In this document: positions 1 to 52,405 of the stretch, one piece after another | How the letters are laid out: each line of letters begins with the position of its first letter | How positions within the stretch are numbered: position 1 is the first letter of the stretch | Source: a bacterium | GTDB lineage: Bacteria; Cyanobacteriota; Vampirovibrionia; LMEP-6097 | Assembly (NCBI GenBank): GCA_046080385.1 | Contig: JBJTTW010000130.1 | Coordinates: 1-52,405 of the forward strand | Direction: 5' to 3' | Length of the DNA: 52,405 nt | Made by a program: the position numbers and the translations under genes | The notes under the pieces: model-generated | Databases searched by the model: none | Told to the model about the DNA's origin: nothing | The model's input: only the letters and a program-made list of their open reading frames with translations

Positions 1-168
1 GAATTTATAGATTATGTTCAAGAGGATCGAGATTCTCTCGGCAATTTAGGTCTAGAAGCTTTACTTAGTCAAGATGTGCGTGAAAATATTATGGATATAG
101 CAAGTGAGCTTGCTACTAATCTAGTTTATAGAATATGCTGGGGCGGTGATTTTCAGATTAAGTCATGA
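1..168 (+). CDS. 3' end of an unidentified CDS running in from the window edge
   Basis: Frame 1 is open from base 1 (EFIDYVQEDRDSLG...DFQIKS) to TGA at 166-168; that TGA lies inside a repeat copy (CATGAGGACGACG). Confidence 0.5.
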   Translation, partial: EFIDYVQEDRDSLGNLGLEALLSQDVRENIMDIASELATNLVYRICWGGDFQIKS

Positions 169-596
169 GGACGACGAAAACGCAGAGAATGTAGTTATAC
201 TGCGGTCTCTTAGGGGCGTGTAGCCAAACGAACAAGTTCAAGGCCGAGGAGGACGAATGACCGCAGTGCACTTAAGGATCCGCTGAAAAATGCTGTTTTT
301 AGCATTTTTCGACCCCGACCGAGGTATAAAACCTAGCTCGGGGAGCGGATCCTTAATCTCTTTACCTGACAGTCCGTGATGAAAAATGAAATTTTTCATC
401 ACTTCCTTAGCGTGCATGAGGATCATGAGGACGACGAAAACGCAGAAATTGGAGTCATACAGCGATACCCAGTTAGAGACTGCTGTATAACGTGCAGTTT
501 CAAGGCTGAGGCGAACGAATGACCGCAGTGCACTTAGCGTGCATGAGGATCATGAGGACAACGAAAACGCAGAAAATGTAGTTATACAGCAGTCTC
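163..596 (+). repeat. Cluster of palindromic RPE/MITE-like repeat units, including a nested insertion
   Basis: Three GAGGAC(G/A)ACGAAAACGCAGA cores; a complete 121-bp unit at 476-596 with perfect 16-bp terminal inverted repeats GAGACTGCTGTATAAC/GTTATACAGCAGTCTC flanked by TTA; a second element type (TTAAGGATCCGCT...AGCGGATCCTTAA) at 272-356. Confidence 0.9.
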
Positions 597-1301
597 TTAG
601 GCTAAGTTTTTAACTAGGTCAAACCTACGGCTTACTACATCCCAATCAATAATTTTAGTAAAAGCTTCAAGATATTTAGCTTTTCCTTCTTTCTTGAAAT
701 CAGCTACATAAGCATGTTCGTAAACATCTAGAGCTAATATTGGAACTATAAAATTAGGGAAATTAGCAGAATGATCTTGCAGAGCGTAATTAAAAATTTT
801 ACCGTTAAGTAGATTAAGACCCGTTACTGACCAGCCTTCTACTTTCATCGCAAGTTCAGTTAAATTTTTCATATAGGCATCGAAGGACCCAAAAGTTTTA
901 TCAATAGTTCTATTTAGGCTAGAACTACGCTTAGATTCTTCTGTACTCATGTTCGTAAAATAGATATCATGTAAAGCCATGCCATTTAGAGAGAAGGCTA
1001 GGTGTTTTAGTCCAAATTCTGTGATATTACCTACTGCCATTTCTGCTTCAGCTTGATTTACATTTTTAACGTAATTAGAATATAGCCCTAGATGGTTTTT
1101 TATAATCTCTGGGCTTAAGCCGAGTTTATCGTTTTTAGTCAGGTGTTCAAAATTTTTCTCTTGATATTGACCATTTTTATAAATGGGGTAGAGTTCATTT
1201 ATATTAAATTTCGCTCCTTTAGAGCAAGCACCTAGTACATTACTAAGTCCAAGCCCTAAGCCAGTGAAAGCGGCCGCGTTAAGAAAATTTCTACGATTCA
1301 T
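597..1301 (-). CDS. Fe/Mn superoxide dismutase-family protein (ChrC-like) with Tat/lipoprotein signal
   Basis: Metal-ligand motifs NHLGLY, LHDIYF, LALDVYEHAY; N-terminus MNRRNFL...LGAC. The ATG at 1301 is preferred over the ORF-track start at 1334. Confidence 0.8.
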   Translation of the reverse strand: MNRRNFLNAAAFTGLGLGLSNVLGACSKGAKFNINELYPIYKNGQYQEKNFEHLTKNDKLGLSPEIIKNHLGLYSNYVKNVNQAEAEMAVGNITEFGLKHLAFSLNGMALHDIYFTNMSTEESKRSSSLNRTIDKTFGSFDAYMKNLTELAMKVEGWSVTGLNLLNGKIFNYALQDHSANFPNFIVPILALDVYEHAYVADFKKEGKAKYLEAFTKIIDWDVVSRRFDLVKNLA

Positions 1302-1414
1302 TTCTACCATAATGATAATTATAGAGCTAATCAAGCGAAGAGTGGTAACCGTGCTTGTTTAGCCATACTCAGCATGATGGCTAAGGATGATCATTTGCTA
1401 GAGGAAGAAGAATA

Positions 1415-2299
1415 TTAGTGTTCAGAGAGAAAATTAATCATCGAGTCTATTAACCTACCATTTGCCACTCGATCGAAACCAGCAAACATAGGACTCGTAT
1501 TAATTTCAAGTAAATTAAAAGTCGAGGTCTTTTTAGAAAATTTAAGATCTGCGGCCGAAAAATCTAATCCTAAGTGCTGATTCAGCTCATCAAGCTTCAT
1601 GATTAGATTTGAATCATTTTCAATTAATCTCATAGAATTATCCTCATTATTTGCTCGATAATCGAGCGCAGTAGAATTAATTTCAAAGCTAAAAAAATCT
1701 TTACCAATCTTAAAGACCCTCAGTTCAGGGTAGTCTAAAAGACTCTGACATATCATGGGAGACCTCGTGACCTGTTCTACATAGACAGTCTCGTCAAATT
1801 TATTTAATTCTTTAGTATAATCCCCTCCAGAAACGGGCTTTCTAATCATTTTTTCTTTATCAGTTAATAAATTCAAATCCCTTACAGAATTGCTAATATA
1901 AGTATCTGGTATTGAGATACCTAATCTGTGAGCTAGGTTCAATACATAAATTTTTTGAAAGAATGGTGCGGAAAGTAAACTGCGATTGAATACTTTTACG
2001 TCTGGATTAGCTAAAGTCCAAGCAGAAAATATTTGCTTCCAAGTATGTGCCAGATCATGATCATGAGGATTTTGAGTGTCTAAATATTGAAAAACATCTG
2101 TACGCATGAAAATTGCGGTAACGTCAAAAATCTGATCATTAAAAAATAAATGATTACTTTTTAAATCGTAATGAAATTTATGAAAACTATTGTCACCGCA
2201 AAGAACCACTTTAATCGATAAGCCACGCTCACTTAATAGCGTAATTAAACGAATTAAATTAAAATCTTTTTCCCCGCCGACTACTGCTATTTTATTCAT
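1415..2299 (-). CDS. RimK-like ATP-grasp ligase, probable graspetide (plesiocin PsnB-like) macrocyclase
   Basis: ATP-grasp motifs IPDTYISN, RKPVSGG, QSLLDYPELRVF, DYR, AADLK...LLEINTSPMF; directly downstream of a TTxxxxEE repeat protein. Confidence 0.85.
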   Translation of the reverse strand: MNKIAVVGGEKDFNLIRLITLLSERGLSIKVVLCGDNSFHKFHYDLKSNHLFFNDQIFDVTAIFMRTDVFQYLDTQNPHDHDLAHTWKQIFSAWTLANPDVKVFNRSLLSAPFFQKIYVLNLAHRLGISIPDTYISNSVRDLNLLTDKEKMIRKPVSGGDYTKELNKFDETVYVEQVTRSPMICQSLLDYPELRVFKIGKDFFSFEINSTALDYRANNEDNSMRLIENDSNLIMKLDELNQHLGLDFSAADLKFSKKTSTFNLLEINTSPMFAGFDRVANGRLIDSMINFLSEH

Positions 2300-2377
2300 G
2301 GTCTTAAAACATCATCTAAATATGATAGTAACTAATATTCCCGAATATTTACCAGAATAACTTAGAAAATATTTGAT

Positions 2378-2518
2378 CTGATTACCTACAAAGCCGCCCC
2401 TAATTTCAAATTTCAACCTTTCTGAAATTGAATCTTATGGTCATGCTTTAGTCATAGCCTTGATAAGTAGGTAGCATTAGATTTTAAGGCTTTTTATGGC
2501 GGCTTAATTAGGTAATCA
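2378..2518. mobile_element. MITE-like element between precursor and ligase genes
   Basis: Imperfect terminal inverted repeats TGATTACCTAcaAAGCCGCC (2379-2398) and GGCGGCTTaatTAGGTAATCA (2498-2518), flanked by the direct repeat AAATATTTGAT (2367-2377 and 2519-2529). Confidence 0.6.
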
Positions 2519-2541
2519 AAATATTTGATTACAAGTCATAT

Positions 2542-3594
2542 TTAGAAAGGGCGTCTCCCTGCTGAATCCTCTTCACCAAGTGCTTGAGTTGTAGCTATTG
2601 GAGGTTTTCCTGCTGAATCCTCTTCACCAAGTGCTTGAGTTGTAGCTACTGGGGGTTTTCCTGCTGAATCTTCTTCACCAAGTGCTTGAGTTGTAGCTAT
2701 TGGAGGTTTTCCTGCTGCATCCTCTTCACCAAGTGCTTGGGTTGAAACTATTGGAGGTTTTCCTGCTACATCCTCTTTACCAAGTGCTTGAGTTGTAGCT
2801 ACTGGAGGTTTTCCTACTGCATCCTCTTCACCAAGTGCTTGAGTTGTAGCTATTGGGGGTTTTCCTGCTGAATCCTCTTCACCAAGTGCTTGAGTTGTAG
2901 CTATTGGGGGTTTTCCTACTGAATCCTCTTCACCAAGTGCTTGAGTTGTAGCTATTGGAGGTTTTCCTGCTGAACCAAGTGCTTGAGTTGTAGCTATTGG
3001 GGGTTTTCCTGCTGAATCTTCTTCACCAAGTGCTTGAGTTGTAGCTATTGGGGGTTTTCCTACTGAATCCTCTTCACCAAGTGCTTGAGTTGTAGCTACT
3101 GGGGGTTTTCCTGCTGAATCCTCTTCACCAAGTGCTTGAGTTGTAGCTACTGGAGGTTTTCCTGCTGAATCCTCTTCACCAAGTGCTTGAGTTGTAGCTA
3201 CTGGAGGTTTTCCTGCTGAATCTTCTTTTCCTTTCAGTAGATTCTGAAGAGCCTTAATATCATCAGAATTGACTACATTATCCCCAGTTAGATCGGTTGA
3301 GAATTTAAAAGAAGAATTAATGTGACCATCTTCAGTGAATAGTTTTGCAATATTGGCGTTAGTTGAGATTTTCTTTAATTCTTTAACTAAAGAAGATACC
3401 TCTTTTTTATCAACTTTTCCGTCTTTATTCTTGTCAATATCTAAACCCAAATCTTTCAGTGTTTTGCTTAAATCATTCAAGGCAGTATTATTAGTGGGTC
3501 CCCTTAAAATCTTTTCAAAGTCGGAAATAACTTCTCTGATTAATCCCTGTTTTTCTTTTTGTTCTTCTGTAAGTCTTATATTATTATTATTCAT
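2542..3594 (-). CDS. Multicore graspetide (omega-ester peptide) precursor with 13 TTxxxxEE-type repeats and an EF-hand-containing leader
   Basis: 127-aa leader followed by 13 repeats of GKPP(V/I)ATTQALGEED(S/A)(A/V); adjacent ATP-grasp gene on the same strand. Confidence 0.85.
   Translation of the reverse strand: MNNNNIRLTEEQKEKQGLIREVISDFEKILRGPTNNTALNDLSKTLKDLGLDIDKNKDGKVDKKEVSSLVKELKKISTNANIAKLFTEDGHINSSFKFSTDLTGDNVVNSDDIKALQNLLKGKEDSAGKPPVATTQALGEEDSAGKPPVATTQALGEEDSAGKPPVATTQALGEEDSVGKPPIATTQALGEEDSAGKPPIATTQALGSAGKPPIATTQALGEEDSVGKPPIATTQALGEEDSAGKPPIATTQALGEEDAVGKPPVATTQALGKEDVAGKPPIVSTQALGEEDAAGKPPIATTQALGEEDSAGKPPVATTQALGEEDSAGKPPIATTQALGEEDSAGRRPF
2560..3213 (-). repeat. 51-bp coding tandem repeat, 13 units (one with a 9-bp deletion)
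   Basis: Unit such as tgctgaatcctcttcaccaagtgcttgagttgtagctattggaggttttcc repeated head to tail. Confidence 0.95.
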
Positions 3595-3650
3595 AATGTC
3601 TCCTGATTAGCTGCTTCCATTGTCAACTAATTAGGTTAAAATTTGATTAT

Positions 3651-3759
3651 TGAGACCGCTGCACAATCACAAAAACTTCCGATAAGTTTTTGTGATTAGT
3701 AAACTTATCAAAGTTTCAATTGAGTATTTCTAGAACCCCCTAGTTTTGCAGCAGTCTCA
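3651..3759. repeat. Palindromic element sharing GAGAC(C/T)GCTGCA ends with the main repeat family but with a different interior
   Basis: TGAGACCGCTGCA...TGCAGCAGTCTCA termini; internal hairpin AATCACAAAAACTT/AAGTTTTTGTGATT. Confidence 0.7.
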
Positions 3760-3768
3760 TATTGGAAA

Positions 3769-4791
3769 TTAAAATTCAATAACTGCCGCGCCCCAAGTCA
3801 TTCCCGCTCCAAAACCAGCCATGGCGATAGTTTGTTTTTTACCGTTTTTAACTATACGTCCCTCTTCTATGGCTTCGTGAAAAGCAATCGGAATGCTAGC
3901 AGAGCTGGTGTTTCCATATTTTTCAATATTGCAAATAAATTTTTCCATTGGTAGATTAAAGCGTTTAGCAGCACTTTCAAGAATTCTGTAATTAGCTTGA
4001 TGTGGCACTACCCAGTCTATAGTAGATGGGTCTACATTTGCTTTGGCACAAGCTTGCTCAATCGACTCTGGGAGAGCTTTTACTGCAAACTGATAGACAG
4101 CTTGACCATTCATGCTGACCATCTCTGGTTTAGTATCAATATCTTCAGCTTTCACGGGGTAATGTGAGCGAGTATTTTTTAGATAAAGAGCCTCATCCTT
4201 ATCTGCTTTAGCGTTTAGATAGAATCCTTTAAATGATGAATCAGCTTCTGCTACCGCAGTTAAGAGTACGGCTCCAGCACCATCTCCGAAGATCACGGCT
4301 GTTCTTCTATCTGACCAATCTACGTATCTAGACATCAGGTCTACTGAAAGAACTAAAACGTTTTTATATTGACCACTTTTAATAAAGGTATCGGCGATGT
4401 TTAGTGCGTAGATAAAGCCAGTGCAAGCTGCTGAAATATCAAATCCTGCACAGGACTCTATTCCAAGTAAGGGCTGTACCATACACGCTGTAGATGGAAA
4501 AAGATTATCGCTAGTGGCTGTGGAGCAGATGATTAAATCTATATCGCTAGGCTTAATATCGAATTCTGGATTTAATTTTTTAGCCTGTTCAAAACAGGAT
4601 TTAGCTGCTGCGGCAGCTAAGGTCGTGGAGTTTTCACCGATAGATTCATCGGCGACACGACGTTCTTTAATGCCAGTACGCTGGGTTATCCAATCATCGG
4701 AAGTATCCATCAGTGATTCTAAATCAAAGTTAGTTACTACCTTCTTTGGTAGGGCCTTTCCGAAGGCCAGTATTTTTGATCCAATATTCAT
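3769..4791 (-). CDS. fabH: 3-oxoacyl-ACP synthase III
   Basis: DTSDDWITQRTGIKERR, AACTGF (catalytic Cys), PHQAN, GNTSSASIP, GFGAG. Confidence 0.95.
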   Translation of the reverse strand: MNIGSKILAFGKALPKKVVTNFDLESLMDTSDDWITQRTGIKERRVADESIGENSTTLAAAAAKSCFEQAKKLNPEFDIKPSDIDLIICSTATSDNLFPSTACMVQPLLGIESCAGFDISAACTGFIYALNIADTFIKSGQYKNVLVLSVDLMSRYVDWSDRRTAVIFGDGAGAVLLTAVAEADSSFKGFYLNAKADKDEALYLKNTRSHYPVKAEDIDTKPEMVSMNGQAVYQFAVKALPESIEQACAKANVDPSTIDWVVPHQANYRILESAAKRFNLPMEKFICNIEKYGNTSSASIPIAFHEAIEEGRIVKNGKKQTIAMAGFGAGMTWGAAVIEF

Positions 4792-4918
4792 AATAAGTTT
4801 ACTAAGTTTAAATATACCAATAAACTGACACCTTTGTCATAAAAAAACTGATAATTGTGTCATATTTTTATACTCCCCAAAGAAATAACTTGATGATACA
4901 CTGTTTTTAAGGTACTTT

Positions 4919-5908
4919 TTGAACTCAGAGTGTTTATTAATGGAAAAGCAAAAGCAGAAAAAAGAAAAGACTGAAGAAATTCATAAGCTTCTAGCTGATT
5001 ATGCCAAAACTAAAGACAAGAAGCTTAGAGACAAGCTTGTCAATATTAACTTTATTCTTGTCAAAAAGATTGCTCACGGTCTTGCTCGAAGAAGTACTGA
5101 CCCTGTAGATGATTTGATACAGATAGGATCTATCGGTCTTATTAAGGCTATAGATTATTTCAATCCAGATGCTGGAGCAAGATTTACTACTTATGCTACT
5201 CACCTTATTACTGGTGAGATTCGCCATTATCTTCGTGATAAAACTTCTATGATTAGAGCTCCAAGAGAACTTCAGGAATTAAGTTTTAGGATTAATAAGG
5301 TAGTACAAAAATTAAGAGCTGAATTCGGTAGAGATCCGACTGATTTAGAAATCGCAAGTGTACTTACGGACGTTAAAGAGACGAAGATAAAAGAAGCTTA
5401 TGAGGTAGATAGAAGAAAGACTTTAGTGTCTTTAGATCAAACTATAAGCCCGAATCCTTCTGAAAATGACACTTCTCTTGTTGATACTTTAGCTGATATG
5501 CGTGAGTACCGCAGAAATGACGTTCGTGAGGACTTCATGACTGTTAAAGAAATGATCACTAAGCTAAAAGAGCCTTTAGCAGAAATTATAGATTTAATAT
5601 ATTTCCAAGACACGCCGCAGTCTGATGTCGCTAATATTCTAGGTATCTCTCAGATGCAGGTTTCTAGGAGATTAAAAAAGGCTACAGCTGCTCTGCAAGA
5701 GTTATTTAATGGTTCCATGAACCCAGAGAGGCTAGCTGATACGACTATAATTCCAGAGGAAAGAAAAGCTGCGGCTCAAGTGGTTGCTACTGCAAACAGT
5801 CCTTTAAATACTACTATTACTGGTAATCGCAGTTCCGCTGGTAGAAAGGTTTCTAGGTCTAGTTTGGGAGCTAAATTAAGAGCTAAGAGTCAGCCTAATC
5901 AAGAGTAG
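4919..5908 (+). CDS. RNA polymerase sigma factor, SigB/SigF/SigG family
   Basis: DLIQIGSIGLIKAID, RFTTYA...ITGEIRHYLRD, region-4 HTH QSDVANILGISQMQVSRRL; start may be the ATG at 4940. Confidence 0.9.
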   Translation: MNSECLLMEKQKQKKEKTEEIHKLLADYAKTKDKKLRDKLVNINFILVKKIAHGLARRSTDPVDDLIQIGSIGLIKAIDYFNPDAGARFTTYATHLITGEIRHYLRDKTSMIRAPRELQELSFRINKVVQKLRAEFGRDPTDLEIASVLTDVKETKIKEAYEVDRRKTLVSLDQTISPNPSENDTSLVDTLADMREYRRNDVREDFMTVKEMITKLKEPLAEIIDLIYFQDTPQSDVANILGISQMQVSRRLKKATAALQELFNGSMNPERLADTTIIPEERKAAAQVVATANSPLNTTITGNRSSAGRKVSRSSLGAKLRAKSQPNQE

Positions 5909-5970
5909 GGTGCCATTTAGTTTTTTCGCTAACTAGCTAGATATTTATAAAACGAGTTAGGATTATATAT

Positions 5971-7419
5971 ATGTCTATTGATAATGCAGTTAAAGAGAAT
6001 AATGCAGAGAGTTTACTTGCTGATATAGCTATTACAGCTGAGCTTGCAGATTATAGCCCCGTTAAAGGCTGTATGGTTATTAGACCTTACGGTTATGCTA
6101 TTTGGGAAAACATCCAGAAAATACTTGATAAGATGATTAAAGATACTGGCCATGAGAATGCTTATTTCCCTTTACTCGTTCCAGAGAGCTTTTTACAGAA
6201 AGAAGCTGAACACGTAGAAGGCTTCGCGCCAGAGTGTGCTGTAGTAACTCATGCTGGGGGGAAGGAGCTTTCGGAGAGGTACGTTATCAGACCGACTTCT
6301 GAAACGATTATTAACCATATGTTTTCTAAATGGATTAACTCGTATCGTGATCTTCCTCTGAAACTGAATCAGTGGGCGAATGTTATGCGTTGGGAGATGC
6401 GTACCCGTTTATTCTTAAGGACTTCAGAGTTTTTATGGCAGGAAGGCCATACTTGTCATGCGACTCACGAAGAATCTAAAGAAGAAGTAATTAAGATGAT
6501 TCATGTTTATGAAGATCTTTTGCATAATTATTTAGCATTGCCGATACACATAGGTGAAAAGACCGAGTCAGAGAGGTTCGCTGGAGCGGTTTCTACTTTT
6601 TCGATAGAAGCTTTAATGCGTGATGGAAAGGCTTTACAGGCTGGAACTTCACACGATTTAGGTCAGAATTTTGCTAAAGCCTTTGATACTACATTTACAG
6701 ATTCAGAAAATAAATTAGCTCATGTTTGGCAGACTTCTTGGGGAGTGAGTACTAGGCTTATTGGTGCTGTGATTATGGGTCATCATGATGAAGTTGGGTT
6801 GATATTACCTCCGAAAATAGCTCCTTATCAGGTGGTTATAATTCCTATTTTGAAAAAGAATTTTGATAACACTAAAGTTCTGAATCAAGCTAAATTATTC
6901 CAAAAAGAACTCACTGATTTAGGTCTAAGGGTGAAATTAGATGATAGAGAGCAGATTAGCCAAGGTATTAAATTTAATGAATATGAACAAAAGGGTGTGC
7001 CTTTAAGATTAGTAATCGGTGAGCGTGATCTAGAGAATGGCTGTGTAGAACTCCATCGCCGTGATATTCGTAGTAAAGAGAAGGATATTCAGATAGCAGG
7101 TCTAATTGAGAGAATAGTTAGGCTTTTAGATGAAATTCAGTCTGGGCTTTTCACTCGTGCCTTAGAGTATAGAAAAGAGAATACTAAAATAGTAAAAAAT
7201 ATCTCTGAGTTAGATTCAGTTTTAGACTCTAAGTCCTTGGGCTTTGCTAGAGCCATGTGGAACGGTGATGTAGAGCTAGAGAGAATTTTAAAAGAAAAAT
7301 TTAGCGCAAGTATTCGCTGTATGCCACTTAGACCAGAGCTGCCAAGTGATCATCCTTGTATTATTTCAGGTACGGCTTCGCCTCAGAATCGTGAAATACT
7401 TATAGCTAAGGCTTATTAA
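5971..7419 (+). CDS. proS: Proline--tRNA ligase (archaeal/eukaryote-type)
   Basis: RPYGYAIWE, HVEGFAPE, RPTSET, FLWQEGHT, QAGTSHDLGQNF, C-terminal AKAY. Confidence 0.95.
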   Translation: MSIDNAVKENNAESLLADIAITAELADYSPVKGCMVIRPYGYAIWENIQKILDKMIKDTGHENAYFPLLVPESFLQKEAEHVEGFAPECAVVTHAGGKELSERYVIRPTSETIINHMFSKWINSYRDLPLKLNQWANVMRWEMRTRLFLRTSEFLWQEGHTCHATHEESKEEVIKMIHVYEDLLHNYLALPIHIGEKTESERFAGAVSTFSIEALMRDGKALQAGTSHDLGQNFAKAFDTTFTDSENKLAHVWQTSWGVSTRLIGAVIMGHHDEVGLILPPKIAPYQVVIIPILKKNFDNTKVLNQAKLFQKELTDLGLRVKLDDREQISQGIKFNEYEQKGVPLRLVIGERDLENGCVELHRRDIRSKEKDIQIAGLIERIVRLLDEIQSGLFTRALEYRKENTKIVKNISELDSVLDSKSLGFARAMWNGDVELERILKEKFSASIRCMPLRPELPSDHPCIISGTASPQNREILIAKAY

Positions 7420-7461
7420 TTTTTTCAGAAAAAGTTTTTCAGAGCACATTCAGGAGACACT

Positions 7462-7683
7462 ATGCAGAAGCCAGATCCAGAAGAATTAAGAGAGTGGCAG
7501 ATGAATGCAGAGCAGCGCCGGGCTATATTGCCGTCACAGTTTGCGATGCGCGGGCATTATGTGCAGTTAATTTGTGGTCACTGTGGAGGTGATTTTACCA
7601 GAAAAATGTTACCCCAGCGAAATGATCCAGTTTATGTGTGTCCTAAATGTAATTCTCGAAATTATGTGCCGATACAGTGGTGA
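7462..7683 (+). CDS. Small zinc-ribbon protein
   Basis: CGHC...CPKC motif pair; AGGAG RBS before the ATG. Confidence 0.7.
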   Translation: MQKPDPEELREWQMNAEQRRAILPSQFAMRGHYVQLICGHCGGDFTRKMLPQRNDPVYVCPKCNSRNYVPIQW

Positions 7684-7736
7684 AGAGGCTTATGTACCGC
7701 ACATCGTTTTACGCTATCGCTAATAAATGAGCTTTA

Positions 7737-8018
7737 TTAAGCTATCGCTAATAAATAGACTTCGTAAATTTCACCATCTATAAGCATGGTGCGAGGAGCA
7801 CCCTTGCGATTTTTCTTTTTCTTATCAATAATTTTCATTAATTTAGCACCAGAAAGTGCTGAATTAGCTTTATCCTGTGCGGCTTGAGCTTGGGCTAAAT
7901 TAGATTTTTGCTGCTCAAGCGAAAACTCTGCCCCACCTTTATTCTGCGAAGCTCCCTGATTCCCTTGACCTATATTTGGTCCTTGGCCGCCAATTGAAGG
8001 TAATCCACCTAAACCCAT
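7737..8018 (-). CDS. Hypothetical protein
   Basis: 93-aa ORF filling the gap, G/Q-rich N-terminus. Confidence 0.55.
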   Translation of the reverse strand: MGLGGLPSIGGQGPNIGQGNQGASQNKGGAEFSLEQQKSNLAQAQAAQDKANSALSGAKLMKIIDKKKKNRKGAPRTMLIDGEIYEVYLLAIA

Positions 8019-8139
8019 ATATACTTTATTATAAGTTTAAGTTAAGTCTAGGTTAAGCTTATAAATTAATTTTCAATTTAAGACTCACTTAAAAGTTGTA
8101 TTCGGCAACAGTGCCATTCCGTGGAGTATACTGTGACCC

Positions 8140-10182
<2,043 letters not shown>

Positions 10183-10201
10183 TTATAATTCTAGCATTTT
10201 T

Positions 10202-10489
10202 TCATCGAATTCTCCCATAACGAATTGTTATGAGATCATCACCATACACTAAGCTAATCGAGCTGCTATCAGCACTGAAAGCTTCTGCCTCACTAGGATC
10301 TATAAATACAGAGGCGTTACCACTATCGCTTACGAAACTATAGGTTTTTCCACCCAAGGCTTCGACTTTAACAGCGAAGGATATTCTGTAACCAACATTA
10401 AATCTAGAGCTAAGTTCTACTCTGACTTCTTTACCTTGAAGGCGATTTAAAAAATGAGTGAGTTCAGTCTTCTCATCAGGGCTTAACAT
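10202..10489 (-). CDS. Hypothetical protein
   Basis: 95-aa ORF coupled between the desaturase and gyrB. Confidence 0.55.
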   Translation of the reverse strand: MLSPDEKTELTHFLNRLQGKEVRVELSSRFNVGYRISFAVKVEALGGKTYSFVSDSGNASVFIDPSEAEAFSADSSSISLVYGDDLITIRYGRIR

Positions 10490-11421
10490 GCAGGTTTAAG
10501 TTGAAGATTATTTAATTTAGCAATTTCTAACTGCTGAGCTTCTCTTTTTTTAGTCATCGCTGAGCGTTTTCTTTCAATAAGATTATGGCTAACTCTCTTC
10601 AGGTCATAAGTCCAACCTATTAAAGATAGGCTGTAGATAAGCCATTTACTAGGGTCGTACTGATAAAATCTTACGCCGTTTCTGTAGTCGGAAGGAAATT
10701 CGTGGTGAAAATTATGATAACCTTCTCCAAAAGTTAATAAAGCTGTGAACCAATTATCTCTTGCGCTGTGAGAGTCTGAATAGGTCTGTTTTCCGATGCA
10801 ATGTGAAACAGAGTTAATAAGGAAAGTGGCGTGGTGATTAACTACTGATCTAAATACACCAGCTACAAAAAAGCCACCGAAAGCATCGCCCCAAGCGAAA
10901 TGTGCGATTAAAGTAGGTAAAACAAACCCAGACAGGACGGCGATGTATCCCCAATATTTATCTTGGAAAACAACTAGTTTATCTTGATAAAGATCTGCTG
11001 GTTTCGTATCCTTAACTTGATCATCAAATTTATAAAACAACCAAGTTATATGAGCCCACATAAAACCTCTGCTGATGCTGTAAGGATCTTTATCTTTGTG
11101 GTCAACGAATTGATGATGAACTCTGTGGTCTAGCGACCATAAAAGAGCAGAACTCTGAAGAGCCCCAGCCCCAAAAAATAAAAAGAATATACTAACAATC
11201 GGATTCGCTTTGTAAGTTCTGTGTGAAAATAATCGATGATAGCCAGCTGTAATGCTGATTTCTATTAGTGAAGTTAAGACGAGAAATAGGATGACAGTCT
11301 CCCAGTTAAACCATCCTTTATAAAACCAGTAGCTGACGGCTAAAGCTGAAATGATAGGACTGATTATTAGATAAATGGTGTTACCCCAATTTATCTTTTT
11401 ACTTGAAACTTGATTTGTCAT
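10483..11421 (-). CDS. Acyl-CoA/acyl-lipid delta-9 desaturase
   Basis: His boxes HRLFSH, HRVHH, GEGYHNFHH; DYRNG...YDPSKW. Confidence 0.9.
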   Translation of the reverse strand: MTNQVSSKKINWGNTIYLIISPIISALAVSYWFYKGWFNWETVILFLVLTSLIEISITAGYHRLFSHRTYKANPIVSIFFLFFGAGALQSSALLWSLDHRVHHQFVDHKDKDPYSISRGFMWAHITWLFYKFDDQVKDTKPADLYQDKLVVFQDKYWGYIAVLSGFVLPTLIAHFAWGDAFGGFFVAGVFRSVVNHHATFLINSVSHCIGKQTYSDSHSARDNWFTALLTFGEGYHNFHHEFPSDYRNGVRFYQYDPSKWLIYSLSLIGWTYDLKRVSHNLIERKRSAMTKKREAQQLEIAKLNNLQLKPAC

Positions 11422-11523
11422 ACTTATAGGAATATTATCTCATAAAAAAAAATAAGCTAAGCTTAAAATGTTTAATTTTAGCTGCTATCATGTTTTTAGT
11501 AATTATTGACAGGCTTTTAGCCC

Positions 11524-12765
11524 TTGTTGATAGAGGATATTCTTGTGCGAGTTGCGTTTACGGGAGGAGGCACTGGGGGACATATTTATCCATGTCTTGC
11601 TGTTGCTGAGCTATTTGAAGATGAAAGTAATCAATCTGGAGCTGAGAAAAACGCTCTTTATTATATTGGTGGTGAAGGAAAGCTTGAGCAGGAACTGTGT
11701 CTAAGAAAAGACTATATTCAGTTTCTACCTATTAATGCTCCAAGACTGCCATCTCGAAATAATTCTTTTAAAGAAAATTTAGAATGGTTTGGTATTTTTT
11801 TTAAAGCTTATCAATGTTCCGTAAACTACCTGAAGAAAAATAAAATTGATGTAGTGATGGGGACGGGTGGTTACGTGGCAGCGCCAGTGTTTCTTGCCTG
11901 TGTGACAACGAAAACCAAGTTCTTAATTCATAATCTTGATAGTAATTTTGGTTTGGTAAATAAATTGTTTAAAATATTTGCGAGTCGCGTAAGCTTAGGC
12001 TTTCCGATAAATATAAATTTTAATGATAAATATCATTACACGGGTAATCCAGTCTCACAAGATTTTATAAATATTTACAGGGAGAGCAAAAACGACGAGG
12101 ACGACGAAAACGCAGAAATTGAAGTTTGGCAGCAGCCCCGTGATGAAAATCATTTGAGGGTGTTAGTAACAGGTGGCAGTCAGGGTTCTCAGTTCGTTAA
12201 TGATAGTATAGGTGCTTTACTGAAAGATTTTGAAGATTTCAATCAGAGATTAGCTCTTAAAGGCAAAAGAATATCTATTATTCATATTACTGGCTCTAAG
12301 CTTTTTGACGAACATGTGAGTAAATATTTAAATGGTGATCCGAATAAATATTCTAACTATAAGGTTTTAAGTTACACCCATGAAATGTCCAATATTTCTA
12401 AAACCGTTGACATAGCTATTTGTAGGGCTGGTGCTATGACTTGTGCTGAAATGGCAGTGTCACTTATAGTACCAATATTAATTCCTTTACCTTGGGCTGC
12501 TCATGATCATCAGACTAAAAATGCAGAGGCTTTGGTTAAGGCTGCTTGTGGTTTCATAATTCGCCAAGATGTCTTGTCTGATGAGGGCACGGCACAAGGT
12601 CTAGAAAATGGAGCTGTAGATCGGTCTCAACAAAGGGAGATTGCTGATTTAATTTTTGACCTAGCTAGGAATCCTGAGAAAATATCGGAAATGAAGAAAA
12701 AACTATATCTGTTTGCAAAACCTGAAAGTAGTAGAGAAATTTTTACCTTGTTGAGAAATCTTTAA
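11524..12765 (+). CDS. murG: Undecaprenyl-PP-MurNAc-pentapeptide GlcNAc transferase, carrying two repeat-derived insertions
   Basis: GGGTGGHIYP, GTGGYVAAP, TGNPV, GGSQG, CRAGAMT, DHQTKNA. Confidence 0.93.
   Translation: MLIEDILVRVAFTGGGTGGHIYPCLAVAELFEDESNQSGAEKNALYYIGGEGKLEQELCLRKDYIQFLPINAPRLPSRNNSFKENLEWFGIFFKAYQCSVNYLKKNKIDVVMGTGGYVAAPVFLACVTTKTKFLIHNLDSNFGLVNKLFKIFASRVSLGFPININFNDKYHYTGNPVSQDFINIYRESKNDEDDENAEIEVWQQPRDENHLRVLVTGGSQGSQFVNDSIGALLKDFEDFNQRLALKGKRISIIHITGSKLFDEHVSKYLNGDPNKYSNYKVLSYTHEMSNISKTVDIAICRAGAMTCAEMAVSLIVPILIPLPWAAHDHQTKNAEALVKAACGFIIRQDVLSDEGTAQGLENGAVDRSQQREIADLIFDLARNPEKISEMKKKLYLFAKPESSREIFTLLRNL
12097..12138 (+). repeat. In-frame repeat copy in murG (EDDENAEIEVWQQP)
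   Basis: gaggacgacgaaaacgcagaaattgaagtttggcagcagccc matches the intergenic core. Confidence 0.9.
12603..12628 (+). repeat. Degenerate in-frame repeat end in murG (ENGAVDRS)
   Basis: agaaaatggagctgtagatcggtctc matches the reverse complement of 18730-18755 at 21 of 26 positions. Confidence 0.55.
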
Positions 12766-12795
12766 GAACCACTTCTGCAATGGATTGCTAGTGGT

Positions 12796-13383
12796 TTATT
12801 GCAAGCTGTCTATTAAATTTACAATTTCTGCATAAACAGCAGGATACTCATCTTTAAAGCCTTTATAGAAAATAAAAACTTGTGGTACTGAAATTAGTTT
12901 AGATGCTGAATCAGTTACTGGGAGATACTCTTGTAAGCTGTGTACGTAATAAACATCACCGCGTTTATTAAAGTTTTCTTTCCAAGGAAAAGTGTTTTTA
13001 AATTTTAAAATCTTTAATTGTTCGTGAATCTTAGTTACAGCGGTGATTTGATTTTTATCAAGGCTGATTATTCTAGAAGAGAAGCTAGTAAATTTAGGAT
13101 TATTTTTTCCTGGATCATGAAGGACGGTGATGTTTACAAAAGGCTGATCATAAAAGCGAAATTCTAGAATTCTATCTTTATCGAATTCACGAAAGTCAAT
13201 CTTGAACAGCATATTCATTTGTCCATTTTTAAGTTCGATGGACTTATTTCTTTTGACAGAGATAAGCTCAGCTTGAACAGAAGTCTGTATAAAAACTGAA
13301 ATCAGAAGAAGATAGAGTAATCGACAAATCGACTGTTTACAGAAACGCAGCAATGGAATTTTTCGAGCAGTCTCACGAAACAT
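12796..13383 (-). CDS. Hypothetical exported protein
   Basis: 195-aa ORF with a signal-peptide-like segment LLYLLLISVFIQTSVQA. Confidence 0.6.
   Translation of the reverse strand: MFRETARKIPLLRFCKQSICRLLYLLLISVFIQTSVQAELISVKRNKSIELKNGQMNMLFKIDFREFDKDRILEFRFYDQPFVNITVLHDPGKNNPKFTSFSSRIISLDKNQITAVTKIHEQLKILKFKNTFPWKENFNKRGDVYYVHSLQEYLPVTDSASKLISVPQVFIFYKGFKDEYPAVYAEIVNLIDSLQ
13331..13374 (+). repeat. Degenerate repeat copy in the 5' end of ORF 12796-13383 (read antisense)
   Basis: gactgttt...aaacgcagcaatggaatttttcgagcagtctc. Confidence 0.5.
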
Positions 13384-13385
13384 TT

Positions 13386-14756
13386 TTAGCTCACTTTTTT
13401 TCCTGTCGGTAGACCTCTAATTTCTTGTCTTGGTCTTGCGATACCCAGCATTTGAGCTGGTATATCTTGGGTTATTACAGAACCTGCTGCTACAGAGGCT
13501 CCTTCATGTATGGTTATTGGAGCTACTAGGACGGAGTTCGCTCCAGTACTAGCTCCTTGGCAGATTACGGTGGTGGATTTCTCACCAGTGAATGAATTAT
13601 AGTTAGCTGTAATAGTACCCGCGCCTATATTTACGTTAGACTTAATTTGAGCATCACCAAGATAACTCAAGTGAGCTGCGGAAGAGGCTTCACCCATGGT
13701 ACTATTTTTCACTTCAACAAAACATCCTACGCGTGCTTTGTTGTAAACGTCACTGCCATCTCTAATGTGTGCAAAAGGACCGATATTACAGTGTTCACCA
13801 ATGGAGCTTCTGTTAATGTGGGACTGAATTACAGTGCTATGAGAACCTATTTCAGCTGGTCCGAATATTGAAGTATTAGGACCAATAGAGCAGTTCGAGC
13901 CTATAGTGACACGACGATGTATATAAGTGCCAGGGTATATAACGGTGTCTGGGCCAATATCTACTTCTGGGCTAATGACTGTACTGTTAGTATCTATAAT
14001 TGTTACGCCTGCATCCATAAGAGCTTCTAGTGCTTCTTGATTTTTTAATCTTGAAACTGCTGCTAGATCGGTACGGCTATTAATCCCTAAAGCTTCATTA
14101 GGATTCTGTAAAATAAAATTACCGATGCTAAGACCTTGACTGTAAGCCCAAGCCACTAAATCGGTTAAATAAAATTCCTCTTGGGCATTATTGCTTTTAA
14201 GTTTGCTTAAGCCTTCTTTGATAAATTGCCACTCGAAACAGTAGACCCCAGCATTAACTTCTTTGATCGTTTTTTCTGCTTCCGAGCAGTCTTTATCTTC
14301 TTTGATGCCAATTATCGTATTATTTCTTCTAACTATGCGTCCATAGCCATCGGCACAGTCCACTAGGCTGCTTAGTAGAGTTATTTGGTGCTCTCTCTGC
14401 TCATGATAGTTAAGCATGTCGTTTAGTGTCTCTGAGCGGATTAAAGGAGAATCACCATTCACTACTAAAACAGTCCCTTCAAAATCATCAAGCTCATCTT
14501 GAACGCACATAAGTGCGTGTCCTGTACCCATTTGTATAGTTTGATCTACAACTGTAACTGGATATGCATGTAAAAAATTCCTTACTTTTTCAGCTTGGTG
14601 ACCACAAACTACTATGATTTCATCTTGATCAACTTCTGCAAGCGAGTCCAAAACCCAAGCTAAGATTGGTTTGTCGAATATTCGGTGTAAGACTTTAGCA
14701 TTGTTGGATTTTAGTCTAGAGCCTTTTCCTGCTGCAAGTACGACAGATTTAATCAT
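13386..14756 (-). CDS. glmU: Bifunctional UDP-GlcNAc pyrophosphorylase/acetyltransferase
   Basis: LAAGKGSRLKS, GTGHA, GYGRIVR, NNAQEEFYLTD, hexapeptide repeats, HLSYLGDA. Confidence 0.95.
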   Translation of the reverse strand: MIKSVVLAAGKGSRLKSNNAKVLHRIFDKPILAWVLDSLAEVDQDEIIVVCGHQAEKVRNFLHAYPVTVVDQTIQMGTGHALMCVQDELDDFEGTVLVVNGDSPLIRSETLNDMLNYHEQREHQITLLSSLVDCADGYGRIVRRNNTIIGIKEDKDCSEAEKTIKEVNAGVYCFEWQFIKEGLSKLKSNNAQEEFYLTDLVAWAYSQGLSIGNFILQNPNEALGINSRTDLAAVSRLKNQEALEALMDAGVTIIDTNSTVISPEVDIGPDTVIYPGTYIHRRVTIGSNCSIGPNTSIFGPAEIGSHSTVIQSHINRSSIGEHCNIGPFAHIRDGSDVYNKARVGCFVEVKNSTMGEASSAAHLSYLGDAQIKSNVNIGAGTITANYNSFTGEKSTTVICQGASTGANSVLVAPITIHEGASVAAGSVITQDIPAQMLGIARPRQEIRGLPTGKKVS

Positions 14757-14792
14757 GGTTTTATAATAGCAAAAAACTATTTGATGACGAGT

Positions 14793-15482
14793 TTATTCAT
14801 CTGAATTAGCTTTCCTGACATAATGTCCATTCTTTTTATCAAAAAAAACATCAACCAAAGGATGCGTGATAATGAAATCATCTTCTGTCTCAGTCATTAA
14901 ATCTTCAGGTACATAAAGCATTAAATCTGTGTTATGAACTAAAACATAGTACCAAGGCTTGTTTTCAAAGCTTTTATCAAATTTAGTTATATCCAAATCA
15001 GCATTGCTCAGGAAGTACATGTCAAAGTCGACAACTAAGCCATAATAATTTTCTTCTCGATGTTTAAGTATTTGACCTTTACGGAAGCGGTTTTTTGGAA
15101 ATTCATTGAGATTTATGGATAAATAAAACCTTGGAATCGTAACATTGAAGCTGTTTCCTTCTTTGTCTATAAAGCCATAATTACCTTCCATCGTTCCAAA
15201 ATTAGTTTTAAGGTTTGAAAAACTAAAATATAGATGAGTCTCTCCAGGAGCGATAATAGGTTTCTTCCCAACTACACCTTCTCCAGAGACTTCAGACCTA
15301 TCTGAATCAGAATCAATAATGAGCCAGTATCTGTTTAGCAATTGAACTTCTACTGGACTTTTATTTTGGATTTCAATTTTATAGCAAAAAAGAAAATTAT
15401 TATTGGCTGGAACGGAGTAGTCATCTAGATAAACAGAGGCTGCTTTGACTTCGATGTCGGAGCTAGTGGCTATACTAGGCAT
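14793..15482 (-). CDS. apaG: ApaG (DUF525) domain fused to a C-terminal HspQ/YccV-like domain
   Basis: VQLLNRYWLI, GEGVVGKKPII, GTMEGNY (ApaG); FRKGQILKH...YGLVVDFD...PWYYVLV...YVPEDL...HPLV (HspQ-like). Confidence 0.8.
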   Translation of the reverse strand: MPSIATSSDIEVKAASVYLDDYSVPANNNFLFCYKIEIQNKSPVEVQLLNRYWLIIDSDSDRSEVSGEGVVGKKPIIAPGETHLYFSFSNLKTNFGTMEGNYGFIDKEGNSFNVTIPRFYLSINLNEFPKNRFRKGQILKHREENYYGLVVDFDMYFLSNADLDITKFDKSFENKPWYYVLVHNTDLMLYVPEDLMTETEDDFIITHPLVDVFFDKKNGHYVRKANSDE

Positions 15483-15540
15483 TGGAACACAAATGAGATA
15501 TCCTTATCTCTATACTAAGAACTATAACTTAAATTAATGA

Positions 15541-16731
15541 ATGTATTATACCAATTTTCAGAAAAAAGAATTTGACTCCTACCTAGAATGTTTGCAATTG
15601 CCTCAAACAACTAATTTGAAGGGTGCTAAAAATATTTATATTGATTTGGATACATTATTGTTTTCGAGTAATCTGAAGTTGAATCAGAGTAATCATTCTT
15701 ACCCAATTCAGGATTTAATGTTGAAAATAAATGAGTTACTAAAAATTTTAAGTGAGATAGATGCTAAGGCAAATAGAGAAAAACAGCATAGGATTTTACG
15801 AATTAGTTTAGTAGATATCAAATCTACAGTGGATGAGGATTTATTTTATTGGTCTTATTATAGTCATAAATATACTGCTTCTAAAGGTGTTGATATTAAA
15901 GCACTCGACGAATGGCATAAATTTGAAGATAAATTAGATGTAGATAAGTTAGCAGAATTTAAGGCACGTCGCGAAATAAACCTGTCTCTCTATCTACATA
16001 TTGTTAAAAATCATATGTATTTTAATCGTATTATTTTTGCAAGTAATCGTCAGCATAATCCATTGATTGAAGACTTTGGTTTTGATGTAGCAGAAGAGAT
16101 CTATTTAAATAGAGTTATTAAAGAGCATCATGCACAAAATATTTGTTCAATATCACCTTCTTGCTTAACGAGTGCTTTGTTTTTTTTAACTAAAGATATT
16201 GTTTCTGATTATAAACTTAAAAATCTTAAGGCGAGCATTATCTCTAATTCAAAGAAGCTTAGCTCAGAAATTCAGTTAGATCTTAAGTTAATGCTGCATC
16301 ACCTAGATATCACGAAAACGGATTCAGCGAGTTCTGATTTTATAATTTTAATTAATGACTTGGATCTCTTAACGCACATACCAGAGTTTGAGCAGAATAA
16401 ACCACTCTTTGTTATTGATCTCAGCGGTTCTGAATCTCCTAATTTTAGTTATATGCTTTTAAAAAATGATAATTTTTCTGAAGTCTTTGCTTATGCGAAG
16501 AAGAGACATAAAGAACCTAATCACTCTGCTATTATTAGAGCTTTGAGTGCGGGGTTGTTATCTTTTGCTAGAGGCTCTCGGTTTGTTGATCAAATAGCTA
16601 TAAATTATATGGATGATTATTTTAGTCCATTATCTATGGCCCTTAATCAGCCTTTGAAATCCTTTGTGAATCCGATTAGTATTCTCGCTCAAAAATTAGA
16701 AGATCATAATGTTAAGCAGCAAGATTCGTAA
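15541..16731 (+). CDS. Hypothetical protein, possibly distantly DUF4127-like
   Basis: 396-aa ORF overlapping the argS start; family resemblance is weak and from memory. Confidence 0.6.
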   Translation: MYYTNFQKKEFDSYLECLQLPQTTNLKGAKNIYIDLDTLLFSSNLKLNQSNHSYPIQDLMLKINELLKILSEIDAKANREKQHRILRISLVDIKSTVDEDLFYWSYYSHKYTASKGVDIKALDEWHKFEDKLDVDKLAEFKARREINLSLYLHIVKNHMYFNRIIFASNRQHNPLIEDFGFDVAEEIYLNRVIKEHHAQNICSISPSCLTSALFFLTKDIVSDYKLKNLKASIISNSKKLSSEIQLDLKLMLHHLDITKTDSASSDFIILINDLDLLTHIPEFEQNKPLFVIDLSGSESPNFSYMLLKNDNFSEVFAYAKKRHKEPNHSAIIRALSAGLLSFARGSRFVDQIAINYMDDYFSPLSMALNQPLKSFVNPISILAQKLEDHNVKQQDS

Positions 16732-18601
16732 TTTATTCCAAACAGCTATAGATAAGGCTATTTCAGTATCTGATTTAGGTGAACTGAAAAGCTTTTCTGA
16801 CTATATAGATGTAGAGAGGTGCAAAAACCCTGATCACGGTGACATCGCTGTGAATATAGCTCTGAAGCTCTCTCGTGAAGCCAAGCTTGTACCATTGAAA
16901 ATTGCTCAAAATATAGTGAAACATTTAGATGTCCTTGCTATTGGCGATATTTCTATAGCTGGTCCAGGCTTTATTAATATTCGTTTGAATTGGGATTTTT
17001 TAGAATCTGCTCTAGTAGAGATTCATCAAGAGAAAGATAATTATGGTCGTCTATCTAAAGAGGCTCGGGCTGATATGGAGCCACATCGTTTTCTTGTGGA
17101 ATATGTTTCAGCGAATCCTACTGGTAATTTACATTTAGGTCATGGTAGGCAGGCGGTTCTCGGTAATTCCCTTGCAAGATTACTGGATTGGGCTGGTTAT
17201 GAGGTATCTAGTGAATTTTATATCAATGATGCTGGTGTGCAGATTGAAAAGCTTGCGCTCTCCGCTCAAGCTGCGATTCAAATTCAAGAAGCTCATATTA
17301 GTAAAGAAGCTTATCCAGAGGATGCTTATCCGTTAGACTCTATGTTAGACGTTTTAAAACCAGAGATTTATAGACCTAAGCTGGAAGCCTATTTGGATAC
17401 TGTTTCTCTTGCTAGTGATCAAGCAAAAGAGATTGCGGGGCAGCTAGCAAAAAGCCTTTTCCTTGATTTACAGAAGAAAGTTTTAGCTGATATAGAAGTT
17501 CATTTCGATACATGGTACTCGGAGAACGAGAATCTATATCAAGTTAAAATTAATGATAAAAATAAAATTGAGTTAATCTGTGAGACACTTAAAGCAGCAA
17601 AAGTAAAACGAGAAAATTCTGAGCAGTCCCATGAAGGCACTGTTGCCAAAAACGCAGATCCGCTACACGCCAATGAAGTCTCTGCTGTGTATGAAGAAGA
17701 CTCGGCTCTATGGTTTAGAGCGAAATCCTTTGGTGATGAGCGAGATAGAGTTCTTAGGAAATCTCAAGGTGTGTTCACTTATTTAGCTGGTGATATCGCG
17801 TATCATAAAGATAAATTTGACAGAGGTTTTGATAAATTAATTAACGTTTGGGGCAGTGACCATCATGGCCAAGAGCTTGGCATTCGTGGAGCGATTCAAG
17901 CCATTGGCTATAATCCAGATCAGCTAGAGTTAATTTTTATTCAATTAGTTTCTGTTAAGGAAGATGGCGTGGAGAAAAAAATGTCTAAGCGTAAAGGCAC
18001 TATCGTTAATGTTGATGATCTTTTAGCTGAAGTTGGTAAAGATGCTCTGAGATTCTTTCTCGTGGATAGTCAAGCCAATAATCGTATGGTTTTTGACTTA
18101 GCTCTAGCTCAGAAGCATGATAAAGATAATCCAGTTTATTACATACAGTACGCACATGCCCGCTCGGCCAGCATATTTCGTAATTTGGTAAGCCCTCGTA
18201 TTAATATAGTTGATAATACCGAAGAAGCTGCTATTTTTGAAGTAGATGAATTAGAACGCTTATTAAATGAAGACTTTAAAACATTCTCTGCGAATTTTAA
18301 AAAACTCTTTTCTGATGAATATCATAGTGAAGAGCAGTTAAAAACTATCAGAAGTTTAGTCTTAGAACTTATAGAGTTACCTAAGCTTGTTATAGACGCT
18401 GCTGATATTAGAGCACCTTATAAAATCTCAGTCTACTTAAAGAATTTAGCTAGCTTATTTCATCAGTTCTATAATGAAAACCGCATTATAGGCGAGAATG
18501 AAGAGGTTATGAAGGCTAGGCTATCTCTTGTCGCAGCTTCTAAGATAGTTATAAAAAATGCTCTTAGTATACTTGGGATATCTGCCCCAGAGAAAATGTA
18601 A
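16709..18601 (+). CDS. argS: Arginine--tRNA ligase with a repeat-derived insertion
   Basis: VEYVSANPTGNLHLGHGR, WGSDHHG, KMSKRKG, NPVYYIQYAHAR, C-terminal APEKM. Confidence 0.95.
   Translation: MLSSKIRNLFQTAIDKAISVSDLGELKSFSDYIDVERCKNPDHGDIAVNIALKLSREAKLVPLKIAQNIVKHLDVLAIGDISIAGPGFINIRLNWDFLESALVEIHQEKDNYGRLSKEARADMEPHRFLVEYVSANPTGNLHLGHGRQAVLGNSLARLLDWAGYEVSSEFYINDAGVQIEKLALSAQAAIQIQEAHISKEAYPEDAYPLDSMLDVLKPEIYRPKLEAYLDTVSLASDQAKEIAGQLAKSLFLDLQKKVLADIEVHFDTWYSENENLYQVKINDKNKIELICETLKAAKVKRENSEQSHEGTVAKNADPLHANEVSAVYEEDSALWFRAKSFGDERDRVLRKSQGVFTYLAGDIAYHKDKFDRGFDKLINVWGSDHHGQELGIRGAIQAIGYNPDQLELIFIQLVSVKEDGVEKKMSKRKGTIVNVDDLLAEVGKDALRFFLVDSQANNRMVFDLALAQKHDKDNPVYYIQYAHARSASIFRNLVSPRINIVDNTEEAAIFEVDELERLLNEDFKTFSANFKKLFSDEYHSEEQLKTIRSLVLELIELPKLVIDAADIRAPYKISVYLKNLASLFHQFYNENRIIGENEEVMKARLSLVAASKIVIKNALSILGISAPEKM
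17621..17671 (+). repeat. Mosaic in-frame repeat remnant in argS (EQSHEGTVAKNADPLHA)
   Basis: Contains GGCACTGTTGCCAA, AAAACGCAGA and CGCTACACGCC, all modules of the repeat family. Confidence 0.7.
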
Positions 18602-18604
18602 CAG

Positions 18605-18815
18605 GGGCGTGTAGCGAAACTCCAATTTCTGCGTTTTCGCCCGCCTCATGATCCTCATGCACTTCTAGTGCACTGCGGTCATTCGTCCTCCTCAGCCTTG
18701 AACTTGTTCGTTTGGCTACACGCCCAAAAGAGACTGCTGCACAACTCCATTTTCTGCGTTTTCGTCCGCCTCATGATCCTCATGCACTTCTAGTGTACTG
18801 TGGTCATTCGTCCTC
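18605..18815 (-). repeat. One complete 121-bp unit (18605-18725) plus a partial unit (18730-18815) of the palindromic repeat
   Basis: GGGCGTGTAGC/GCTACACGCCC terminal inverted repeats; internal GTGCACTAGAAGTGCAT hairpin; the second unit has a GAGACTGCTGCA end. Confidence 0.92.
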
Positions 18816-19185
18816 ATTGTATATAATATCTGTCATTATTTAGGCTTACTGTTTTTTGATAAGTTTTAAATTCTGACAACTCAAAGCATTCATTCATACC
18901 GCTTTTCAGTAGGTCAAAAATTTTAAAGCCATCGATTAGATCTTTCGCGAATAAAACTAACTGTCTATCACTGATTCTCTGTGACTGTGGCATATGTTCG
19001 CTGATAATACCCCTAATTCTAGAGATGTGTGATTCTACAGTTCTTACAGAGAGGAAAAGATTTTCGGCTATTTCTGTATTCGTCTGTCCCTGTGCTAAAA
19101 ATTCCAGAACTGCGATCTGCTTTTCAGTAAGCCTCTTTCCTTTAAAGGTAATGCGTGGAAGATTTTCTGTATCGTACTTGAACAT
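18814..19185 (-). CDS. LuxR-type HTH transcriptional regulator
   Basis: LTEKQIAVLEFLAQGQTNTEIAENLFLSVRTVESHISRI. Confidence 0.85.
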   Translation of the reverse strand: MFKYDTENLPRITFKGKRLTEKQIAVLEFLAQGQTNTEIAENLFLSVRTVESHISRIRGIISEHMPQSQRISDRQLVLFAKDLIDGFKIFDLLKSGMNECFELSEFKTYQKTVSLNNDRYYIQ

Positions 19186-19299
19186 TTAATTTTACTCCTT
19201 GTTTTAATAGAGGACTCAGTCTTAACTCCGAAGTCCTTTATTAAATTTATCTAGTAGGAATAAAAATTATAAGGGGTCATTTTTCCCCAAAATTTTAGT

Positions 19300-20685
19300 C
19301 TATCTTGCGAAAGTTAATCTTTCACCTCTGAAATCCTCATTAAAGACACCATTATCATAAACCAAAACTCCATTAATAAAAGTCTGATGAATCTTAGAGT
19401 GAAATTTAGTTCCCTCAAGCGGTGACCAGCCACATTTATAGAGAATATTAGATTTATCTACAGTCCAACTCGGTGCTCTCTCTGATTTGTCTAAGCTAAA
19501 TATGGTTAAATCTGCTTTATAACCCTTTCTAATAAAACCTCGATTCTCAATTTGAAAACAATGAGCCGGACTGTGAGCAACTTTTTCTACTATCTTTTCA
19601 AGGCTTAATTTGCCTTGTACGTGCAATTCGAATAATACATTTAAAGCGTGTTGTACCATTGGTGCTCCAGCAGGGGATTTGAAGTAAGGATTATTTTTCT
19701 CTTCTAATGTGTGTGGTGAGTGATCTGTAGCTATTATATCTAGAATGTTTTCTATGACAGCTTTCTGTAGGGCTTCTCTGTCTCCTTTCGTCTTAACAGC
19801 AGGATTCCATTTAATTAAAGCACCTTTAGATTCATAATCCTCATCTGAAAACCAGAGATGATGGCAGCAAACTTCTGCTGTTATTCTCTTTTCTCTAAGT
19901 GGTAATTTATTATCAAATAACTTTAATTCATCTGCTGTAGTGAGATGTAGAACATGAAGGCGAGTGCCGTATTTTTTAGCTAAATTAACAGCCTTCTCCG
20001 ATGAACGAAAACAGGCTTCGTGATTGCGGATTAATGGATGATAATCTACTGAAAGATCTTCACCGTGCAGTTCTATAAATTTTTTAGCATTCGCATTAAT
20101 AACTGATTCTTCTTCGCAGTGAGTTGCTATTAGCATTGGACTCTGAGAAAAAACGTCGTTTAGAGTTTTATCATTATCGACGAGCATATTCCCAGTAGAG
20201 GCTCCCATAAATATTTTAATGCCACACACGGTTTTGGGATCTGTCTTTAAAACCTCTGCTAGATTGTCATTTGAGGTACCCATGTAGAAAGAGTAATTGG
20301 CGTGTGATTTTTGGCTAGCTAATTCAAACTTTTCGGCTAAAAGCTCCTGCGTAAGAGCGCGTGGGTGGGTGTTTGGCATTTCCATAAATGAGGTTATGCC
20401 ACCAGCAACAGCCGCTCTAGATTCGGTTTCTAAATCACCTTTATGGGTAAGACCGGGCTCCCTAAAGTGTACCTGTCCATCTATCATTCCAGGCATCACA
20501 TATTTAAATTTCAAATCATGAATTTCCATTTGCTCTCTCATTGCATGATTGCGAAATTCTTGATAATCCTTGGAGTCGTGTCTGATGATGTTTTTAATTA
20601 AATCCCCTTCAATAATAATTTCCCCTGAATAAATTTCTCCTTCGTTAATAATTTTTGCATTCGAGAGAAGAGTGTTTTTAACCAT
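19300..20685 (-). CDS. pyrC: Dihydroorotase
   Basis: PGMIDGQVHFREPG, EMPNT, KIFMGASTG, HCEEE, KWNPAVK, ATDHSPH. Confidence 0.9.
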   Translation of the reverse strand: MVKNTLLSNAKIINEGEIYSGEIIIEGDLIKNIIRHDSKDYQEFRNHAMREQMEIHDLKFKYVMPGMIDGQVHFREPGLTHKGDLETESRAAVAGGITSFMEMPNTHPRALTQELLAEKFELASQKSHANYSFYMGTSNDNLAEVLKTDPKTVCGIKIFMGASTGNMLVDNDKTLNDVFSQSPMLIATHCEEESVINANAKKFIELHGEDLSVDYHPLIRNHEACFRSSEKAVNLAKKYGTRLHVLHLTTADELKLFDNKLPLREKRITAEVCCHHLWFSDEDYESKGALIKWNPAVKTKGDREALQKAVIENILDIIATDHSPHTLEEKNNPYFKSPAGAPMVQHALNVLFELHVQGKLSLEKIVEKVAHSPAHCFQIENRGFIRKGYKADLTIFSLDKSERAPSWTVDKSNILYKCGWSPLEGTKFHSKIHQTFINGVLVYDNGVFNEDFRGERLTFAR

Positions 20686-20753
20686 ACTTTTATTATATTT
20701 GAAGTATGGTTAATGGGGGGCTAAAATATCAAGTTGTAATTCAAGGTCTAACC

Positions 20754-21497
20754 TTATAATGGAGATTTTTTAATCAGTGAATAACTGCGTGGGTAAGCCT
20801 TTTTCGTCTTTTGATTTTTTTTGAAAACAAGTATCTCTCTCTCGTTATTAAAATAAGTAATTCTATCTATTAGCTCAACTCCTAAATGCTTCATCGCAGA
20901 AGCAGCTTCCTCAAACTCTTTTCCACACTGCTTATAAGCAAGAAAGTAGCCTTGGAGCTTAATTAAGGGAGTGCAGATTTCTAGGATTATCGGTAAGCTT
21001 GCTACTGAACGGCATAGAGCGATGTCATAGGACTCTCTTTTGTCATCTGTGATTTCTTCGGCTCTAGCAGCAAGAGTATTTAAATTTTTTAAAGCTAAGT
21101 CTTCTTTTACTATTTCAATAAATTTGAGCTTTTTAGCTGTAGAATCTAAAGCCGTAAAATGAAGATTTAATTGTTCTCGATCTGCGACTAAAGCTAAAGG
21201 TAAGGTAGGAAAGCCCCCGCCAGTGCCGATGTCAATAATTTCAAGAGGACACTGTTGCCGAACTCCAATTTCTGCGTTTTCGTCGTCCTCATGATTTTTG
21301 TCTAGGTAGCTGTCTGAGACTTTTAACTGAGCTGCAATGAAGGGGTAACTAATGAGTGAGTCTTCGAAGTGTTTACGATAGACATCTTCTTCACTGCGAA
21401 TAGCAGAAATGTTCGTGTGTGAAATAAAGTCACTATAAAGCTTATAAAGCTTCTCAAAATCATCTGAGTATTTATTTATAAGTTCTAAATTATTCAA
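20754..21497 (-). CDS. rsmG: 16S rRNA m7G527 methyltransferase with an in-frame repeat insertion
   Basis: NISAIR...KHFEDS, DIGTGGGFP, DSTAKKLKF, RAEE, RESYD. Confidence 0.9.
   Translation of the reverse strand: MNNLELINKYSDDFEKLYKLYSDFISHTNISAIRSEEDVYRKHFEDSLISYPFIAAQLKVSDSYLDKNHEDDENAEIGVRQQCPLEIIDIGTGGGFPTLPLALVADREQLNLHFTALDSTAKKLKFIEIVKEDLALKNLNTLAARAEEITDDKRESYDIALCRSVASLPIILEICTPLIKLQGYFLAYKQCGKEFEEAASAMKHLGVELIDRITYFNNEREILVFKKNQKTKKAYPRSYSLIKKSPL
21247..21294 (-). repeat. In-frame repeat copy in rsmG (HEDDENAEIGVRQQCP)
   Basis: ggacactgttgccgaactccaatttctgcgttttcgtcgtcctcatga. Confidence 0.92.
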
Positions 21498-22266
21498 GAT
21501 AAACCATGGTGCAGATTAAATCACAGACTATAACTGTGATAAAGCCAGCTATAACTGTACTCGTAGTGGCGGTTCCTACTTCTCTTGCTCCGCCTTTCCT
21601 GACATTCATTCCGATAGTCGCAGATATAATAACGATAAGAACTGTAAATAAACAGGCTTTTATTAAGCAGATTAGCATATCGCTTATATGGAAAAAACTC
21701 ATGATGCCTGATTGAAAGCTGCTCCAGACTAGTCCTTCATTAATCCATACTGTAAGAAAAGTACTATAGGTTCCCAATATGACGGCAAGCCAAAACACCA
21801 ACGGTGCTAAAACTAATCCAGCCAGCATCGCAGGTAAAACTAAATAGTAAATAGGATTAATTTTTAAAATTTTTAGTGCATCTAGCTGCTCTGTGATTTG
21901 CATATTTGCAATTTCAGCGGTAATCGCTGTCCCATATTGTGTTGCTATCATGAAGCCACCCATAATAGGTACTAGTTCGCGGCTCATCGTTAAAAGTGCA
22001 AGTATGCCAAGTTTAGAACCGACGCCTTTACTAACAAATTGTGGACCTAGTTGTACACCAATTACTACGCCGAGTGCTATAGCAATTACTATGGTTGGTA
22101 AGGTTACTGAGTTAATAAATCTTGCGCCGTAACTAATTAAGTTAGGTAAGAAAATTTTGTTTTTAAAAAGATATTGTAGGGTTTTAAAAAAATTTAAAAC
22201 AACCTTCGCAATAAGTCCCAATATTTGCGATATTTCAGCAAATGTTCGTTTTAAACCAGCCTGCAT
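21490..22266 (-). CDS. mlaE: MlaE-family ABC permease
   Basis: RELVP, GTAITAEIANMQITEQLDAL, GGAREVGTATT. Confidence 0.88.
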   Translation of the reverse strand: MQAGLKRTFAEISQILGLIAKVVLNFFKTLQYLFKNKIFLPNLISYGARFINSVTLPTIVIAIALGVVIGVQLGPQFVSKGVGSKLGILALLTMSRELVPIMGGFMIATQYGTAITAEIANMQITEQLDALKILKINPIYYLVLPAMLAGLVLAPLVFWLAVILGTYSTFLTVWINEGLVWSSFQSGIMSFFHISDMLICLIKACLFTVLIVIISATIGMNVRKGGAREVGTATTSTVIAGFITVIVCDLICTMVYLE

Positions 22267-22282
22267 TAAAGCTTGATTATAG

Positions 22283-23224
22283 CTAGGAAAGCTGCAAATT
22301 TAAAGCATATTTATTTAATTTAAGTTCAACCTGTTGATTAGACTTTGTTCTAAAGTTAATGAAGCTAGTATCTTTACTATTGGTTCTAATAGAAATATTT
22401 TTCAAGAAGTCTTTATGTAAAAATTTTAAATATTTATTATTTCTGCTATTAACCAATTTAACGAAATCCTCGAAATTAATATGATTTCTTTCAAGGCAGT
22501 CCATGACCATGTCGTATCGATCTGGCTGTATCTTGTCTTGTATAAAGCCTTTCCAAATCTCTGCATCAAAAGCTATAGATTTCAGCGAATTTCTAATTGC
22601 TTTATTTGTGTTTTTCAATGAGCGATTGATGATTAATTTTTTAGACTTTTCATTCTGAGTAACAGTTTGAAAGCTTTCGTGACTATCTTTCGGCTTGCTT
22701 AAATCGAAAACAAAAAACTGTTTTATTTCCTCCATCATCGGTCTGAAAAACTGTAATTTAAACTTAGCTGAATTGTCTTTATCGCGAAAGAAATTAATGA
22801 TAACTTTGCCGTATTGATCGCCACTTGCTGTAGATTTATCTAATTCTTCACGTAAAAATTCAACATCTTTGGCAATATTCTCAATGCTATCAAAAAAATC
22901 TAAAAAGATTTTTTTTGCTTTGGGGAAATTTTTCAAATGTGCAAAAGGATTCTTCTTGAAATATTCAGAAATCATTTTTGCTTTTTTTTCTTTGGATATA
23001 TCAGTCCAAGGTTCAAGGAAGTTGTCTGCACTAGGTCTCGGAATTACTTGATTGATTCGAGTTAAATTAAAGTCTACATTATCACTATAAGTTTCTACTT
23101 TAGCTGGACTTGAAGAAACTTCATCAAAGAATGATTTTTTCTCAGTATGAGTATCAAGGGCAAGAATGCTATCAAGGCTAAGTTTTAGAGTCCTTTCTTT
23201 CATGTATGAACTCATTAGAGACAA
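22283..23224 (-). CDS. Hypothetical protein
   Basis: 313-aa K/F-rich ORF, no recognised motif. Confidence 0.6.
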   Translation of the reverse strand: MSLMSSYMKERTLKLSLDSILALDTHTEKKSFFDEVSSSPAKVETYSDNVDFNLTRINQVIPRPSADNFLEPWTDISKEKKAKMISEYFKKNPFAHLKNFPKAKKIFLDFFDSIENIAKDVEFLREELDKSTASGDQYGKVIINFFRDKDNSAKFKLQFFRPMMEEIKQFFVFDLSKPKDSHESFQTVTQNEKSKKLIINRSLKNTNKAIRNSLKSIAFDAEIWKGFIQDKIQPDRYDMVMDCLERNHINFEDFVKLVNSRNNKYLKFLHKDFLKNISIRTNSKDTSFINFRTKSNQQVELKLNKYALNLQLS

Positions 23225-23317
23225 ACAAAATTAATATCAAGTTAAGGTCTTATTAATTCATGAGAAAATATTAATTTCAAGATAAGTCACTAGGCTGAAA
23301 GCCTTGCAGGGATCGAA

Positions 23318-23375
23318 GGCCCTGTTGCTGAATTTGAAAAATGCTTACAGGAGCATTTTTTAGCGGATTGCTTAA
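23318..23375. repeat. Degenerate repeat remnant abutting the lptD-like stop codon
   Basis: GGCCCTGTTGCTGAA end plus GAAAAATGCT...AGCATTTTTTAGCGGAT resembling the reverse complement of 276-310. Confidence 0.55.
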
Positions 23376-25285
23376 AGATTTACTTTGAGCTGTTCATAGC
23401 GAATAGGTTCACCGAATATCATATTCACGCCGAAGCCGACTTGATTTCTTACTGTGTCATAGCTAGCTCTGAATTTAAAGTCTGGTGGTCCGACTTCAGC
23501 CCTTATCTGATTTCTTGTAATTTCACTGTCATTCATATTGAAATTTACGAAAGTGCCTACTGAAAGCCACTTATTAATGGCTAAATCACCATCAAAGACT
23601 ATGGCACTAGAACCATCTATAAATTGGTCAAAGACAAATGGTGATTCACCACTGATTAGAGCATACAAATAATCTACTTCAAAGCTAAGTCTGTCAAAAG
23701 TCGCTTCTATAGCTGGACCTATACGATTAACAAGATAGGAATCACCAGTACCATAAAAAGCAAATGAACCAGCTTCTCTAAATCTTAGAGTTAGATTATA
23801 GGCTTCATTACCAACTCGATATAAGGGTTTCGTATAGAAAGAAATGTTTTCTTCAAATCTAAAACCACTATGCTCATCAGTACTATTGTCGCCTCTGTCT
23901 CTTCTTGCTTGGAAAAGAAGTTCTTTATTCCTTGCTGTAAATAGATCTAAATTATCCGCAGCATATCCCATAATGGTTCTAAACTGTATGCCACGTCTAT
24001 CAAACCATTCGTGTTTTAATCTGAATTTATGAGCTATTTCATAATTCTGCCCGACTTGGCTAGAACCAAATAAGAGATTGCGATTGAATTGATTAACGAG
24101 AGCATTTGCTTCAAAATTATATGGTAGTTCTTGATGAGCATTTAATATAAACCTATTATAGAGAGAACCATAGCCTGCCATTATGGCAGTGGTATCACCT
24201 GGTGTGTTATAGCTGACTATAGAACCTGCTCCGAAACCACCATCATTACCGATCTGCACAATAGGCGCTAGTGCAAAAGTGGAGTTCTTATAGGATTTAA
24301 AGAATCTAGGACCAACAGCAAAGCCACCAATTCGCTCTTGTTGACCTAGAACTGGTCCTCTGAATCTAGTATTTGCAGCCTCTCCTACGCTAGTAGTGAG
24401 TTCTACTGGAGAAGGAATACTTAGTTTATCATTAAGCCAAAGCCTCGCACCTTGAATTTTCAGGTTGTTCATTCTTTTGTTTTGATCGTAGGTAATGCGT
24501 TTCGCACTATATTTAATATCACTCTGTAAAGGTGGAATATCCTTCCATCTGAGTTCACGGTTCTGATAGTAGAGTTTACGCTCACGAGTATATCTGGTCC
24601 ATTCATGATTCCCTGAAAAATAGACACCGACAGGTTTATCTAAAGCAATAAAACCATCTTTAAAATTTACCGTAACTTTATCCTTCTCATCTGGCTTTTT
24701 TCGTTCTTCGAACTCAGAAGTACTGCTGCGGGCTTTAAGACGTATCCCTGGGCTGAATATTTTCGGTTCTTCCATGCTATAGGTTTTCGTATCAGTATGA
24801 AAGACCACATATTCACCAAAGGCAGTAGTATTATTCTGGGTGACTTTTACATTTCCTTCTGCGATTAAAAGTTTTTTTAGCCCATCAAAATTCATTTGAT
24901 CAGCAGTGACTATTATATTTTTCTCAGGGAAAGTGGCGATAGCCTCTCCGACTGCTTCGTAAAAATCCTGAGTTTCGTTATAGCGTAGTTCATCTGCGAT
25001 TATTTCTACGAATGTTTCATTCTCTGGATGACTCCCGACTTCTTCGAGTATTTCTTCACTGAGTGAGCTATTTATCGGACTTATTATCGAATCAGGGCTT
25101 AAATTAGAATCTTTAGCAGAGCCATCTGGATTAACTTCTACGAGTTTAACCTCAGCACTTTTCTGATCTTTGTTTTTAATAGATTCTTTGGGCTTTTTTT
25201 TCGCTTCGATTTCTAAAGCACAAAAATTTACTACAATAAATAGCAAGAAAATTTTTTTTAAAAGATCTTTTAATCGCAAGTTCAC
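23372..25285 (-). CDS. LptD/OstA-like outer-membrane protein
   Basis: Signal peptide, OstA-like jellyroll (IIADELRY, ADQMNFD...AEGNVKV), beta-strand-rich C-terminus. Confidence 0.65.
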   Translation of the reverse strand: MNLRLKDLLKKIFLLFIVVNFCALEIEAKKKPKESIKNKDQKSAEVKLVEVNPDGSAKDSNLSPDSIISPINSSLSEEILEEVGSHPENETFVEIIADELRYNETQDFYEAVGEAIATFPEKNIIVTADQMNFDGLKKLLIAEGNVKVTQNNTTAFGEYVVFHTDTKTYSMEEPKIFSPGIRLKARSSTSEFEERKKPDEKDKVTVNFKDGFIALDKPVGVYFSGNHEWTRYTRERKLYYQNRELRWKDIPPLQSDIKYSAKRITYDQNKRMNNLKIQGARLWLNDKLSIPSPVELTTSVGEAANTRFRGPVLGQQERIGGFAVGPRFFKSYKNSTFALAPIVQIGNDGGFGAGSIVSYNTPGDTTAIMAGYGSLYNRFILNAHQELPYNFEANALVNQFNRNLLFGSSQVGQNYEIAHKFRLKHEWFDRRGIQFRTIMGYAADNLDLFTARNKELLFQARRDRGDNSTDEHSGFRFEENISFYTKPLYRVGNEAYNLTLRFREAGSFAFYGTGDSYLVNRIGPAIEATFDRLSFEVDYLYALISGESPFVFDQFIDGSSAIVFDGDLAINKWLSVGTFVNFNMNDSEITRNQIRAEVGPPDFKFRASYDTVRNQVGFGVNMIFGEPIRYEQLKVNL

Positions 25286-25351
25286 TAGCTAGAATAATCA
25301 TATACTAAAAAAATCCCTCTATACTTATAAAATTCTCGACCTTTAAATCCT

Positions 25352-26461
25352 ATGTTCTTGAAAACCATAAATTTAATAAATTTCAGAAACTATCAGGAAC
25401 TCTTTTTAAATATTGAGCGTCCTAAGCTTATTATTCTTGGGGATAATTCGCAAGGTAAAACTAATTTATTAGAAGTGGTGCAGATATTCAGTACGGGTAA
25501 ATCTAAAAGAGCTGGTAAAGACGCTCAGTTAGTGAATTTCAATGCTGAAAATGCTGTTATACACGCCAAGATTTTACGTGAAAATGCTAATGATTTAAAT
25601 ATAGCGATGATGATAAGACGTTCTGGTAGAAGGACTCTGAAAATTAATGAAGTTAATATGAAGCCCAAAGATATTAATCATAAGCTTTACTCTGTATCCT
25701 TTATGGTAGATGATTTAAATATAGTTTCTGGCAGCCCGAGTTCTCGTCGTGACTGGTTAGATGCTATCTTAGAACAGCTTTATTTACCTTATGCTGAGAT
25801 ATTAACTAAATTTGAGAAATCTTTAAGTCAGCGTAATAGCTTCATTAAATCATGTCTAGAGAAAGATTTTTTCTACAATAATCTCCCCTTAGCTTTCCAA
25901 GAGCAGCTTTCTATATGGGATGAGCTGTTTATAAATGCGGCAAATGAACTTACTAAATATAGGCATGAACTGGTTACTAAAATTAGCCCTTTAGTAGAGA
26001 AATATTATCAAGATATCGCAGGAGAGGCACTTTCATTAAGATTAGAATACTTAGGTAAAATGCTAAGCCCTGAAGATTTAAAAGCAGATCATAAATTAGA
26101 TTTTATTAGAGCTTGTACTAGTCATGGACCGCAGCGAGATGATATCGACTTTATGCTTAAAGAGCAGTTGGCTAGTGATTTTGCAAGCCAAGGAGAAAAG
26201 AGAAGTATAGTGCTAGCGCTTAAGCTTACGGAAATAGAGTTATTAAAGGAAGAGCATAGATTACAGCCGATTCTTCTATTAGATGATGTCCTTGCGGAAT
26301 TAGATGAAGCGAGGCAGGATCATTTACTAGAAGCTATTTCAGATGATACGCAGGTCATAATCACCACCACGCATTTAGGTAAGCATTTGCAAAAATGGAG
26401 CGAAAATGCTCAAATTATAAATATTAAAGCAGGGGCCTTAGTCGAATATGCAAAGAGCTAA
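25352..26461 (+). CDS. recF: DNA replication/repair protein RecF
   Basis: NFRNY, GDNSQGKTNLLE, GSPSSRR, GPQRDD, SQGEKR, PILLLDDVLAELD. Confidence 0.95.
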   Translation: MFLKTINLINFRNYQELFLNIERPKLIILGDNSQGKTNLLEVVQIFSTGKSKRAGKDAQLVNFNAENAVIHAKILRENANDLNIAMMIRRSGRRTLKINEVNMKPKDINHKLYSVSFMVDDLNIVSGSPSSRRDWLDAILEQLYLPYAEILTKFEKSLSQRNSFIKSCLEKDFFYNNLPLAFQEQLSIWDELFINAANELTKYRHELVTKISPLVEKYYQDIAGEALSLRLEYLGKMLSPEDLKADHKLDFIRACTSHGPQRDDIDFMLKEQLASDFASQGEKRSIVLALKLTEIELLKEEHRLQPILLLDDVLAELDEARQDHLLEAISDDTQVIITTTHLGKHLQKWSENAQIINIKAGALVEYAKS

Positions 26462-26798
26462 ACAAGAAGACCTTTTACCGATTAAAAAACTTTTTGATAG
26501 TGTTGCGCGCAATATTGATAAGCAGAGGCATTACTCTATTTTTCAGCTTTGGCAAGAATTAGAAATGCCAGATTCCATTAAGAAGAGAACCTTCGCTCAT
26601 AGAGTGACTAAAGATATGAAATTAATAGTCGGGGTGAAACACTCTGCTTTAGCAAATGAATTACAGTTCCGTAAAACAGAGTTACTGAATCTTTTAAATC
26701 AAGCTATTAGTTCTGCTAATAGAGACATGCACGGGCGCATAGATTTTGCACAGGATTATATAAAAGAAGTTAAAGCTTTGGTTTTTGAGTTAAGATAG
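26448..26798 (+). CDS. DUF721/DciA-like protein
   Basis: Overlaps the recF end (typical position); W...LIVGVKHSALANELQF. Confidence 0.65.
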   Translation: MQRAKQEDLLPIKKLFDSVARNIDKQRHYSIFQLWQELEMPDSIKKRTFAHRVTKDMKLIVGVKHSALANELQFRKTELLNLLNQAISSANRDMHGRIDFAQDYIKEVKALVFELR

Positions 26799-26799
26799 G

Positions 26800-27663
26800 T
26801 CAATTTTTAATCAAGGTCCCAGCTCCCTCATTAGTAAAGGTTTCTAATAGTAGGCTATGCTCTTTTAACCCATTAAGAATAATAGCTTCCTTAACTCCAT
26901 GCTCTATAGCCTTGATACAGCAGTCAGTTTTAGGGATCATGCCACCTTGAATAATGCCCTTAGACTCTAATCCCTTAGCCATTTCTAGATTCATTTCTTT
27001 TATTAAAGAATCGGGATCATTTTTATCTGCAAGTATGCCCTTTATGTCTGTCATAAGAATTAATTTATCGGCTTGAAGTCCTATTGCAAGTTCTGCGGCC
27101 ATAGTATCAGCATTGATATTAAAAGCTTCACCAGCTTCATTGGGTGCAATAGAGCTGATGACTGGAATTAAGCCTAATTTAAAAACTTCATGAATGAGTG
27201 CAAGATTAGTGGTTTTTATCTCACCTACCATGTTACCTTCAGCGATACGTGAATCCCTTTCAGCTACCATAATCCTGCCATCGCGGCCAGAAAGTCCTAT
27301 GGCTCTTGCTCCCGCGCAATTAATAGAACTTACTATACGCCTCTGTATCTTGCCATGTAAAACCATTTCGACTATCTCCATAGTCTCTGAATCAGTGTGC
27401 CTGAGTCCATTTTCAAATTTGATTTCTTTACCTATTTTAGTGAGCATTTGATTAATTTCAGGGCCGCCACCATGAGTTAGTACTACCTTGATGCCAACAC
27501 TATTTAAAAGCACCAAATCCTTTATGGTACTCTTCTCTATATCTGAATTAGTTAAAGCTGAACCACCATATTTAATGACGAATATCTTGGAGTGAAATTT
27601 TTGAATATAGGGCAGAGCTTCCGAGAGAATTTTTACTCTATCGGCGTTAGCATAGTCGGGCAT
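26800..27663 (-). CDS. argB: Acetylglutamate kinase
   Basis: EALPYI, VIKYGG, HGGGPEI, NINAD, GGMIPK. Confidence 0.95.
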   Translation of the reverse strand: MPDYANADRVKILSEALPYIQKFHSKIFVIKYGGSALTNSDIEKSTIKDLVLLNSVGIKVVLTHGGGPEINQMLTKIGKEIKFENGLRHTDSETMEIVEMVLHGKIQRRIVSSINCAGARAIGLSGRDGRIMVAERDSRIAEGNMVGEIKTTNLALIHEVFKLGLIPVISSIAPNEAGEAFNINADTMAAELAIGLQADKLILMTDIKGILADKNDPDSLIKEMNLEMAKGLESKGIIQGGMIPKTDCCIKAIEHGVKEAIILNGLKEHSLLLETFTNEGAGTLIKN

Positions 27664-27666
27664 GAC

Positions 27667-28353
27667 TTAAAATGATAACCTGTCTAAAGCAGCTTTGGCA
27701 GCGTTTTGTCCAGCTTCTTTTTTAGATTTACCAGAGCCTCTACTGAGTTCTTCTCCATTAAAGAGCACAGCTATTTCAAAACTTCTTTCATGAGCATCTC
27801 CGCTAGTGTTAACTGTTTCAAAGACTGGTGCTTTAGAGTATTTAGCTTGAATTTTTTCTATTAATAGAGCTTTATAGTTATGAGCGATGGATTCGGTTAT
27901 AGCTCTTTTGATATGGGCATCCCATGCACTTAGAATAAATTCACGAGCTTTATCATAGCCAGATTCTTTATAAATAACAGCGATTAAAGCTTCTAAGGCA
28001 TTTCCATAAATAGACTTAGGTAAAGTTTTCTGTCCCTTGAGCATTCTGCCTATTCGTAAAAGTTTTTCTAAGCCCATTTCTAAGGCAAGCTCTGCTAGTA
28101 AATCATCAGAAATTAATCTTGCTCTGAATTTAGATAAATTTCCTTCATCCTCGTCTGGAAAATTATTAGATAGGTATTCACTGAAGACTAGTTTTAAGAC
28201 GGCATCACCGAGAAATTCTAATCTTTCATTATTTAGAATGCTGGGATCATCTTTGGAACAGGATTTATGAGTCAAAGCCTGCTCTAAAAGCTTATTAGAT
28301 GGTAGATTTAACTGATTTAAGAAAGAAGTTAAAGAAAAAACCTGTTTAGGCAT
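27667..28353 (-). CDS. rnc: Ribonuclease III
   Basis: ALTHKS, NERLEFLGDAVL, dsRBD GSGKSKKEA. Confidence 0.95.
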   Translation of the reverse strand: MPKQVFSLTSFLNQLNLPSNKLLEQALTHKSCSKDDPSILNNERLEFLGDAVLKLVFSEYLSNNFPDEDEGNLSKFRARLISDDLLAELALEMGLEKLLRIGRMLKGQKTLPKSIYGNALEALIAVIYKESGYDKAREFILSAWDAHIKRAITESIAHNYKALLIEKIQAKYSKAPVFETVNTSGDAHERSFEIAVLFNGEELSRGSGKSKKEAGQNAAKAALDRLSF

Positions 28354-28846
28354 CTTTTTCGATTTTAATAATTACTTCACCAAAAGATATAGCCTGGGCA
28401 TTATCGACTGAAATCTCCTTCACTACGCCTGAAACTTCGGAAGGAAGCTCATTCATCAGTTTCATAGCTTCGATAATACAGAGGGTATCACCCTTCTTAA
28501 CTCTATCTCCGACTTTTATAAAGGCATCAGCATCGGGAGATGGAGATGCATAGTAGGTACCAACCATTGGTGATTTTACTTCAAAAAGGTTTTTGTTGGG
28601 TGCAGCAGCTTTTGCAGAAACGGTTTCAGAAACAGTACTTGCGCTGGAGTGCACTGCTGGTGCAGATACACTGTTAAACACAGTTCCAGTAATTTCTTTT
28701 TTTACCTTAATGCGGTACTGTCCTTCAAACTCAAGCTCTATCTCAGTTAATTCTTGATTTTTAAGAATCTCAGCTAGCTGATTTATAGCGGCTAAAGGAA
28801 CTTCTATATTACTCATATTTTTTTCTGCCTTCTCAATAGTTTTCAT
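28346..28846 (-). CDS. accB: Biotin carboxyl carrier protein
   Basis: SPMVGTYY, IIEAMKLMNE. Confidence 0.95.
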   Translation of the reverse strand: MKTIEKAEKNMSNIEVPLAAINQLAEILKNQELTEIELEFEGQYRIKVKKEITGTVFNSVSAPAVHSSASTVSETVSAKAAAPNKNLFEVKSPMVGTYYASPSPDADAFIKVGDRVKKGDTLCIIEAMKLMNELPSEVSGVVKEISVDNAQAISFGEVIIKIEKDA

Positions 28847-29412
28847 TATGCTTTGACCCTATCTTGATATTCTCTAGTCTGAGGATTTAAGCGAATTTTA
28901 TCCCCGATATTAACAAAGAAAGGTATATCAATAGTAGCCCCAGTTTCAAGGACTGCTGGTTTAGAGCCGCCAGATGAAGTATTTCCTTTTTCATTCGGTG
29001 CTGTATCTTGGACGACTAGCTCAATAGAATTAGGCAATTCTGCACTTAAGACTTTTCCATCACAAGACATAATCGAGCAGACCATTTCTTCTTTCAAGAA
29101 ATCTGTAACGTTATCACCTAAATCATTTTTAGACAGCTCAACTTGTTCATAGGATTTCATATCCATAAAAGCATAGTTATCACCACTCTGGTAAAGGTAC
29201 TGCATTTCTTTTCTTTCTACGTGAGCTGGTTTAAACTGCTCATTCATTCTAAAAGATTCTTCTAAAATTTTCTTAGTCGTTAAATTTCTAAATTTAGTTC
29301 TAACGAAAGCTGCTCCCTTACCAGGTTTGACGTGGAGAAACTCGACGACTTGGTATAAATTTCCCTTCCATTCTAGGGTTAAGCCATTTTTGAAATCAGT
29401 AGGTGTGTACAT
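28846..29412 (-). CDS. efp: Elongation factor P
   Basis: HVKPGKGAAFVR, KGNT...KPAVLETG. Confidence 0.95.
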   Translation of the reverse strand: MYTPTDFKNGLTLEWKGNLYQVVEFLHVKPGKGAAFVRTKFRNLTTKKILEESFRMNEQFKPAHVERKEMQYLYQSGDNYAFMDMKSYEQVELSKNDLGDNVTDFLKEEMVCSIMSCDGKVLSAELPNSIELVVQDTAPNEKGNTSSGGSKPAVLETGATIDIPFFVNIGDKIRLNPQTREYQDRVKA

Positions 29413-29532
29413 AAACTAGAGTTATTCTAACACTTTATAAGCAGGTTTCTAAAACCTTAAAACTAAATTATTAAAAAAATTTTGATATGCTTCAGCCTCT
29501 TTAATCAATCACTGAAAATGCTGGAAATAGCA

Positions 29533-30696
29533 TTAAATCTGTATTGGTACATAGTATAAATACTTTGCGGTTATAGGATCTGAAATTCTTAAATTGAAAT
29601 TATCTAAATTAGAAAATTTGCCGAGTGAATAACAGAGTTTTAGGGTACACTTTGTATCAGTGTTAATCTTAGACAGGTCTTTGGAATTAAAATTCAACAA
29701 AAATGGATTTGGTAAGAATTCTTGAGAGTTAGTTCTATTCACTAAAATGAAATCTTGTAAATCGAAGTCTTTCTCAGAAGCATTTTCTATTTCTAATTCT
29801 AAAAATATTGAATCCCCAAAATTATAAGAATAAAATTTCTTTGACTGAGTAATCTTAATTTCAAGATTAATATCACTGGCAAGTACTGGTTCAACCACTG
29901 AAGCAGTCGATCCTCCAAAAGGGGCGTGTAGCGAAACTCTAATTTCTGCGTTTTCGCCCGCCTCATAATCCTCATGTTTTACTGGTTCAATAAATTTCAC
30001 CTTAAGCTGTGAATCACTAGGCTCCGAATAAAATGGCTGTGGAGCAGCTACAAAAGAGTTTACTATCCCGGAAACAGCTCCGAGACCAGCTCCAGCTACT
30101 ACTGAAAAACCATTAGTGAGCATAACTAATGGTAAGCCACCATATTTTAAAGTTTTTAAAGTACCACTTAAGCCGCTAAGAACTACATTGGAACTGCTTC
30201 TGAGGAAAGCATCTTCACTGACTTTATCTTCTAAGCTTTTATCTTGCTCTTTAGTGTCTATTCTAAAAAGCCCTGAAGCTGCCGTGCTAGAACCATTTTC
30301 AGAAATGAGTTCCGTAATTCTAAAAAGAAAATTTTTATTATCAAGAGAGTCACCTTCTACTGAAGCTTTTAGGTAGCTGTTTGCTGGTATTGTAAAAATC
30401 TTTCCTACTTCTGGCGTAATTTTGAAAATTAAACTATCACCATTTAAAATTAAACGTGGATCAAAGCTCTCAATACTAATTAAATGTAGGGTTTCATCTT
30501 CGAGCTTGAACTCCTCTTCAACGGAGGCATAGCCTTTTAATACAGAAGATCCTTGCAGATAAGCTTCGTTCTCAGTCAATTTTGAGGCAGAATCTAAGGC
30601 TCCAATGGGCTGAGCATTTATATTAGTGAAAGATAAGCCCTGTAATAATAGAAGCAAAGAGAGGAATCTTAAATTATTTGTGAAATTGATTCGCAA
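29533..30696 (-). CDS. Hypothetical exported protein with an in-frame repeat insertion
   Basis: Signal peptide, glycine-zipper-like GAGLGAVSG; contains HEDYEAGENAEIRVSLHAP. Confidence 0.65.
   Translation of the reverse strand: MRINFTNNLRFLSLLLLLQGLSFTNINAQPIGALDSASKLTENEAYLQGSSVLKGYASVEEEFKLEDETLHLISIESFDPRLILNGDSLIFKITPEVGKIFTIPANSYLKASVEGDSLDNKNFLFRITELISENGSSTAASGLFRIDTKEQDKSLEDKVSEDAFLRSSSNVVLSGLSGTLKTLKYGGLPLVMLTNGFSVVAGAGLGAVSGIVNSFVAAPQPFYSEPSDSQLKVKFIEPVKHEDYEAGENAEIRVSLHAPFGGSTASVVEPVLASDINLEIKITQSKKFYSYNFGDSIFLELEIENASEKDFDLQDFILVNRTNSQEFLPNPFLLNFNSKDLSKINTDTKCTLKLCYSLGKFSNLDNFNLRISDPITAKYLYYVPIQI
29921..29976 (-). repeat. In-frame repeat copy (HEDYEAGENAEIRVSLHAP)
   Basis: Nearly identical to 18604-18659. 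Confidence 0.92.
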
Positions 30697-30794
30697 GCTA
30701 GTTTAATCTTGGCACGAATTTAGATTTTTTATGCTAGGATTTTTAAACGCATTGGATGCACAAGAGGTGATCTCTCTTTAAAAAGTCGACTCGC

Positions 30795-30871
30795 GGAGGC
30801 GTAGCTCAGTTGGTTAGAGCACCTGTCTGTCACGCAGGGGGTCGAGGGTTCAAGTCCCTTCGTCTCCGCCA
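30795..30871 (+). tRNA. tRNA-Asp(GUC)
   Basis: Acceptor GGAGGCG/CGTCTCC, anticodon arm CCTGT-CT-GTC-AC-GCAGG, T-loop TTCAAGT, encoded CCA. Confidence 0.95.
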
Positions 30872-31008
30872 TTTTTTAATAAATTAAAATAGCTTTAACT
30901 ACGGGACTTGAACCCTTAGGGTTGATTTTTTCATTGTAAAAGCTGGCGCTTTTACAGATCTTCGTCTCCGCCATTTTTTAATAAATTAAAATAGCTTTAA
31001 CTACGGGA
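30858..31008 (+). repeat. 49-bp direct repeat of the tRNA-Asp 3' end and flank (30858-30906, 30960-31008)
   Basis: cttcgtctccgccattttttaataaattaaaatagctttaactacggga occurs twice, 102 bp apart; a degenerate third copy is at 32787-32808. Confidence 0.9.
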
Positions 31009-31144
31009 GTCGAATCGTAAAGATACTGAGAATCGTATCAAAATGATACGATTCTTGGATTTTGAATGATATGATTTCGGTTATGTCTCTAGGGCTGAAC
31101 AACCAGCAAAATGAAATACGTTAAACAGAGATTTAAAACTTCTT

Positions 31145-32674
31145 TTAAAATTTGGCTTGATTGAAAAGACGGGGTAAGCTTGAAGAGGTAATTCCCTTAG
31201 CATACAATTCAGCTAATTCTTTTTGAGATTTGTCTTTTAATGTCGGCTCATTTGAACCATGCATAAGTTCTAACAATGTCTCTTTCGGGGTGTCCTTATA
31301 AGAGTTATAAATAAAATCATAGAATTCTAGTGGTGAATTTGCCGTTTTATCAGCCTTTTCATACTTTCCAAAGAATGTATCTGGATAGCTTTTATAAGCT
31401 CTGATTTCCTCATCTGACAATGGAATTTTTACGATTGATGAACCCTCCTCTGTATCAAACATACACGTACATGAGTTTGTATCGCCTGGTAAGACCATAG
31501 CTTGTTTTAACACACCAACAATTTCCTTACCATTGTTGCCAGGTATTAAAAATTCTTTACCAATTAATAACCTGTTTTTATTTAAACTGCTATTAAATGC
31601 AAACTCTGGTATCTCACCATCAAAAGTTGCAGGTATTTGAAAGTCTCTAAAAGTATCTATAATTCTATGCATATAATTGTATTTTTTTCTGGCGTGCAAG
31701 GCTTCATCTATATTTTTAAATTGTGCTTTATGACCATAATCAGATTTCTTAAATCCATCAACATATATGAAAGTATTAAATTTAGAACTACTTAAATTAC
31801 AAAATAAGTCTTGGCTTGTGAAAACAAAAAAAGCTTCAGGAGCTGGTTTCCCATCAACATCCTCAAGCTCGAATTCTCTCATTGTGGATTCTAATTCTGA
31901 ATACCACCAAGGATTACCATTAATACTTGGCAAATTTGGGGTGCAAAGTTCAATAAAAATTATTCTGTCCAACGAAGTATCTTTTCTTAAAGCTTTATAT
32001 ATCTTGGTTTTAGCCTGCTTAAAATTTCCTTTATCATCACCAGATTTACCTTGTAACTCCTTTGAAATTTTAAATTTTGCTTCTACCCAATATTTTACTC
32101 CTGTTGCTGGATCAATCGCAATTAATTCGCCATGAGTGCTTGAGCTATCTGATTCATCTTCAAATTCAATTGAGAAGCCTGCTCTAAGAAGTATGCAAGC
32201 TACATAAGCTTCATAATAAGCACCCCAAAATTGATCGTGACGCATTAAACGTTTTAAGAATTTTTTACTTAGTTCATTGTTGTGGGAAATTTCATAAAGG
32301 CTATAAGCAAAATTTAAAAAGCATTGTATCTCACCATTGCTATCTTCTGAGTGAATTTGTGTAGAGTCCTTAAAGCTTTTAATACTACTCTTTTGTCTTT
32401 TATTCAGTTTTTTTGTTAATTTCTTGTAGAACAAAATTATGGGGTGAGTATCTTTGGGCTCTAAGCTGAAAACTCTTTCACCCCAAGATTGTTTTATAGT
32501 GACTCTGAAAAAATCAAGCAAGAAATCATGAAAGGTTTTCCAATCTCCAGCTAAGACCCTATTATTAATAGCAACAATTTTTTTACCTTTAAAATCTGCT
32601 TGAATTATTGGCTTACCTAAACCTTGCTGTTGCCTTCTTCTAAATTCTTGACCTGAAAGTTTTTCGCTGTGCAT
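31145..32674 (-). CDS. Hypothetical protein with a PD-(D/E)xK-like nuclease signature
   Basis: GAYYEAYVA...GFSIEFEDE...GELIA...WVEAK pattern; lies between tRNA-derived repeats. Confidence 0.6.
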   Translation of the reverse strand: MHSEKLSGQEFRRRQQQGLGKPIIQADFKGKKIVAINNRVLAGDWKTFHDFLLDFFRVTIKQSWGERVFSLEPKDTHPIILFYKKLTKKLNKRQKSSIKSFKDSTQIHSEDSNGEIQCFLNFAYSLYEISHNNELSKKFLKRLMRHDQFWGAYYEAYVACILLRAGFSIEFEDESDSSSTHGELIAIDPATGVKYWVEAKFKISKELQGKSGDDKGNFKQAKTKIYKALRKDTSLDRIIFIELCTPNLPSINGNPWWYSELESTMREFELEDVDGKPAPEAFFVFTSQDLFCNLSSSKFNTFIYVDGFKKSDYGHKAQFKNIDEALHARKKYNYMHRIIDTFRDFQIPATFDGEIPEFAFNSSLNKNRLLIGKEFLIPGNNGKEIVGVLKQAMVLPGDTNSCTCMFDTEEGSSIVKIPLSDEEIRAYKSYPDTFFGKYEKADKTANSPLEFYDFIYNSYKDTPKETLLELMHGSNEPTLKDKSQKELAELYAKGITSSSLPRLFNQAKF

Positions 32675-32868
32675 ATTACAAGATATATTAATTCTAACAA
32701 ATGCTAATTAGCCAAAGCTAAGCACCGTTCAATTCTATTAAAATCTAATAGGGCAAGGTTCTTTGGGTATTGATTCTGCGGGTTAAGTCTCCGCTATTTG
32801 TTAATAAAAATTATGAAAGAAAGGGTTACGAAGCATTAAAAGATATAATCTTTTCTAATACTTAAAAA

Positions 32869-33201
32869 TCACAACTGCTTTAAAATCTCTTCTACTGAGA
32901 CTTTTAGCTCTGGAATATTTTTCTTAATCACTGATTCAACTCTATCGGTGTCAATTTCAAAATATTGATGCACAAGAATATTTCTCATATTACTGATTTG
33001 GCGCCAAGGAACTTGATTATATTTATTTTTACAATCTTCAGATAAACACCTAGAAGCTTCACCAATAATCTCAATACAGCGAACAATGCCCATCAACTCC
33101 ATTTCATTCAAATGATAAAGATCTTTATTTAATAACAAATACTTCTCAATCAATGATATTGAGTCAAGAATATCTAGCAGCCTCTCCCTGTCATCCCTCA
33201 C
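32869..33201 (-). CDS. HepT/DUF86 (HEPN) toxin
   Basis: RLLDILDSI, IEIIGEA, VPWRQISNMRNILVHQYF (RxxxxH). Confidence 0.9.
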   Translation of the reverse strand: MRDDRERLLDILDSISLIEKYLLLNKDLYHLNEMELMGIVRCIEIIGEASRCLSEDCKNKYNQVPWRQISNMRNILVHQYFEIDTDRVESVIKKNIPELKVSVEEILKQL

Positions 33202-33518
33202 AATGGTAAAGCCTCCGCAAGCACCTTCTCTCTATATCTTGCTTTTAAAGACTTCTCAGTTGCTACATCAACATCTCGCTCTAAAAGATCTGAAAGATCA
33301 AGCCAAAAGCCACTCCAGTCAAGTAAGCTGGCATCTGCATTAAAATCAACTAAAAAATCTATATCACTTTGATCATTACTAGTACCTCTTGCAACAGAAC
33401 CAAATATGCGAACATTATTCGCTCCATATTTGTGAGCAAGATTCAGGATGTCGCTTCTTTTATTTCTGACCAGCTCAAACAAATCCATAAAATCAATGAT
33501 AACTTGAATTCCCTGCAT
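33198..33518 (-). CDS. Minimal nucleotidyltransferase (MNT) antitoxin
   Basis: FGSVARG...SDIDFLV...DVDV; 4-bp overlap with the HepT gene. Confidence 0.9.
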   Translation of the reverse strand: MQGIQVIIDFMDLFELVRNKRSDILNLAHKYGANNVRIFGSVARGTSNDQSDIDFLVDFNADASLLDWSGFWLDLSDLLERDVDVATEKSLKARYREKVLAEALPL

Positions 33519-34405
33519 TATGCTGCAACCGCAGCATAATCTTTAAAAGTCTTATCGGTAGTAGCTTTAGTCGTGTTCACGTAATAATAATTAGCAAAAT
33601 TATTCATAGCCATGCTGAAATGTGAAAGTATGTGTGAGACATGCTTTGGCGTGAATGACTTAGCTACATCACAGATAGAAACGATTCCATAGAAACCTGC
33701 TGATAACTTATTATTAATATCTGGATGAATAAATTTAGCCCAGTCGCAGCCTATTCCTCCTAGGTTACGTATTATTGAAGAAGCCTTTCCTAGAGGACTA
33801 TGATGATTAGAACCCGCTAGCATTCCGCCTATAGCACCGAGAAAATTTCCCCAAGCACACAGAAACATTGTATGACCCTCTTCTTTGTCGGGATGAATGA
33901 AAACCTTTCTATCAGCCCCAAATAAATTGCCGAAGGTCTCCTTGCACATAGTTAAAAAGGCTTTACCGTTTTCTTTTAAGTCTTCTAGAGCTGAAGCTGG
34001 TATTCCCTGGGGATTTTCTTTTGTCGCATTAGGGAATTTAATTTTATGTCTCTGAGCCTGCTCGAACATAGTAGGACCACTGCTAATGCCAGATGCGGTG
34101 AAGACAGATTCTAGTGGCATAAATGGTACTACTGCTGAGTAAGCTAGTCTAGATAAACCTTCCCAAGCACGTTTGCCAGCTACGGCTTCTATCCCTTTGT
34201 GGGTGTAATTTGCGACGTTAACTAATTTTGAGAAGCCAAGTATGTATTTATCCAATAAGTCAGTAAGCGGTTTAGGAACAGCTTCGGAGAGACCTCCAAT
34301 TCCAGCCACTAAGTGACCTAGCGAAGCGGTGGCGTAGCCAATTACGGGTAGTGTATCGCGAATAAAATTAGAATCTTTGGAATTAGTTATTGAAACCCCC
34401 TCCAT
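33518..34405 (-). CDS. Hypothetical membrane-associated protein (true 5' end uncertain)
   Basis: 295-aa ORF with hydrophobic G/A-rich helices; the frame stays open 57 codons upstream of the ATG. Confidence 0.6.
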   Translation of the reverse strand: MEGVSITNSKDSNFIRDTLPVIGYATASLGHLVAGIGGLSEAVPKPLTDLLDKYILGFSKLVNVANYTHKGIEAVAGKRAWEGLSRLAYSAVVPFMPLESVFTASGISSGPTMFEQAQRHKIKFPNATKENPQGIPASALEDLKENGKAFLTMCKETFGNLFGADRKVFIHPDKEEGHTMFLCAWGNFLGAIGGMLAGSNHHSPLGKASSIIRNLGGIGCDWAKFIHPDINNKLSAGFYGIVSICDVAKSFTPKHVSHILSHFSMAMNNFANYYYVNTTKATTDKTFKDYAAVAA

Positions 34406-34709
34406 TCCATCAAATGAGTGGGAAGCTGCTGCATGTGTGTCAAGTTGAGCTAGGAGTGAACTTTTAGCCCGATTTAATTCAGAGTCTATTTGTTCTAATG
34501 GTGATGCTGTATCGTTAGTTTTATTAAAGGAATTATGTTTATCATCAACAACAAAGATAGTTCTGCGGTGCAGCCCCTATCACATTATTAGATGGTTGTT
34601 CTGGCACATTTATTTTATTTTCTTTTTGCAGAACTTTCATGAAAATAAATTGTAACACAGAATAAATACGATTGGGTACAATGAAATTATTTATAGTTTT
34701 ACTTGAGTT

Positions 34710-36353
34710 TTATTTGACGTAAGCCCTTGTACTCATACTGATTTCGCAAATTCTTTCAGAAATAGCGTTAATAGATTTTAAAGTATCGAGGACCTCAAGA
34801 TTTAATCTATCTCTCTCGTGTTCGTTTATTTTACAGATATCCTCAATAGCACGCATTCTAAATGTTTCATAGAAAGAAGCCGAGGCTTGCAGCTGAGCTG
34901 CTACTGATTCTGCTTGATTCGGTGTATCTTTGATAAATGAACTCAGTGAAGCGTTAAATGATCTTATAGTTTTAACTAAATATTTATCTAAATCGTTAAA
35001 TCCATCATCGAAGTCTGGAATTTTCCCGTCCATATGATCAAGTCCAACTTTAAGGGTATGGACCACTTGCTCGCATTCATTGATGATTAAAAGGATATCT
35101 AAAAGTTCAGTGACTTCATCTACGGTGAAAGTCTTACGGTGAGAAGATTTTAATTGACGTAAAAATTTAACTAAGCCTAAGCGCAAATCTTGATGATCTT
35201 CTATTAATTTTCTAATTTTTTTTTCATCAAGGCTTTGTCTTTTGACAAAATATTTCCCTGCGACTAAAAGCATTTCCCTGATTATGTTTCGCATTGATCT
35301 CAAGGCATCTCGCGATTCAGCTAGAGCGACATCGATGTCTTTAGAAAATTTGTCTATTTTGGGAATGCTATATTTTTGAAACTTTCCGTGGTTAGAGTCC
35401 GGTACGCATAAGCAAGAAAGCCAAGCAAGCTGCTTTACAAAAGGAATTGCAATTAATACTGTAATGATATTAAAGATTGTTTGAGCATTAGCTATGAATT
35501 GAGGGACGTTATCTTGGGGAGTAAATTCTTGTACAAAATTAGTAAATTCTGGAATGAAGAATATGAAAGGTAAGACACCTAAAATATTGAATAGTATGTG
35601 AGAAGCAGCTACTCTGCGAGCTTGGAATGATGTGTTAAGGGAAACGATAACAGCCGTGAAACAAGTACCAATATTAGCTCCCAACATTAAAGGTATTACT
35701 GCCATTGGGGTAATTAATCCTTGCAGGGCTAGACCTATCATTACACCTAAAGCACCACTGCTTGAATGAATTAGTGCCGTAAAGAGAGTCCCTACCAGTA
35801 TTCCGATAAGAGGATCTTGGAAATTTTGCATCATATCTAAGAATATTTGAGAATGCTGTAATGGTTTCATTGACTCAGACATAAGTTGTAAGCCAAAAAG
35901 CATAATGCCAGATCCTAGAATTGAATTACCTATGTAAAGGACTTTATCTTTAGTTGCGGTAACTTGTATTAAGAAACCGATGCAGACTACTGCTAAAGAC
36001 CATTTGATGATATTAAATGCCATGATATGCGCTGTAACAGTAGTTCCGATATTGGCCCCTAGCATTACGCCTATAGTTCTTTCGAAGCTTACGATATTTG
36101 CTTGAACAAGTGAGACTAGGATTGATGTTACAGCAGTACTACTTTGTACTAAACCTGTAAGAGCAGTTCCTAAGAAAACTCCGTGGAAAGTAGTTTTAGT
36201 AGCTTTTTCAACTATTGTCTTGAAAATAGGTCCAGCCAAGCTTTTCAAATTCAAGCATATTAAATCTAAACCAAAGAGCAGCAAAGAAGCACCTCCAAGC
36301 AAGGTGATTATGGAAAATAAATTAAATTCACTTTGAGCCATGGTCCTATCCAA
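34710..36353 (-). CDS. Na/Pi cotransporter family protein with a PhoU-like C-terminus
   Basis: Duplicated QSS/HSS...GANIGT motifs. Confidence 0.9.
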   Translation of the reverse strand: MDRTMAQSEFNLFSIITLLGGASLLLFGLDLICLNLKSLAGPIFKTIVEKATKTTFHGVFLGTALTGLVQSSTAVTSILVSLVQANIVSFERTIGVMLGANIGTTVTAHIMAFNIIKWSLAVVCIGFLIQVTATKDKVLYIGNSILGSGIMLFGLQLMSESMKPLQHSQIFLDMMQNFQDPLIGILVGTLFTALIHSSSGALGVMIGLALQGLITPMAVIPLMLGANIGTCFTAVIVSLNTSFQARRVAASHILFNILGVLPFIFFIPEFTNFVQEFTPQDNVPQFIANAQTIFNIITVLIAIPFVKQLAWLSCLCVPDSNHGKFQKYSIPKIDKFSKDIDVALAESRDALRSMRNIIREMLLVAGKYFVKRQSLDEKKIRKLIEDHQDLRLGLVKFLRQLKSSHRKTFTVDEVTELLDILLIINECEQVVHTLKVGLDHMDGKIPDFDDGFNDLDKYLVKTIRSFNASLSSFIKDTPNQAESVAAQLQASASFYETFRMRAIEDICKINEHERDRLNLEVLDTLKSINAISERICEISMSTRAYVK

Positions 36354-36486
36354 AAAAGAATTGTAGCTTTAAAATAAATTTAAGGAATATTTAATCTTTC
36401 TGGGCTTCTTCGTGAAGTTTTTTTTTCTATGATGTAGAGTTACAAGGTTTATTAATTAACGAACCTTAGTAAAAGGAAAATATCAA

Positions 36487-36684
36487 ATGAAAAAAATGTC
36501 TGCATTATTTGCTTTACTTCTTGTAGCTACTCTATCTGCTAACGCTAACACAGCTGCTAAAACTGAGCAAAAACCAGCTGCTGCTAAAACTGAAAAAACA
36601 GAAAAAGCAGAAAAAGCTCCAGCTGCTAAAGCTAATACAGCTGCTCCAGCTGCTAAAGCTCCAGCTGCTGCAACTCAAAAGTAA
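36487..36684 (+). CDS. Small secreted Ala/Lys/Pro-rich protein
   Basis: MKK plus hydrophobic signal plus ANA cleavage site; PAAK repeats; followed by a terminator. Confidence 0.7.
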   Translation: MKKMSALFALLLVATLSANANTAAKTEQKPAAAKTEKTEKAEKAPAAKANTAAPAAKAPAAATQK

Positions 36685-36706
36685 TTTTTGAAAGCTTAAA
36701 TAGGGG

Positions 36707-36747
36707 GAAATAAAAAAGAGGGCTTATAAAGCCCTCTTTTTTATTTC
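36707..36747. terminator. Bidirectional intrinsic terminator
   Basis: gaaataaaaaagagggctt-ata-aagccctcttttttatttc between convergent genes. Confidence 0.85.
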
Positions 36748-36765
36748 ATAATTCCTAATGTCTTT

Positions 36766-36791
36766 TAGCTCGGGGAGCGGATCCTTAATCT
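36766..36791 (+). repeat. Solo end of the GGATCC-type element, supplying a stop codon
   Basis: tagctcggggagcggatccttaatct is identical to 334-359. Confidence 0.85.
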
Positions 36792-37405
36792 AAGTTTAAT
36801 AATCTTGGGATTCGGTCAAAAGAAAAACGTTCTGATTTCTTCCTTTCTAGTGCTTCTTTTTCTAACATCTCTAAGCGAGAATCCACTCTTTGAGACATTT
36901 CTTTCTTATTTATTTTTTGCTTGATTGAGTTTGATTGTGGTTGATTCCGTTCATGTTTTTCGACAACTTTACTGTTTTTATAGTTAGGATAAAATCTTTC
37001 TGCGACATCTTTTTCGTCATAGCTTAAAAGCTCATCTACGTGACCACGAGAGAGTTTTCCTTCATCGCCTAAGTCTAGTTTTTTGCCAAACAGCATATCG
37101 GTAGCGTCTTCGTGTGTCATCTCTACTGAATTAACTACTTGCTCCATTTGATGAGAGCCTTCGCGAACTTTTCTTAGTTGTTTAACTATATCTCTTTGGT
37201 CAATTTGTAAAATTTTAATATTTTGCTCATTGTCTCTGCCAAGACTTTTTAATTTTTTTATTTCCAGCTCAAGCATTTGAATGGTGTCTACCTGTTTATT
37301 CAAAATTTCTCGAATTTCAATAATTTGAGAGCCTATAAGTTTAATGGTATCTAAAGCTCTTTTACTAGTACTGGTAGGGTTGGTATTTTGCATTTTTTTC
37401 TCCAC
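36785..37405 (-). CDS. Hypothetical coiled-coil protein
   Basis: Heptad-rich E/K/Q/L N-terminal half. Confidence 0.6.
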   Translation of the reverse strand: MEKKMQNTNPTSTSKRALDTIKLIGSQIIEIREILNKQVDTIQMLELEIKKLKSLGRDNEQNIKILQIDQRDIVKQLRKVREGSHQMEQVVNSVEMTHEDATDMLFGKKLDLGDEGKLSRGHVDELLSYDEKDVAERFYPNYKNSKVVEKHERNQPQSNSIKQKINKKEMSQRVDSRLEMLEKEALERKKSERFSFDRIPRLLNLD

Positions 37406-37580
37406 GATAACTGGAACTCAATTGTTTAATTTAATTTGTATGATTTATATATTTGACGTATCTCGATTAAATTAACTCAATCATTGAGTTGAGGCTACAG
37501 TAATAGTTAAAAAATAAAATAAGTTTACTTCTTTAGCCCAAGAAAATCGTAATAAAATCAAATTTGCTAGAATACTTTTA

Positions 37581-38861
37581 ATGGTGTTCTTTGATTTAAA
37601 TAATGATTTGCAAGCTTCAGATCAAGAGGTTTACAGATTTATTCAAAAAGAATTAGAAAGACAGTCTCAAAATATTGAGCTTATCGCTAGTGAGAATTTT
37701 ACAAGCCAAGCTGTTATACAGGCTGCAGCTTCTTGCTTTACCAATAAATATGCTGAAGGCTATCCAGGTAAAAGGTATTATAACGGTTGTGAAAACTGTG
37801 ATGATGTGGAAAGCCTTGCGATTGAAAGAGCTAAAAAACTCTTCTCTGCTAAGTATGCTAATGTACAAGCTCATTCTGGAGCGAATGCTAATACTGCTGC
37901 TTTCATGGCAATGCTAAAACCAGGGGATAAGATTCTTGGCATGAGTCTTAAAGAAGGTGGGCATCTTACTCATGGTACTTCTGTAAATTTCTCTGGCAAA
38001 TTTTATCAGGCTTTTGAGTACGGTGTTGATGATAATGGTTTCCTAGACTACGATGCCGTTGAAAGAATCGCTAAGCAAGAAAAACCACAGCTGATTATCG
38101 CTGGAGCCTCTGCCTATCCTCGAATCATTGATTTTAAAAGATTTCGTGAAATAGCTGATAGTGTAGGCGCTTATCTTCTTGTAGATATGGCTCACATAGC
38201 AGGTTTGGTGGCTGCTGGTTTACATCCTAATCCTTTACCATACGCAGATGTAGTAACTTCTACTACTCATAAAACCTTGGGCGGTCCAAGAGGCGGCATA
38301 ATTTTATCCAACAATGAAGACCTTTTTAAAAAAATAGATTCTGCTATTTTCCCCGGCTCCCAAGGTGGTCCATTAATGCATATAGTTGCAGCTAAAGCCG
38401 TTTGCTTCGGAGAAGCTCTGACTCAAGAGTTTAAGGAGTATCAAGCTCAAGTAATAAAAAATGCAAAAGTTTTAGCAGATACTTTAGTTCAAGAAGGGAT
38501 AGAAATAGTGAGTGGTGGCAGTGATAATCACTTAATTCTTATTAGTCTAGTTAAGTTTGGTATTACTGGTAAAGATTTAGCTAATCTTTTAGATCAGTAT
38601 AAAATTACAGTTAATAAAAATGGCATACCCAAAGACCCTCAGAGCCCTTTCGTGACCAGTGGTATTAGAGTTGGCACACCAGCTATGACTAGGAGAGGAT
38701 TTAAGGAACAAGACTTTAAAGATTTAGGTGTCCTTATTGCTAAGTTTATTAAAACAATGGCAACGAATAGTCTTGCCTTGGATGCAGAAATCGAGAGTTT
38801 TGTTAAAGCAGAGGTTAGCAGGCTTATAGAAGGCTTGAATTTTTACAAGATCGGCGTGTAG
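37581..38861 (+). CDS. glyA: Serine hydroxymethyltransferase
   Basis: [42 protein letters not shown]. Confidence 0.96.
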
Positions 38862-38894
38862 CGAAACTCCAAACCCAATTTCTGCGTTTTCGTC
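38853..38894 (-). repeat. Repeat copy supplying the last codons and TAG stop of glyA
   Basis: GGC GTG TAG cgaaactcc...aatttctgcgttttcgtc. Confidence 0.85.
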
Positions 38895-39015
38895 ATTGAA
38901 AATAATAAAAAAATCAACATTTTAGGCTAATTTATGTTAATTAGCTCCCCCCCAAATCTAGGGATTTAGGCTATTATGTGATAGTTGGCCGCTTCAACTT
39001 TAAAAGGAAATACGA

Positions 39016-40344
39016 TTGCCTCAAGAAAAATTAAAAATTAAAGGTTCAAATGCTCTCCATGGTGAGGTTTTAGTCTCTGGTGCAAAAAATGCCGTACTGA
39101 AACAAATGGCCGCAGCTTTAATTTTACCGAAAGGAAAAGTTAGATTATCTAATGTTCCAGAGCTTTCTGATGTTTATTCGATGATAGATATTTTGACACT
39201 GCTTGGTGCAGAGATCAGCTTTAAAGATAAGGTGCTTGAAATAGATAGCACGAGTCTGTCGAGTGAAATGGTTCCAATAGAGTTAGCTCGTAAACTTAGA
39301 GCGAGCTTTGTCTGCTTAGGTGCTTTAGTTGCAAGATTTAAAAATGCTCAAGTAGCATTACCTGGTGGTTGTGACCTAGGTGCCAGAAAAGTAGATTTAC
39401 ACCTTAAAGGATTAAAAGCTCTAGGTGTGAAGATTACAGAAGAGCATGGCTATGTTTTTGCTAGTGCTGATAAGCTTGTTGGTACTAAGATTTATTTAGA
39501 TCTTCCTAGTAATGGTGCTACAGAGAATATCATGATAGCTGCGGTTATGGCAGAGGGCGAGACTATCATAGAAAATGCAGCTAGAGATCCAGAGATAGTA
39601 GATCTCGCTAAATTTTTAAACTCCCTTGGCTGTAAAATAACTGGTGCTGGTACTAGTAATGTTCATATAAAAGGGGTTGCTGCTGCTGATTTACACAGTT
39701 CAGATTTTAGATGTTTACCTGATAGAATAGAGGCGGCAACTTATCTTGTTGCAGGTGCGATGACGAAAGGTCGAGTTAGGGCTAATTCTGTTGTTGAAGA
39801 AGATTTGCAGGCACTATTAAGTAAGCTTGAGGATATCGGAGTTGATATAACTATTTTTAAATCAGAGATAGAAGGACTCGTGGATATAGAAGTATCTGCT
39901 GAGAACAGAATTCTAAAAGCAACTGATGTGAAAACCATGTGGTACCCTGGTTTTTCTACCGATATTCAGCCGATTTTCTCGGTGTTGTTAGCCTTATGTG
40001 ATGGTACGAGTACTGTAGTGGAAAATATTTATAATTCAAGATTTCAGCACATCGAAGAATTACAAAAAATGGGTTCTAAAGCTGATGTTAACGGTGAAGT
40101 CGCTGTAATTACTGGTGTTGATAAATTAAAAGCTACTCAAGTAGAGGGCCGTGACCTGAGAGCTACCGCTGCACTTGTTGTGGCAGCTCTTGCTGCTGAA
40201 GGTACTAGTGAAGTTAGGGGGCTTATACACCTAGATAGAGGTTATGAGGAATTAGAAGCTAAATTTAGATCGCTTGGAGCGACTATTGAGAGGTTTCCTG
40301 ATAATTCTATTAATTCTGAAGCCAAAGCCACAGCAAAGATTTAA
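39016..40344 (+). CDS. murA: UDP-N-acetylglucosamine 1-carboxyvinyltransferase
   Basis: SGAKNA, LRAS, LPGGCDLGAR, GATENI, PDRIEA, DLRA, HLDRGYE. Confidence 0.95.
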   Translation: MPQEKLKIKGSNALHGEVLVSGAKNAVLKQMAAALILPKGKVRLSNVPELSDVYSMIDILTLLGAEISFKDKVLEIDSTSLSSEMVPIELARKLRASFVCLGALVARFKNAQVALPGGCDLGARKVDLHLKGLKALGVKITEEHGYVFASADKLVGTKIYLDLPSNGATENIMIAAVMAEGETIIENAARDPEIVDLAKFLNSLGCKITGAGTSNVHIKGVAAADLHSSDFRCLPDRIEAATYLVAGAMTKGRVRANSVVEEDLQALLSKLEDIGVDITIFKSEIEGLVDIEVSAENRILKATDVKTMWYPGFSTDIQPIFSVLLALCDGTSTVVENIYNSRFQHIEELQKMGSKADVNGEVAVITGVDKLKATQVEGRDLRATAALVVAALAAEGTSEVRGLIHLDRGYEELEAKFRSLGATIERFPDNSINSEAKATAKI

Positions 40345-40351
40345 GCTTACC

Positions 40352-41788
40352 TTAAAGTGACTTAGAGAAAAGTTTATGAGCATTTTTTTGTTTCAGGTAA
40401 TGGTCAAACATGCTTGCGATATTACGCACAAATAAACGTCCGAGTTCGGTTACTGAAATGGAAAATCTTCCATTATTAAGGTCTTTATTATGGGAGTGTA
40501 GCGAAACTCCAATTTCTGCGTTGTTAGTATTAATTAGATTAAGCTCTATTAAACCATCTTGGACGAAGGATTCTAGTAGGGAGTATTCTTCCTTATAATC
40601 ATCATAATTAAGTTCAGTATAAAAATGACACATTATTTCTTTGATGATCTGCTTGCGCTCAGTGTCCTTAGCGTCAGAGATGAAAAATTTCTCTGCGGCA
40701 AAAGGATCTTCCTCGTTATAATATTCGCTCAATTTTTTTTTATTCTGCTTGTAAGTCCCTTGTATAGATGATATTGCAGTTAGTCCAATCCCAAATAAAT
40801 CACAGCCATCATGAGTGGTGTAACCCTGAAAATTACGATAAAGCTTTTTATTCTTGTGAGCCTTACATAATTCATCATCGGGTCTTGCAAAGTGGTCTAG
40901 CCCTATCGGCTGGTAACCTTCGGCTGTAAAGGATTTTACTGCGAGCTCGAATATATCCAGCTTGGTTTTCTGGTTTGGTAAAGTATCTTCGTTAATATAT
41001 TTTTTCTGAAAAGGGAAGAACTCGGGTATGTGTGCGTAATTGAAAAGTGCAATTCTTTCGGGTGATAATTTAATGACTTGTTCAACAGTCTTCTTAAAAG
41101 TCGTAAGGTCCTGATGGGGTAAGCCATAGATTAAGTCGAAATTAACGCTGTTAAAGTCGGCTTCACGAGAGATCTTTAGTATATTTTCCACTGATTCATA
41201 TGTCTGAATGCGATTTATAGCTTCTTGGGTTTTTTCATTGAAGTCCTGTATCCCCATGCTAAGTCGATTGAAGCCTAATCTAGATAGAGTTTTCAAATGT
41301 TCTTGGCTAGTGACCCTTGGGTCTATCTCAATAGAATATTCATGATTAAAGAAAGCCTCATCAACCTTATTCAAAAGATTAAAGTGTTTGCGAAGGTGTT
41401 CGTAAATTTCCTCTATTTCATCAGGATGGAGAAAAGTCGGAGTACCTCCTCCCCAAGCCATTTGTATGACTTTTCGCTCTGGTGAGATCCTTTCACCTAT
41501 ATACTCAATCTCTTCTTTGATGCGTTTTATGTAAGATTTGCTGATTTCGTGCTTTTTGCTGATTATGACATTGCAAGCACAGTAATAGCATTGGCTTTCA
41601 CAGAAAGGCAAGTGAAGATATAAAGAGTAATTATTACCTTCAAGGTTTGATGCTTCAATTGCAGTTTCAAAGGCTGTTTTGGAGTAAGGCATTCTCCATT
41701 CTGGAGCTGTGGGATAGCTGGTATAGCGAGGTACTGCTCCACCATATTTCTTAAGTAGCTCTTGTAAATTAGTATCTGCTTTTTGCAA
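40352..41788 (-). CDS. hemN: Oxygen-independent coproporphyrinogen III oxidase
   Basis: PRYTSYPTA, HLPFCESQCYYCAC, GGGTPT, GLDHFA, RNFQGY. Confidence 0.93.
   Translation of the reverse strand: MQKADTNLQELLKKYGGAVPRYTSYPTAPEWRMPYSKTAFETAIEASNLEGNNYSLYLHLPFCESQCYYCACNVIISKKHEISKSYIKRIKEEIEYIGERISPERKVIQMAWGGGTPTFLHPDEIEEIYEHLRKHFNLLNKVDEAFFNHEYSIEIDPRVTSQEHLKTLSRLGFNRLSMGIQDFNEKTQEAINRIQTYESVENILKISREADFNSVNFDLIYGLPHQDLTTFKKTVEQVIKLSPERIALFNYAHIPEFFPFQKKYINEDTLPNQKTKLDIFELAVKSFTAEGYQPIGLDHFARPDDELCKAHKNKKLYRNFQGYTTHDGCDLFGIGLTAISSIQGTYKQNKKKLSEYYNEEDPFAAEKFFISDAKDTERKQIIKEIMCHFYTELNYDDYKEEYSLLESFVQDGLIELNLINTNNAEIGVSLHSHNKDLNNGRFSISVTELGRLFVRNIASMFDHYLKQKNAHKLFSKSL
40492..40522 (-). repeat. 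In-frame repeat copy in hemN (NAEIGVSLHS)
   Basis: gggagtgtagcgaaactccaatttctgcgtt. Confidence 0.88.
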
Positions 41789-41874
41789 TGCTTATATGAA
41801 ATCTTAACATTTATTGATATTCATGTGCTATCATATTACTTCGTCTATTTTAAAAATAGGGATAATTCCATATA

Positions 41875-42141
41875 ATGTCTAACAAAGAAGAAAAGAAAAG
41901 TATTGTAGTAAAGTTCGGTCTTAGCGAGACTGACACTGGTAGAGATGCCGTGCAAGTAGCTTTATTAACAACAAGAATTATTGGTTTAACAGAGCATCTG
42001 AAGACTAATAAAAAAGATTATTCGACTAAAAGAGGTCTATTGAAGCTTGTTGGGCGTAGAAAAAGACTTCTTTCGTACATAGAGAAGAGAGATGTTAAGA
42101 GATATCGTGAATTGATTGCTGAGCTTAACTTGCGTAAGTAA
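41875..42141 (+). CDS. rpsO: 30S ribosomal protein S15
   Basis: DTG...VQVALLT...HL...KD...RGLLKLVGRRKRLL; upstream of pnp. Confidence 0.95.
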   Translation: MSNKEEKKSIVVKFGLSETDTGRDAVQVALLTTRIIGLTEHLKTNKKDYSTKRGLLKLVGRRKRLLSYIEKRDVKRYRELIAELNLRK

Positions 42142-42387
42142 TTAATTTCTGCATTTATGATTCTGTTTTAGCTTTAATTTCTAGAATTTAGAAAATCTCC
42201 TTAATTACTCTGATATTTATAGGTTATTATTTAATGAGGCTTTAGTATAGAGCCACAGCTTTTCTTGATTGCTATTTTCTGGATTTGTTGTGCTTTGTGT
42301 GAATGCCTGTTTTCAAAGATAGATAAAAAGGGAGTTTCGCTAAACGCCCAGGATTAAAAGATAATTAAGAGAGAGAAGGAATAATAT

Positions 42388-44532
42388 ATGTTTAATGAGA
42401 AGAAGAAAAAATTTACTATAGCTGGAAAAGAGATAGAAGTCTCGACTGGTAAGCTTGCTCGCCAAGCTACAGCAGCGGTGCAGATCAAGTGTGGAAATAC
42501 TGTTCTTCTTGTTACTGTAACTAAATCCGAGAAAGCTAAAAAAGAATTAGATTACTTTCCTTTAATGGTTGATTTTGAAGAAAAAATTTATTCAGTAGGT
42601 AGAATACCTGGTAGCTATAACAGAAGAGAAGGAAGAGCTAGCGATAAAGCAGTCCTTACCTCTCGTTTAATAGATAGACCGATAAGACCACTCTTCCCGG
42701 ATGCTTATAGAAATGAAGTTCAAGTAAACGTAATGACTTTATCTGTGGATCAGCTATGTCCACCAGATACTCTTGCGATGTTAGGTGTTGGTTTTGCCTT
42801 AGAATTATCTGGTTTGCCTGTTGCTGGTGAAGTTGGTGCTGTCAGAGTATCTTTGGATTCAGATGCTAATTTTATTGTAAATCCATCTGAGGAAGAGATT
42901 CTTGCTTCTGCTTTAGATATAGTTGTAGCTGGTACAGAGGATTCTGTAATGATGGTAGAGGCTGGGGCTAATTTTGTTGAAGATGATAAAGTGGTTGATG
43001 CTATAGCATATGCTCATGCTCGTATTCAAGAACAAGTTGCAGTAATTAGGGAATTTGCCCAAGAAGTTGGTGTGACTAAAGAAGAGTTTATTAATCCAGA
43101 ACCTAATTCTAAGTTGATAGAGATAATTGAAACGCATGCTAAAAAAGATTTAATTGAGTCCATGCAGAATGCTAATAAAGAATCTAGAAGAGAGTGGGTA
43201 GCAAAAGCTCAAGAGAAGGTAGATACAGCTTTAGACGCCTTGGCAGAAGATGATGAGCTTCATGAATATCTTTTAGATAACCCGCATGAACTATCTGCGC
43301 AATTGAAGAAATTAGAGAAAAAACTTTTACGTAAGCAGATTACAGAAACTGGTGTCAGAGCAGATTCAAGAAAAAATACTGAGATAAGACCACTTGATAT
43401 TGAGGTGGGTTCTTATCCAGGAGTTCATGGTGATGGTCTTTTCACAAGAGGTAATACTCAAGTTTTGGCTTTACTGGTTTTAGGTACAGAAAAATTAGCG
43501 AGATCACTAGATGGTATAGATTCAGAGACACAGAAATTCTATATGCATAACTATAATTTTCCAAGCTGGTCTGTAGGAGAAGCGAAGCCAAATAGGGGTC
43601 CAGGTCGTAGAGAAATAGGTCATGGTGCTCTTGCTGAAAGAGCAGTGCAGCCTTCATTACCAAAGAGAGAAGATTTCCCTTATGCGATGAGAGTGGTTTC
43701 AGAAGTACTTGAATCCAGTGGATCTACTTCTATGGCAGCTACCTGCGCAAGTTCACTTGCTTTAATGGACGCTGGTGTTCCAGTAACTACTCCAGTAGCT
43801 GGTATCGCGATGGGTCTTATTAAAGAGGAGTCTAGTACGGTGGTTCTTACTGATATTCATGAATTAGAGGACTTCCTTGGAGATATGGACTTTAAAGTAG
43901 CAGGTAATGATAAGGGTATCTCCGCTTTGCAGATGGATATCAAGATTAAAGGTATATCGTTAGAGATCATTAGAACAGCTATTAAACAAGCAAGAGAAGG
44001 TAGATTACATATTTTATCTGCGATGACGGCCGTGATAGCAGCTCCGAGAAAAATTCTTAGAGCGAATGCACCAAGAATCGTTTCATTTAAGATCGACCCA
44101 GATAAAATCGGTGCAGTTATCGGCTCTGGTGGTAAAAATATTAAGTGGATTACGGAAGTTACCGGTACGGAGATTAATATTACTGATGATGGTACTGTCT
44201 GTGTCTACTGCGTATCTGAAGAAGCTGCTAATCTTGCTAAAAAGTACGTTACTGTAAATGCTGAAGGCGCTAAGCAGGGCGAAATATGGGAAGGTGAAGT
44301 CGTTAAAGTCTTGGATGGTGTTGGCGTTATCGTTGAATTAATACCAGGTGTTAGCGGCTTAGTTCATATTTCTCAGATCGCACTTGAGAGAGTGGATGAT
44401 GTCCATGAATTCTTTAAAGTTGGAGATAAGACTAAAGTTCTAGTTCAAGGTCTAGATTTTAAAGGTAGAATGTCTTTATCTATAAAAGCTTTATTGGAAA
44501 ATAACCAGAGAACTGAAGAGCCAGTGGTTTAA
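42388..44532 (+). CDS. pnp: Polyribonucleotide nucleotidyltransferase
   Basis: SRLIDRPIRP, RREIGHG, GDMDFKVAG, KH and S1 domains. Confidence 0.96.
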   Translation: MFNEKKKKFTIAGKEIEVSTGKLARQATAAVQIKCGNTVLLVTVTKSEKAKKELDYFPLMVDFEEKIYSVGRIPGSYNRREGRASDKAVLTSRLIDRPIRPLFPDAYRNEVQVNVMTLSVDQLCPPDTLAMLGVGFALELSGLPVAGEVGAVRVSLDSDANFIVNPSEEEILASALDIVVAGTEDSVMMVEAGANFVEDDKVVDAIAYAHARIQEQVAVIREFAQEVGVTKEEFINPEPNSKLIEIIETHAKKDLIESMQNANKESRREWVAKAQEKVDTALDALAEDDELHEYLLDNPHELSAQLKKLEKKLLRKQITETGVRADSRKNTEIRPLDIEVGSYPGVHGDGLFTRGNTQVLALLVLGTEKLARSLDGIDSETQKFYMHNYNFPSWSVGEAKPNRGPGRREIGHGALAERAVQPSLPKREDFPYAMRVVSEVLESSGSTSMAATCASSLALMDAGVPVTTPVAGIAMGLIKEESSTVVLTDIHELEDFLGDMDFKVAGNDKGISALQMDIKIKGISLEIIRTAIKQAREGRLHILSAMTAVIAAPRKILRANAPRIVSFKIDPDKIGAVIGSGGKNIKWITEVTGTEINITDDGTVCVYCVSEEAANLAKKYVTVNAEGAKQGEIWEGEVVKVLDGVGVIVELIPGVSGLVHISQIALERVDDVHEFFKVGDKTKVLVQGLDFKGRMSLSIKALLENNQRTEEPVV

Positions 44533-44542
44533 ATTAAGGATA

Positions 44543-44671
44543 TTATACCAAAATACCATTTTAATCTAAAAAAGACTTTTATATGTCCCAAGCAGTCCTA
44601 GTTTTGGACTGCTTGGGCTCAAAAGAATTTTCCAGAATGGTATCAAGCGAACAAGTTCTAGAATGGTATAA
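44543..44671. repeat. Palindromic MITE/REP-like element downstream of pnp
   Basis: TTATACCA/ATACCATT left ends, AGAATGGTAT/AGAATGGTATAA right ends, central 12-bp stem CCCAAGCAGTCC/GGACTGCTTGGG; shares CGAACAAGTTC with the main family. Confidence 0.55.
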
Positions 44672-44676
44672 ATTAC

Positions 44677-44708
44677 AAAAAAAAGGAAGCAACACTGCTT
44701 CCTTTTTT
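44677..44708. terminator. Bidirectional intrinsic terminator (pnp / 5S rRNA)
   Basis: A8-GGAAGCA-acac-TGCTTCC-T6. Confidence 0.85.
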
Positions 44709-44720
44709 AATAAAAATAAA

Positions 44721-44838
<118 letters not shown>

Positions 44839-44843
44839 TTAAT

Positions 44844-44872
44844 ATCTTAGCAAGCGGCTCAGGGTTCTGCAA
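44844..44872 (-). promoter_or_regulatory. Sigma70-type promoter for the 5S rRNA
   Basis: TTGCAG-17 nt-TAAGAT ending about 6 nt before the 5S 5' end. Confidence 0.65.
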
Positions 44873-44933
44873 GAGCTTTGAATGAGTTTAATTTTTTTCT
44901 TATTATTTTGCGGGAAATGAATTGAAAACGTAG

Positions 44934-45689
44934 GTGTTAGAATGTTTGTTTATGGCAGATACTCTTGAAAAAGATAATATTGTTATTGTTGAGGATAAAG
45001 CTGATTTAGGGTCACTTGGCTATATGGAGCTTATGGACTCGATGGGCGGTGATTTATCTATCGTGAATTCGGCAAGAGTCTCTTACAATAAGTATTCTGT
45101 CGAGTTTGAGGAAAAAGATAAAAAGCTAATAAAATTTTTAGCGAAGCACGAGCATTGGACACCTTTTGAGCAGAATTCAATTACTTTTAGAGTTAAGTGT
45201 CCTATTTATATTGCTCGTCAATGGATGAAGCATAGATGCTGGGTTTTCAATGAAATTAGTGCTAGATATACCAAATTTGATAATACTATCTATAGACCAG
45301 ATGAATTTAGAGAGCAAGCTGAGACTAATAAGCAGGCTAGTGTCAAAGCTAGTGAAGCTCTAAATCAGGCTGTTGCGGGTGAAATATATGATAATGCTGC
45401 TAAAATGGCTATAGAAGCATATAACAAGTTGATAGAACTAGGGGTTTGTAGGGAGCAGGCTCGTGGAGTGCTTCCCGTGGGCTCGCATACGGAGTTTATT
45501 ACCACTGTTAATTTAAGGAATTTTATGCACTGGTATAACCTTAGAGCTCCGAAAGAAGCTCAGTGGGAGATACAGCAGTATGCTAAGGCTGGAATACAGC
45601 TAGTGAAAAGAGTTTTTCCAGTAGCTGTCGAGTGCTTTGAAGAGTTAGAGAAAGAGTCTCTGTTAGAGGGTTCTGAGAAAGGTAATTAA
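44934..45689 (+). CDS. thyX: FAD-dependent thymidylate synthase
   Basis: ARVSY, HWTPFE, ARQWMKHR...NEISARY, REQARGVLP, AQWEI. Confidence 0.93.
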   Translation: MLECLFMADTLEKDNIVIVEDKADLGSLGYMELMDSMGGDLSIVNSARVSYNKYSVEFEEKDKKLIKFLAKHEHWTPFEQNSITFRVKCPIYIARQWMKHRCWVFNEISARYTKFDNTIYRPDEFREQAETNKQASVKASEALNQAVAGEIYDNAAKMAIEAYNKLIELGVCREQARGVLPVGSHTEFITTVNLRNFMHWYNLRAPKEAQWEIQQYAKAGIQLVKRVFPVAVECFEELEKESLLEGSEKGN

Positions 45690-45691
45690 AT

Positions 45692-46723
45692 ATGATAATT
45701 GTTGTTGGAAAAATCATTCTGCTACTTGCAGCTATTTTATTTGTCTGCTTGTGGTTCACTAATGCAGTAGAAAATATTGGGGTACGCCTGAAACTAGGTG
45801 AGCAAGTTGTTGGGAGTTTACTTGCGGCCATTGGTACTGCTTTGCCTGAGACTCTTTTACCTATTATCGCTATATTTTTAGCGGGCTCGGTTCATGGTGA
45901 TCCGAAGACTGATATAGCTATTGGATCTATTGTTGGAGCACCTTTTCTTCTATCTACCTTGGCTATGGCTCTTTTGGGCTTGGCTATATTGGTAAGTTAC
46001 AAAAAAAGACAAGACTTAAATTTAAGGGCGACTCATGGCCACATAAGTAAAGATTTGACATATTTTATAATCGCTCTGTCTATAGCTATGTTAGCCACTC
46101 TTTTCCCTGATGCTATATCTAAAGTAGTTTTCACTATAGTGCTCTTAGGGATTTATGTAACGTATTTTGTGACTACTCTGAGAGAGGGTTCTAATCATAA
46201 TCACAGTGAAGAAGATGCGGAGGGAGTTGATGCGCTCTATATATCTAGTGTTGCAGTAGCTGGTTTCCGTTTACCCGCAAATTTATTCTGGATGATTGCT
46301 CAGGTCTTGCTTTCATTGCTTGGAATTATTTATTTCGCTCATAGGTTTATTATTTCTATCGAAGAAGCTTCTGTGATGATGAATGTAAGTCCACTCGTTT
46401 TAAGTTTAATTATCGCGCCTATTGCTACTGAGCTTCCAGAGAAGGTGAATAGCTGGTTCTGGGCAAGTTCTGGTAAAGATGGCCTTGCAATGGGTAATAT
46501 CACTGGGGCTATGGTGTTTCAGTCCGCTATTCCTTGCGCAGTAGGTGTAAGTTTGACTCCATGGAATTTGGATTCGCATACTATGTTTTGTTTTGTTTTA
46601 GCTTTACTTTCAGCCTTTATTCTTTTGCTCTCCCTGAAAGTATTTAAGCGTGTTCACGCTGCGACACTTACTTTTCTGGGCTTTTTGTATTTGCTATATC
46701 TAATTGCTATAATCTTATTCTGA
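45692..46723 (+). CDS. Sodium:calcium antiporter family protein
   Basis: Alpha repeats AIGTALPE and PIATELPE; GNITGAMVFQ. Confidence 0.88.
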   Translation: MIIVVGKIILLLAAILFVCLWFTNAVENIGVRLKLGEQVVGSLLAAIGTALPETLLPIIAIFLAGSVHGDPKTDIAIGSIVGAPFLLSTLAMALLGLAILVSYKKRQDLNLRATHGHISKDLTYFIIALSIAMLATLFPDAISKVVFTIVLLGIYVTYFVTTLREGSNHNHSEEDAEGVDALYISSVAVAGFRLPANLFWMIAQVLLSLLGIIYFAHRFIISIEEASVMMNVSPLVLSLIIAPIATELPEKVNSWFWASSGKDGLAMGNITGAMVFQSAIPCAVGVSLTPWNLDSHTMFCFVLALLSAFILLLSLKVFKRVHAATLTFLGFLYLLYLIAIILF

Positions 46724-46770
46724 TTTCAGAGTTTCCATATTTTAGGATTCTTTAATCGCTTTAAACTATT

Positions 46771-47556
46771 ATGACTCAACATATAACAGGTGAAATATTC
46801 GGACAGCAGGTCAATCTTGACACTCTTTACTATGCTTGGGGTACTATGGCTTTGGTTTTAGCGGTAGCAGCTTATCTAGGATCTTCTTTACAGAAGGAAG
46901 TTTCAAAATATGGCATGAAAGAGCATCTTGCAGAGTCAGTTGTATCTTTTTTTAGAATTTTAACTAGTGGTCAGATTGGTAAGCGAGGCGATCAGTTTGT
47001 ACCTTTGATTGGAAGCATTTTTATTTTTATTCTGGTAAATTATTATGCTGGTTTACTACCATGGCAGTTAGGTAAGTTTTTTCACTGGTGGCCTACTTTG
47101 CCAAGTCATGGTGAAGAACATGCCCATATTTGGCATGGAGCTAGTACTTGTGCTGATATTAATGTTCCAGCGGCGATTTCCATTTTGGTCGTTTTGATTT
47201 ATTTTACTGCCGGAGCTATGATCGGTGGTTGGAAGTATATTCAAATGTTCTTGCCGATTAACTTTTCTAAAGAAAAAGGTTTAAGTTTAAATTTGATGTG
47301 CCTGATTGAGCTTATGGATCTTTTAATTCGTCCGCTTACTCTTACCCTGCGACTTTTTGCAAATACTGTTGCTGGAGAGACTTTGCTTGCTACTTTTATT
47401 GGTTTGGTGGCATTAGTTATTCCTGTAGTTGTTCTTGGTTTTGAAATGTTTGTTGGATTATTACAGGCTTTTCTATTTGCTATTCTTACCTGTGTTTATA
47501 TCGGTGGCGCAGTGCAGCATGCTGAGCATCTTGTGCATGATGCCGAACATCACTAA
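46771..47556 (+). CDS. atpB: F0F1 ATP synthase subunit a
   Basis: FIFILVNYYAGLLP, ADIN, RPLTLTLRLFAN, LQAFLFAILT. Confidence 0.92.
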   Translation: MTQHITGEIFGQQVNLDTLYYAWGTMALVLAVAAYLGSSLQKEVSKYGMKEHLAESVVSFFRILTSGQIGKRGDQFVPLIGSIFIFILVNYYAGLLPWQLGKFFHWWPTLPSHGEEHAHIWHGASTCADINVPAAISILVVLIYFTAGAMIGGWKYIQMFLPINFSKEKGLSLNLMCLIELMDLLIRPLTLTLRLFANTVAGETLLATFIGLVALVIPVVVLGFEMFVGLLQAFLFAILTCVYIGGAVQHAEHLVHDAEHH

Positions 47557-47559
47557 TTT

Positions 47560-48585
47560 GTGTTTATAGAGCATTTTATTCATATATTATTTGAGATACT
47601 GCCTGTATTCCTTATTGCAGTTATTTGCTCCTCCTTACTTGAAGTTTATTTACCTGATGGGTATTTTGAAAAAATAGGGAAAGAGGACGACGAAAACGCA
47701 GAAATTGGAGTTTCGTTACATGCCCATCAATTGAGTCTTTTGGGGATGATATTAGTTTCAGCCTTTCTCGGTGCATTAATTCCTATTTGCACCTGTGGAA
47801 TGATTCCACTTGCTTTAGGATTGTATCGTAAGCAGCTTGACTGGAAAATAATTTTAGCTTTCCTTCTTGCTGGAAATGCTTGTAGTATCCCAGCTTTAAT
47901 CCTTAATTATGGAATTTTTGGCTTGGAGATTAGCATCTATCGTTTATTAATGGCGATAGTTTTTGCTGTTCTGGTTACATACGTTTTAATTTTCTTTGGA
48001 GAGGCTAAAATTGCAGATTTTATTGCGTTGAAATTAGCTCCAAGTGGATCGTCTGTGTCAGAACACTGTTGTGCAGCTGATCATCATCATGGGAACGTAG
48101 AAATTGGAGATGAGGATCATGAGGACGACGAAAATGCAGAAATTGGAGTTCTGGAGCAGTGCCATGAGCATAAACTTGGGATGATGGAAGTTCTCGTACA
48201 TATAAGAGAGGATCTTATCGCTGCGATAAAACAGTTTTTACCGTGGATACTTTTGTCTGTGGCTTTTGCAAGCTTGCTTCATTTTAATTATGAATCGCTG
48301 ACTGCTTTTCAAACTGCGATAACTAATAAATATTTATCGCCATGGATTTTTTCACTGATCGCATTTCCTTTTTATTTTTGTGCAGGAGCAGATATTCCAA
48401 TGAGTCAAGAATTTTTCAATATGGGAGTGCCTGTAGGAGCTGTGCTTGCTTTTATGACAGCTAGTCCTTCGGTGAATCTGACTACTGTTTTTGTATATAA
48501 GCAGGCATTTGGTTTCAAGGCTGCTATTTATTTGACGGTTATTTCGGTTGTGGTTATTGCTTTGCTGTCGGTTTTTTGTTTTTAG
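47560..48585 (+). CDS. ArsP/DUF318-type permease with repeat-derived insertions
   Basis: GALIPICTCGMIP, PFYFCAGADIP, GAVLAFMTASP. Confidence 0.85.
   Translation: MFIEHFIHILFEILPVFLIAVICSSLLEVYLPDGYFEKIGKEDDENAEIGVSLHAHQLSLLGMILVSAFLGALIPICTCGMIPLALGLYRKQLDWKIILAFLLAGNACSIPALILNYGIFGLEISIYRLLMAIVFAVLVTYVLIFFGEAKIADFIALKLAPSGSSVSEHCCAADHHHGNVEIGDEDHEDDENAEIGVLEQCHEHKLGMMEVLVHIREDLIAAIKQFLPWILLSVAFASLLHFNYESLTAFQTAITNKYLSPWIFSLIAFPFYFCAGADIPMSQEFFNMGVPVGAVLAFMTASPSVNLTTVFVYKQAFGFKAAIYLTVISVVVIALLSVFCF
47683..47725 (+). repeat. In-frame repeat copy (EDDENAEIGVSLHA)
   Basis: gaggacgacgaaaacgcagaaattggagtttcgttacatgccc. Confidence 0.92.
48061..48163 (+). repeat. In-frame tandem repeat copy (…NVEIGDEDHEDDENAEIGVLEQC)
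   Basis: aacgtagaaattggag followed by atgaggatcatgaggacgacgaaaatgcagaaattggagtt...gcagtgcc. Confidence 0.88.
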
Positions 48586-48588
48586 AAG

Positions 48589-48825
48589 TTATAGTTTTGT
48601 ATTCGTGTAGTCTTCGTGACTAAGGACAGTATCGTAAAGTCCTATGGTTTCTCCTTCACGTTTATTAATTCCAGTATATTCTAAACTAGCATCTTCATAG
48701 CGTTTGAATTTATAAACAGCATCATTCATTAGTGCAGAATTAAAAACACCAAGACTGACCAATAGTTGAAAGTCTTTTACCATCAAGCCAGTCACTTTTT
48801 TAAAAAGCCCAGGTTCAAAAAGCAC
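48589..48825 (-). pseudogene. Probable C-terminal remnant of a large restriction-endonuclease/helicase-type gene
   Basis: EPGLFKKVTGL.VKDF.LLVSLGVFNSALMNDAVYKFKRYEDASL.YTG resembles, from memory, the C-terminus of GIY-YIG/helicase restriction proteins; only 78 aa are present. Confidence 0.5.
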
Positions 48826-48925
48826 TTATTGCATCTTGATTAGCCATTAAGCGTCAGCAAAAATTCCTAAAGAAAAAATAAAGATAGTGATTTAGCCCTA
48901 GAAGAGACCTGAACAGAGTGAATAT

Positions 48926-50173
48926 TCAGTGTTGGTTAATTACACGCGAAGAATAATTCCCAGCCAAATAAGTCCAAACCCAATCAAAAAGAACAATAGC
49001 ACGATTTCTAAAACCTATTAACAATAATAAATGCACTAGTCCCCACAGTATCCATGCTGGGGCACCCTGCAAATGGACTAAAGGCAACTCCGCAACAGCA
49101 GCTCTTTTACCAATTATCGCCATAATGCCATAATCTTCATACTTAAAGGGCTTTATTTCTCGGCGATCTTCACCTCTAATTATTTTCCTCAAGACTCTGC
49201 CTAAATAAATACCCTGCTGCTTAGCGACCGAACCCAAACCTGGTAAAGGTCTGTCATTTTGCATAAGCTCTGCGGTATCACCAATAACAAAAACTTTATC
49301 ATCATCAAACAAGTTCAAATATTCATTTACGGTTACCTTATTTCCTCTTGCGGGTTTTAAAATATTCAACAGATTCGCAGCTCCCACTCCTAGAACACCA
49401 GCTGCCCAAATAATAGTGTTAGAGCAGATTTCACCTTCAGACGTTTTAATATAATTATGCTGTATCTCTTCTACAGTGGTATTGAGCTTCACCTGAATGC
49501 CAAGCTTATGCATAACCTGCACTGAATAATCAGAAAGATAAGTAGAAAAAGCCGCTAAGGGCCTTTCTGCCGTTTCAATTAAATTAACTTTGATATCCTG
49601 AAATTTAATCGCAGACTCTTCTTGAGTGAATTTCTTCGCTATCTCAGAGATTATCCCAGCCATCTCAACCCCAGTAGGACCAGCACCTACTATCGCAAAA
49701 GTAAGCAGCCTTTCCTTTTCAGCAGAATCTTTCGTGACTAAAGCTCTCTCAAACTGAGTCTGAATATGATTTTTAAGCTTTAATGCCCCAGCTAAAGTTT
49801 TCAATGTAAAAACATGGTTCGCCCATTCATTATGACCAAAGAAGTTATAAGTACTACCTGTCGCAATTACTAAAAAATCATAAAAATATTCATTCTCACT
49901 AGTTATAACTTTTTGAGCAATTTTATCTACGCTAAGAACCTCTTCCATACGAACTTTCACGTTTTTATTATCCGCAAAAACCAATCTGAGAGGTATCGCG
50001 ACATTCTCCGGCGAAAGAATTCCAGCTGCCACCTGATAAAGCAAGGGTTGAAAAAGATGATGATTCTGTTTATCAATAAGTAGAACATCAATATTATGAT
50101 TAGCCAGCTTCCGAGCAGTAAAAATACCCCCAAAACCACCACCAATAATAATAACTTTCTTTCTTTGACCCAT
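48926..50173 (-). CDS. ndh: Type II NADH dehydrogenase
   Basis: IIGGGFGG, HLFQPLLYQVA, VGAGPTGVEMAG, IWAAGV, FVIGD; likely start MGQRKK at 50173. Confidence 0.9.
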   Translation of the reverse strand: MGQRKKVIIIGGGFGGIFTARKLANHNIDVLLIDKQNHHLFQPLLYQVAAGILSPENVAIPLRLVFADNKNVKVRMEEVLSVDKIAQKVITSENEYFYDFLVIATGSTYNFFGHNEWANHVFTLKTLAGALKLKNHIQTQFERALVTKDSAEKERLLTFAIVGAGPTGVEMAGIISEIAKKFTQEESAIKFQDIKVNLIETAERPLAAFSTYLSDYSVQVMHKLGIQVKLNTTVEEIQHNYIKTSEGEICSNTIIWAAGVLGVGAANLLNILKPARGNKVTVNEYLNLFDDDKVFVIGDTAELMQNDRPLPGLGSVAKQQGIYLGRVLRKIIRGEDRREIKPFKYEDYGIMAIIGKRAAVAELPLVHLQGAPAWILWGLVHLLLLIGFRNRAIVLFDWVWTYLAGNYSSRVINQH

Positions 50174-50219
50174 ATAATCTACATGTCCATTGATAGTATA
50201 CTCAATTGTTGTAAGAAAA

Positions 50220-50903
50220 ATGAAAACTCTAAAGAAATCTTTACCTAATTTAGTGAAGCTTGCTGTCTGTATCAGCATAGCGTTCTTCACTCAGTTAAAC
50301 AGCTCTGTTTTTGCAGAGAAAAAAAACAAAGAAATAAAAGACAAAAAATCCTCCACTGCTATTATTGGTGAAACTCTAGAGCTAAACCCTAATCGCAGCT
50401 CAGTAAGATGGTACGGCACCAATGGTTCACCTGTAATCGCAGAGCACACTGGCGGAATCAAAGTCAAGAAAGGTAAAGTCATCATCAATACAGCTGGAGA
50501 CCTTACTGCTGCTGAGTTAGTGATGGATATGACTAGTATTAGCAATGATAATCTCAGTGGTGAATTACAAAATAAAATAGTACAGCATTTAAAAAGTCCC
50601 GACTTCTTTGATGTAAGAAAGTATCCAGAAGCGACATTTAAATCAACTCAAGTTCAAAAAATCAGTGATAAGAAATATCAAATAATCGGTCAGTTAACCA
50701 TTAAAAATACTAAAAAAAATACTAATATTACAGGATTCTATACTACAGATGGTTTTAACTATAGCTTTAAAGGGAACTTTATCTTTGACAGAACTGACTT
50801 CGATGTTAAATATGGATCAGGAAAATTCTTCAGTAATCTTGGAGATAAGTTAATAAACGATACCGTAAAACTAAGTTTCGATCTTAGAGCGAATCCAGCC
50901 TAA
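50220..50903 (+). CDS. YceI-family lipid/polyisoprenoid-binding protein
   Basis: Signal peptide; HLKSPDFFDVRKYPEATF, GQLTIK, DRTDFDVKYGS. Confidence 0.9.
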   Translation: MKTLKKSLPNLVKLAVCISIAFFTQLNSSVFAEKKNKEIKDKKSSTAIIGETLELNPNRSSVRWYGTNGSPVIAEHTGGIKVKKGKVIINTAGDLTAAELVMDMTSISNDNLSGELQNKIVQHLKSPDFFDVRKYPEATFKSTQVQKISDKKYQIIGQLTIKNTKKNTNITGFYTTDGFNYSFKGNFIFDRTDFDVKYGSGKFFSNLGDKLINDTVKLSFDLRANPA

Positions 50904-50951
50904 TTCTGCTCTTGACGAAATATAAAGTCGACTGCGAACGGATCATCTAAT

Positions 50952-51023
50952 GGATGTTTAGCTGAACCAACAAGTTCAAGGCGGAGGAGGAACAATGAGG
51001 AAAATATTTCAGCGGATCCTTAA
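50952..51023 (+). repeat. Repeat mosaic providing the RBS, ATG and N-terminus of ORF 50995
   Basis: aacaagttcaaggcggaggagga followed by tttcagcggatccttaa; both modules are seen at 213-290. Confidence 0.8.
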
Positions 51024-51513
51024 GAATATCTTATTCGTTTTCATAATTACTCTAATCTTCGAGGTTCAAGCCTATAGCTTTGAAAAGATCCGTCTCGAAA
51101 ATGAAGAAATTAGTGAACTTAAAGATTATCAGATAGGCTATAGATCAAACTTAGCCCCACTCGAAACACATAACGAATCTTCAACAATTAAAATTCCAAT
51201 GGCTAAAATAAAACCTAAAATCGGCGTACTCAAGACTGAACTTATTTATCAACCTTGGGATAAAACTTATCAAATCGGCGGCAGCCTAGATTTAATGGAA
51301 ATTACAAAAAAATATAAACAAGAACAACGCCTAGCTAAAGAATGCAGCTTTGATCTTTATAAGTGCCAAAAACTCACCACTGCTTCTAGAGAGGGAGAGG
51401 TAAAGGCTATATTTACAAATGTATTTTCTAACGTCAAGGAAACAACTAAAGAGGTTTATAAAGTTACTAAAGACCAGTTTTCCATATGTAATGAAAATAA
51501 CATTTGCTATTAG
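50995..51513 (+). CDS. Hypothetical exported protein
   Basis: 172-aa ORF with a basic n-region and hydrophobic signal. Confidence 0.55.
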   Translation: MRKIFQRILKNILFVFIITLIFEVQAYSFEKIRLENEEISELKDYQIGYRSNLAPLETHNESSTIKIPMAKIKPKIGVLKTELIYQPWDKTYQIGGSLDLMEITKKYKQEQRLAKECSFDLYKCQKLTTASREGEVKAIFTNVFSNVKETTKEVYKVTKDQFSICNENNICY

Positions 51514-51539
51514 AGCTTCAGCTTTGCTAAAATCCTTTA

Positions 51540-51616
<77 letters not shown>

Positions 51617-51674
51617 TTTTAAAATCGGCTTTTATAGAATATCAAAATCTAGATAATACGTCTTTGTATTATTT

Positions 51675-52295
51675 ATGAGGGTCCCTGCAAACGGTAAAGA
51701 ATACTTCATTAACCCTTTAGCTTTAGGTGCGAGAGAAGATGATGTTAAGCCTTCCAATCTTACCACAGAGAATCCTGCTTATCCTCCTCTTCATAGAGCT
51801 AATATTGGTTCGGCAATAATTTTACTTCAGGATTATCTGAAGCAAGTTCAGAGCTACGACAATAATTTCCATGGGAGAAGCCAGGGCGATCCTAGAAAAA
51901 CTCACATCATGACTCCTCTAGAGTCATTGGTATTTGATTATTCTTTTTCAAAAGGTCTACCTTTAAGATACTTACCAGAAATTTCTCCGACTGCCGCTCA
52001 TATTGAAAATACTTTACCTGGCTATAAAAGATTTCTTGATAATTTATTGAAAGAAGCAGCAGCGAAAGGCTTGCGATTAGAGCTAAGTGATATTTCAATT
52101 AATAAATCCGACGATCCAACTCAAAGAATCAAAAAAACAGAAAACATTCATGAACTCAGAGAAATACTAGGTTTACCTAACTGGATTCAGCTTGAGCTTA
52201 TGGTAAGTGTCATTGATACCGCAGGAAAATTAAGACAGGGTAAACCAGGATTTTATGAGCGAATAGTAAAGTGGACTGAAAAATTAAACCAATAA
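51675..52295 (+). CDS. Hypothetical protein
   Basis: 206-aa ORF after tRNA-fMet, no recognised motif. Confidence 0.55.
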   Translation: MRVPANGKEYFINPLALGAREDDVKPSNLTTENPAYPPLHRANIGSAIILLQDYLKQVQSYDNNFHGRSQGDPRKTHIMTPLESLVFDYSFSKGLPLRYLPEISPTAAHIENTLPGYKRFLDNLLKEAAAKGLRLELSDISINKSDDPTQRIKKTENIHELREILGLPNWIQLELMVSVIDTAGKLRQGKPGFYERIVKWTEKLNQ

Positions 52296-52405
52296 TTAGG
52301 AAAAGTAGAAGGGAATTTTTTAACTACAACTAATATTTTTATCACAGATTATTGACACATAGTATTTTTTCGTAAGAAAAAATACTATGTGCTGTTTAAT
52401 ACTCC

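What the first reader, a model, noticed from the sequence alone, without database searches (positions are those of the whole stretch)
1415..3594. Candidate graspetide RiPP system: 13-core TTxxxxEE precursor plus ATP-grasp macrocyclase
Seen: ORF 2542-3594 has 13 tandem 17-aa repeats GKPP(V/I)ATTQALGEED(S/A)(A/V), and the next co-oriented gene is a 294-aa ATP-grasp enzyme. Established: TTxxxxEE is the core motif of plesiocin-class (group 2) graspetides, in which the ligase forms two Thr-Glu omega-esters per repeat, and plesiocin (four repeats) inhibits serine proteases. Inference: this is a large beads-on-a-string graspetide with up to about 22 esters (11 repeats keep both donors and both acceptors). 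It sits among housekeeping genes of an apparently Melainabacteria-like genome. No dedicated protease or transporter is adjacent and there is no signal peptide, so the product may act as an intact modified protein.
Basis: partly seen in the sequence, partly recalled or inferred. Interest (0 to 1): 0.88.

Follow-up and report, generated by a model that had tools for sequence, protein, structure and literature searches.

The report
Thirteen-core plesiocin-like graspetide gene pair
A freshwater Melainabacteria genome encodes a 350-residue protein with 13 copies of the plesiocin-type TTxAxGEE motif next to a PsnB-like ATP-grasp ligase, most likely a large, multi-ring member of a known family of modified peptides that inhibit proteases.

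Summary
ORF 2542-3594(-) has 13 tandem 51-bp/17-aa units, and the next co-oriented gene, 1415-2299(-), is a 294-aa ATP-grasp enzyme.

- The ligase family profile hits PsnB at 2.8e-42 over its full length, other graspetide ligases at 1e-15 to 1e-18, and RimK at 5e-6.
- The AlphaFold model (pLDDT 93.6) matches PsnB chains best.
- The PsnB residues Arg72, Arg213 and the D(F/W)R loop are present as R66, R194 and DYR213-215.
- The core TTQALGEE matches the plesiocin core beyond TTxxxxEE; the PsnB paper names an 'AIGEE' region.

Comparative evidence is strong.
- 18 of 26 related loci carry the motif beside the ligase.
- Within the family, 7 of 9 ligase-positive genomes and 0 of 21 ligase-negative genomes carry the TTxAxGEE DNA pattern.

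New here:
- Orthologues have 4 or 7 repeats.
- The N-terminal 127 residues look like an EF-hand/dockerin-like pair.
- Sister genomes put the same cores into RTX-repeat proteins.

No C39 peptidase, transporter or protease was found. Independent assemblies do not confirm the copy number of 13.

Verdict: a large new member of group-2-like graspetides, of moderate interest.

The parts
2542..3594 (-). Precursor gene, 350 aa: an N-terminal domain followed by 13 plesiocin-type cores and the tail GRRPF. GGAGA lies 4 nt before the ATG.
3214..3594 (-). N-terminal region, residues 1-127: helical, 72% identical in two orthologues. It is a candidate leader/recognition and Ca-binding part.
   Evidence: orthologues P0041 and P0042; single-sequence AF2, pLDDT 57.7, helices at 10-31, 36-48, 63-76, 79-85 and 110-127.
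3400..3435 (-). EF-hand-type 12-residue loop DKNKDGKVDKKE (residues 54-65).
   Evidence: Read from the sequence. Pfam EF-hand_1/5/6/7 hits at E 0.008-0.04 are all below gathering score.
3259..3294 (-). Second, dockerin-like loop DLTGDNVVNSDD (residues 101-112), followed by the helix IKALQNLLKG.
   Evidence: Pfam Dockerin_1 at E 0.006, 17.2 bits against a cut-off of 22.9, residues 54-120. Conserved in the orthologues.
2560..3213 (-). Array of 13 units GKPP(V/I)ATTQALGEED(S/A)(A/V), residues 128-345. 10 units have TT..EE, 1 has ST..EE, 1 has TT..KE and 1 lacks EED.
2300..2541 (.). Spacer between precursor and ligase. It holds a multicopy palindromic element of about 150 nt (roughly 2366-2526) that folds strongly.
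   Evidence: MFE -59.4 kcal/mol, z -4.29; 4 more copies at 95-96% identity, a half copy, and 8 more matches of about 140-160 nt at about 72% in the own genome; contig depth 352 against about 24-31 in the flanks.
1415..2299 (-). PsnB-like ATP-grasp ligase, 294 aa. Key residues are R66, K154, R194, D213-Y214-R215, D251, E265 and N267.

Best explanation
This is a two-gene graspetide system of the plesiocin (group 2) type.

Proposed mechanism:
- The 350-aa protein is the substrate. The ligase binds it, probably as a dimer like PsnB.
- Using ATP, the ligase phosphorylates the side-chain carboxylate of the first Glu of each TTQALGEE core, held by Arg194, the equivalent of PsnB Arg213.
- The second Thr attacks to close the inner lactone. 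The process repeats with the second Glu and the first Thr.
- Each intact core thus becomes a hairpin-like bicyclic unit.

Expected product:
- The 10 exact cores would give 20 esters. The ST..EE and TT..KE units could add up to 3 more.
- No peptidase or exporter was found. The most likely product is therefore the intact or only trimmed protein, with a string of rigid loops on a Ca-binding helical head.
- By analogy with plesiocin it would act as a multivalent serine-protease inhibitor.

Shown here: gene anatomy, ligase family and catalytic residues, the core motif, and co-inheritance of ligase and motif. Inferred: ester chemistry, ring topology, lack of cleavage and protease inhibition.
For: Ligase identity:
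- The family profile gives PsnB 2.8e-42, aligned over 4-294 of 296 positions. AMdnB, MdnC, CdnC, MdnB and PruB score 1e-18 to 1.6e-15, and RimK 5e-6.
- The AF2 model has pLDDT 93.6 and pTM 0.90. Foldseek ranks 1-10 are all PsnB chains, E 5e-20 to 1.4e-18, TM 0.72-0.78.
- NCBIfam ranks graspetide maturase models first.

Catalytic residues:
- Alignment to chain 7drm_A carries a 20-residue offset, checked on the DFR loop. It puts PsnB R72, R213 and DFR233-235 on R66, R194 and D213-Y214-R215.
- R194, D213, R215, K154, E265 and N267 are invariant in 38 family members. R66 and Y214 are nearly invariant.
- The PsnB paper (passages read) states that Arg213 holds the ring-forming Glu37, that Arg72 contacts Gly36, and that the D(F/W)R loop is essential.

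Core:
- TTQALGEE fits TTxxxxEE. It also fits the Gly36-Glu37-Glu38 and 'AIGEE' description of the plesiocin core.

Linkage:
- 8 of 10 first loci and 18 of 26 further loci (flanks of 1.5 kb only) have an adjacent ORF with [TS][TS]x[AM]x[GP]E[EDN]. At least 3 of the 8 misses carry variant cores seen by eye: L029, L030 and L041.
- The background in the own genome is 1 ORF, the precursor itself.
- In the family (30 genomes), the DNA pattern for TTxAxGEE occurs in 7 genomes. All 7 are among the 9 ligase-positive ones, and the hits lie on the ligase contig; G003 has one further hit on a small contig, C274.
- The other 2 ligase-positive genomes have ST variants. None of the 21 ligase-negative genomes has the pattern. 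The reversed-pattern control gave 1 hit.

Orthologues P0041 and P0042 keep the N-domain (72% identity) with 4 and 7 repeats.
Against: - No chemistry was tested.
- All NCBIfam hits are far below their curated cut-offs, for example 44.9 bits against 350. The ligase is 21-23% identical to PsnB.
- The equivalent of PsnB Arg101, which binds the second Glu in group 2a, is His85 here.
- No clear leader motif was found. Several PsnB leader-pocket residues differ in the alignment: Y171->R, R192->Y, F203->C.
- Group 2 clusters often carry an NHLM-type transporter. None is near here, and no C39 peptidase was found in the 92%-complete genome.
- In the closest relatives the ligase sits in a different neighbourhood, with a different motif-bearing protein.
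- The kin genomes are not independent, so the presence/absence counts overstate the support.
- Independent contigs do not verify the copy number.
Confidence: 0.85

Rival explanations
1. Same enzyme family, different outcome. The array is a polyprotein that is cut between units (for example at the small-residue pair in ..DSAG|KPP..) by a protease encoded elsewhere. This would release 10-13 single bicyclic peptides of about 17 residues instead of one beaded protein.
For: Makarova et al. report GG-type motifs, with variants using other small residues, in about half of graspetide precursors (section read). Each linker here has SAG, SVG, AAG or VAG before KPP. The genome is 92% complete in 291 contigs, so a peptidase could have been missed.
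Against: No Peptidase_C39 match was found in the genome, and no protease lies within about 12 kb. Relatives embed one to a few cores inside large RTX-repeat proteins, which speaks for modification of whole proteins. Plesiocin potency is reported to rise with the number of cyclised motifs (passage).
Confidence: 0.2
2. The ligase makes fewer or other links than plesiocin. Examples are one ester per core, or a link that uses the third acidic residue (Asp of GEED) or the linker Lys (a lactam). Topology and function would then differ from plesiocin.
For: - His85 replaces the PsnB Arg101 that binds the second Glu.
- Family-f1 cores end in GEED or GEEE, whereas other families have GEEGGG.
- A relative (L018) has 11 units of TTQAFPENGGG with only one Glu.
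- RcpB of Rheinheimera modifies the variant motifs TTxxxED and VTxxxxED (passages).
Against: The Lys of GKPP is not conserved in relatives, which have LPPP, MPPP and the like. Both Thr and both Glu are the most conserved positions across loci. Arg101 was largely dispensable in PsnB (passage).
Confidence: 0.12
3. Chance neighbours. The repeat protein is an ordinary disordered or surface protein, and the ATP-grasp enzyme works on something else, for example as a RimK-like peptide ligase.
For: The ligase hits no Pfam or NCBIfam model above its curated cut-off. The context is housekeeping genes. In the closest relative the ligase has other neighbours.
Against: The motif is adjacent to the ligase in 18 of 26 and 8 of 10 loci. 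The pattern is absent from 21 of 21 ligase-negative genomes of the family. The RimK score is 36 orders of magnitude worse than the PsnB score.
Confidence: 0.03

Closest known systems
Plesiocin system PsnA2/PsnB (group 2 graspetide)
   Same: - One ligase and one precursor with repeated cores.
- Core TTxA(I/L)GEE.
- The ligase is the best sequence and fold match.
- Equivalents of Arg72, Arg213 and the D(F/W)R loop are present.
   Different: - 13 cores here against 4 in plesiocin.
- The precursor is 350 aa with a folded-looking head of 127 residues instead of a short leader.
- Only 21-23% ligase identity.
- His stands at the Arg101 position.
- No transporter or peptidase found nearby, and no C39 peptidase in the genome.
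- Found in Melainabacteria.
Rheinheimera RcpA/RcpB (group 2 graspetide, PNAS 2024; passages read)
   Same: TTxxxxEE-type core, made by a single ATP-grasp ligase. Up to five water losses were shown there by MS and methanolysis, which is the assay that would be needed here.
   Different: RcpA has three different motifs and a GG site cut by the RcpC peptidase domain. Here 13 near-identical units are present and no peptidase was found.
Corallotide CorA (group 15) and the long-repeat groups 34/35 of the 2026 RODEO survey (section 7 read)
   Same: Unusually large precursors with repeated modified motifs. Some groups consist of a ligase and a precursor only.
   Different: Corallotide has five KxxxD isopeptide motifs plus a 2OG oxygenase. 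I could not tell whether the present family already sits in one of the 43 groups, because the supplementary tables are closed.
Microviridins (group 1)
   Same: Made by ATP-grasp macrocyclases. They are protease inhibitors of freshwater cyanobacteria, which belong to the same phylum in the broad sense.
   Different: They have cage-like tricyclic cores, two ligases and another core motif. MdnC and MdnB score 25 or more orders of magnitude worse than PsnB.

Membership tests
Group 2 (plesiocin-type) graspetide | Core motif TTxxxxEE in the precursor, often repeated | tested here: met
   10 exact TTQALGEE units plus 3 degenerate ones. The motif definition comes from the PsnB paper.
Group 2 (plesiocin-type) graspetide | Adjacent ATP-grasp ligase of the graspetide clade, nearest to PsnB | tested here: met
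   The profile gives PsnB 2.8e-42 full length and RimK 5e-6. Foldseek ranks 1-10 are PsnB chains. No tree was built, because no reference sequences could be brought in.
Group 2 (plesiocin-type) graspetide | Conserved Arg213 (holds the ring-forming Glu) and Arg72 | tested here: met
   R194 is invariant and R66 nearly invariant.
Group 2 (plesiocin-type) graspetide | D(F/W)R loop | tested here: met
   D213-Y214-R215 aligns with DFR233-235. Tyr stands in place of Phe/Trp. D and R are invariant.
Group 2 (plesiocin-type) graspetide | Arg101 from the neighbouring subunit (group 2a only) | tested here: not met
   His85 stands here, whereas the family consensus is Arg. The paper reports Arg101 as largely dispensable.
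Group 2 (plesiocin-type) graspetide | Leader segment with an aromatic anchor bound by the ligase (Phe15 in PsnA2) | tested here: inconclusive
   No motif could be assigned. The candidates are GLIREVISDFEKIL (17-30) and AKLFTEDG (83-90), both conserved in the orthologues. The complex prediction gave no verdict (see Tried and rejected).
Group 2 (plesiocin-type) graspetide | ATP-dependent Thr-Glu omega-ester formation, two per core | not testable with these tools
   Needs co-expression and mass spectrometry.
Group 2 (plesiocin-type) graspetide | Frequent (not defining) NHLM-type or peptidase-containing transporter in the cluster | tested here: not met
   None within about 12 kb. PF03412 was not found in the 92%-complete genome.
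RimK/LysX/ArgX-type alpha-amino-acid ligases | Best profile and fold match to these enzymes | tested here: not met
   RimK 5e-6, ArgX 3.4e-5 and LysX 0.0095 against PsnB 2.8e-42. TIGR00768 scores 21.7 bits against a cut-off of 143.4.
EF-hand / dockerin Ca-binding modules (N-terminal part of the precursor) | Pfam match above the gathering score; 12-residue DxDxDG-type loop | tested here: inconclusive
   All Pfam hits are below the gathering score. Two loops fit the pattern by eye. The AF2 model has low confidence. No cohesin was found in the genome.

The most novel reading that the evidence does not exclude
In Melainabacteria the plesiocin-type core is not a peptide natural product. It is a portable module grafted into large Ca-binding proteins: an EF-hand/dockerin-like head here, and RTX beta-roll domains in sister genomes. 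A short PsnB-like ligase recognises each extended core (PP-h-h-TT-x-A-h-GEE) without a classical N-terminal leader.

The product is never cleaved. It would be a 36-kDa protein with more than 20 side-chain esters. It would work outside the cell as a multivalent protease trap or as protease-proof armour, for example against grazer or predator digestive enzymes.
Probability: 0.3. Interest if true: 0.7.

Novelty: new member of a known kind. Interest (0 to 1): 0.5.

Why it matters
If it is active, this would be among the largest graspetide substrates known. It has 350 aa and up to about 22 esters, compared with corallotide at about 22 kDa, which its authors call unusually large. It would also be, as far as my searches show, the first case tied to Melainabacteria (0 papers; 0 mentions).

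Plesiocin potency is reported to rise with the number of cyclised motifs. A natural 13-mer is therefore a ready-made test of multivalent protease inhibition.

The same core recurs inside RTX-repeat and EF-hand-like proteins across the class. This raises the question of whether graspetide ligases modify whole proteins in nature, which matters for protein stapling tools.

The short, well-modelled ligase (pLDDT 93.6) and a substrate with 13 near-identical sites would also suit studies of processivity.

Tried and rejected
- Complex prediction of the ligase (alignment A1) with precursor residues 1-170 (alignment A2), ATP and Mg gave no verdict: score 0.00, mark 0.32. I do not use it for or against binding.
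- AF2 of precursor residues 1-170 from a single sequence gave pLDDT 57.7 with the repeats disordered. This is too weak for a fold search, so none was run.
- The Pfam DUF5568 hit on the repeats (50.7 bits, above its cut-off) was rejected as meaningful. It covers only the repeat units, rings in none of the 14 control genomes, is absent from 10 relatives' precursors, and the only paper that names it is a human proteome study (listing only). A compositional match is likely.
- A sigma-70 promoter or intrinsic terminator between the two genes: none was found. The strong fold of the spacer is explained by a multicopy palindromic element, not by a dedicated attenuator, though it could act as one.
- Public runs and laid contigs: no contig spans the array, so the copy number is neither confirmed nor refuted. 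One contig skips 1762-3739, but with a side of only 30 letters, so I did not use it. Contigs of one RNA library, about 92% identical, cover the ligase gene of a relative only. This does not show transcription.
- A second precursor in the own genome: none was found with the motif.
Profile and fold ranks were used instead.
- Ramesh et al. 2021 is not held. Lee 2017 and Lee 2020 were seen only in reference lists.
- The supplementary tables of PMC13097080 and PMC8939145 are closed. They may already list this family or its group number.

Recalled, from no call:
- That the loop residue before Gly acts as the P1 residue of plesiocin.
- That microviridins inhibit Daphnia proteases.
Full report
OBSERVATION

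On the minus strand, ORF 2542-3594 encodes 350 aa and ORF 1415-2299 encodes 294 aa. Tandem Repeats Finder reports a single array at 2558-3227: period 51, 13.3 copies, 91% matches.

Cutting the protein at GKPP gives 13 units over residues 128-345.
- Ten units read GKPP(V/I)ATTQALGEED(S/A)(A/V) with TT and EE intact.
- Unit 10 has ST.
- Unit 9 has KE.
- Unit 5 has lost EED.
- The twelve 51-nt units are 86-100% identical at the DNA level. Five of the ten variable columns fall in the last two codons, and three are silent third-position changes.

The array therefore looks young, or is kept uniform. In the whole 2.27-Mb assembly (291 contigs, 91.8% complete, 35.6% G+C), the motif occurs in no other ORF.

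THE LIGASE

- Pfam gives only weak ATP-grasp hits.
- NCBIfam ranks four graspetide maturase models first: TIGR04187 at 8.4e-12, TIGR04192, MvdC and MvdD. RimK follows at 1e-4. All are below their curated cut-offs.
- A single-sequence search of the PDB finds PsnB (8.5e-9), AMdnB and CdnC.
- A profile of 38 family members (A1) finds PsnB at 2.8e-42 over the full length. AMdnB, MdnC, CdnC, MdnB and PruB score 1e-18 to 1.6e-15, and RimK, ArgX and LysX score 5e-6 to 1e-2.
- The AlphaFold2 model is confident, with pLDDT 93.6 and pTM 0.90. Foldseek ranks PsnB chains 1-10 with TM 0.72-0.78. Other graspetide ligases come next, and ArgX, RimK and LysX start at rank 22.

The alignments carry a 20-residue tag offset, which I checked on the DFR loop. 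With it, PsnB Arg72, Arg213 and DFR233-235 correspond to R66, R194 and D213-Y214-R215.
- R194, D213, R215, K154, D251, E265 and N267 are invariant in the family.
- PsnB Arg101 corresponds to His85 here, while the family consensus is Arg.

According to the passages of the PsnB preprint that I read:
- Arg213 holds the Glu that is phosphorylated first.
- Arg72 contacts the Gly before it.
- The D(F/W)R loop is essential.
- Arg101 is largely dispensable.

The subfamily is of modest size. Among 1.84 billion representatives there are 109 clusters at E<=1e-30 and 807 at E<=1e-3, mostly about 290-300 aa long.

THE CORE

The same preprint describes plesiocin as four TTxxxxEE cores with two Thr-Glu lactones each. 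It names Gly36-Glu37-Glu38 and an 'AIGEE' region of the core. TTQALGEE therefore matches plesiocin in seven of eight positions of the extended pattern TTxA(I/L)GEE, not only in the four ring-forming residues.

LINKAGE BY COMPARISON

The nearest relative locus is titled Candidatus Caenarcanales.

Ligase distribution:
- With the single sequence as query, ligase relatives occur in 12 of 41 related genomes.
- With the profile at E<=1e-20, they occur in 65 of 301 genomes of the class, and in 8 of the 29 other genomes of the family, which makes 9 of 30 with G000.

Neighbouring ORFs:
- In 8 of the first 10 loci inspected, a neighbouring ORF carries [TS][TS]x[AM]x[GP]E[EDN].
- The same holds in 18 of 26 further loci with only 1.5-kb flanks.
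- Three of the eight misses show variant cores by eye: TTMASPEYGGG, TTMALNEEGGG, and MTFAGEDGE.
- Many of these ORFs hold 3-9 cores, and one holds 11 units of TTQAFPENGGG. Thirteen is thus the highest count seen, but not an outlier.

Presence and absence within the family of 30 genomes:
- A degenerate DNA pattern for TTxAxGEE hits 7 genomes.
- All 7 are ligase-positive, and the hits lie on the ligase contig; G003 has one further hit on a small contig, C274.
- The two other ligase-positive genomes have Ser-Thr variants, which the pattern cannot see.
- None of the 21 ligase-negative genomes has a hit.
- The reversed-pattern control gave one hit.
- The kin are not independent, so this is a strong qualitative signal and not a statistic.

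THE PRECURSOR SCAFFOLD

Residues 1-127 have two orthologues, P0041 (236 aa) and P0042 (287 aa).
- They are 72% identical in this part.
- They carry 4 and 7 repeats of GKPPV(V/L)STQAVGE(E/K)DA(A/I), the last one truncated before its GEED.
- They have a different C-terminal tail.
- Repeat number therefore varies between close relatives.

The head contains a canonical EF-hand loop (DKNKDGKVDKKE, 54-65) and a dockerin-like loop-helix (DLTGDNVVNSDD-IKALQNLL, 101-120).
- Pfam EF-hand and Dockerin_1 hits are sub-threshold.
- The single-sequence model is helical but of low confidence.

In the sister genomes of the same genus and family, the ligase instead lies next to proteins that combine one to four cores with RTX nonapeptide repeats.
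- HemolysinCabind scores above its cut-off in 3 of the 5 family-f1 proteins among the 10 scanned, and 21.9 against 23 bits in a fourth.
- Another family shows EF-hand-like segments.

Ca-binding modules are thus a recurrent partner of these cores.

Precursors of other families start with a conserved (F/Y)(V/L/I)NF(N/G) motif. This may be their leader anchor. No clear counterpart is seen here.

WHAT IS NOT THERE

- No protease, peptidase or transporter lies within about 12 kb.
- No Peptidase_C39 and no cohesin were found in the genome, which is 92% complete.
- No promoter or terminator consensus lies between the genes.
- The 242-bp spacer holds a palindromic element of about 150 nt. The genome has four more copies at 95-96% identity, a half copy, and 8 more matches of about 140-160 nt at about 72%.

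MECHANISM

The best-supported reading is the PsnB mechanism applied 10-13 times on one chain.
- ATP-dependent phosphorylation of Glu, guided by R194.
- Attack by Thr.
- Inner ring first, then the outer ring.

This gives about 20-23 esters.

Whether the product stays whole or is cut into units is open. I favour an intact or trimmed protein for two reasons: no peptidase was found, and relatives place the cores inside large proteins. Protease inhibition is inferred from plesiocin and the Rheinheimera group-2 product (passages).

COMPARISON AND NOVELTY

The system meets the tested defining features of a group-2-type graspetide, except the group-2a Arg101. The leader question is unresolved.

The 2026 RODEO survey (section 7 read) lists 21,584 predicted graspetides in 43 groups. 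These include:
- groups that contain only a ligase and a precursor;
- long precursors with repeated motifs;
- members from candidate phyla.

The kind is therefore known, and this family may already be catalogued. The supplementary tables that would tell are closed.

I found no paper that links graspetides or ATP-grasp RiPPs to Melainabacteria or Vampirovibrionia.

I rate it a new, unusually large member of a known kind. There is a realistic chance that the protein-scale, Ca-binding scaffold makes it a distinct variant.

Noticed in passing
window 2366-2526 (spacer 2300-2541): A palindromic element of about 150 nt with a strong predicted fold (z -4.29). The genome has 4 more copies at 95-96% identity, a half copy, and 8 more matches of about 140-160 nt at about 72%, several of them at contig ends. 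It looks like a MITE/REP-like repeat inserted between precursor and ligase.
   Followed up: partly
L014 7307-7918(-), L003 2257-2853(-), L015 6562-8217(-) and 9830-10621(-), L022 2-1204(+): In sister genomes the ligase neighbour is an RTX-repeat protein that carries 1-4 TTxAxGEE(D/E) cores. The cores are often preceded by a D(V/I)EN(V/I)E(F/Y) motif at the end of the RTX domain. The ligase context there (a divergent 413-aa membrane protein) differs from the window.
   Followed up: partly
L018 6794-7831(-): A relative has 11 tandem units of TVTTQAFPENGGG, with one Glu only and Pro in place of Gly, beside a 306-aa ligase. This may be a single-ester variant of the core.
   Followed up: no
L027, L031-L034, L036, L040, L042-L044, L047: Precursors of other families in the class share an N-terminal (F/Y)(V/L/I)NF(N/G) motif, followed by 2-9 cores ending in GEEGGG. 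It is a likely leader anchor and is not evident in the window's precursor.
   Followed up: no
window 597-1334 (-): The Fe/Mn superoxide dismutase downstream of the ligase starts with RRNFL...LGAC, which looks like a Tat signal with a lipobox. This suggests an exported lipoprotein SOD.
   Followed up: no
window 2542-3270 (-): Pfam DUF5568 scores above its gathering cut-off on the repeat units (50.7 bits). This is probably a compositional false positive.
   Followed up: partly
window 1423-2300: Contigs from one metatranscriptome library, about 92% identical, cover the whole ligase gene of a relative and diverge right upstream of it. This is only a weak hint that such ligases are transcribed in lakes, because DNA carry-over is not excluded.
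   Followed up: no

Follow-up and report, generated by a model that had tools for sequence, protein, structure and literature searches.

A dense palindromic MITE read in frame as a predicted extra loop in housekeeping proteins of a Caenarcaniphilales genome

The window analysed here, a contig of 52,405 nucleotides, belongs to a 2.27-Mb MAG of the Caenarcaniphilales (Vampirovibrionia/Melainabacteria; named G000) that is 92% complete; the organism is a freshwater, non-photosynthetic relative of the cyanobacteria. An nhmmer profile derived from the genome detected 14 pieces of a palindromic element in the window, and its 30-nt core occurs there nine times at ≤3 mismatches, compared with none in 100 shuffles. 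Among the genes that carry the element, NCBIfam identifies murG, argS, rsmG, hemN and an SO_0444-type permease, while ORF 29533-30696 matched no NCBIfam family. An earlier note on this DNA had reported eight in-frame insertions in six genes, all in a single orientation and frame, with the host ORFs intact. We located all eight by nhmmer or scripted host-frame translation, in the sense strand of their hosts and in the same element frame, and the ORFs are open across every copy; both permease copies are present, the second of them slightly away from the position given earlier (48061). The in-gene copies are as follows, with comparison, where available, to G001, a second genome of the genus (30 contigs).

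12095..12139, + strand: murG, in-frame right-end piece, model positions 77-121, residues 191-206, DEDDENAEIEVWQQPR (nhmmer, host-frame translation); the window keeps the right end here, G001 a left-terminus remnant.
12585..12640 (approximate), + strand: murG, second, degenerate copy, residues about 354-373, EGTAQGLENGAVDRSQQ (translation, G001 comparison); it has no nhmmer match in the window, and G001 holds a recognisable element core, GAAAATGCAGAAAATGGAATTCCGCG..., at this site.
17615..17682, + strand: argS, composite degenerate remnant, residues 303-325 (relatives' alignment, AlphaFold), in which an A-type terminus lies at 17636 and one of B type ends near 17672.
21248..21296, - strand: rsmG, in-frame right-end piece, model positions 73-121, residues 68-84, NHEDDENAEIGVRQQCP (nhmmer, translation), directly before the IDIGTGGGFP motif.
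29922..29989, - strand: ORF 29533-30696, in-frame right half, model positions 54-121, residues 236-259, HEDYEAGENAEIRVSLHAP (nhmmer, translation); relative to G001, the window has 42 extra nt here.
40492..40522, - strand: hemN, in-frame right-end piece, model positions 91-121, residues 423-433, NAEIGVSLHS (nhmmer, translation); a 33-nt stretch is missing from G001.
47682..47725, + strand: permease, first in-frame right-end piece, model positions 78-121, residues 41-56 (nhmmer, translation); G001 has unrelated sequence of similar length.
48104..48163, + strand: permease, second in-frame right half, model positions 62-121, residues 182-202 (nhmmer, translation), standing in place of a His-rich loop of G001.

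Further copies lie between genes or at gene ends. The earlier inventory, right for the genic set, had overlooked the last three of these.

163..209, + strand: right-end piece containing the TGA that ends the 5'-open ORF of the contig start (nhmmer).
214..464, + strand: one copy split by a nested second repeat family, model positions 1-63 at 214-276 and 57-116 at 405-464 (nhmmer).
265..412, + strand: second, unrelated palindromic repeat, about 140 nt long, that interrupts the preceding copy at its centre (genome search).
478..596, + strand: near-full intergenic copy, model positions 3-121 (nhmmer), with a third type of terminus, GAGACTGCTGTATAAC....
18605..18725, - strand: full-length 121-bp intergenic copy with B-type termini (nhmmer), beginning 3 nt past the argS stop, between convergent genes.
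18730..18815, - strand: partial copy, model positions 36-121, abutting the preceding copy and the stop of ORF 18814-19185 (nhmmer).
38853..38895, - strand: remnant, model positions 84-120, antisense to glyA (nhmmer, translation); it overlaps the last glyA codons, and its B-type terminus supplies the TAG stop.
42326..42368 (approximate), - strand: short intergenic terminus remnant, GGGCGTTTAGCGAAACTCCC (inverted repeat).
50955..50998 (approximate), + strand: left-end piece, model positions 4-47, just upstream of ORF 50995-51513 (nhmmer, direct repeat).

Genome-wide, nhmmer found 406 copies in the 2.27 Mb. Among near-full copies, 77/83 are exactly 121 bp long, and the full unit is bounded by terminal inverted repeats of 16 nt and duplicates 5 bp of its target site: the flanking 5 nt on the two sides are identical in 25 of the 83 and agree at ≥4/5 positions in 46, and the next register outward, used as a control, gave 2/83 (Fisher 2e-15). 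This architecture is that of a classical MITE. The earlier note had the repeat core right and had missed the full unit, its ends, its duplication and the candidate partner insertion sequence (IS) described below. Since 121 + 5 = 126 bp, or 42 codons, each insertion keeps the host frame downstream. The two termini of a copy are always of the same type, with 28 B-B pairs, 18 A-A pairs and none mixed. Terminus diversity is 0.32 compared with about 0.1 in the interior, and 77 copies show 50 distinct left arms; variable termini around a conserved interior invert what is usual for MITEs. In another genus a related core, about 80% conserved, carries still other termini. A single transposase recognising one terminus does not account for this variability.

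Slightly more than half of the copies (212/406, 52%) lie inside long ORFs, defined as stop-to-stop ORFs with 20-codon margins, and 199 of these in ORFs of ≥200 aa. True internal position was confirmed through this ORF length, through family matches for only 8 of 10 ORFs tested, and in the window genes. As a control, the second palindromic repeat family has only 7 of its 77 genome hits within long ORFs. The earlier note had anticipated a non-random frame distribution, and indeed 200 of the 212 in-ORF hits (94%), spread over 134 ORFs, are in one strand and phase (+0), as are 30 of 31 in 445 kb of G001. Part of this bias is trivial, since over its full length the element has stops in four of six frames and only two are stop-free; the earlier note, which called the other two sense frames of the core stop-free, had missed this. 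The decisive contrasts are the 54:1 split between the two open frames among full-length in-ORF copies, where one half would be expected in +0 (p = 3e-15), and the short right-end pieces (start at or beyond model position 81), which are open in all six frames yet in +0 in 34/34 cases (p = 3e-27). Between co-oriented genes, copies face either way about equally often (36 sense, 31 antisense; p = 0.63), so the frame bias would arise from selection after insertion. Partial copies retain the right rather than the left end in a ratio of 124:15 inside ORFs, compared with 75:36 outside (p = 3e-5), in agreement with the proposed retention of the acidic part of the peptide in genes.

The +0 frame reads GTVAERTSSRLRRTNDRSVLGVHEDHEDDENAEIGVRQQS, a hydrophilic peptide (GRAVY -1.32, net charge -3.0), basic in the left half and strongly acidic in the right; the other open frame yields a more hydrophobic one containing Cys, His and Phe (GRAVY -0.44, net charge +2.2, one Cys). 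Kinship with RPE-1, a Rickettsia palindromic element (RPE), had been suggested earlier; the 40-aa element peptide gave no match at E ≤ 1 in Pfam or in NCBIfam, which presumably includes the RPE1 model TIGR01045, and that suggestion was not borne out. From the translations, an element-derived peptide is predicted in at least 134 ORFs, including argS, murG, rsmG, hemN, polA, carB, mutL, radA, lptB and argJ. Of ten host ORFs that carry full copies, eight match housekeeping families; the profile match is in two stretches in seven ORFs, ArgJ, PolA, CarB, MutL and LptB among them, and in one stretch in those matching MurT-like, YlqF and RadA. Placement in surface loops, which the earlier note expected, agrees with the AlphaFold models of ArgS and LptB, where the inserts are modelled as low-confidence loops, in both cases between two beta strands. 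In ArgS (pLDDT 90.1) the sole segment below 50 is 304-320, inside the insert, and in LptB (pLDDT 82) the only such segment apart from the first five residues is 74-109, again inside the insert.

Orthologues from relatives bear out that these peptides were inserted, being absent at the ArgS, RsmG and LptB sites of repeat-free relatives. LptB occurs as empty alleles (221-244 aa), a full allele with a 42-aa insert (G000) and deleted alleles (DENAEIGVRLQC, 233-236 aa). A private RLQC variant is common to the deleted and full alleles, which shows that the right-end piece is what deletion left of a full insertion. In a 22-genome family alignment the RsmG insert is absent from G001 and from 16 of 18 other-genus rows, the remaining two having short, unrelated extra residues, and it is decayed in G002 and G005. 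At the argS site, the same-genus MAGs L009, L010 and L014 have a clean right half of the element, and the insert is absent from L011, L013 and all more distant ArgS. Deletions happen between short direct repeats.

We favour, with good confidence, an account in which the MITE is probably moved by an IS in trans, makes 42-codon insertions that are filtered by selection, and decays to acidic in-frame loops. The 126 bp added by every insertion preserve the host frame, and the element can be read through in two of six readings, the hydrophilic +0 frame and the more hydrophobic one. Insertion would occur without orientation bias, after which purifying selection would purge genic copies in the five other phases and orientations; +0 copies in tolerant spots, such as surface loops and beta-hairpin turns, would survive as extra disordered loops. 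As seen at individual sites, genic copies would then generally shrink through in-frame internal deletions, the basic left half being preferentially lost and the acidic ...EDDENAEIGV... piece staying.

The putative partner is an IS of about 1.15 kb in about 20 copies, encoding DUF772 (50 bits) and DDE_Tnp_1 (47 bits), both above the Pfam gathering scores. All its copies in G000 break contigs, leaving about 20 left and 22 right ends at contig ends and no full copy in that assembly; a whole copy lies in G001 (L115:1185-2334), where the transposase is in two overlapping ORFs that could reflect a frameshift or decay. Its termini, GGCACTGTTGC... and ...GGCAACAGTCCC, are identical to the A-type MITE terminus over the first 11-12 nt, and it too makes 5-bp duplications: of 20 5-mers on left flanks, 8 are found again among the right flanks, compared with 0-1 in shifted controls and none for 6-mers. 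DUF772 followed by DDE_Tnp_1, short terminal inverted repeats and a small target duplication resemble IS5/IS1182 elements. The best NCBIfam matches are IS1182, IS5 and IS982 transposases, although all score below the curated cut-offs (55 bits vs 270; 50 vs 140), and the split transposase of the G001 copy also differs. MITE and IS resemble each other in the terminal 11-12 nt only; their interiors match no better than shuffled sequences, of which 444 and 449 of 500 score as high, so the MITE is not a simple deletion derivative of the IS. The shared terminal nucleotides and the 5-bp duplications make this IS5/IS1182-like element the likely mobiliser.

Other machinery, such as a Y1/RAYT-type enzyme, a reverse-transcriptase route, or gene conversion or template switching between palindromes, is distinctly unlikely. 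A reverse-transcriptase route would yield 5'-truncated copies, and copies with the 3' (right) end and without the 5' part are in strong excess; the arms co-vary, with ≤2 mismatches between them in 67/77 copies compared with about 14/77 when partners are shuffled; no IS was found with B-type termini, and further terminus types likewise lack an IS counterpart; and several sites hold different element fragments in different species. However, 5-bp duplications flank full copies and the IS with a matching terminus makes the same duplication, G000, at its stated completeness, has no Y1_Tnp or RVT_1 match, and the truncated pieces have another source in deletion, between short direct repeats and, in LptB, from a full insertion.

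It seems to us very unlikely that the host retains or spreads the peptide, or just its acidic part, as a module of benefit to its proteins (for instance for solubility or metal binding), with the repeat as a by-product. The preference for the acidic right half in ORFs, the piece at the position of the G001 His-rich loop in a Cu/Zn-type permease, and the conservation of the core in another genus would all fit a module. On the other hand, the element is equally abundant outside genes (194/406 hits outside long ORFs), has the hallmarks of a transposon, and forms inserts that are modelled as low-confidence loops, are polymorphic for presence among near-identical orthologues and decay quickly. Variation at the three codon positions is 0.085, 0.112 and 0.115, with no third-position excess and thus no signature of peptide constraint, so that selection on the peptide is read from the frame and orientation counts only.

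Removal of the copies from mRNA, or ribosomal skipping, would leave the proteins unchanged, and the very stable predicted hairpin (-55 kcal/mol for the sense strand, -44 for the other) would suit it; this is highly implausible, because phase and stop-freeness would then not matter, yet 200/212 copies are in the hydrophilic open frame, decayed remnants unable to form the hairpin are still in frame, and only 5S rRNA and tRNAs match Rfam in the window. Misjoining of repeats into genes during assembly or binning has a negligible probability: G000 is in 291 contigs, 22/406 hits lie ≤60 nt from a contig end and Logan unitigs end within the repeat core at 12099-12126, 18605-18764 and 21250-21277, but the host ORFs are open throughout, the independent L009, L010 and L014 (other records) have part of the element at this very position in argS, the less fragmented G001 obeys the same frame rule, another study's contig (X3 record 21, 17132-17719) bridges the argS remnant, and both murG flanks run into the core in the source run.

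The MITE, probably moved by an IS and filtered by selection, has parallels in several known systems. RPE-1 to RPE-10 were reportedly described by Ogata et al. in 2000 and 2002. In passages of two sources (PMC10969869, PMC1779305), RPEs are palindromes of 100-150 bp that occupy intergenic as well as protein-coding DNA; in unrelated housekeeping genes each adds a conserved peptide in frame, presumed to sit where the fold tolerates it, and the families show bursts confined to particular lineages and remnants in decay, among them the PheT insert; a review passage gives 44 copies in R. conorii, about half in ORFs. Our element agrees with these passages in its palindromy and length, its intergenic and in-frame genic copies, its conserved peptide, its housekeeping hosts, its presumed placing where folds are tolerant, its lineage-specific spread and its decayed remnants. 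It differs in the lack of peptide matches noted above, in its host (freshwater MAGs of Cyanobacteriota, class Vampirovibrionia), in its clear inverted repeats, target duplication and candidate IS partner, and in its load on genes, which at 200 in-frame pieces spread over 134 ORFs is much higher than the R. conorii figure of that passage. Bacterial MITEs (Nezha/ISNpu3 in cyanobacteria, Correia, RUP, BOX, ERIC) are, in the relevant passages of PMC3184786 and PMC10969869, small, non-autonomous, multi-copy elements with terminal inverted repeats, target duplications, stable hairpins, empty and filled sites, IS-shared termini and occasional in-frame ORF fusions. The element shares these traits, whereas those families are mainly intergenic and 52% of its own hits fall within long ORFs, 94% of them in a single frame; its termini are more variable than its interior, which is unrelated to the IS. 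REP/REPIN repeats are likewise abundant GC-rich palindromes in an AT-rich genome, often between convergent genes and with co-varying arms, but the element has a target duplication, a length of 121 bp, a coding-compatible frame and massive genic occupancy, and no Y1_Tnp gene was found in G000.

Judged by its sequence, the element is a new and very dense case of RPE-like behaviour, without sequence relation to the RPEs. The earlier view of a dense, mobile palindromic repeat that adds new peptide to housekeeping proteins thus extends to the whole genome, where a mobile element of 121 bases is kept as a predicted extra loop in well over a hundred proteins, essential enzymes included.

The element was modelled by iterating nhmmer on G000, the MAG (291 contigs, 2.27 Mb, 35.6% GC) of which the window makes up one entire contig, C130. 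This gave 406 matches and a 122-nt consensus, positions 1-121 of which make up the element. Since the profile misses extreme deletion derivatives, some of them near terminus-to-terminus joins leaving 23-37-nt mini-palindromes (e.g. C57:5507 and C97:16983, on other contigs of G000), 406 is a lower bound. Of 83 near-full copies, 77 measure exactly 121 bp, and the 16-nt terminal inverted repeats are perfect in the consensus. There are several classes of terminus, among them A (GGSACTGTTGCCGAAC) and B (GGGCGTGTAGCGAAAC), and both ends of a copy always belong to the same class (28 copies B-B, 18 A-A, none mixed). The arms of a single copy differ by at most 2 mismatches in 67/77, against about 14/77 for shuffled partners. 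The flanking 5-mers are identical in 25 of the 83 near-full copies and match at four or more of five positions in 46; in the control register, the next 5 nt outward, flanks match in 2/83. The inverted 16-nt termini and the matching 5-nt flanks identify the element as a MITE whose insertion duplicates 5 bp of the target site and so adds 126 bp, or 42 codons, each time. It carries no transposase gene, its sole long open frame being 40 aa without a family match, and by every sequence criterion tested it would answer to the definition of a MITE. Left and right termini 200-4000 nt apart, considered as the bounds of longer autonomous elements, were merely adjacent copies.

Over the full length, stops interrupt four of the six frames. 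Of the other two, one is +0, the host-sense strand and phase that reads the element as a hydrophilic peptide with an acidic right half, open in 68 of 77 copies; the second runs in reverse and is open in 65. From model position 81 to the right end, no frame contains a stop. The earlier note had described eight in-frame copies in six window genes. The window has 9 matches to the 30-nt core named there at up to 3 mismatches (0 in 100 shuffles), and all eight in-gene copies were found, on the host sense strand and in a single element frame, in the following genes:

murG: two copies
argS: one copy
rsmG: one copy
ORF 29533-30696: one copy
hemN: one copy
permease: two copies

NCBIfam models confirmed murG, argS, rsmG, hemN and the permease (SO_0444-type efflux permease), but no family model matched ORF 29533-30696.

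The same rule holds genome-wide. We counted a match as lying in an ORF if the stop-to-stop ORF reached at least 100 aa and left at least 20 open codons on each side of the copy. This applied to 212 of the 406 matches (host ORF at least 200 aa in 199/212), and 200 of the 212, in 134 distinct ORFs, share the +0 strand and phase, a clearly non-random distribution. For full-length in-ORF copies, +0 was found in 54/55 where two open frames predict 1/2 (p = 3e-15), and for in-ORF pieces starting at model position 81 or later in 34/34 where six open frames predict 1/6 (p = 3e-27). In G001, a second genome of the genus, independently assembled into 30 contigs, 30 of the 31 in-ORF matches in the 445 kb examined are also +0. 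We discarded as evidence that +0 is open in 47/47 in-ORF full copies vs 21/30 outside, since the comparison is circular: lying in an ORF presupposes an open frame. Between co-oriented genes, 36 copies point with the genes and 31 against them, which indicates no orientation preference at insertion, and we infer that the genic frame bias arises afterwards, through selection. The +0 peptide has a net charge of -3.0 (left half +2.8, right half -6.1) and a GRAVY of -1.32; that of the other open frame has a net charge of +2.2, a GRAVY of -0.44 and one Cys. Among partial copies, the acidic right half is retained in 124 and the left in 15 within ORFs, as against 75 and 36 elsewhere (p = 3e-5).

Repeat-free relatives lack the inserts, as the comparison of ArgS and RsmG orthologues shows. 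At the ArgS site, three same-genus MAGs (L009, L010, L014) carry HEAGENAEIGVPLHA, and the window has a scrambled composite; the insert is absent from L011 (96% identical) and L013, and more distant ArgS proteins are 28 residues shorter there. In RsmG, the window has NHEDDENAEIGVRQQCP ahead of the IDIGTGGGFP motif; this is decayed in two comparison genomes (G002, G005) and absent in G001. An alignment of 22 family genomes lacks it in 16 of 18 other-genus rows, the short extra residues of the remaining two (G015, G041) being unrelated to the element. Compared with G001, the window has 33 nt more at the hemN site, 42 nt more in ORF 29533 and 26 nt more at the glyA end. At the murG site the right end of the element survives in the window and the left terminus in G001, which implies that a full copy, once present there, has since decayed in a different way in each lineage. 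Outside the window, LptB (contig C71) has the full 42-aa insert in G000, only DENAEIGVRLQC at the same site in eight close protein clusters (233-236 aa), and an empty site in dozens of others (221-244 aa). The full and short alleles have a private RLQC in common where the consensus is RQQS, so the short allele arose when 90 nt were deleted in frame from the full insertion. At other sites, too, stretches of the element have been lost between short direct repeats within it. Empty and filled orthologous sites are thus available for LptB, RsmG and C66:17541, by comparison with G001 and metagenome proteins.

Assembly chimeras, which the earlier note had named as a possible source of the copies, do not account for them, for independent MAGs and the better-assembled G001 repeat the sites and the frame rule. 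In another study, a contig runs through the argS remnant, and in the probable source run both murG flanks continue into the core; unitigs break within the repeat, as expected at several hundred copies. ArgS loci 93-94% identical to that of the window were found in MAGs whose titles read Vampirovibrionia, Caenarcaniphilales, Melainabacteria or Cyanobacteria, and in one case Proteobacteria, which places the genome, a freshwater one, in the non-photosynthetic class that is sister to Cyanobacteria. The organism is present in roughly 10 freshwater studies. The exception, L012 (RFQS01000020.1, same genus, ArgS 94% identical, public title 'Proteobacteria bacterium'), looks mislabelled, given the Vampirovibrionia or Caenarcaniphilales titles of the other records. 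When a 138-nt copy was searched against 41 genomes, it matched 7/7 of the genus, G000 included, and one genome outside the genus (G018, about 80% identity), with no match in 17 other same-family genomes or in 16 more distant ones.

Of ten ORFs scanned that carry full copies, eight match housekeeping families, as follows:

ArgJ: two profile stretches
DNA polymerase I (PolA): two profile stretches
CarB: two profile stretches
MutL: two profile stretches
LptB: two profile stretches
YlqF: one profile stretch
MurT-like ligase: one profile stretch
RadA: one profile stretch

The earlier note expected the inserts in surface loops. The AlphaFold model of ArgS (38-sequence alignment, pLDDT 90.1) has a single segment below 50, residues 304-320, between strands 298-300 and 323-325. 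In that of LptB (43-sequence alignment, pLDDT 82.0) the insert lies between strands 64-71 and 112-115, and the segments below 50 are residues 74-109 and the first five. In both models, then, the insert forms an unstructured loop at the turn of a beta hairpin. The two models are consistent with the expectation, but low pLDDT is no proof of a surface loop, since low confidence is expected wherever the alignment has no homologues. The product of murG (window 11524-12765) scores 197 bits against TIGR01133, below the cut-off of 250, which may be partly due to its two inserts; element inserts may more generally depress profile scores and annotation in such genomes. Pieces of the element also end host genes: a TAG in a B-type terminus (38853-38861) ends glyA, and a TGA in ...CATGAGGAC (163-165) stops the ORF at the contig start.

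A candidate mobiliser is an IS5/IS1182-like IS of about 1.15 kb, a whole copy of which lies in G001:

L115:1185-2334: IS with DUF772 and DDE_Tnp_1, two overlapping ORFs

Both domains exceed their Pfam gathering cut-offs (PF01609, 47 bits, cut-off 23; PF05598, 50.3 bits, cut-off 23.1), and the best NCBIfam scores lie below theirs (IS1182, 55 and 66 bits, cut-off 270; IS5_4, 50 bits, cut-off 140). DDE_Tnp_1 genes are present in 5/7 genomes of the genus. In G000 the left end of the IS (GGCACTGTTGCTCAATC...) is found at about 20 contig ends and the right (...GATTGGCAACAGTCCC) at about 22, and the IS is thus multi-copy. Its outermost 11-12 nt equal the A-type MITE terminus, the match being confined to this type. 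Its left flanking 5-mer has an identical right 5-mer in 8/20 cases (0-1 in shifted controls, 0 for 6-mers), which indicates that the IS likewise makes 5-bp duplications. From the shared termini and duplication length, the IS would be the mobiliser of the MITE for the A type only. We considered whether the MITE is an internal-deletion derivative of the IS and rejected this, as the interiors resemble each other no more than shuffles do. Nor was an IS with B-type termini found, all 41 extra B-type termini examined being MITE remnants; with the interiors unlike and no B-type IS, the proposed partnership has good support only where the termini are of the A type. Around the other DDE_Tnp_1 genes of G000 (on C72, C177, C141 and C31), 2.5 kb were searched for MITE-like termini; none had 3/16 mismatches or fewer, and the one match, on C177, had 4. 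A Tn3-type transposase, considered because of the 5-bp duplication, was rejected, PF01526 being found in 0/7 genomes of the genus. A REPIN/RAYT system was likewise rejected (no PF01797, Y1, match in G000, which is 92% complete, and a 5-bp duplication present), as was a reverse transcriptase route (no match in G000). A different repeat of about 140 nt at C198:1-144 recurs at 97-100% identity on at least 12 other contigs of G000, mostly at contig ends, and is probably the end of another multi-copy IS.

Variation is concentrated in the termini (diversity 0.32 vs about 0.1 in the interior), with 50 distinct left arms in 77 copies and without a codon-position pattern. In G018 the core is shared and the termini differ again; one of six copies examined there lies in an ORF, in frame +0. 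Possible sources of variable termini with matched arms are subfamily descent, arm-to-arm correction in the hairpin, or several transposases.

Further repeats and features were seen in the window:

265-412, also 36766-36791: second palindromic repeat, about 140 nt, AAGGATCCGCT...AGCGGATCCTT, predicted hairpin -61 kcal/mol
2415-3329: about 15 tandem 51-nt (17-codon) units in the 350-aa ORF 2542-3594 (minus strand), an internally repetitive protein
44721-44837, minus strand: 5S rRNA gene with protein-coding ORFs as neighbours and no adjacent 23S rRNA on the 52-kb contig

The second palindromic repeat is unrelated to the first element and sits in the middle of a copy of it at 265-412; only 7 of its 77 genome matches lie in long ORFs. 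An Rfam scan of the window returned the 5S rRNA and two tRNAs only, the element falling under no RNA family.

Rickettsia palindromic elements (RPE) are described as 100-150-bp palindromes found inside and between genes, in frame and with a conserved peptide (PMC10969869, PMC1779305). In-frame protein-coding palindromes have so far passed for a Rickettsia peculiarity, and Ogata 2002 (cited in PMC10969869) calls them 'unique' in its title. Our element is likewise a 100-150-bp palindromic repeat that lies in frame in unrelated genes and encodes a conserved peptide, but its hosts are outside Rickettsiales, the nearest genomes being Vampirovibrionia/Caenarcaniphilales/Melainabacteria. The kinship with RPE suggested in the earlier note found no support at the peptide level: the element peptide matches no family at E <= 1 in Pfam or in NCBIfam, which should include the RPE1 domain TIGR01045, and at E <= 0.001 peptide-level profiles gave no RPE-family match in any of the eight host proteins. 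With no profile match and another phylum, RPE family membership is unsupported. Judged by titles and abstracts, none of the papers found on Caenarcaniphilales, Melainabacteria, RPE, MITEs and in-frame insertion describes such an element. It is a new representative of a known class (in-frame coding MITEs or palindromes); its phylum is new for that class, and its density in genes is unusually high. The case is independent of the Rickettsia one, and its genic density is apparently about ten times as great, a figure that RPE counts per Rickettsia genome may change.

The mechanics of the element are legible from sequence alone: inverted termini, a 5-bp duplication, the footprint of 42 codons, a candidate for the transposase and, in one gene, alleles ranging from full to deleted. 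For practical purposes, the inserts are liable to mislead gene annotation and orthology assignment in MAGs of Vampirovibrionia and to distort profile scores there, and they break assemblies. The frequency with which essential enzymes tolerate a 42-residue loop can now be tested, as can the adaptation of selfish elements to compact genomes through translatability and the seeding of new protein features by inserts. A tentative and rather speculative reading is that this MITE lineage has specialised for genes, its 42-codon footprint and stop-free, disordered hydrophilic peptide making coding sequence, 87% of the genome, its habitat. If so, the coding-compatible interior, conserved across genera whereas the termini co-vary, would be what selection among element lineages maintains, and the element would be the chief source of new loops in about 7% of the proteome, essential enzymes included.
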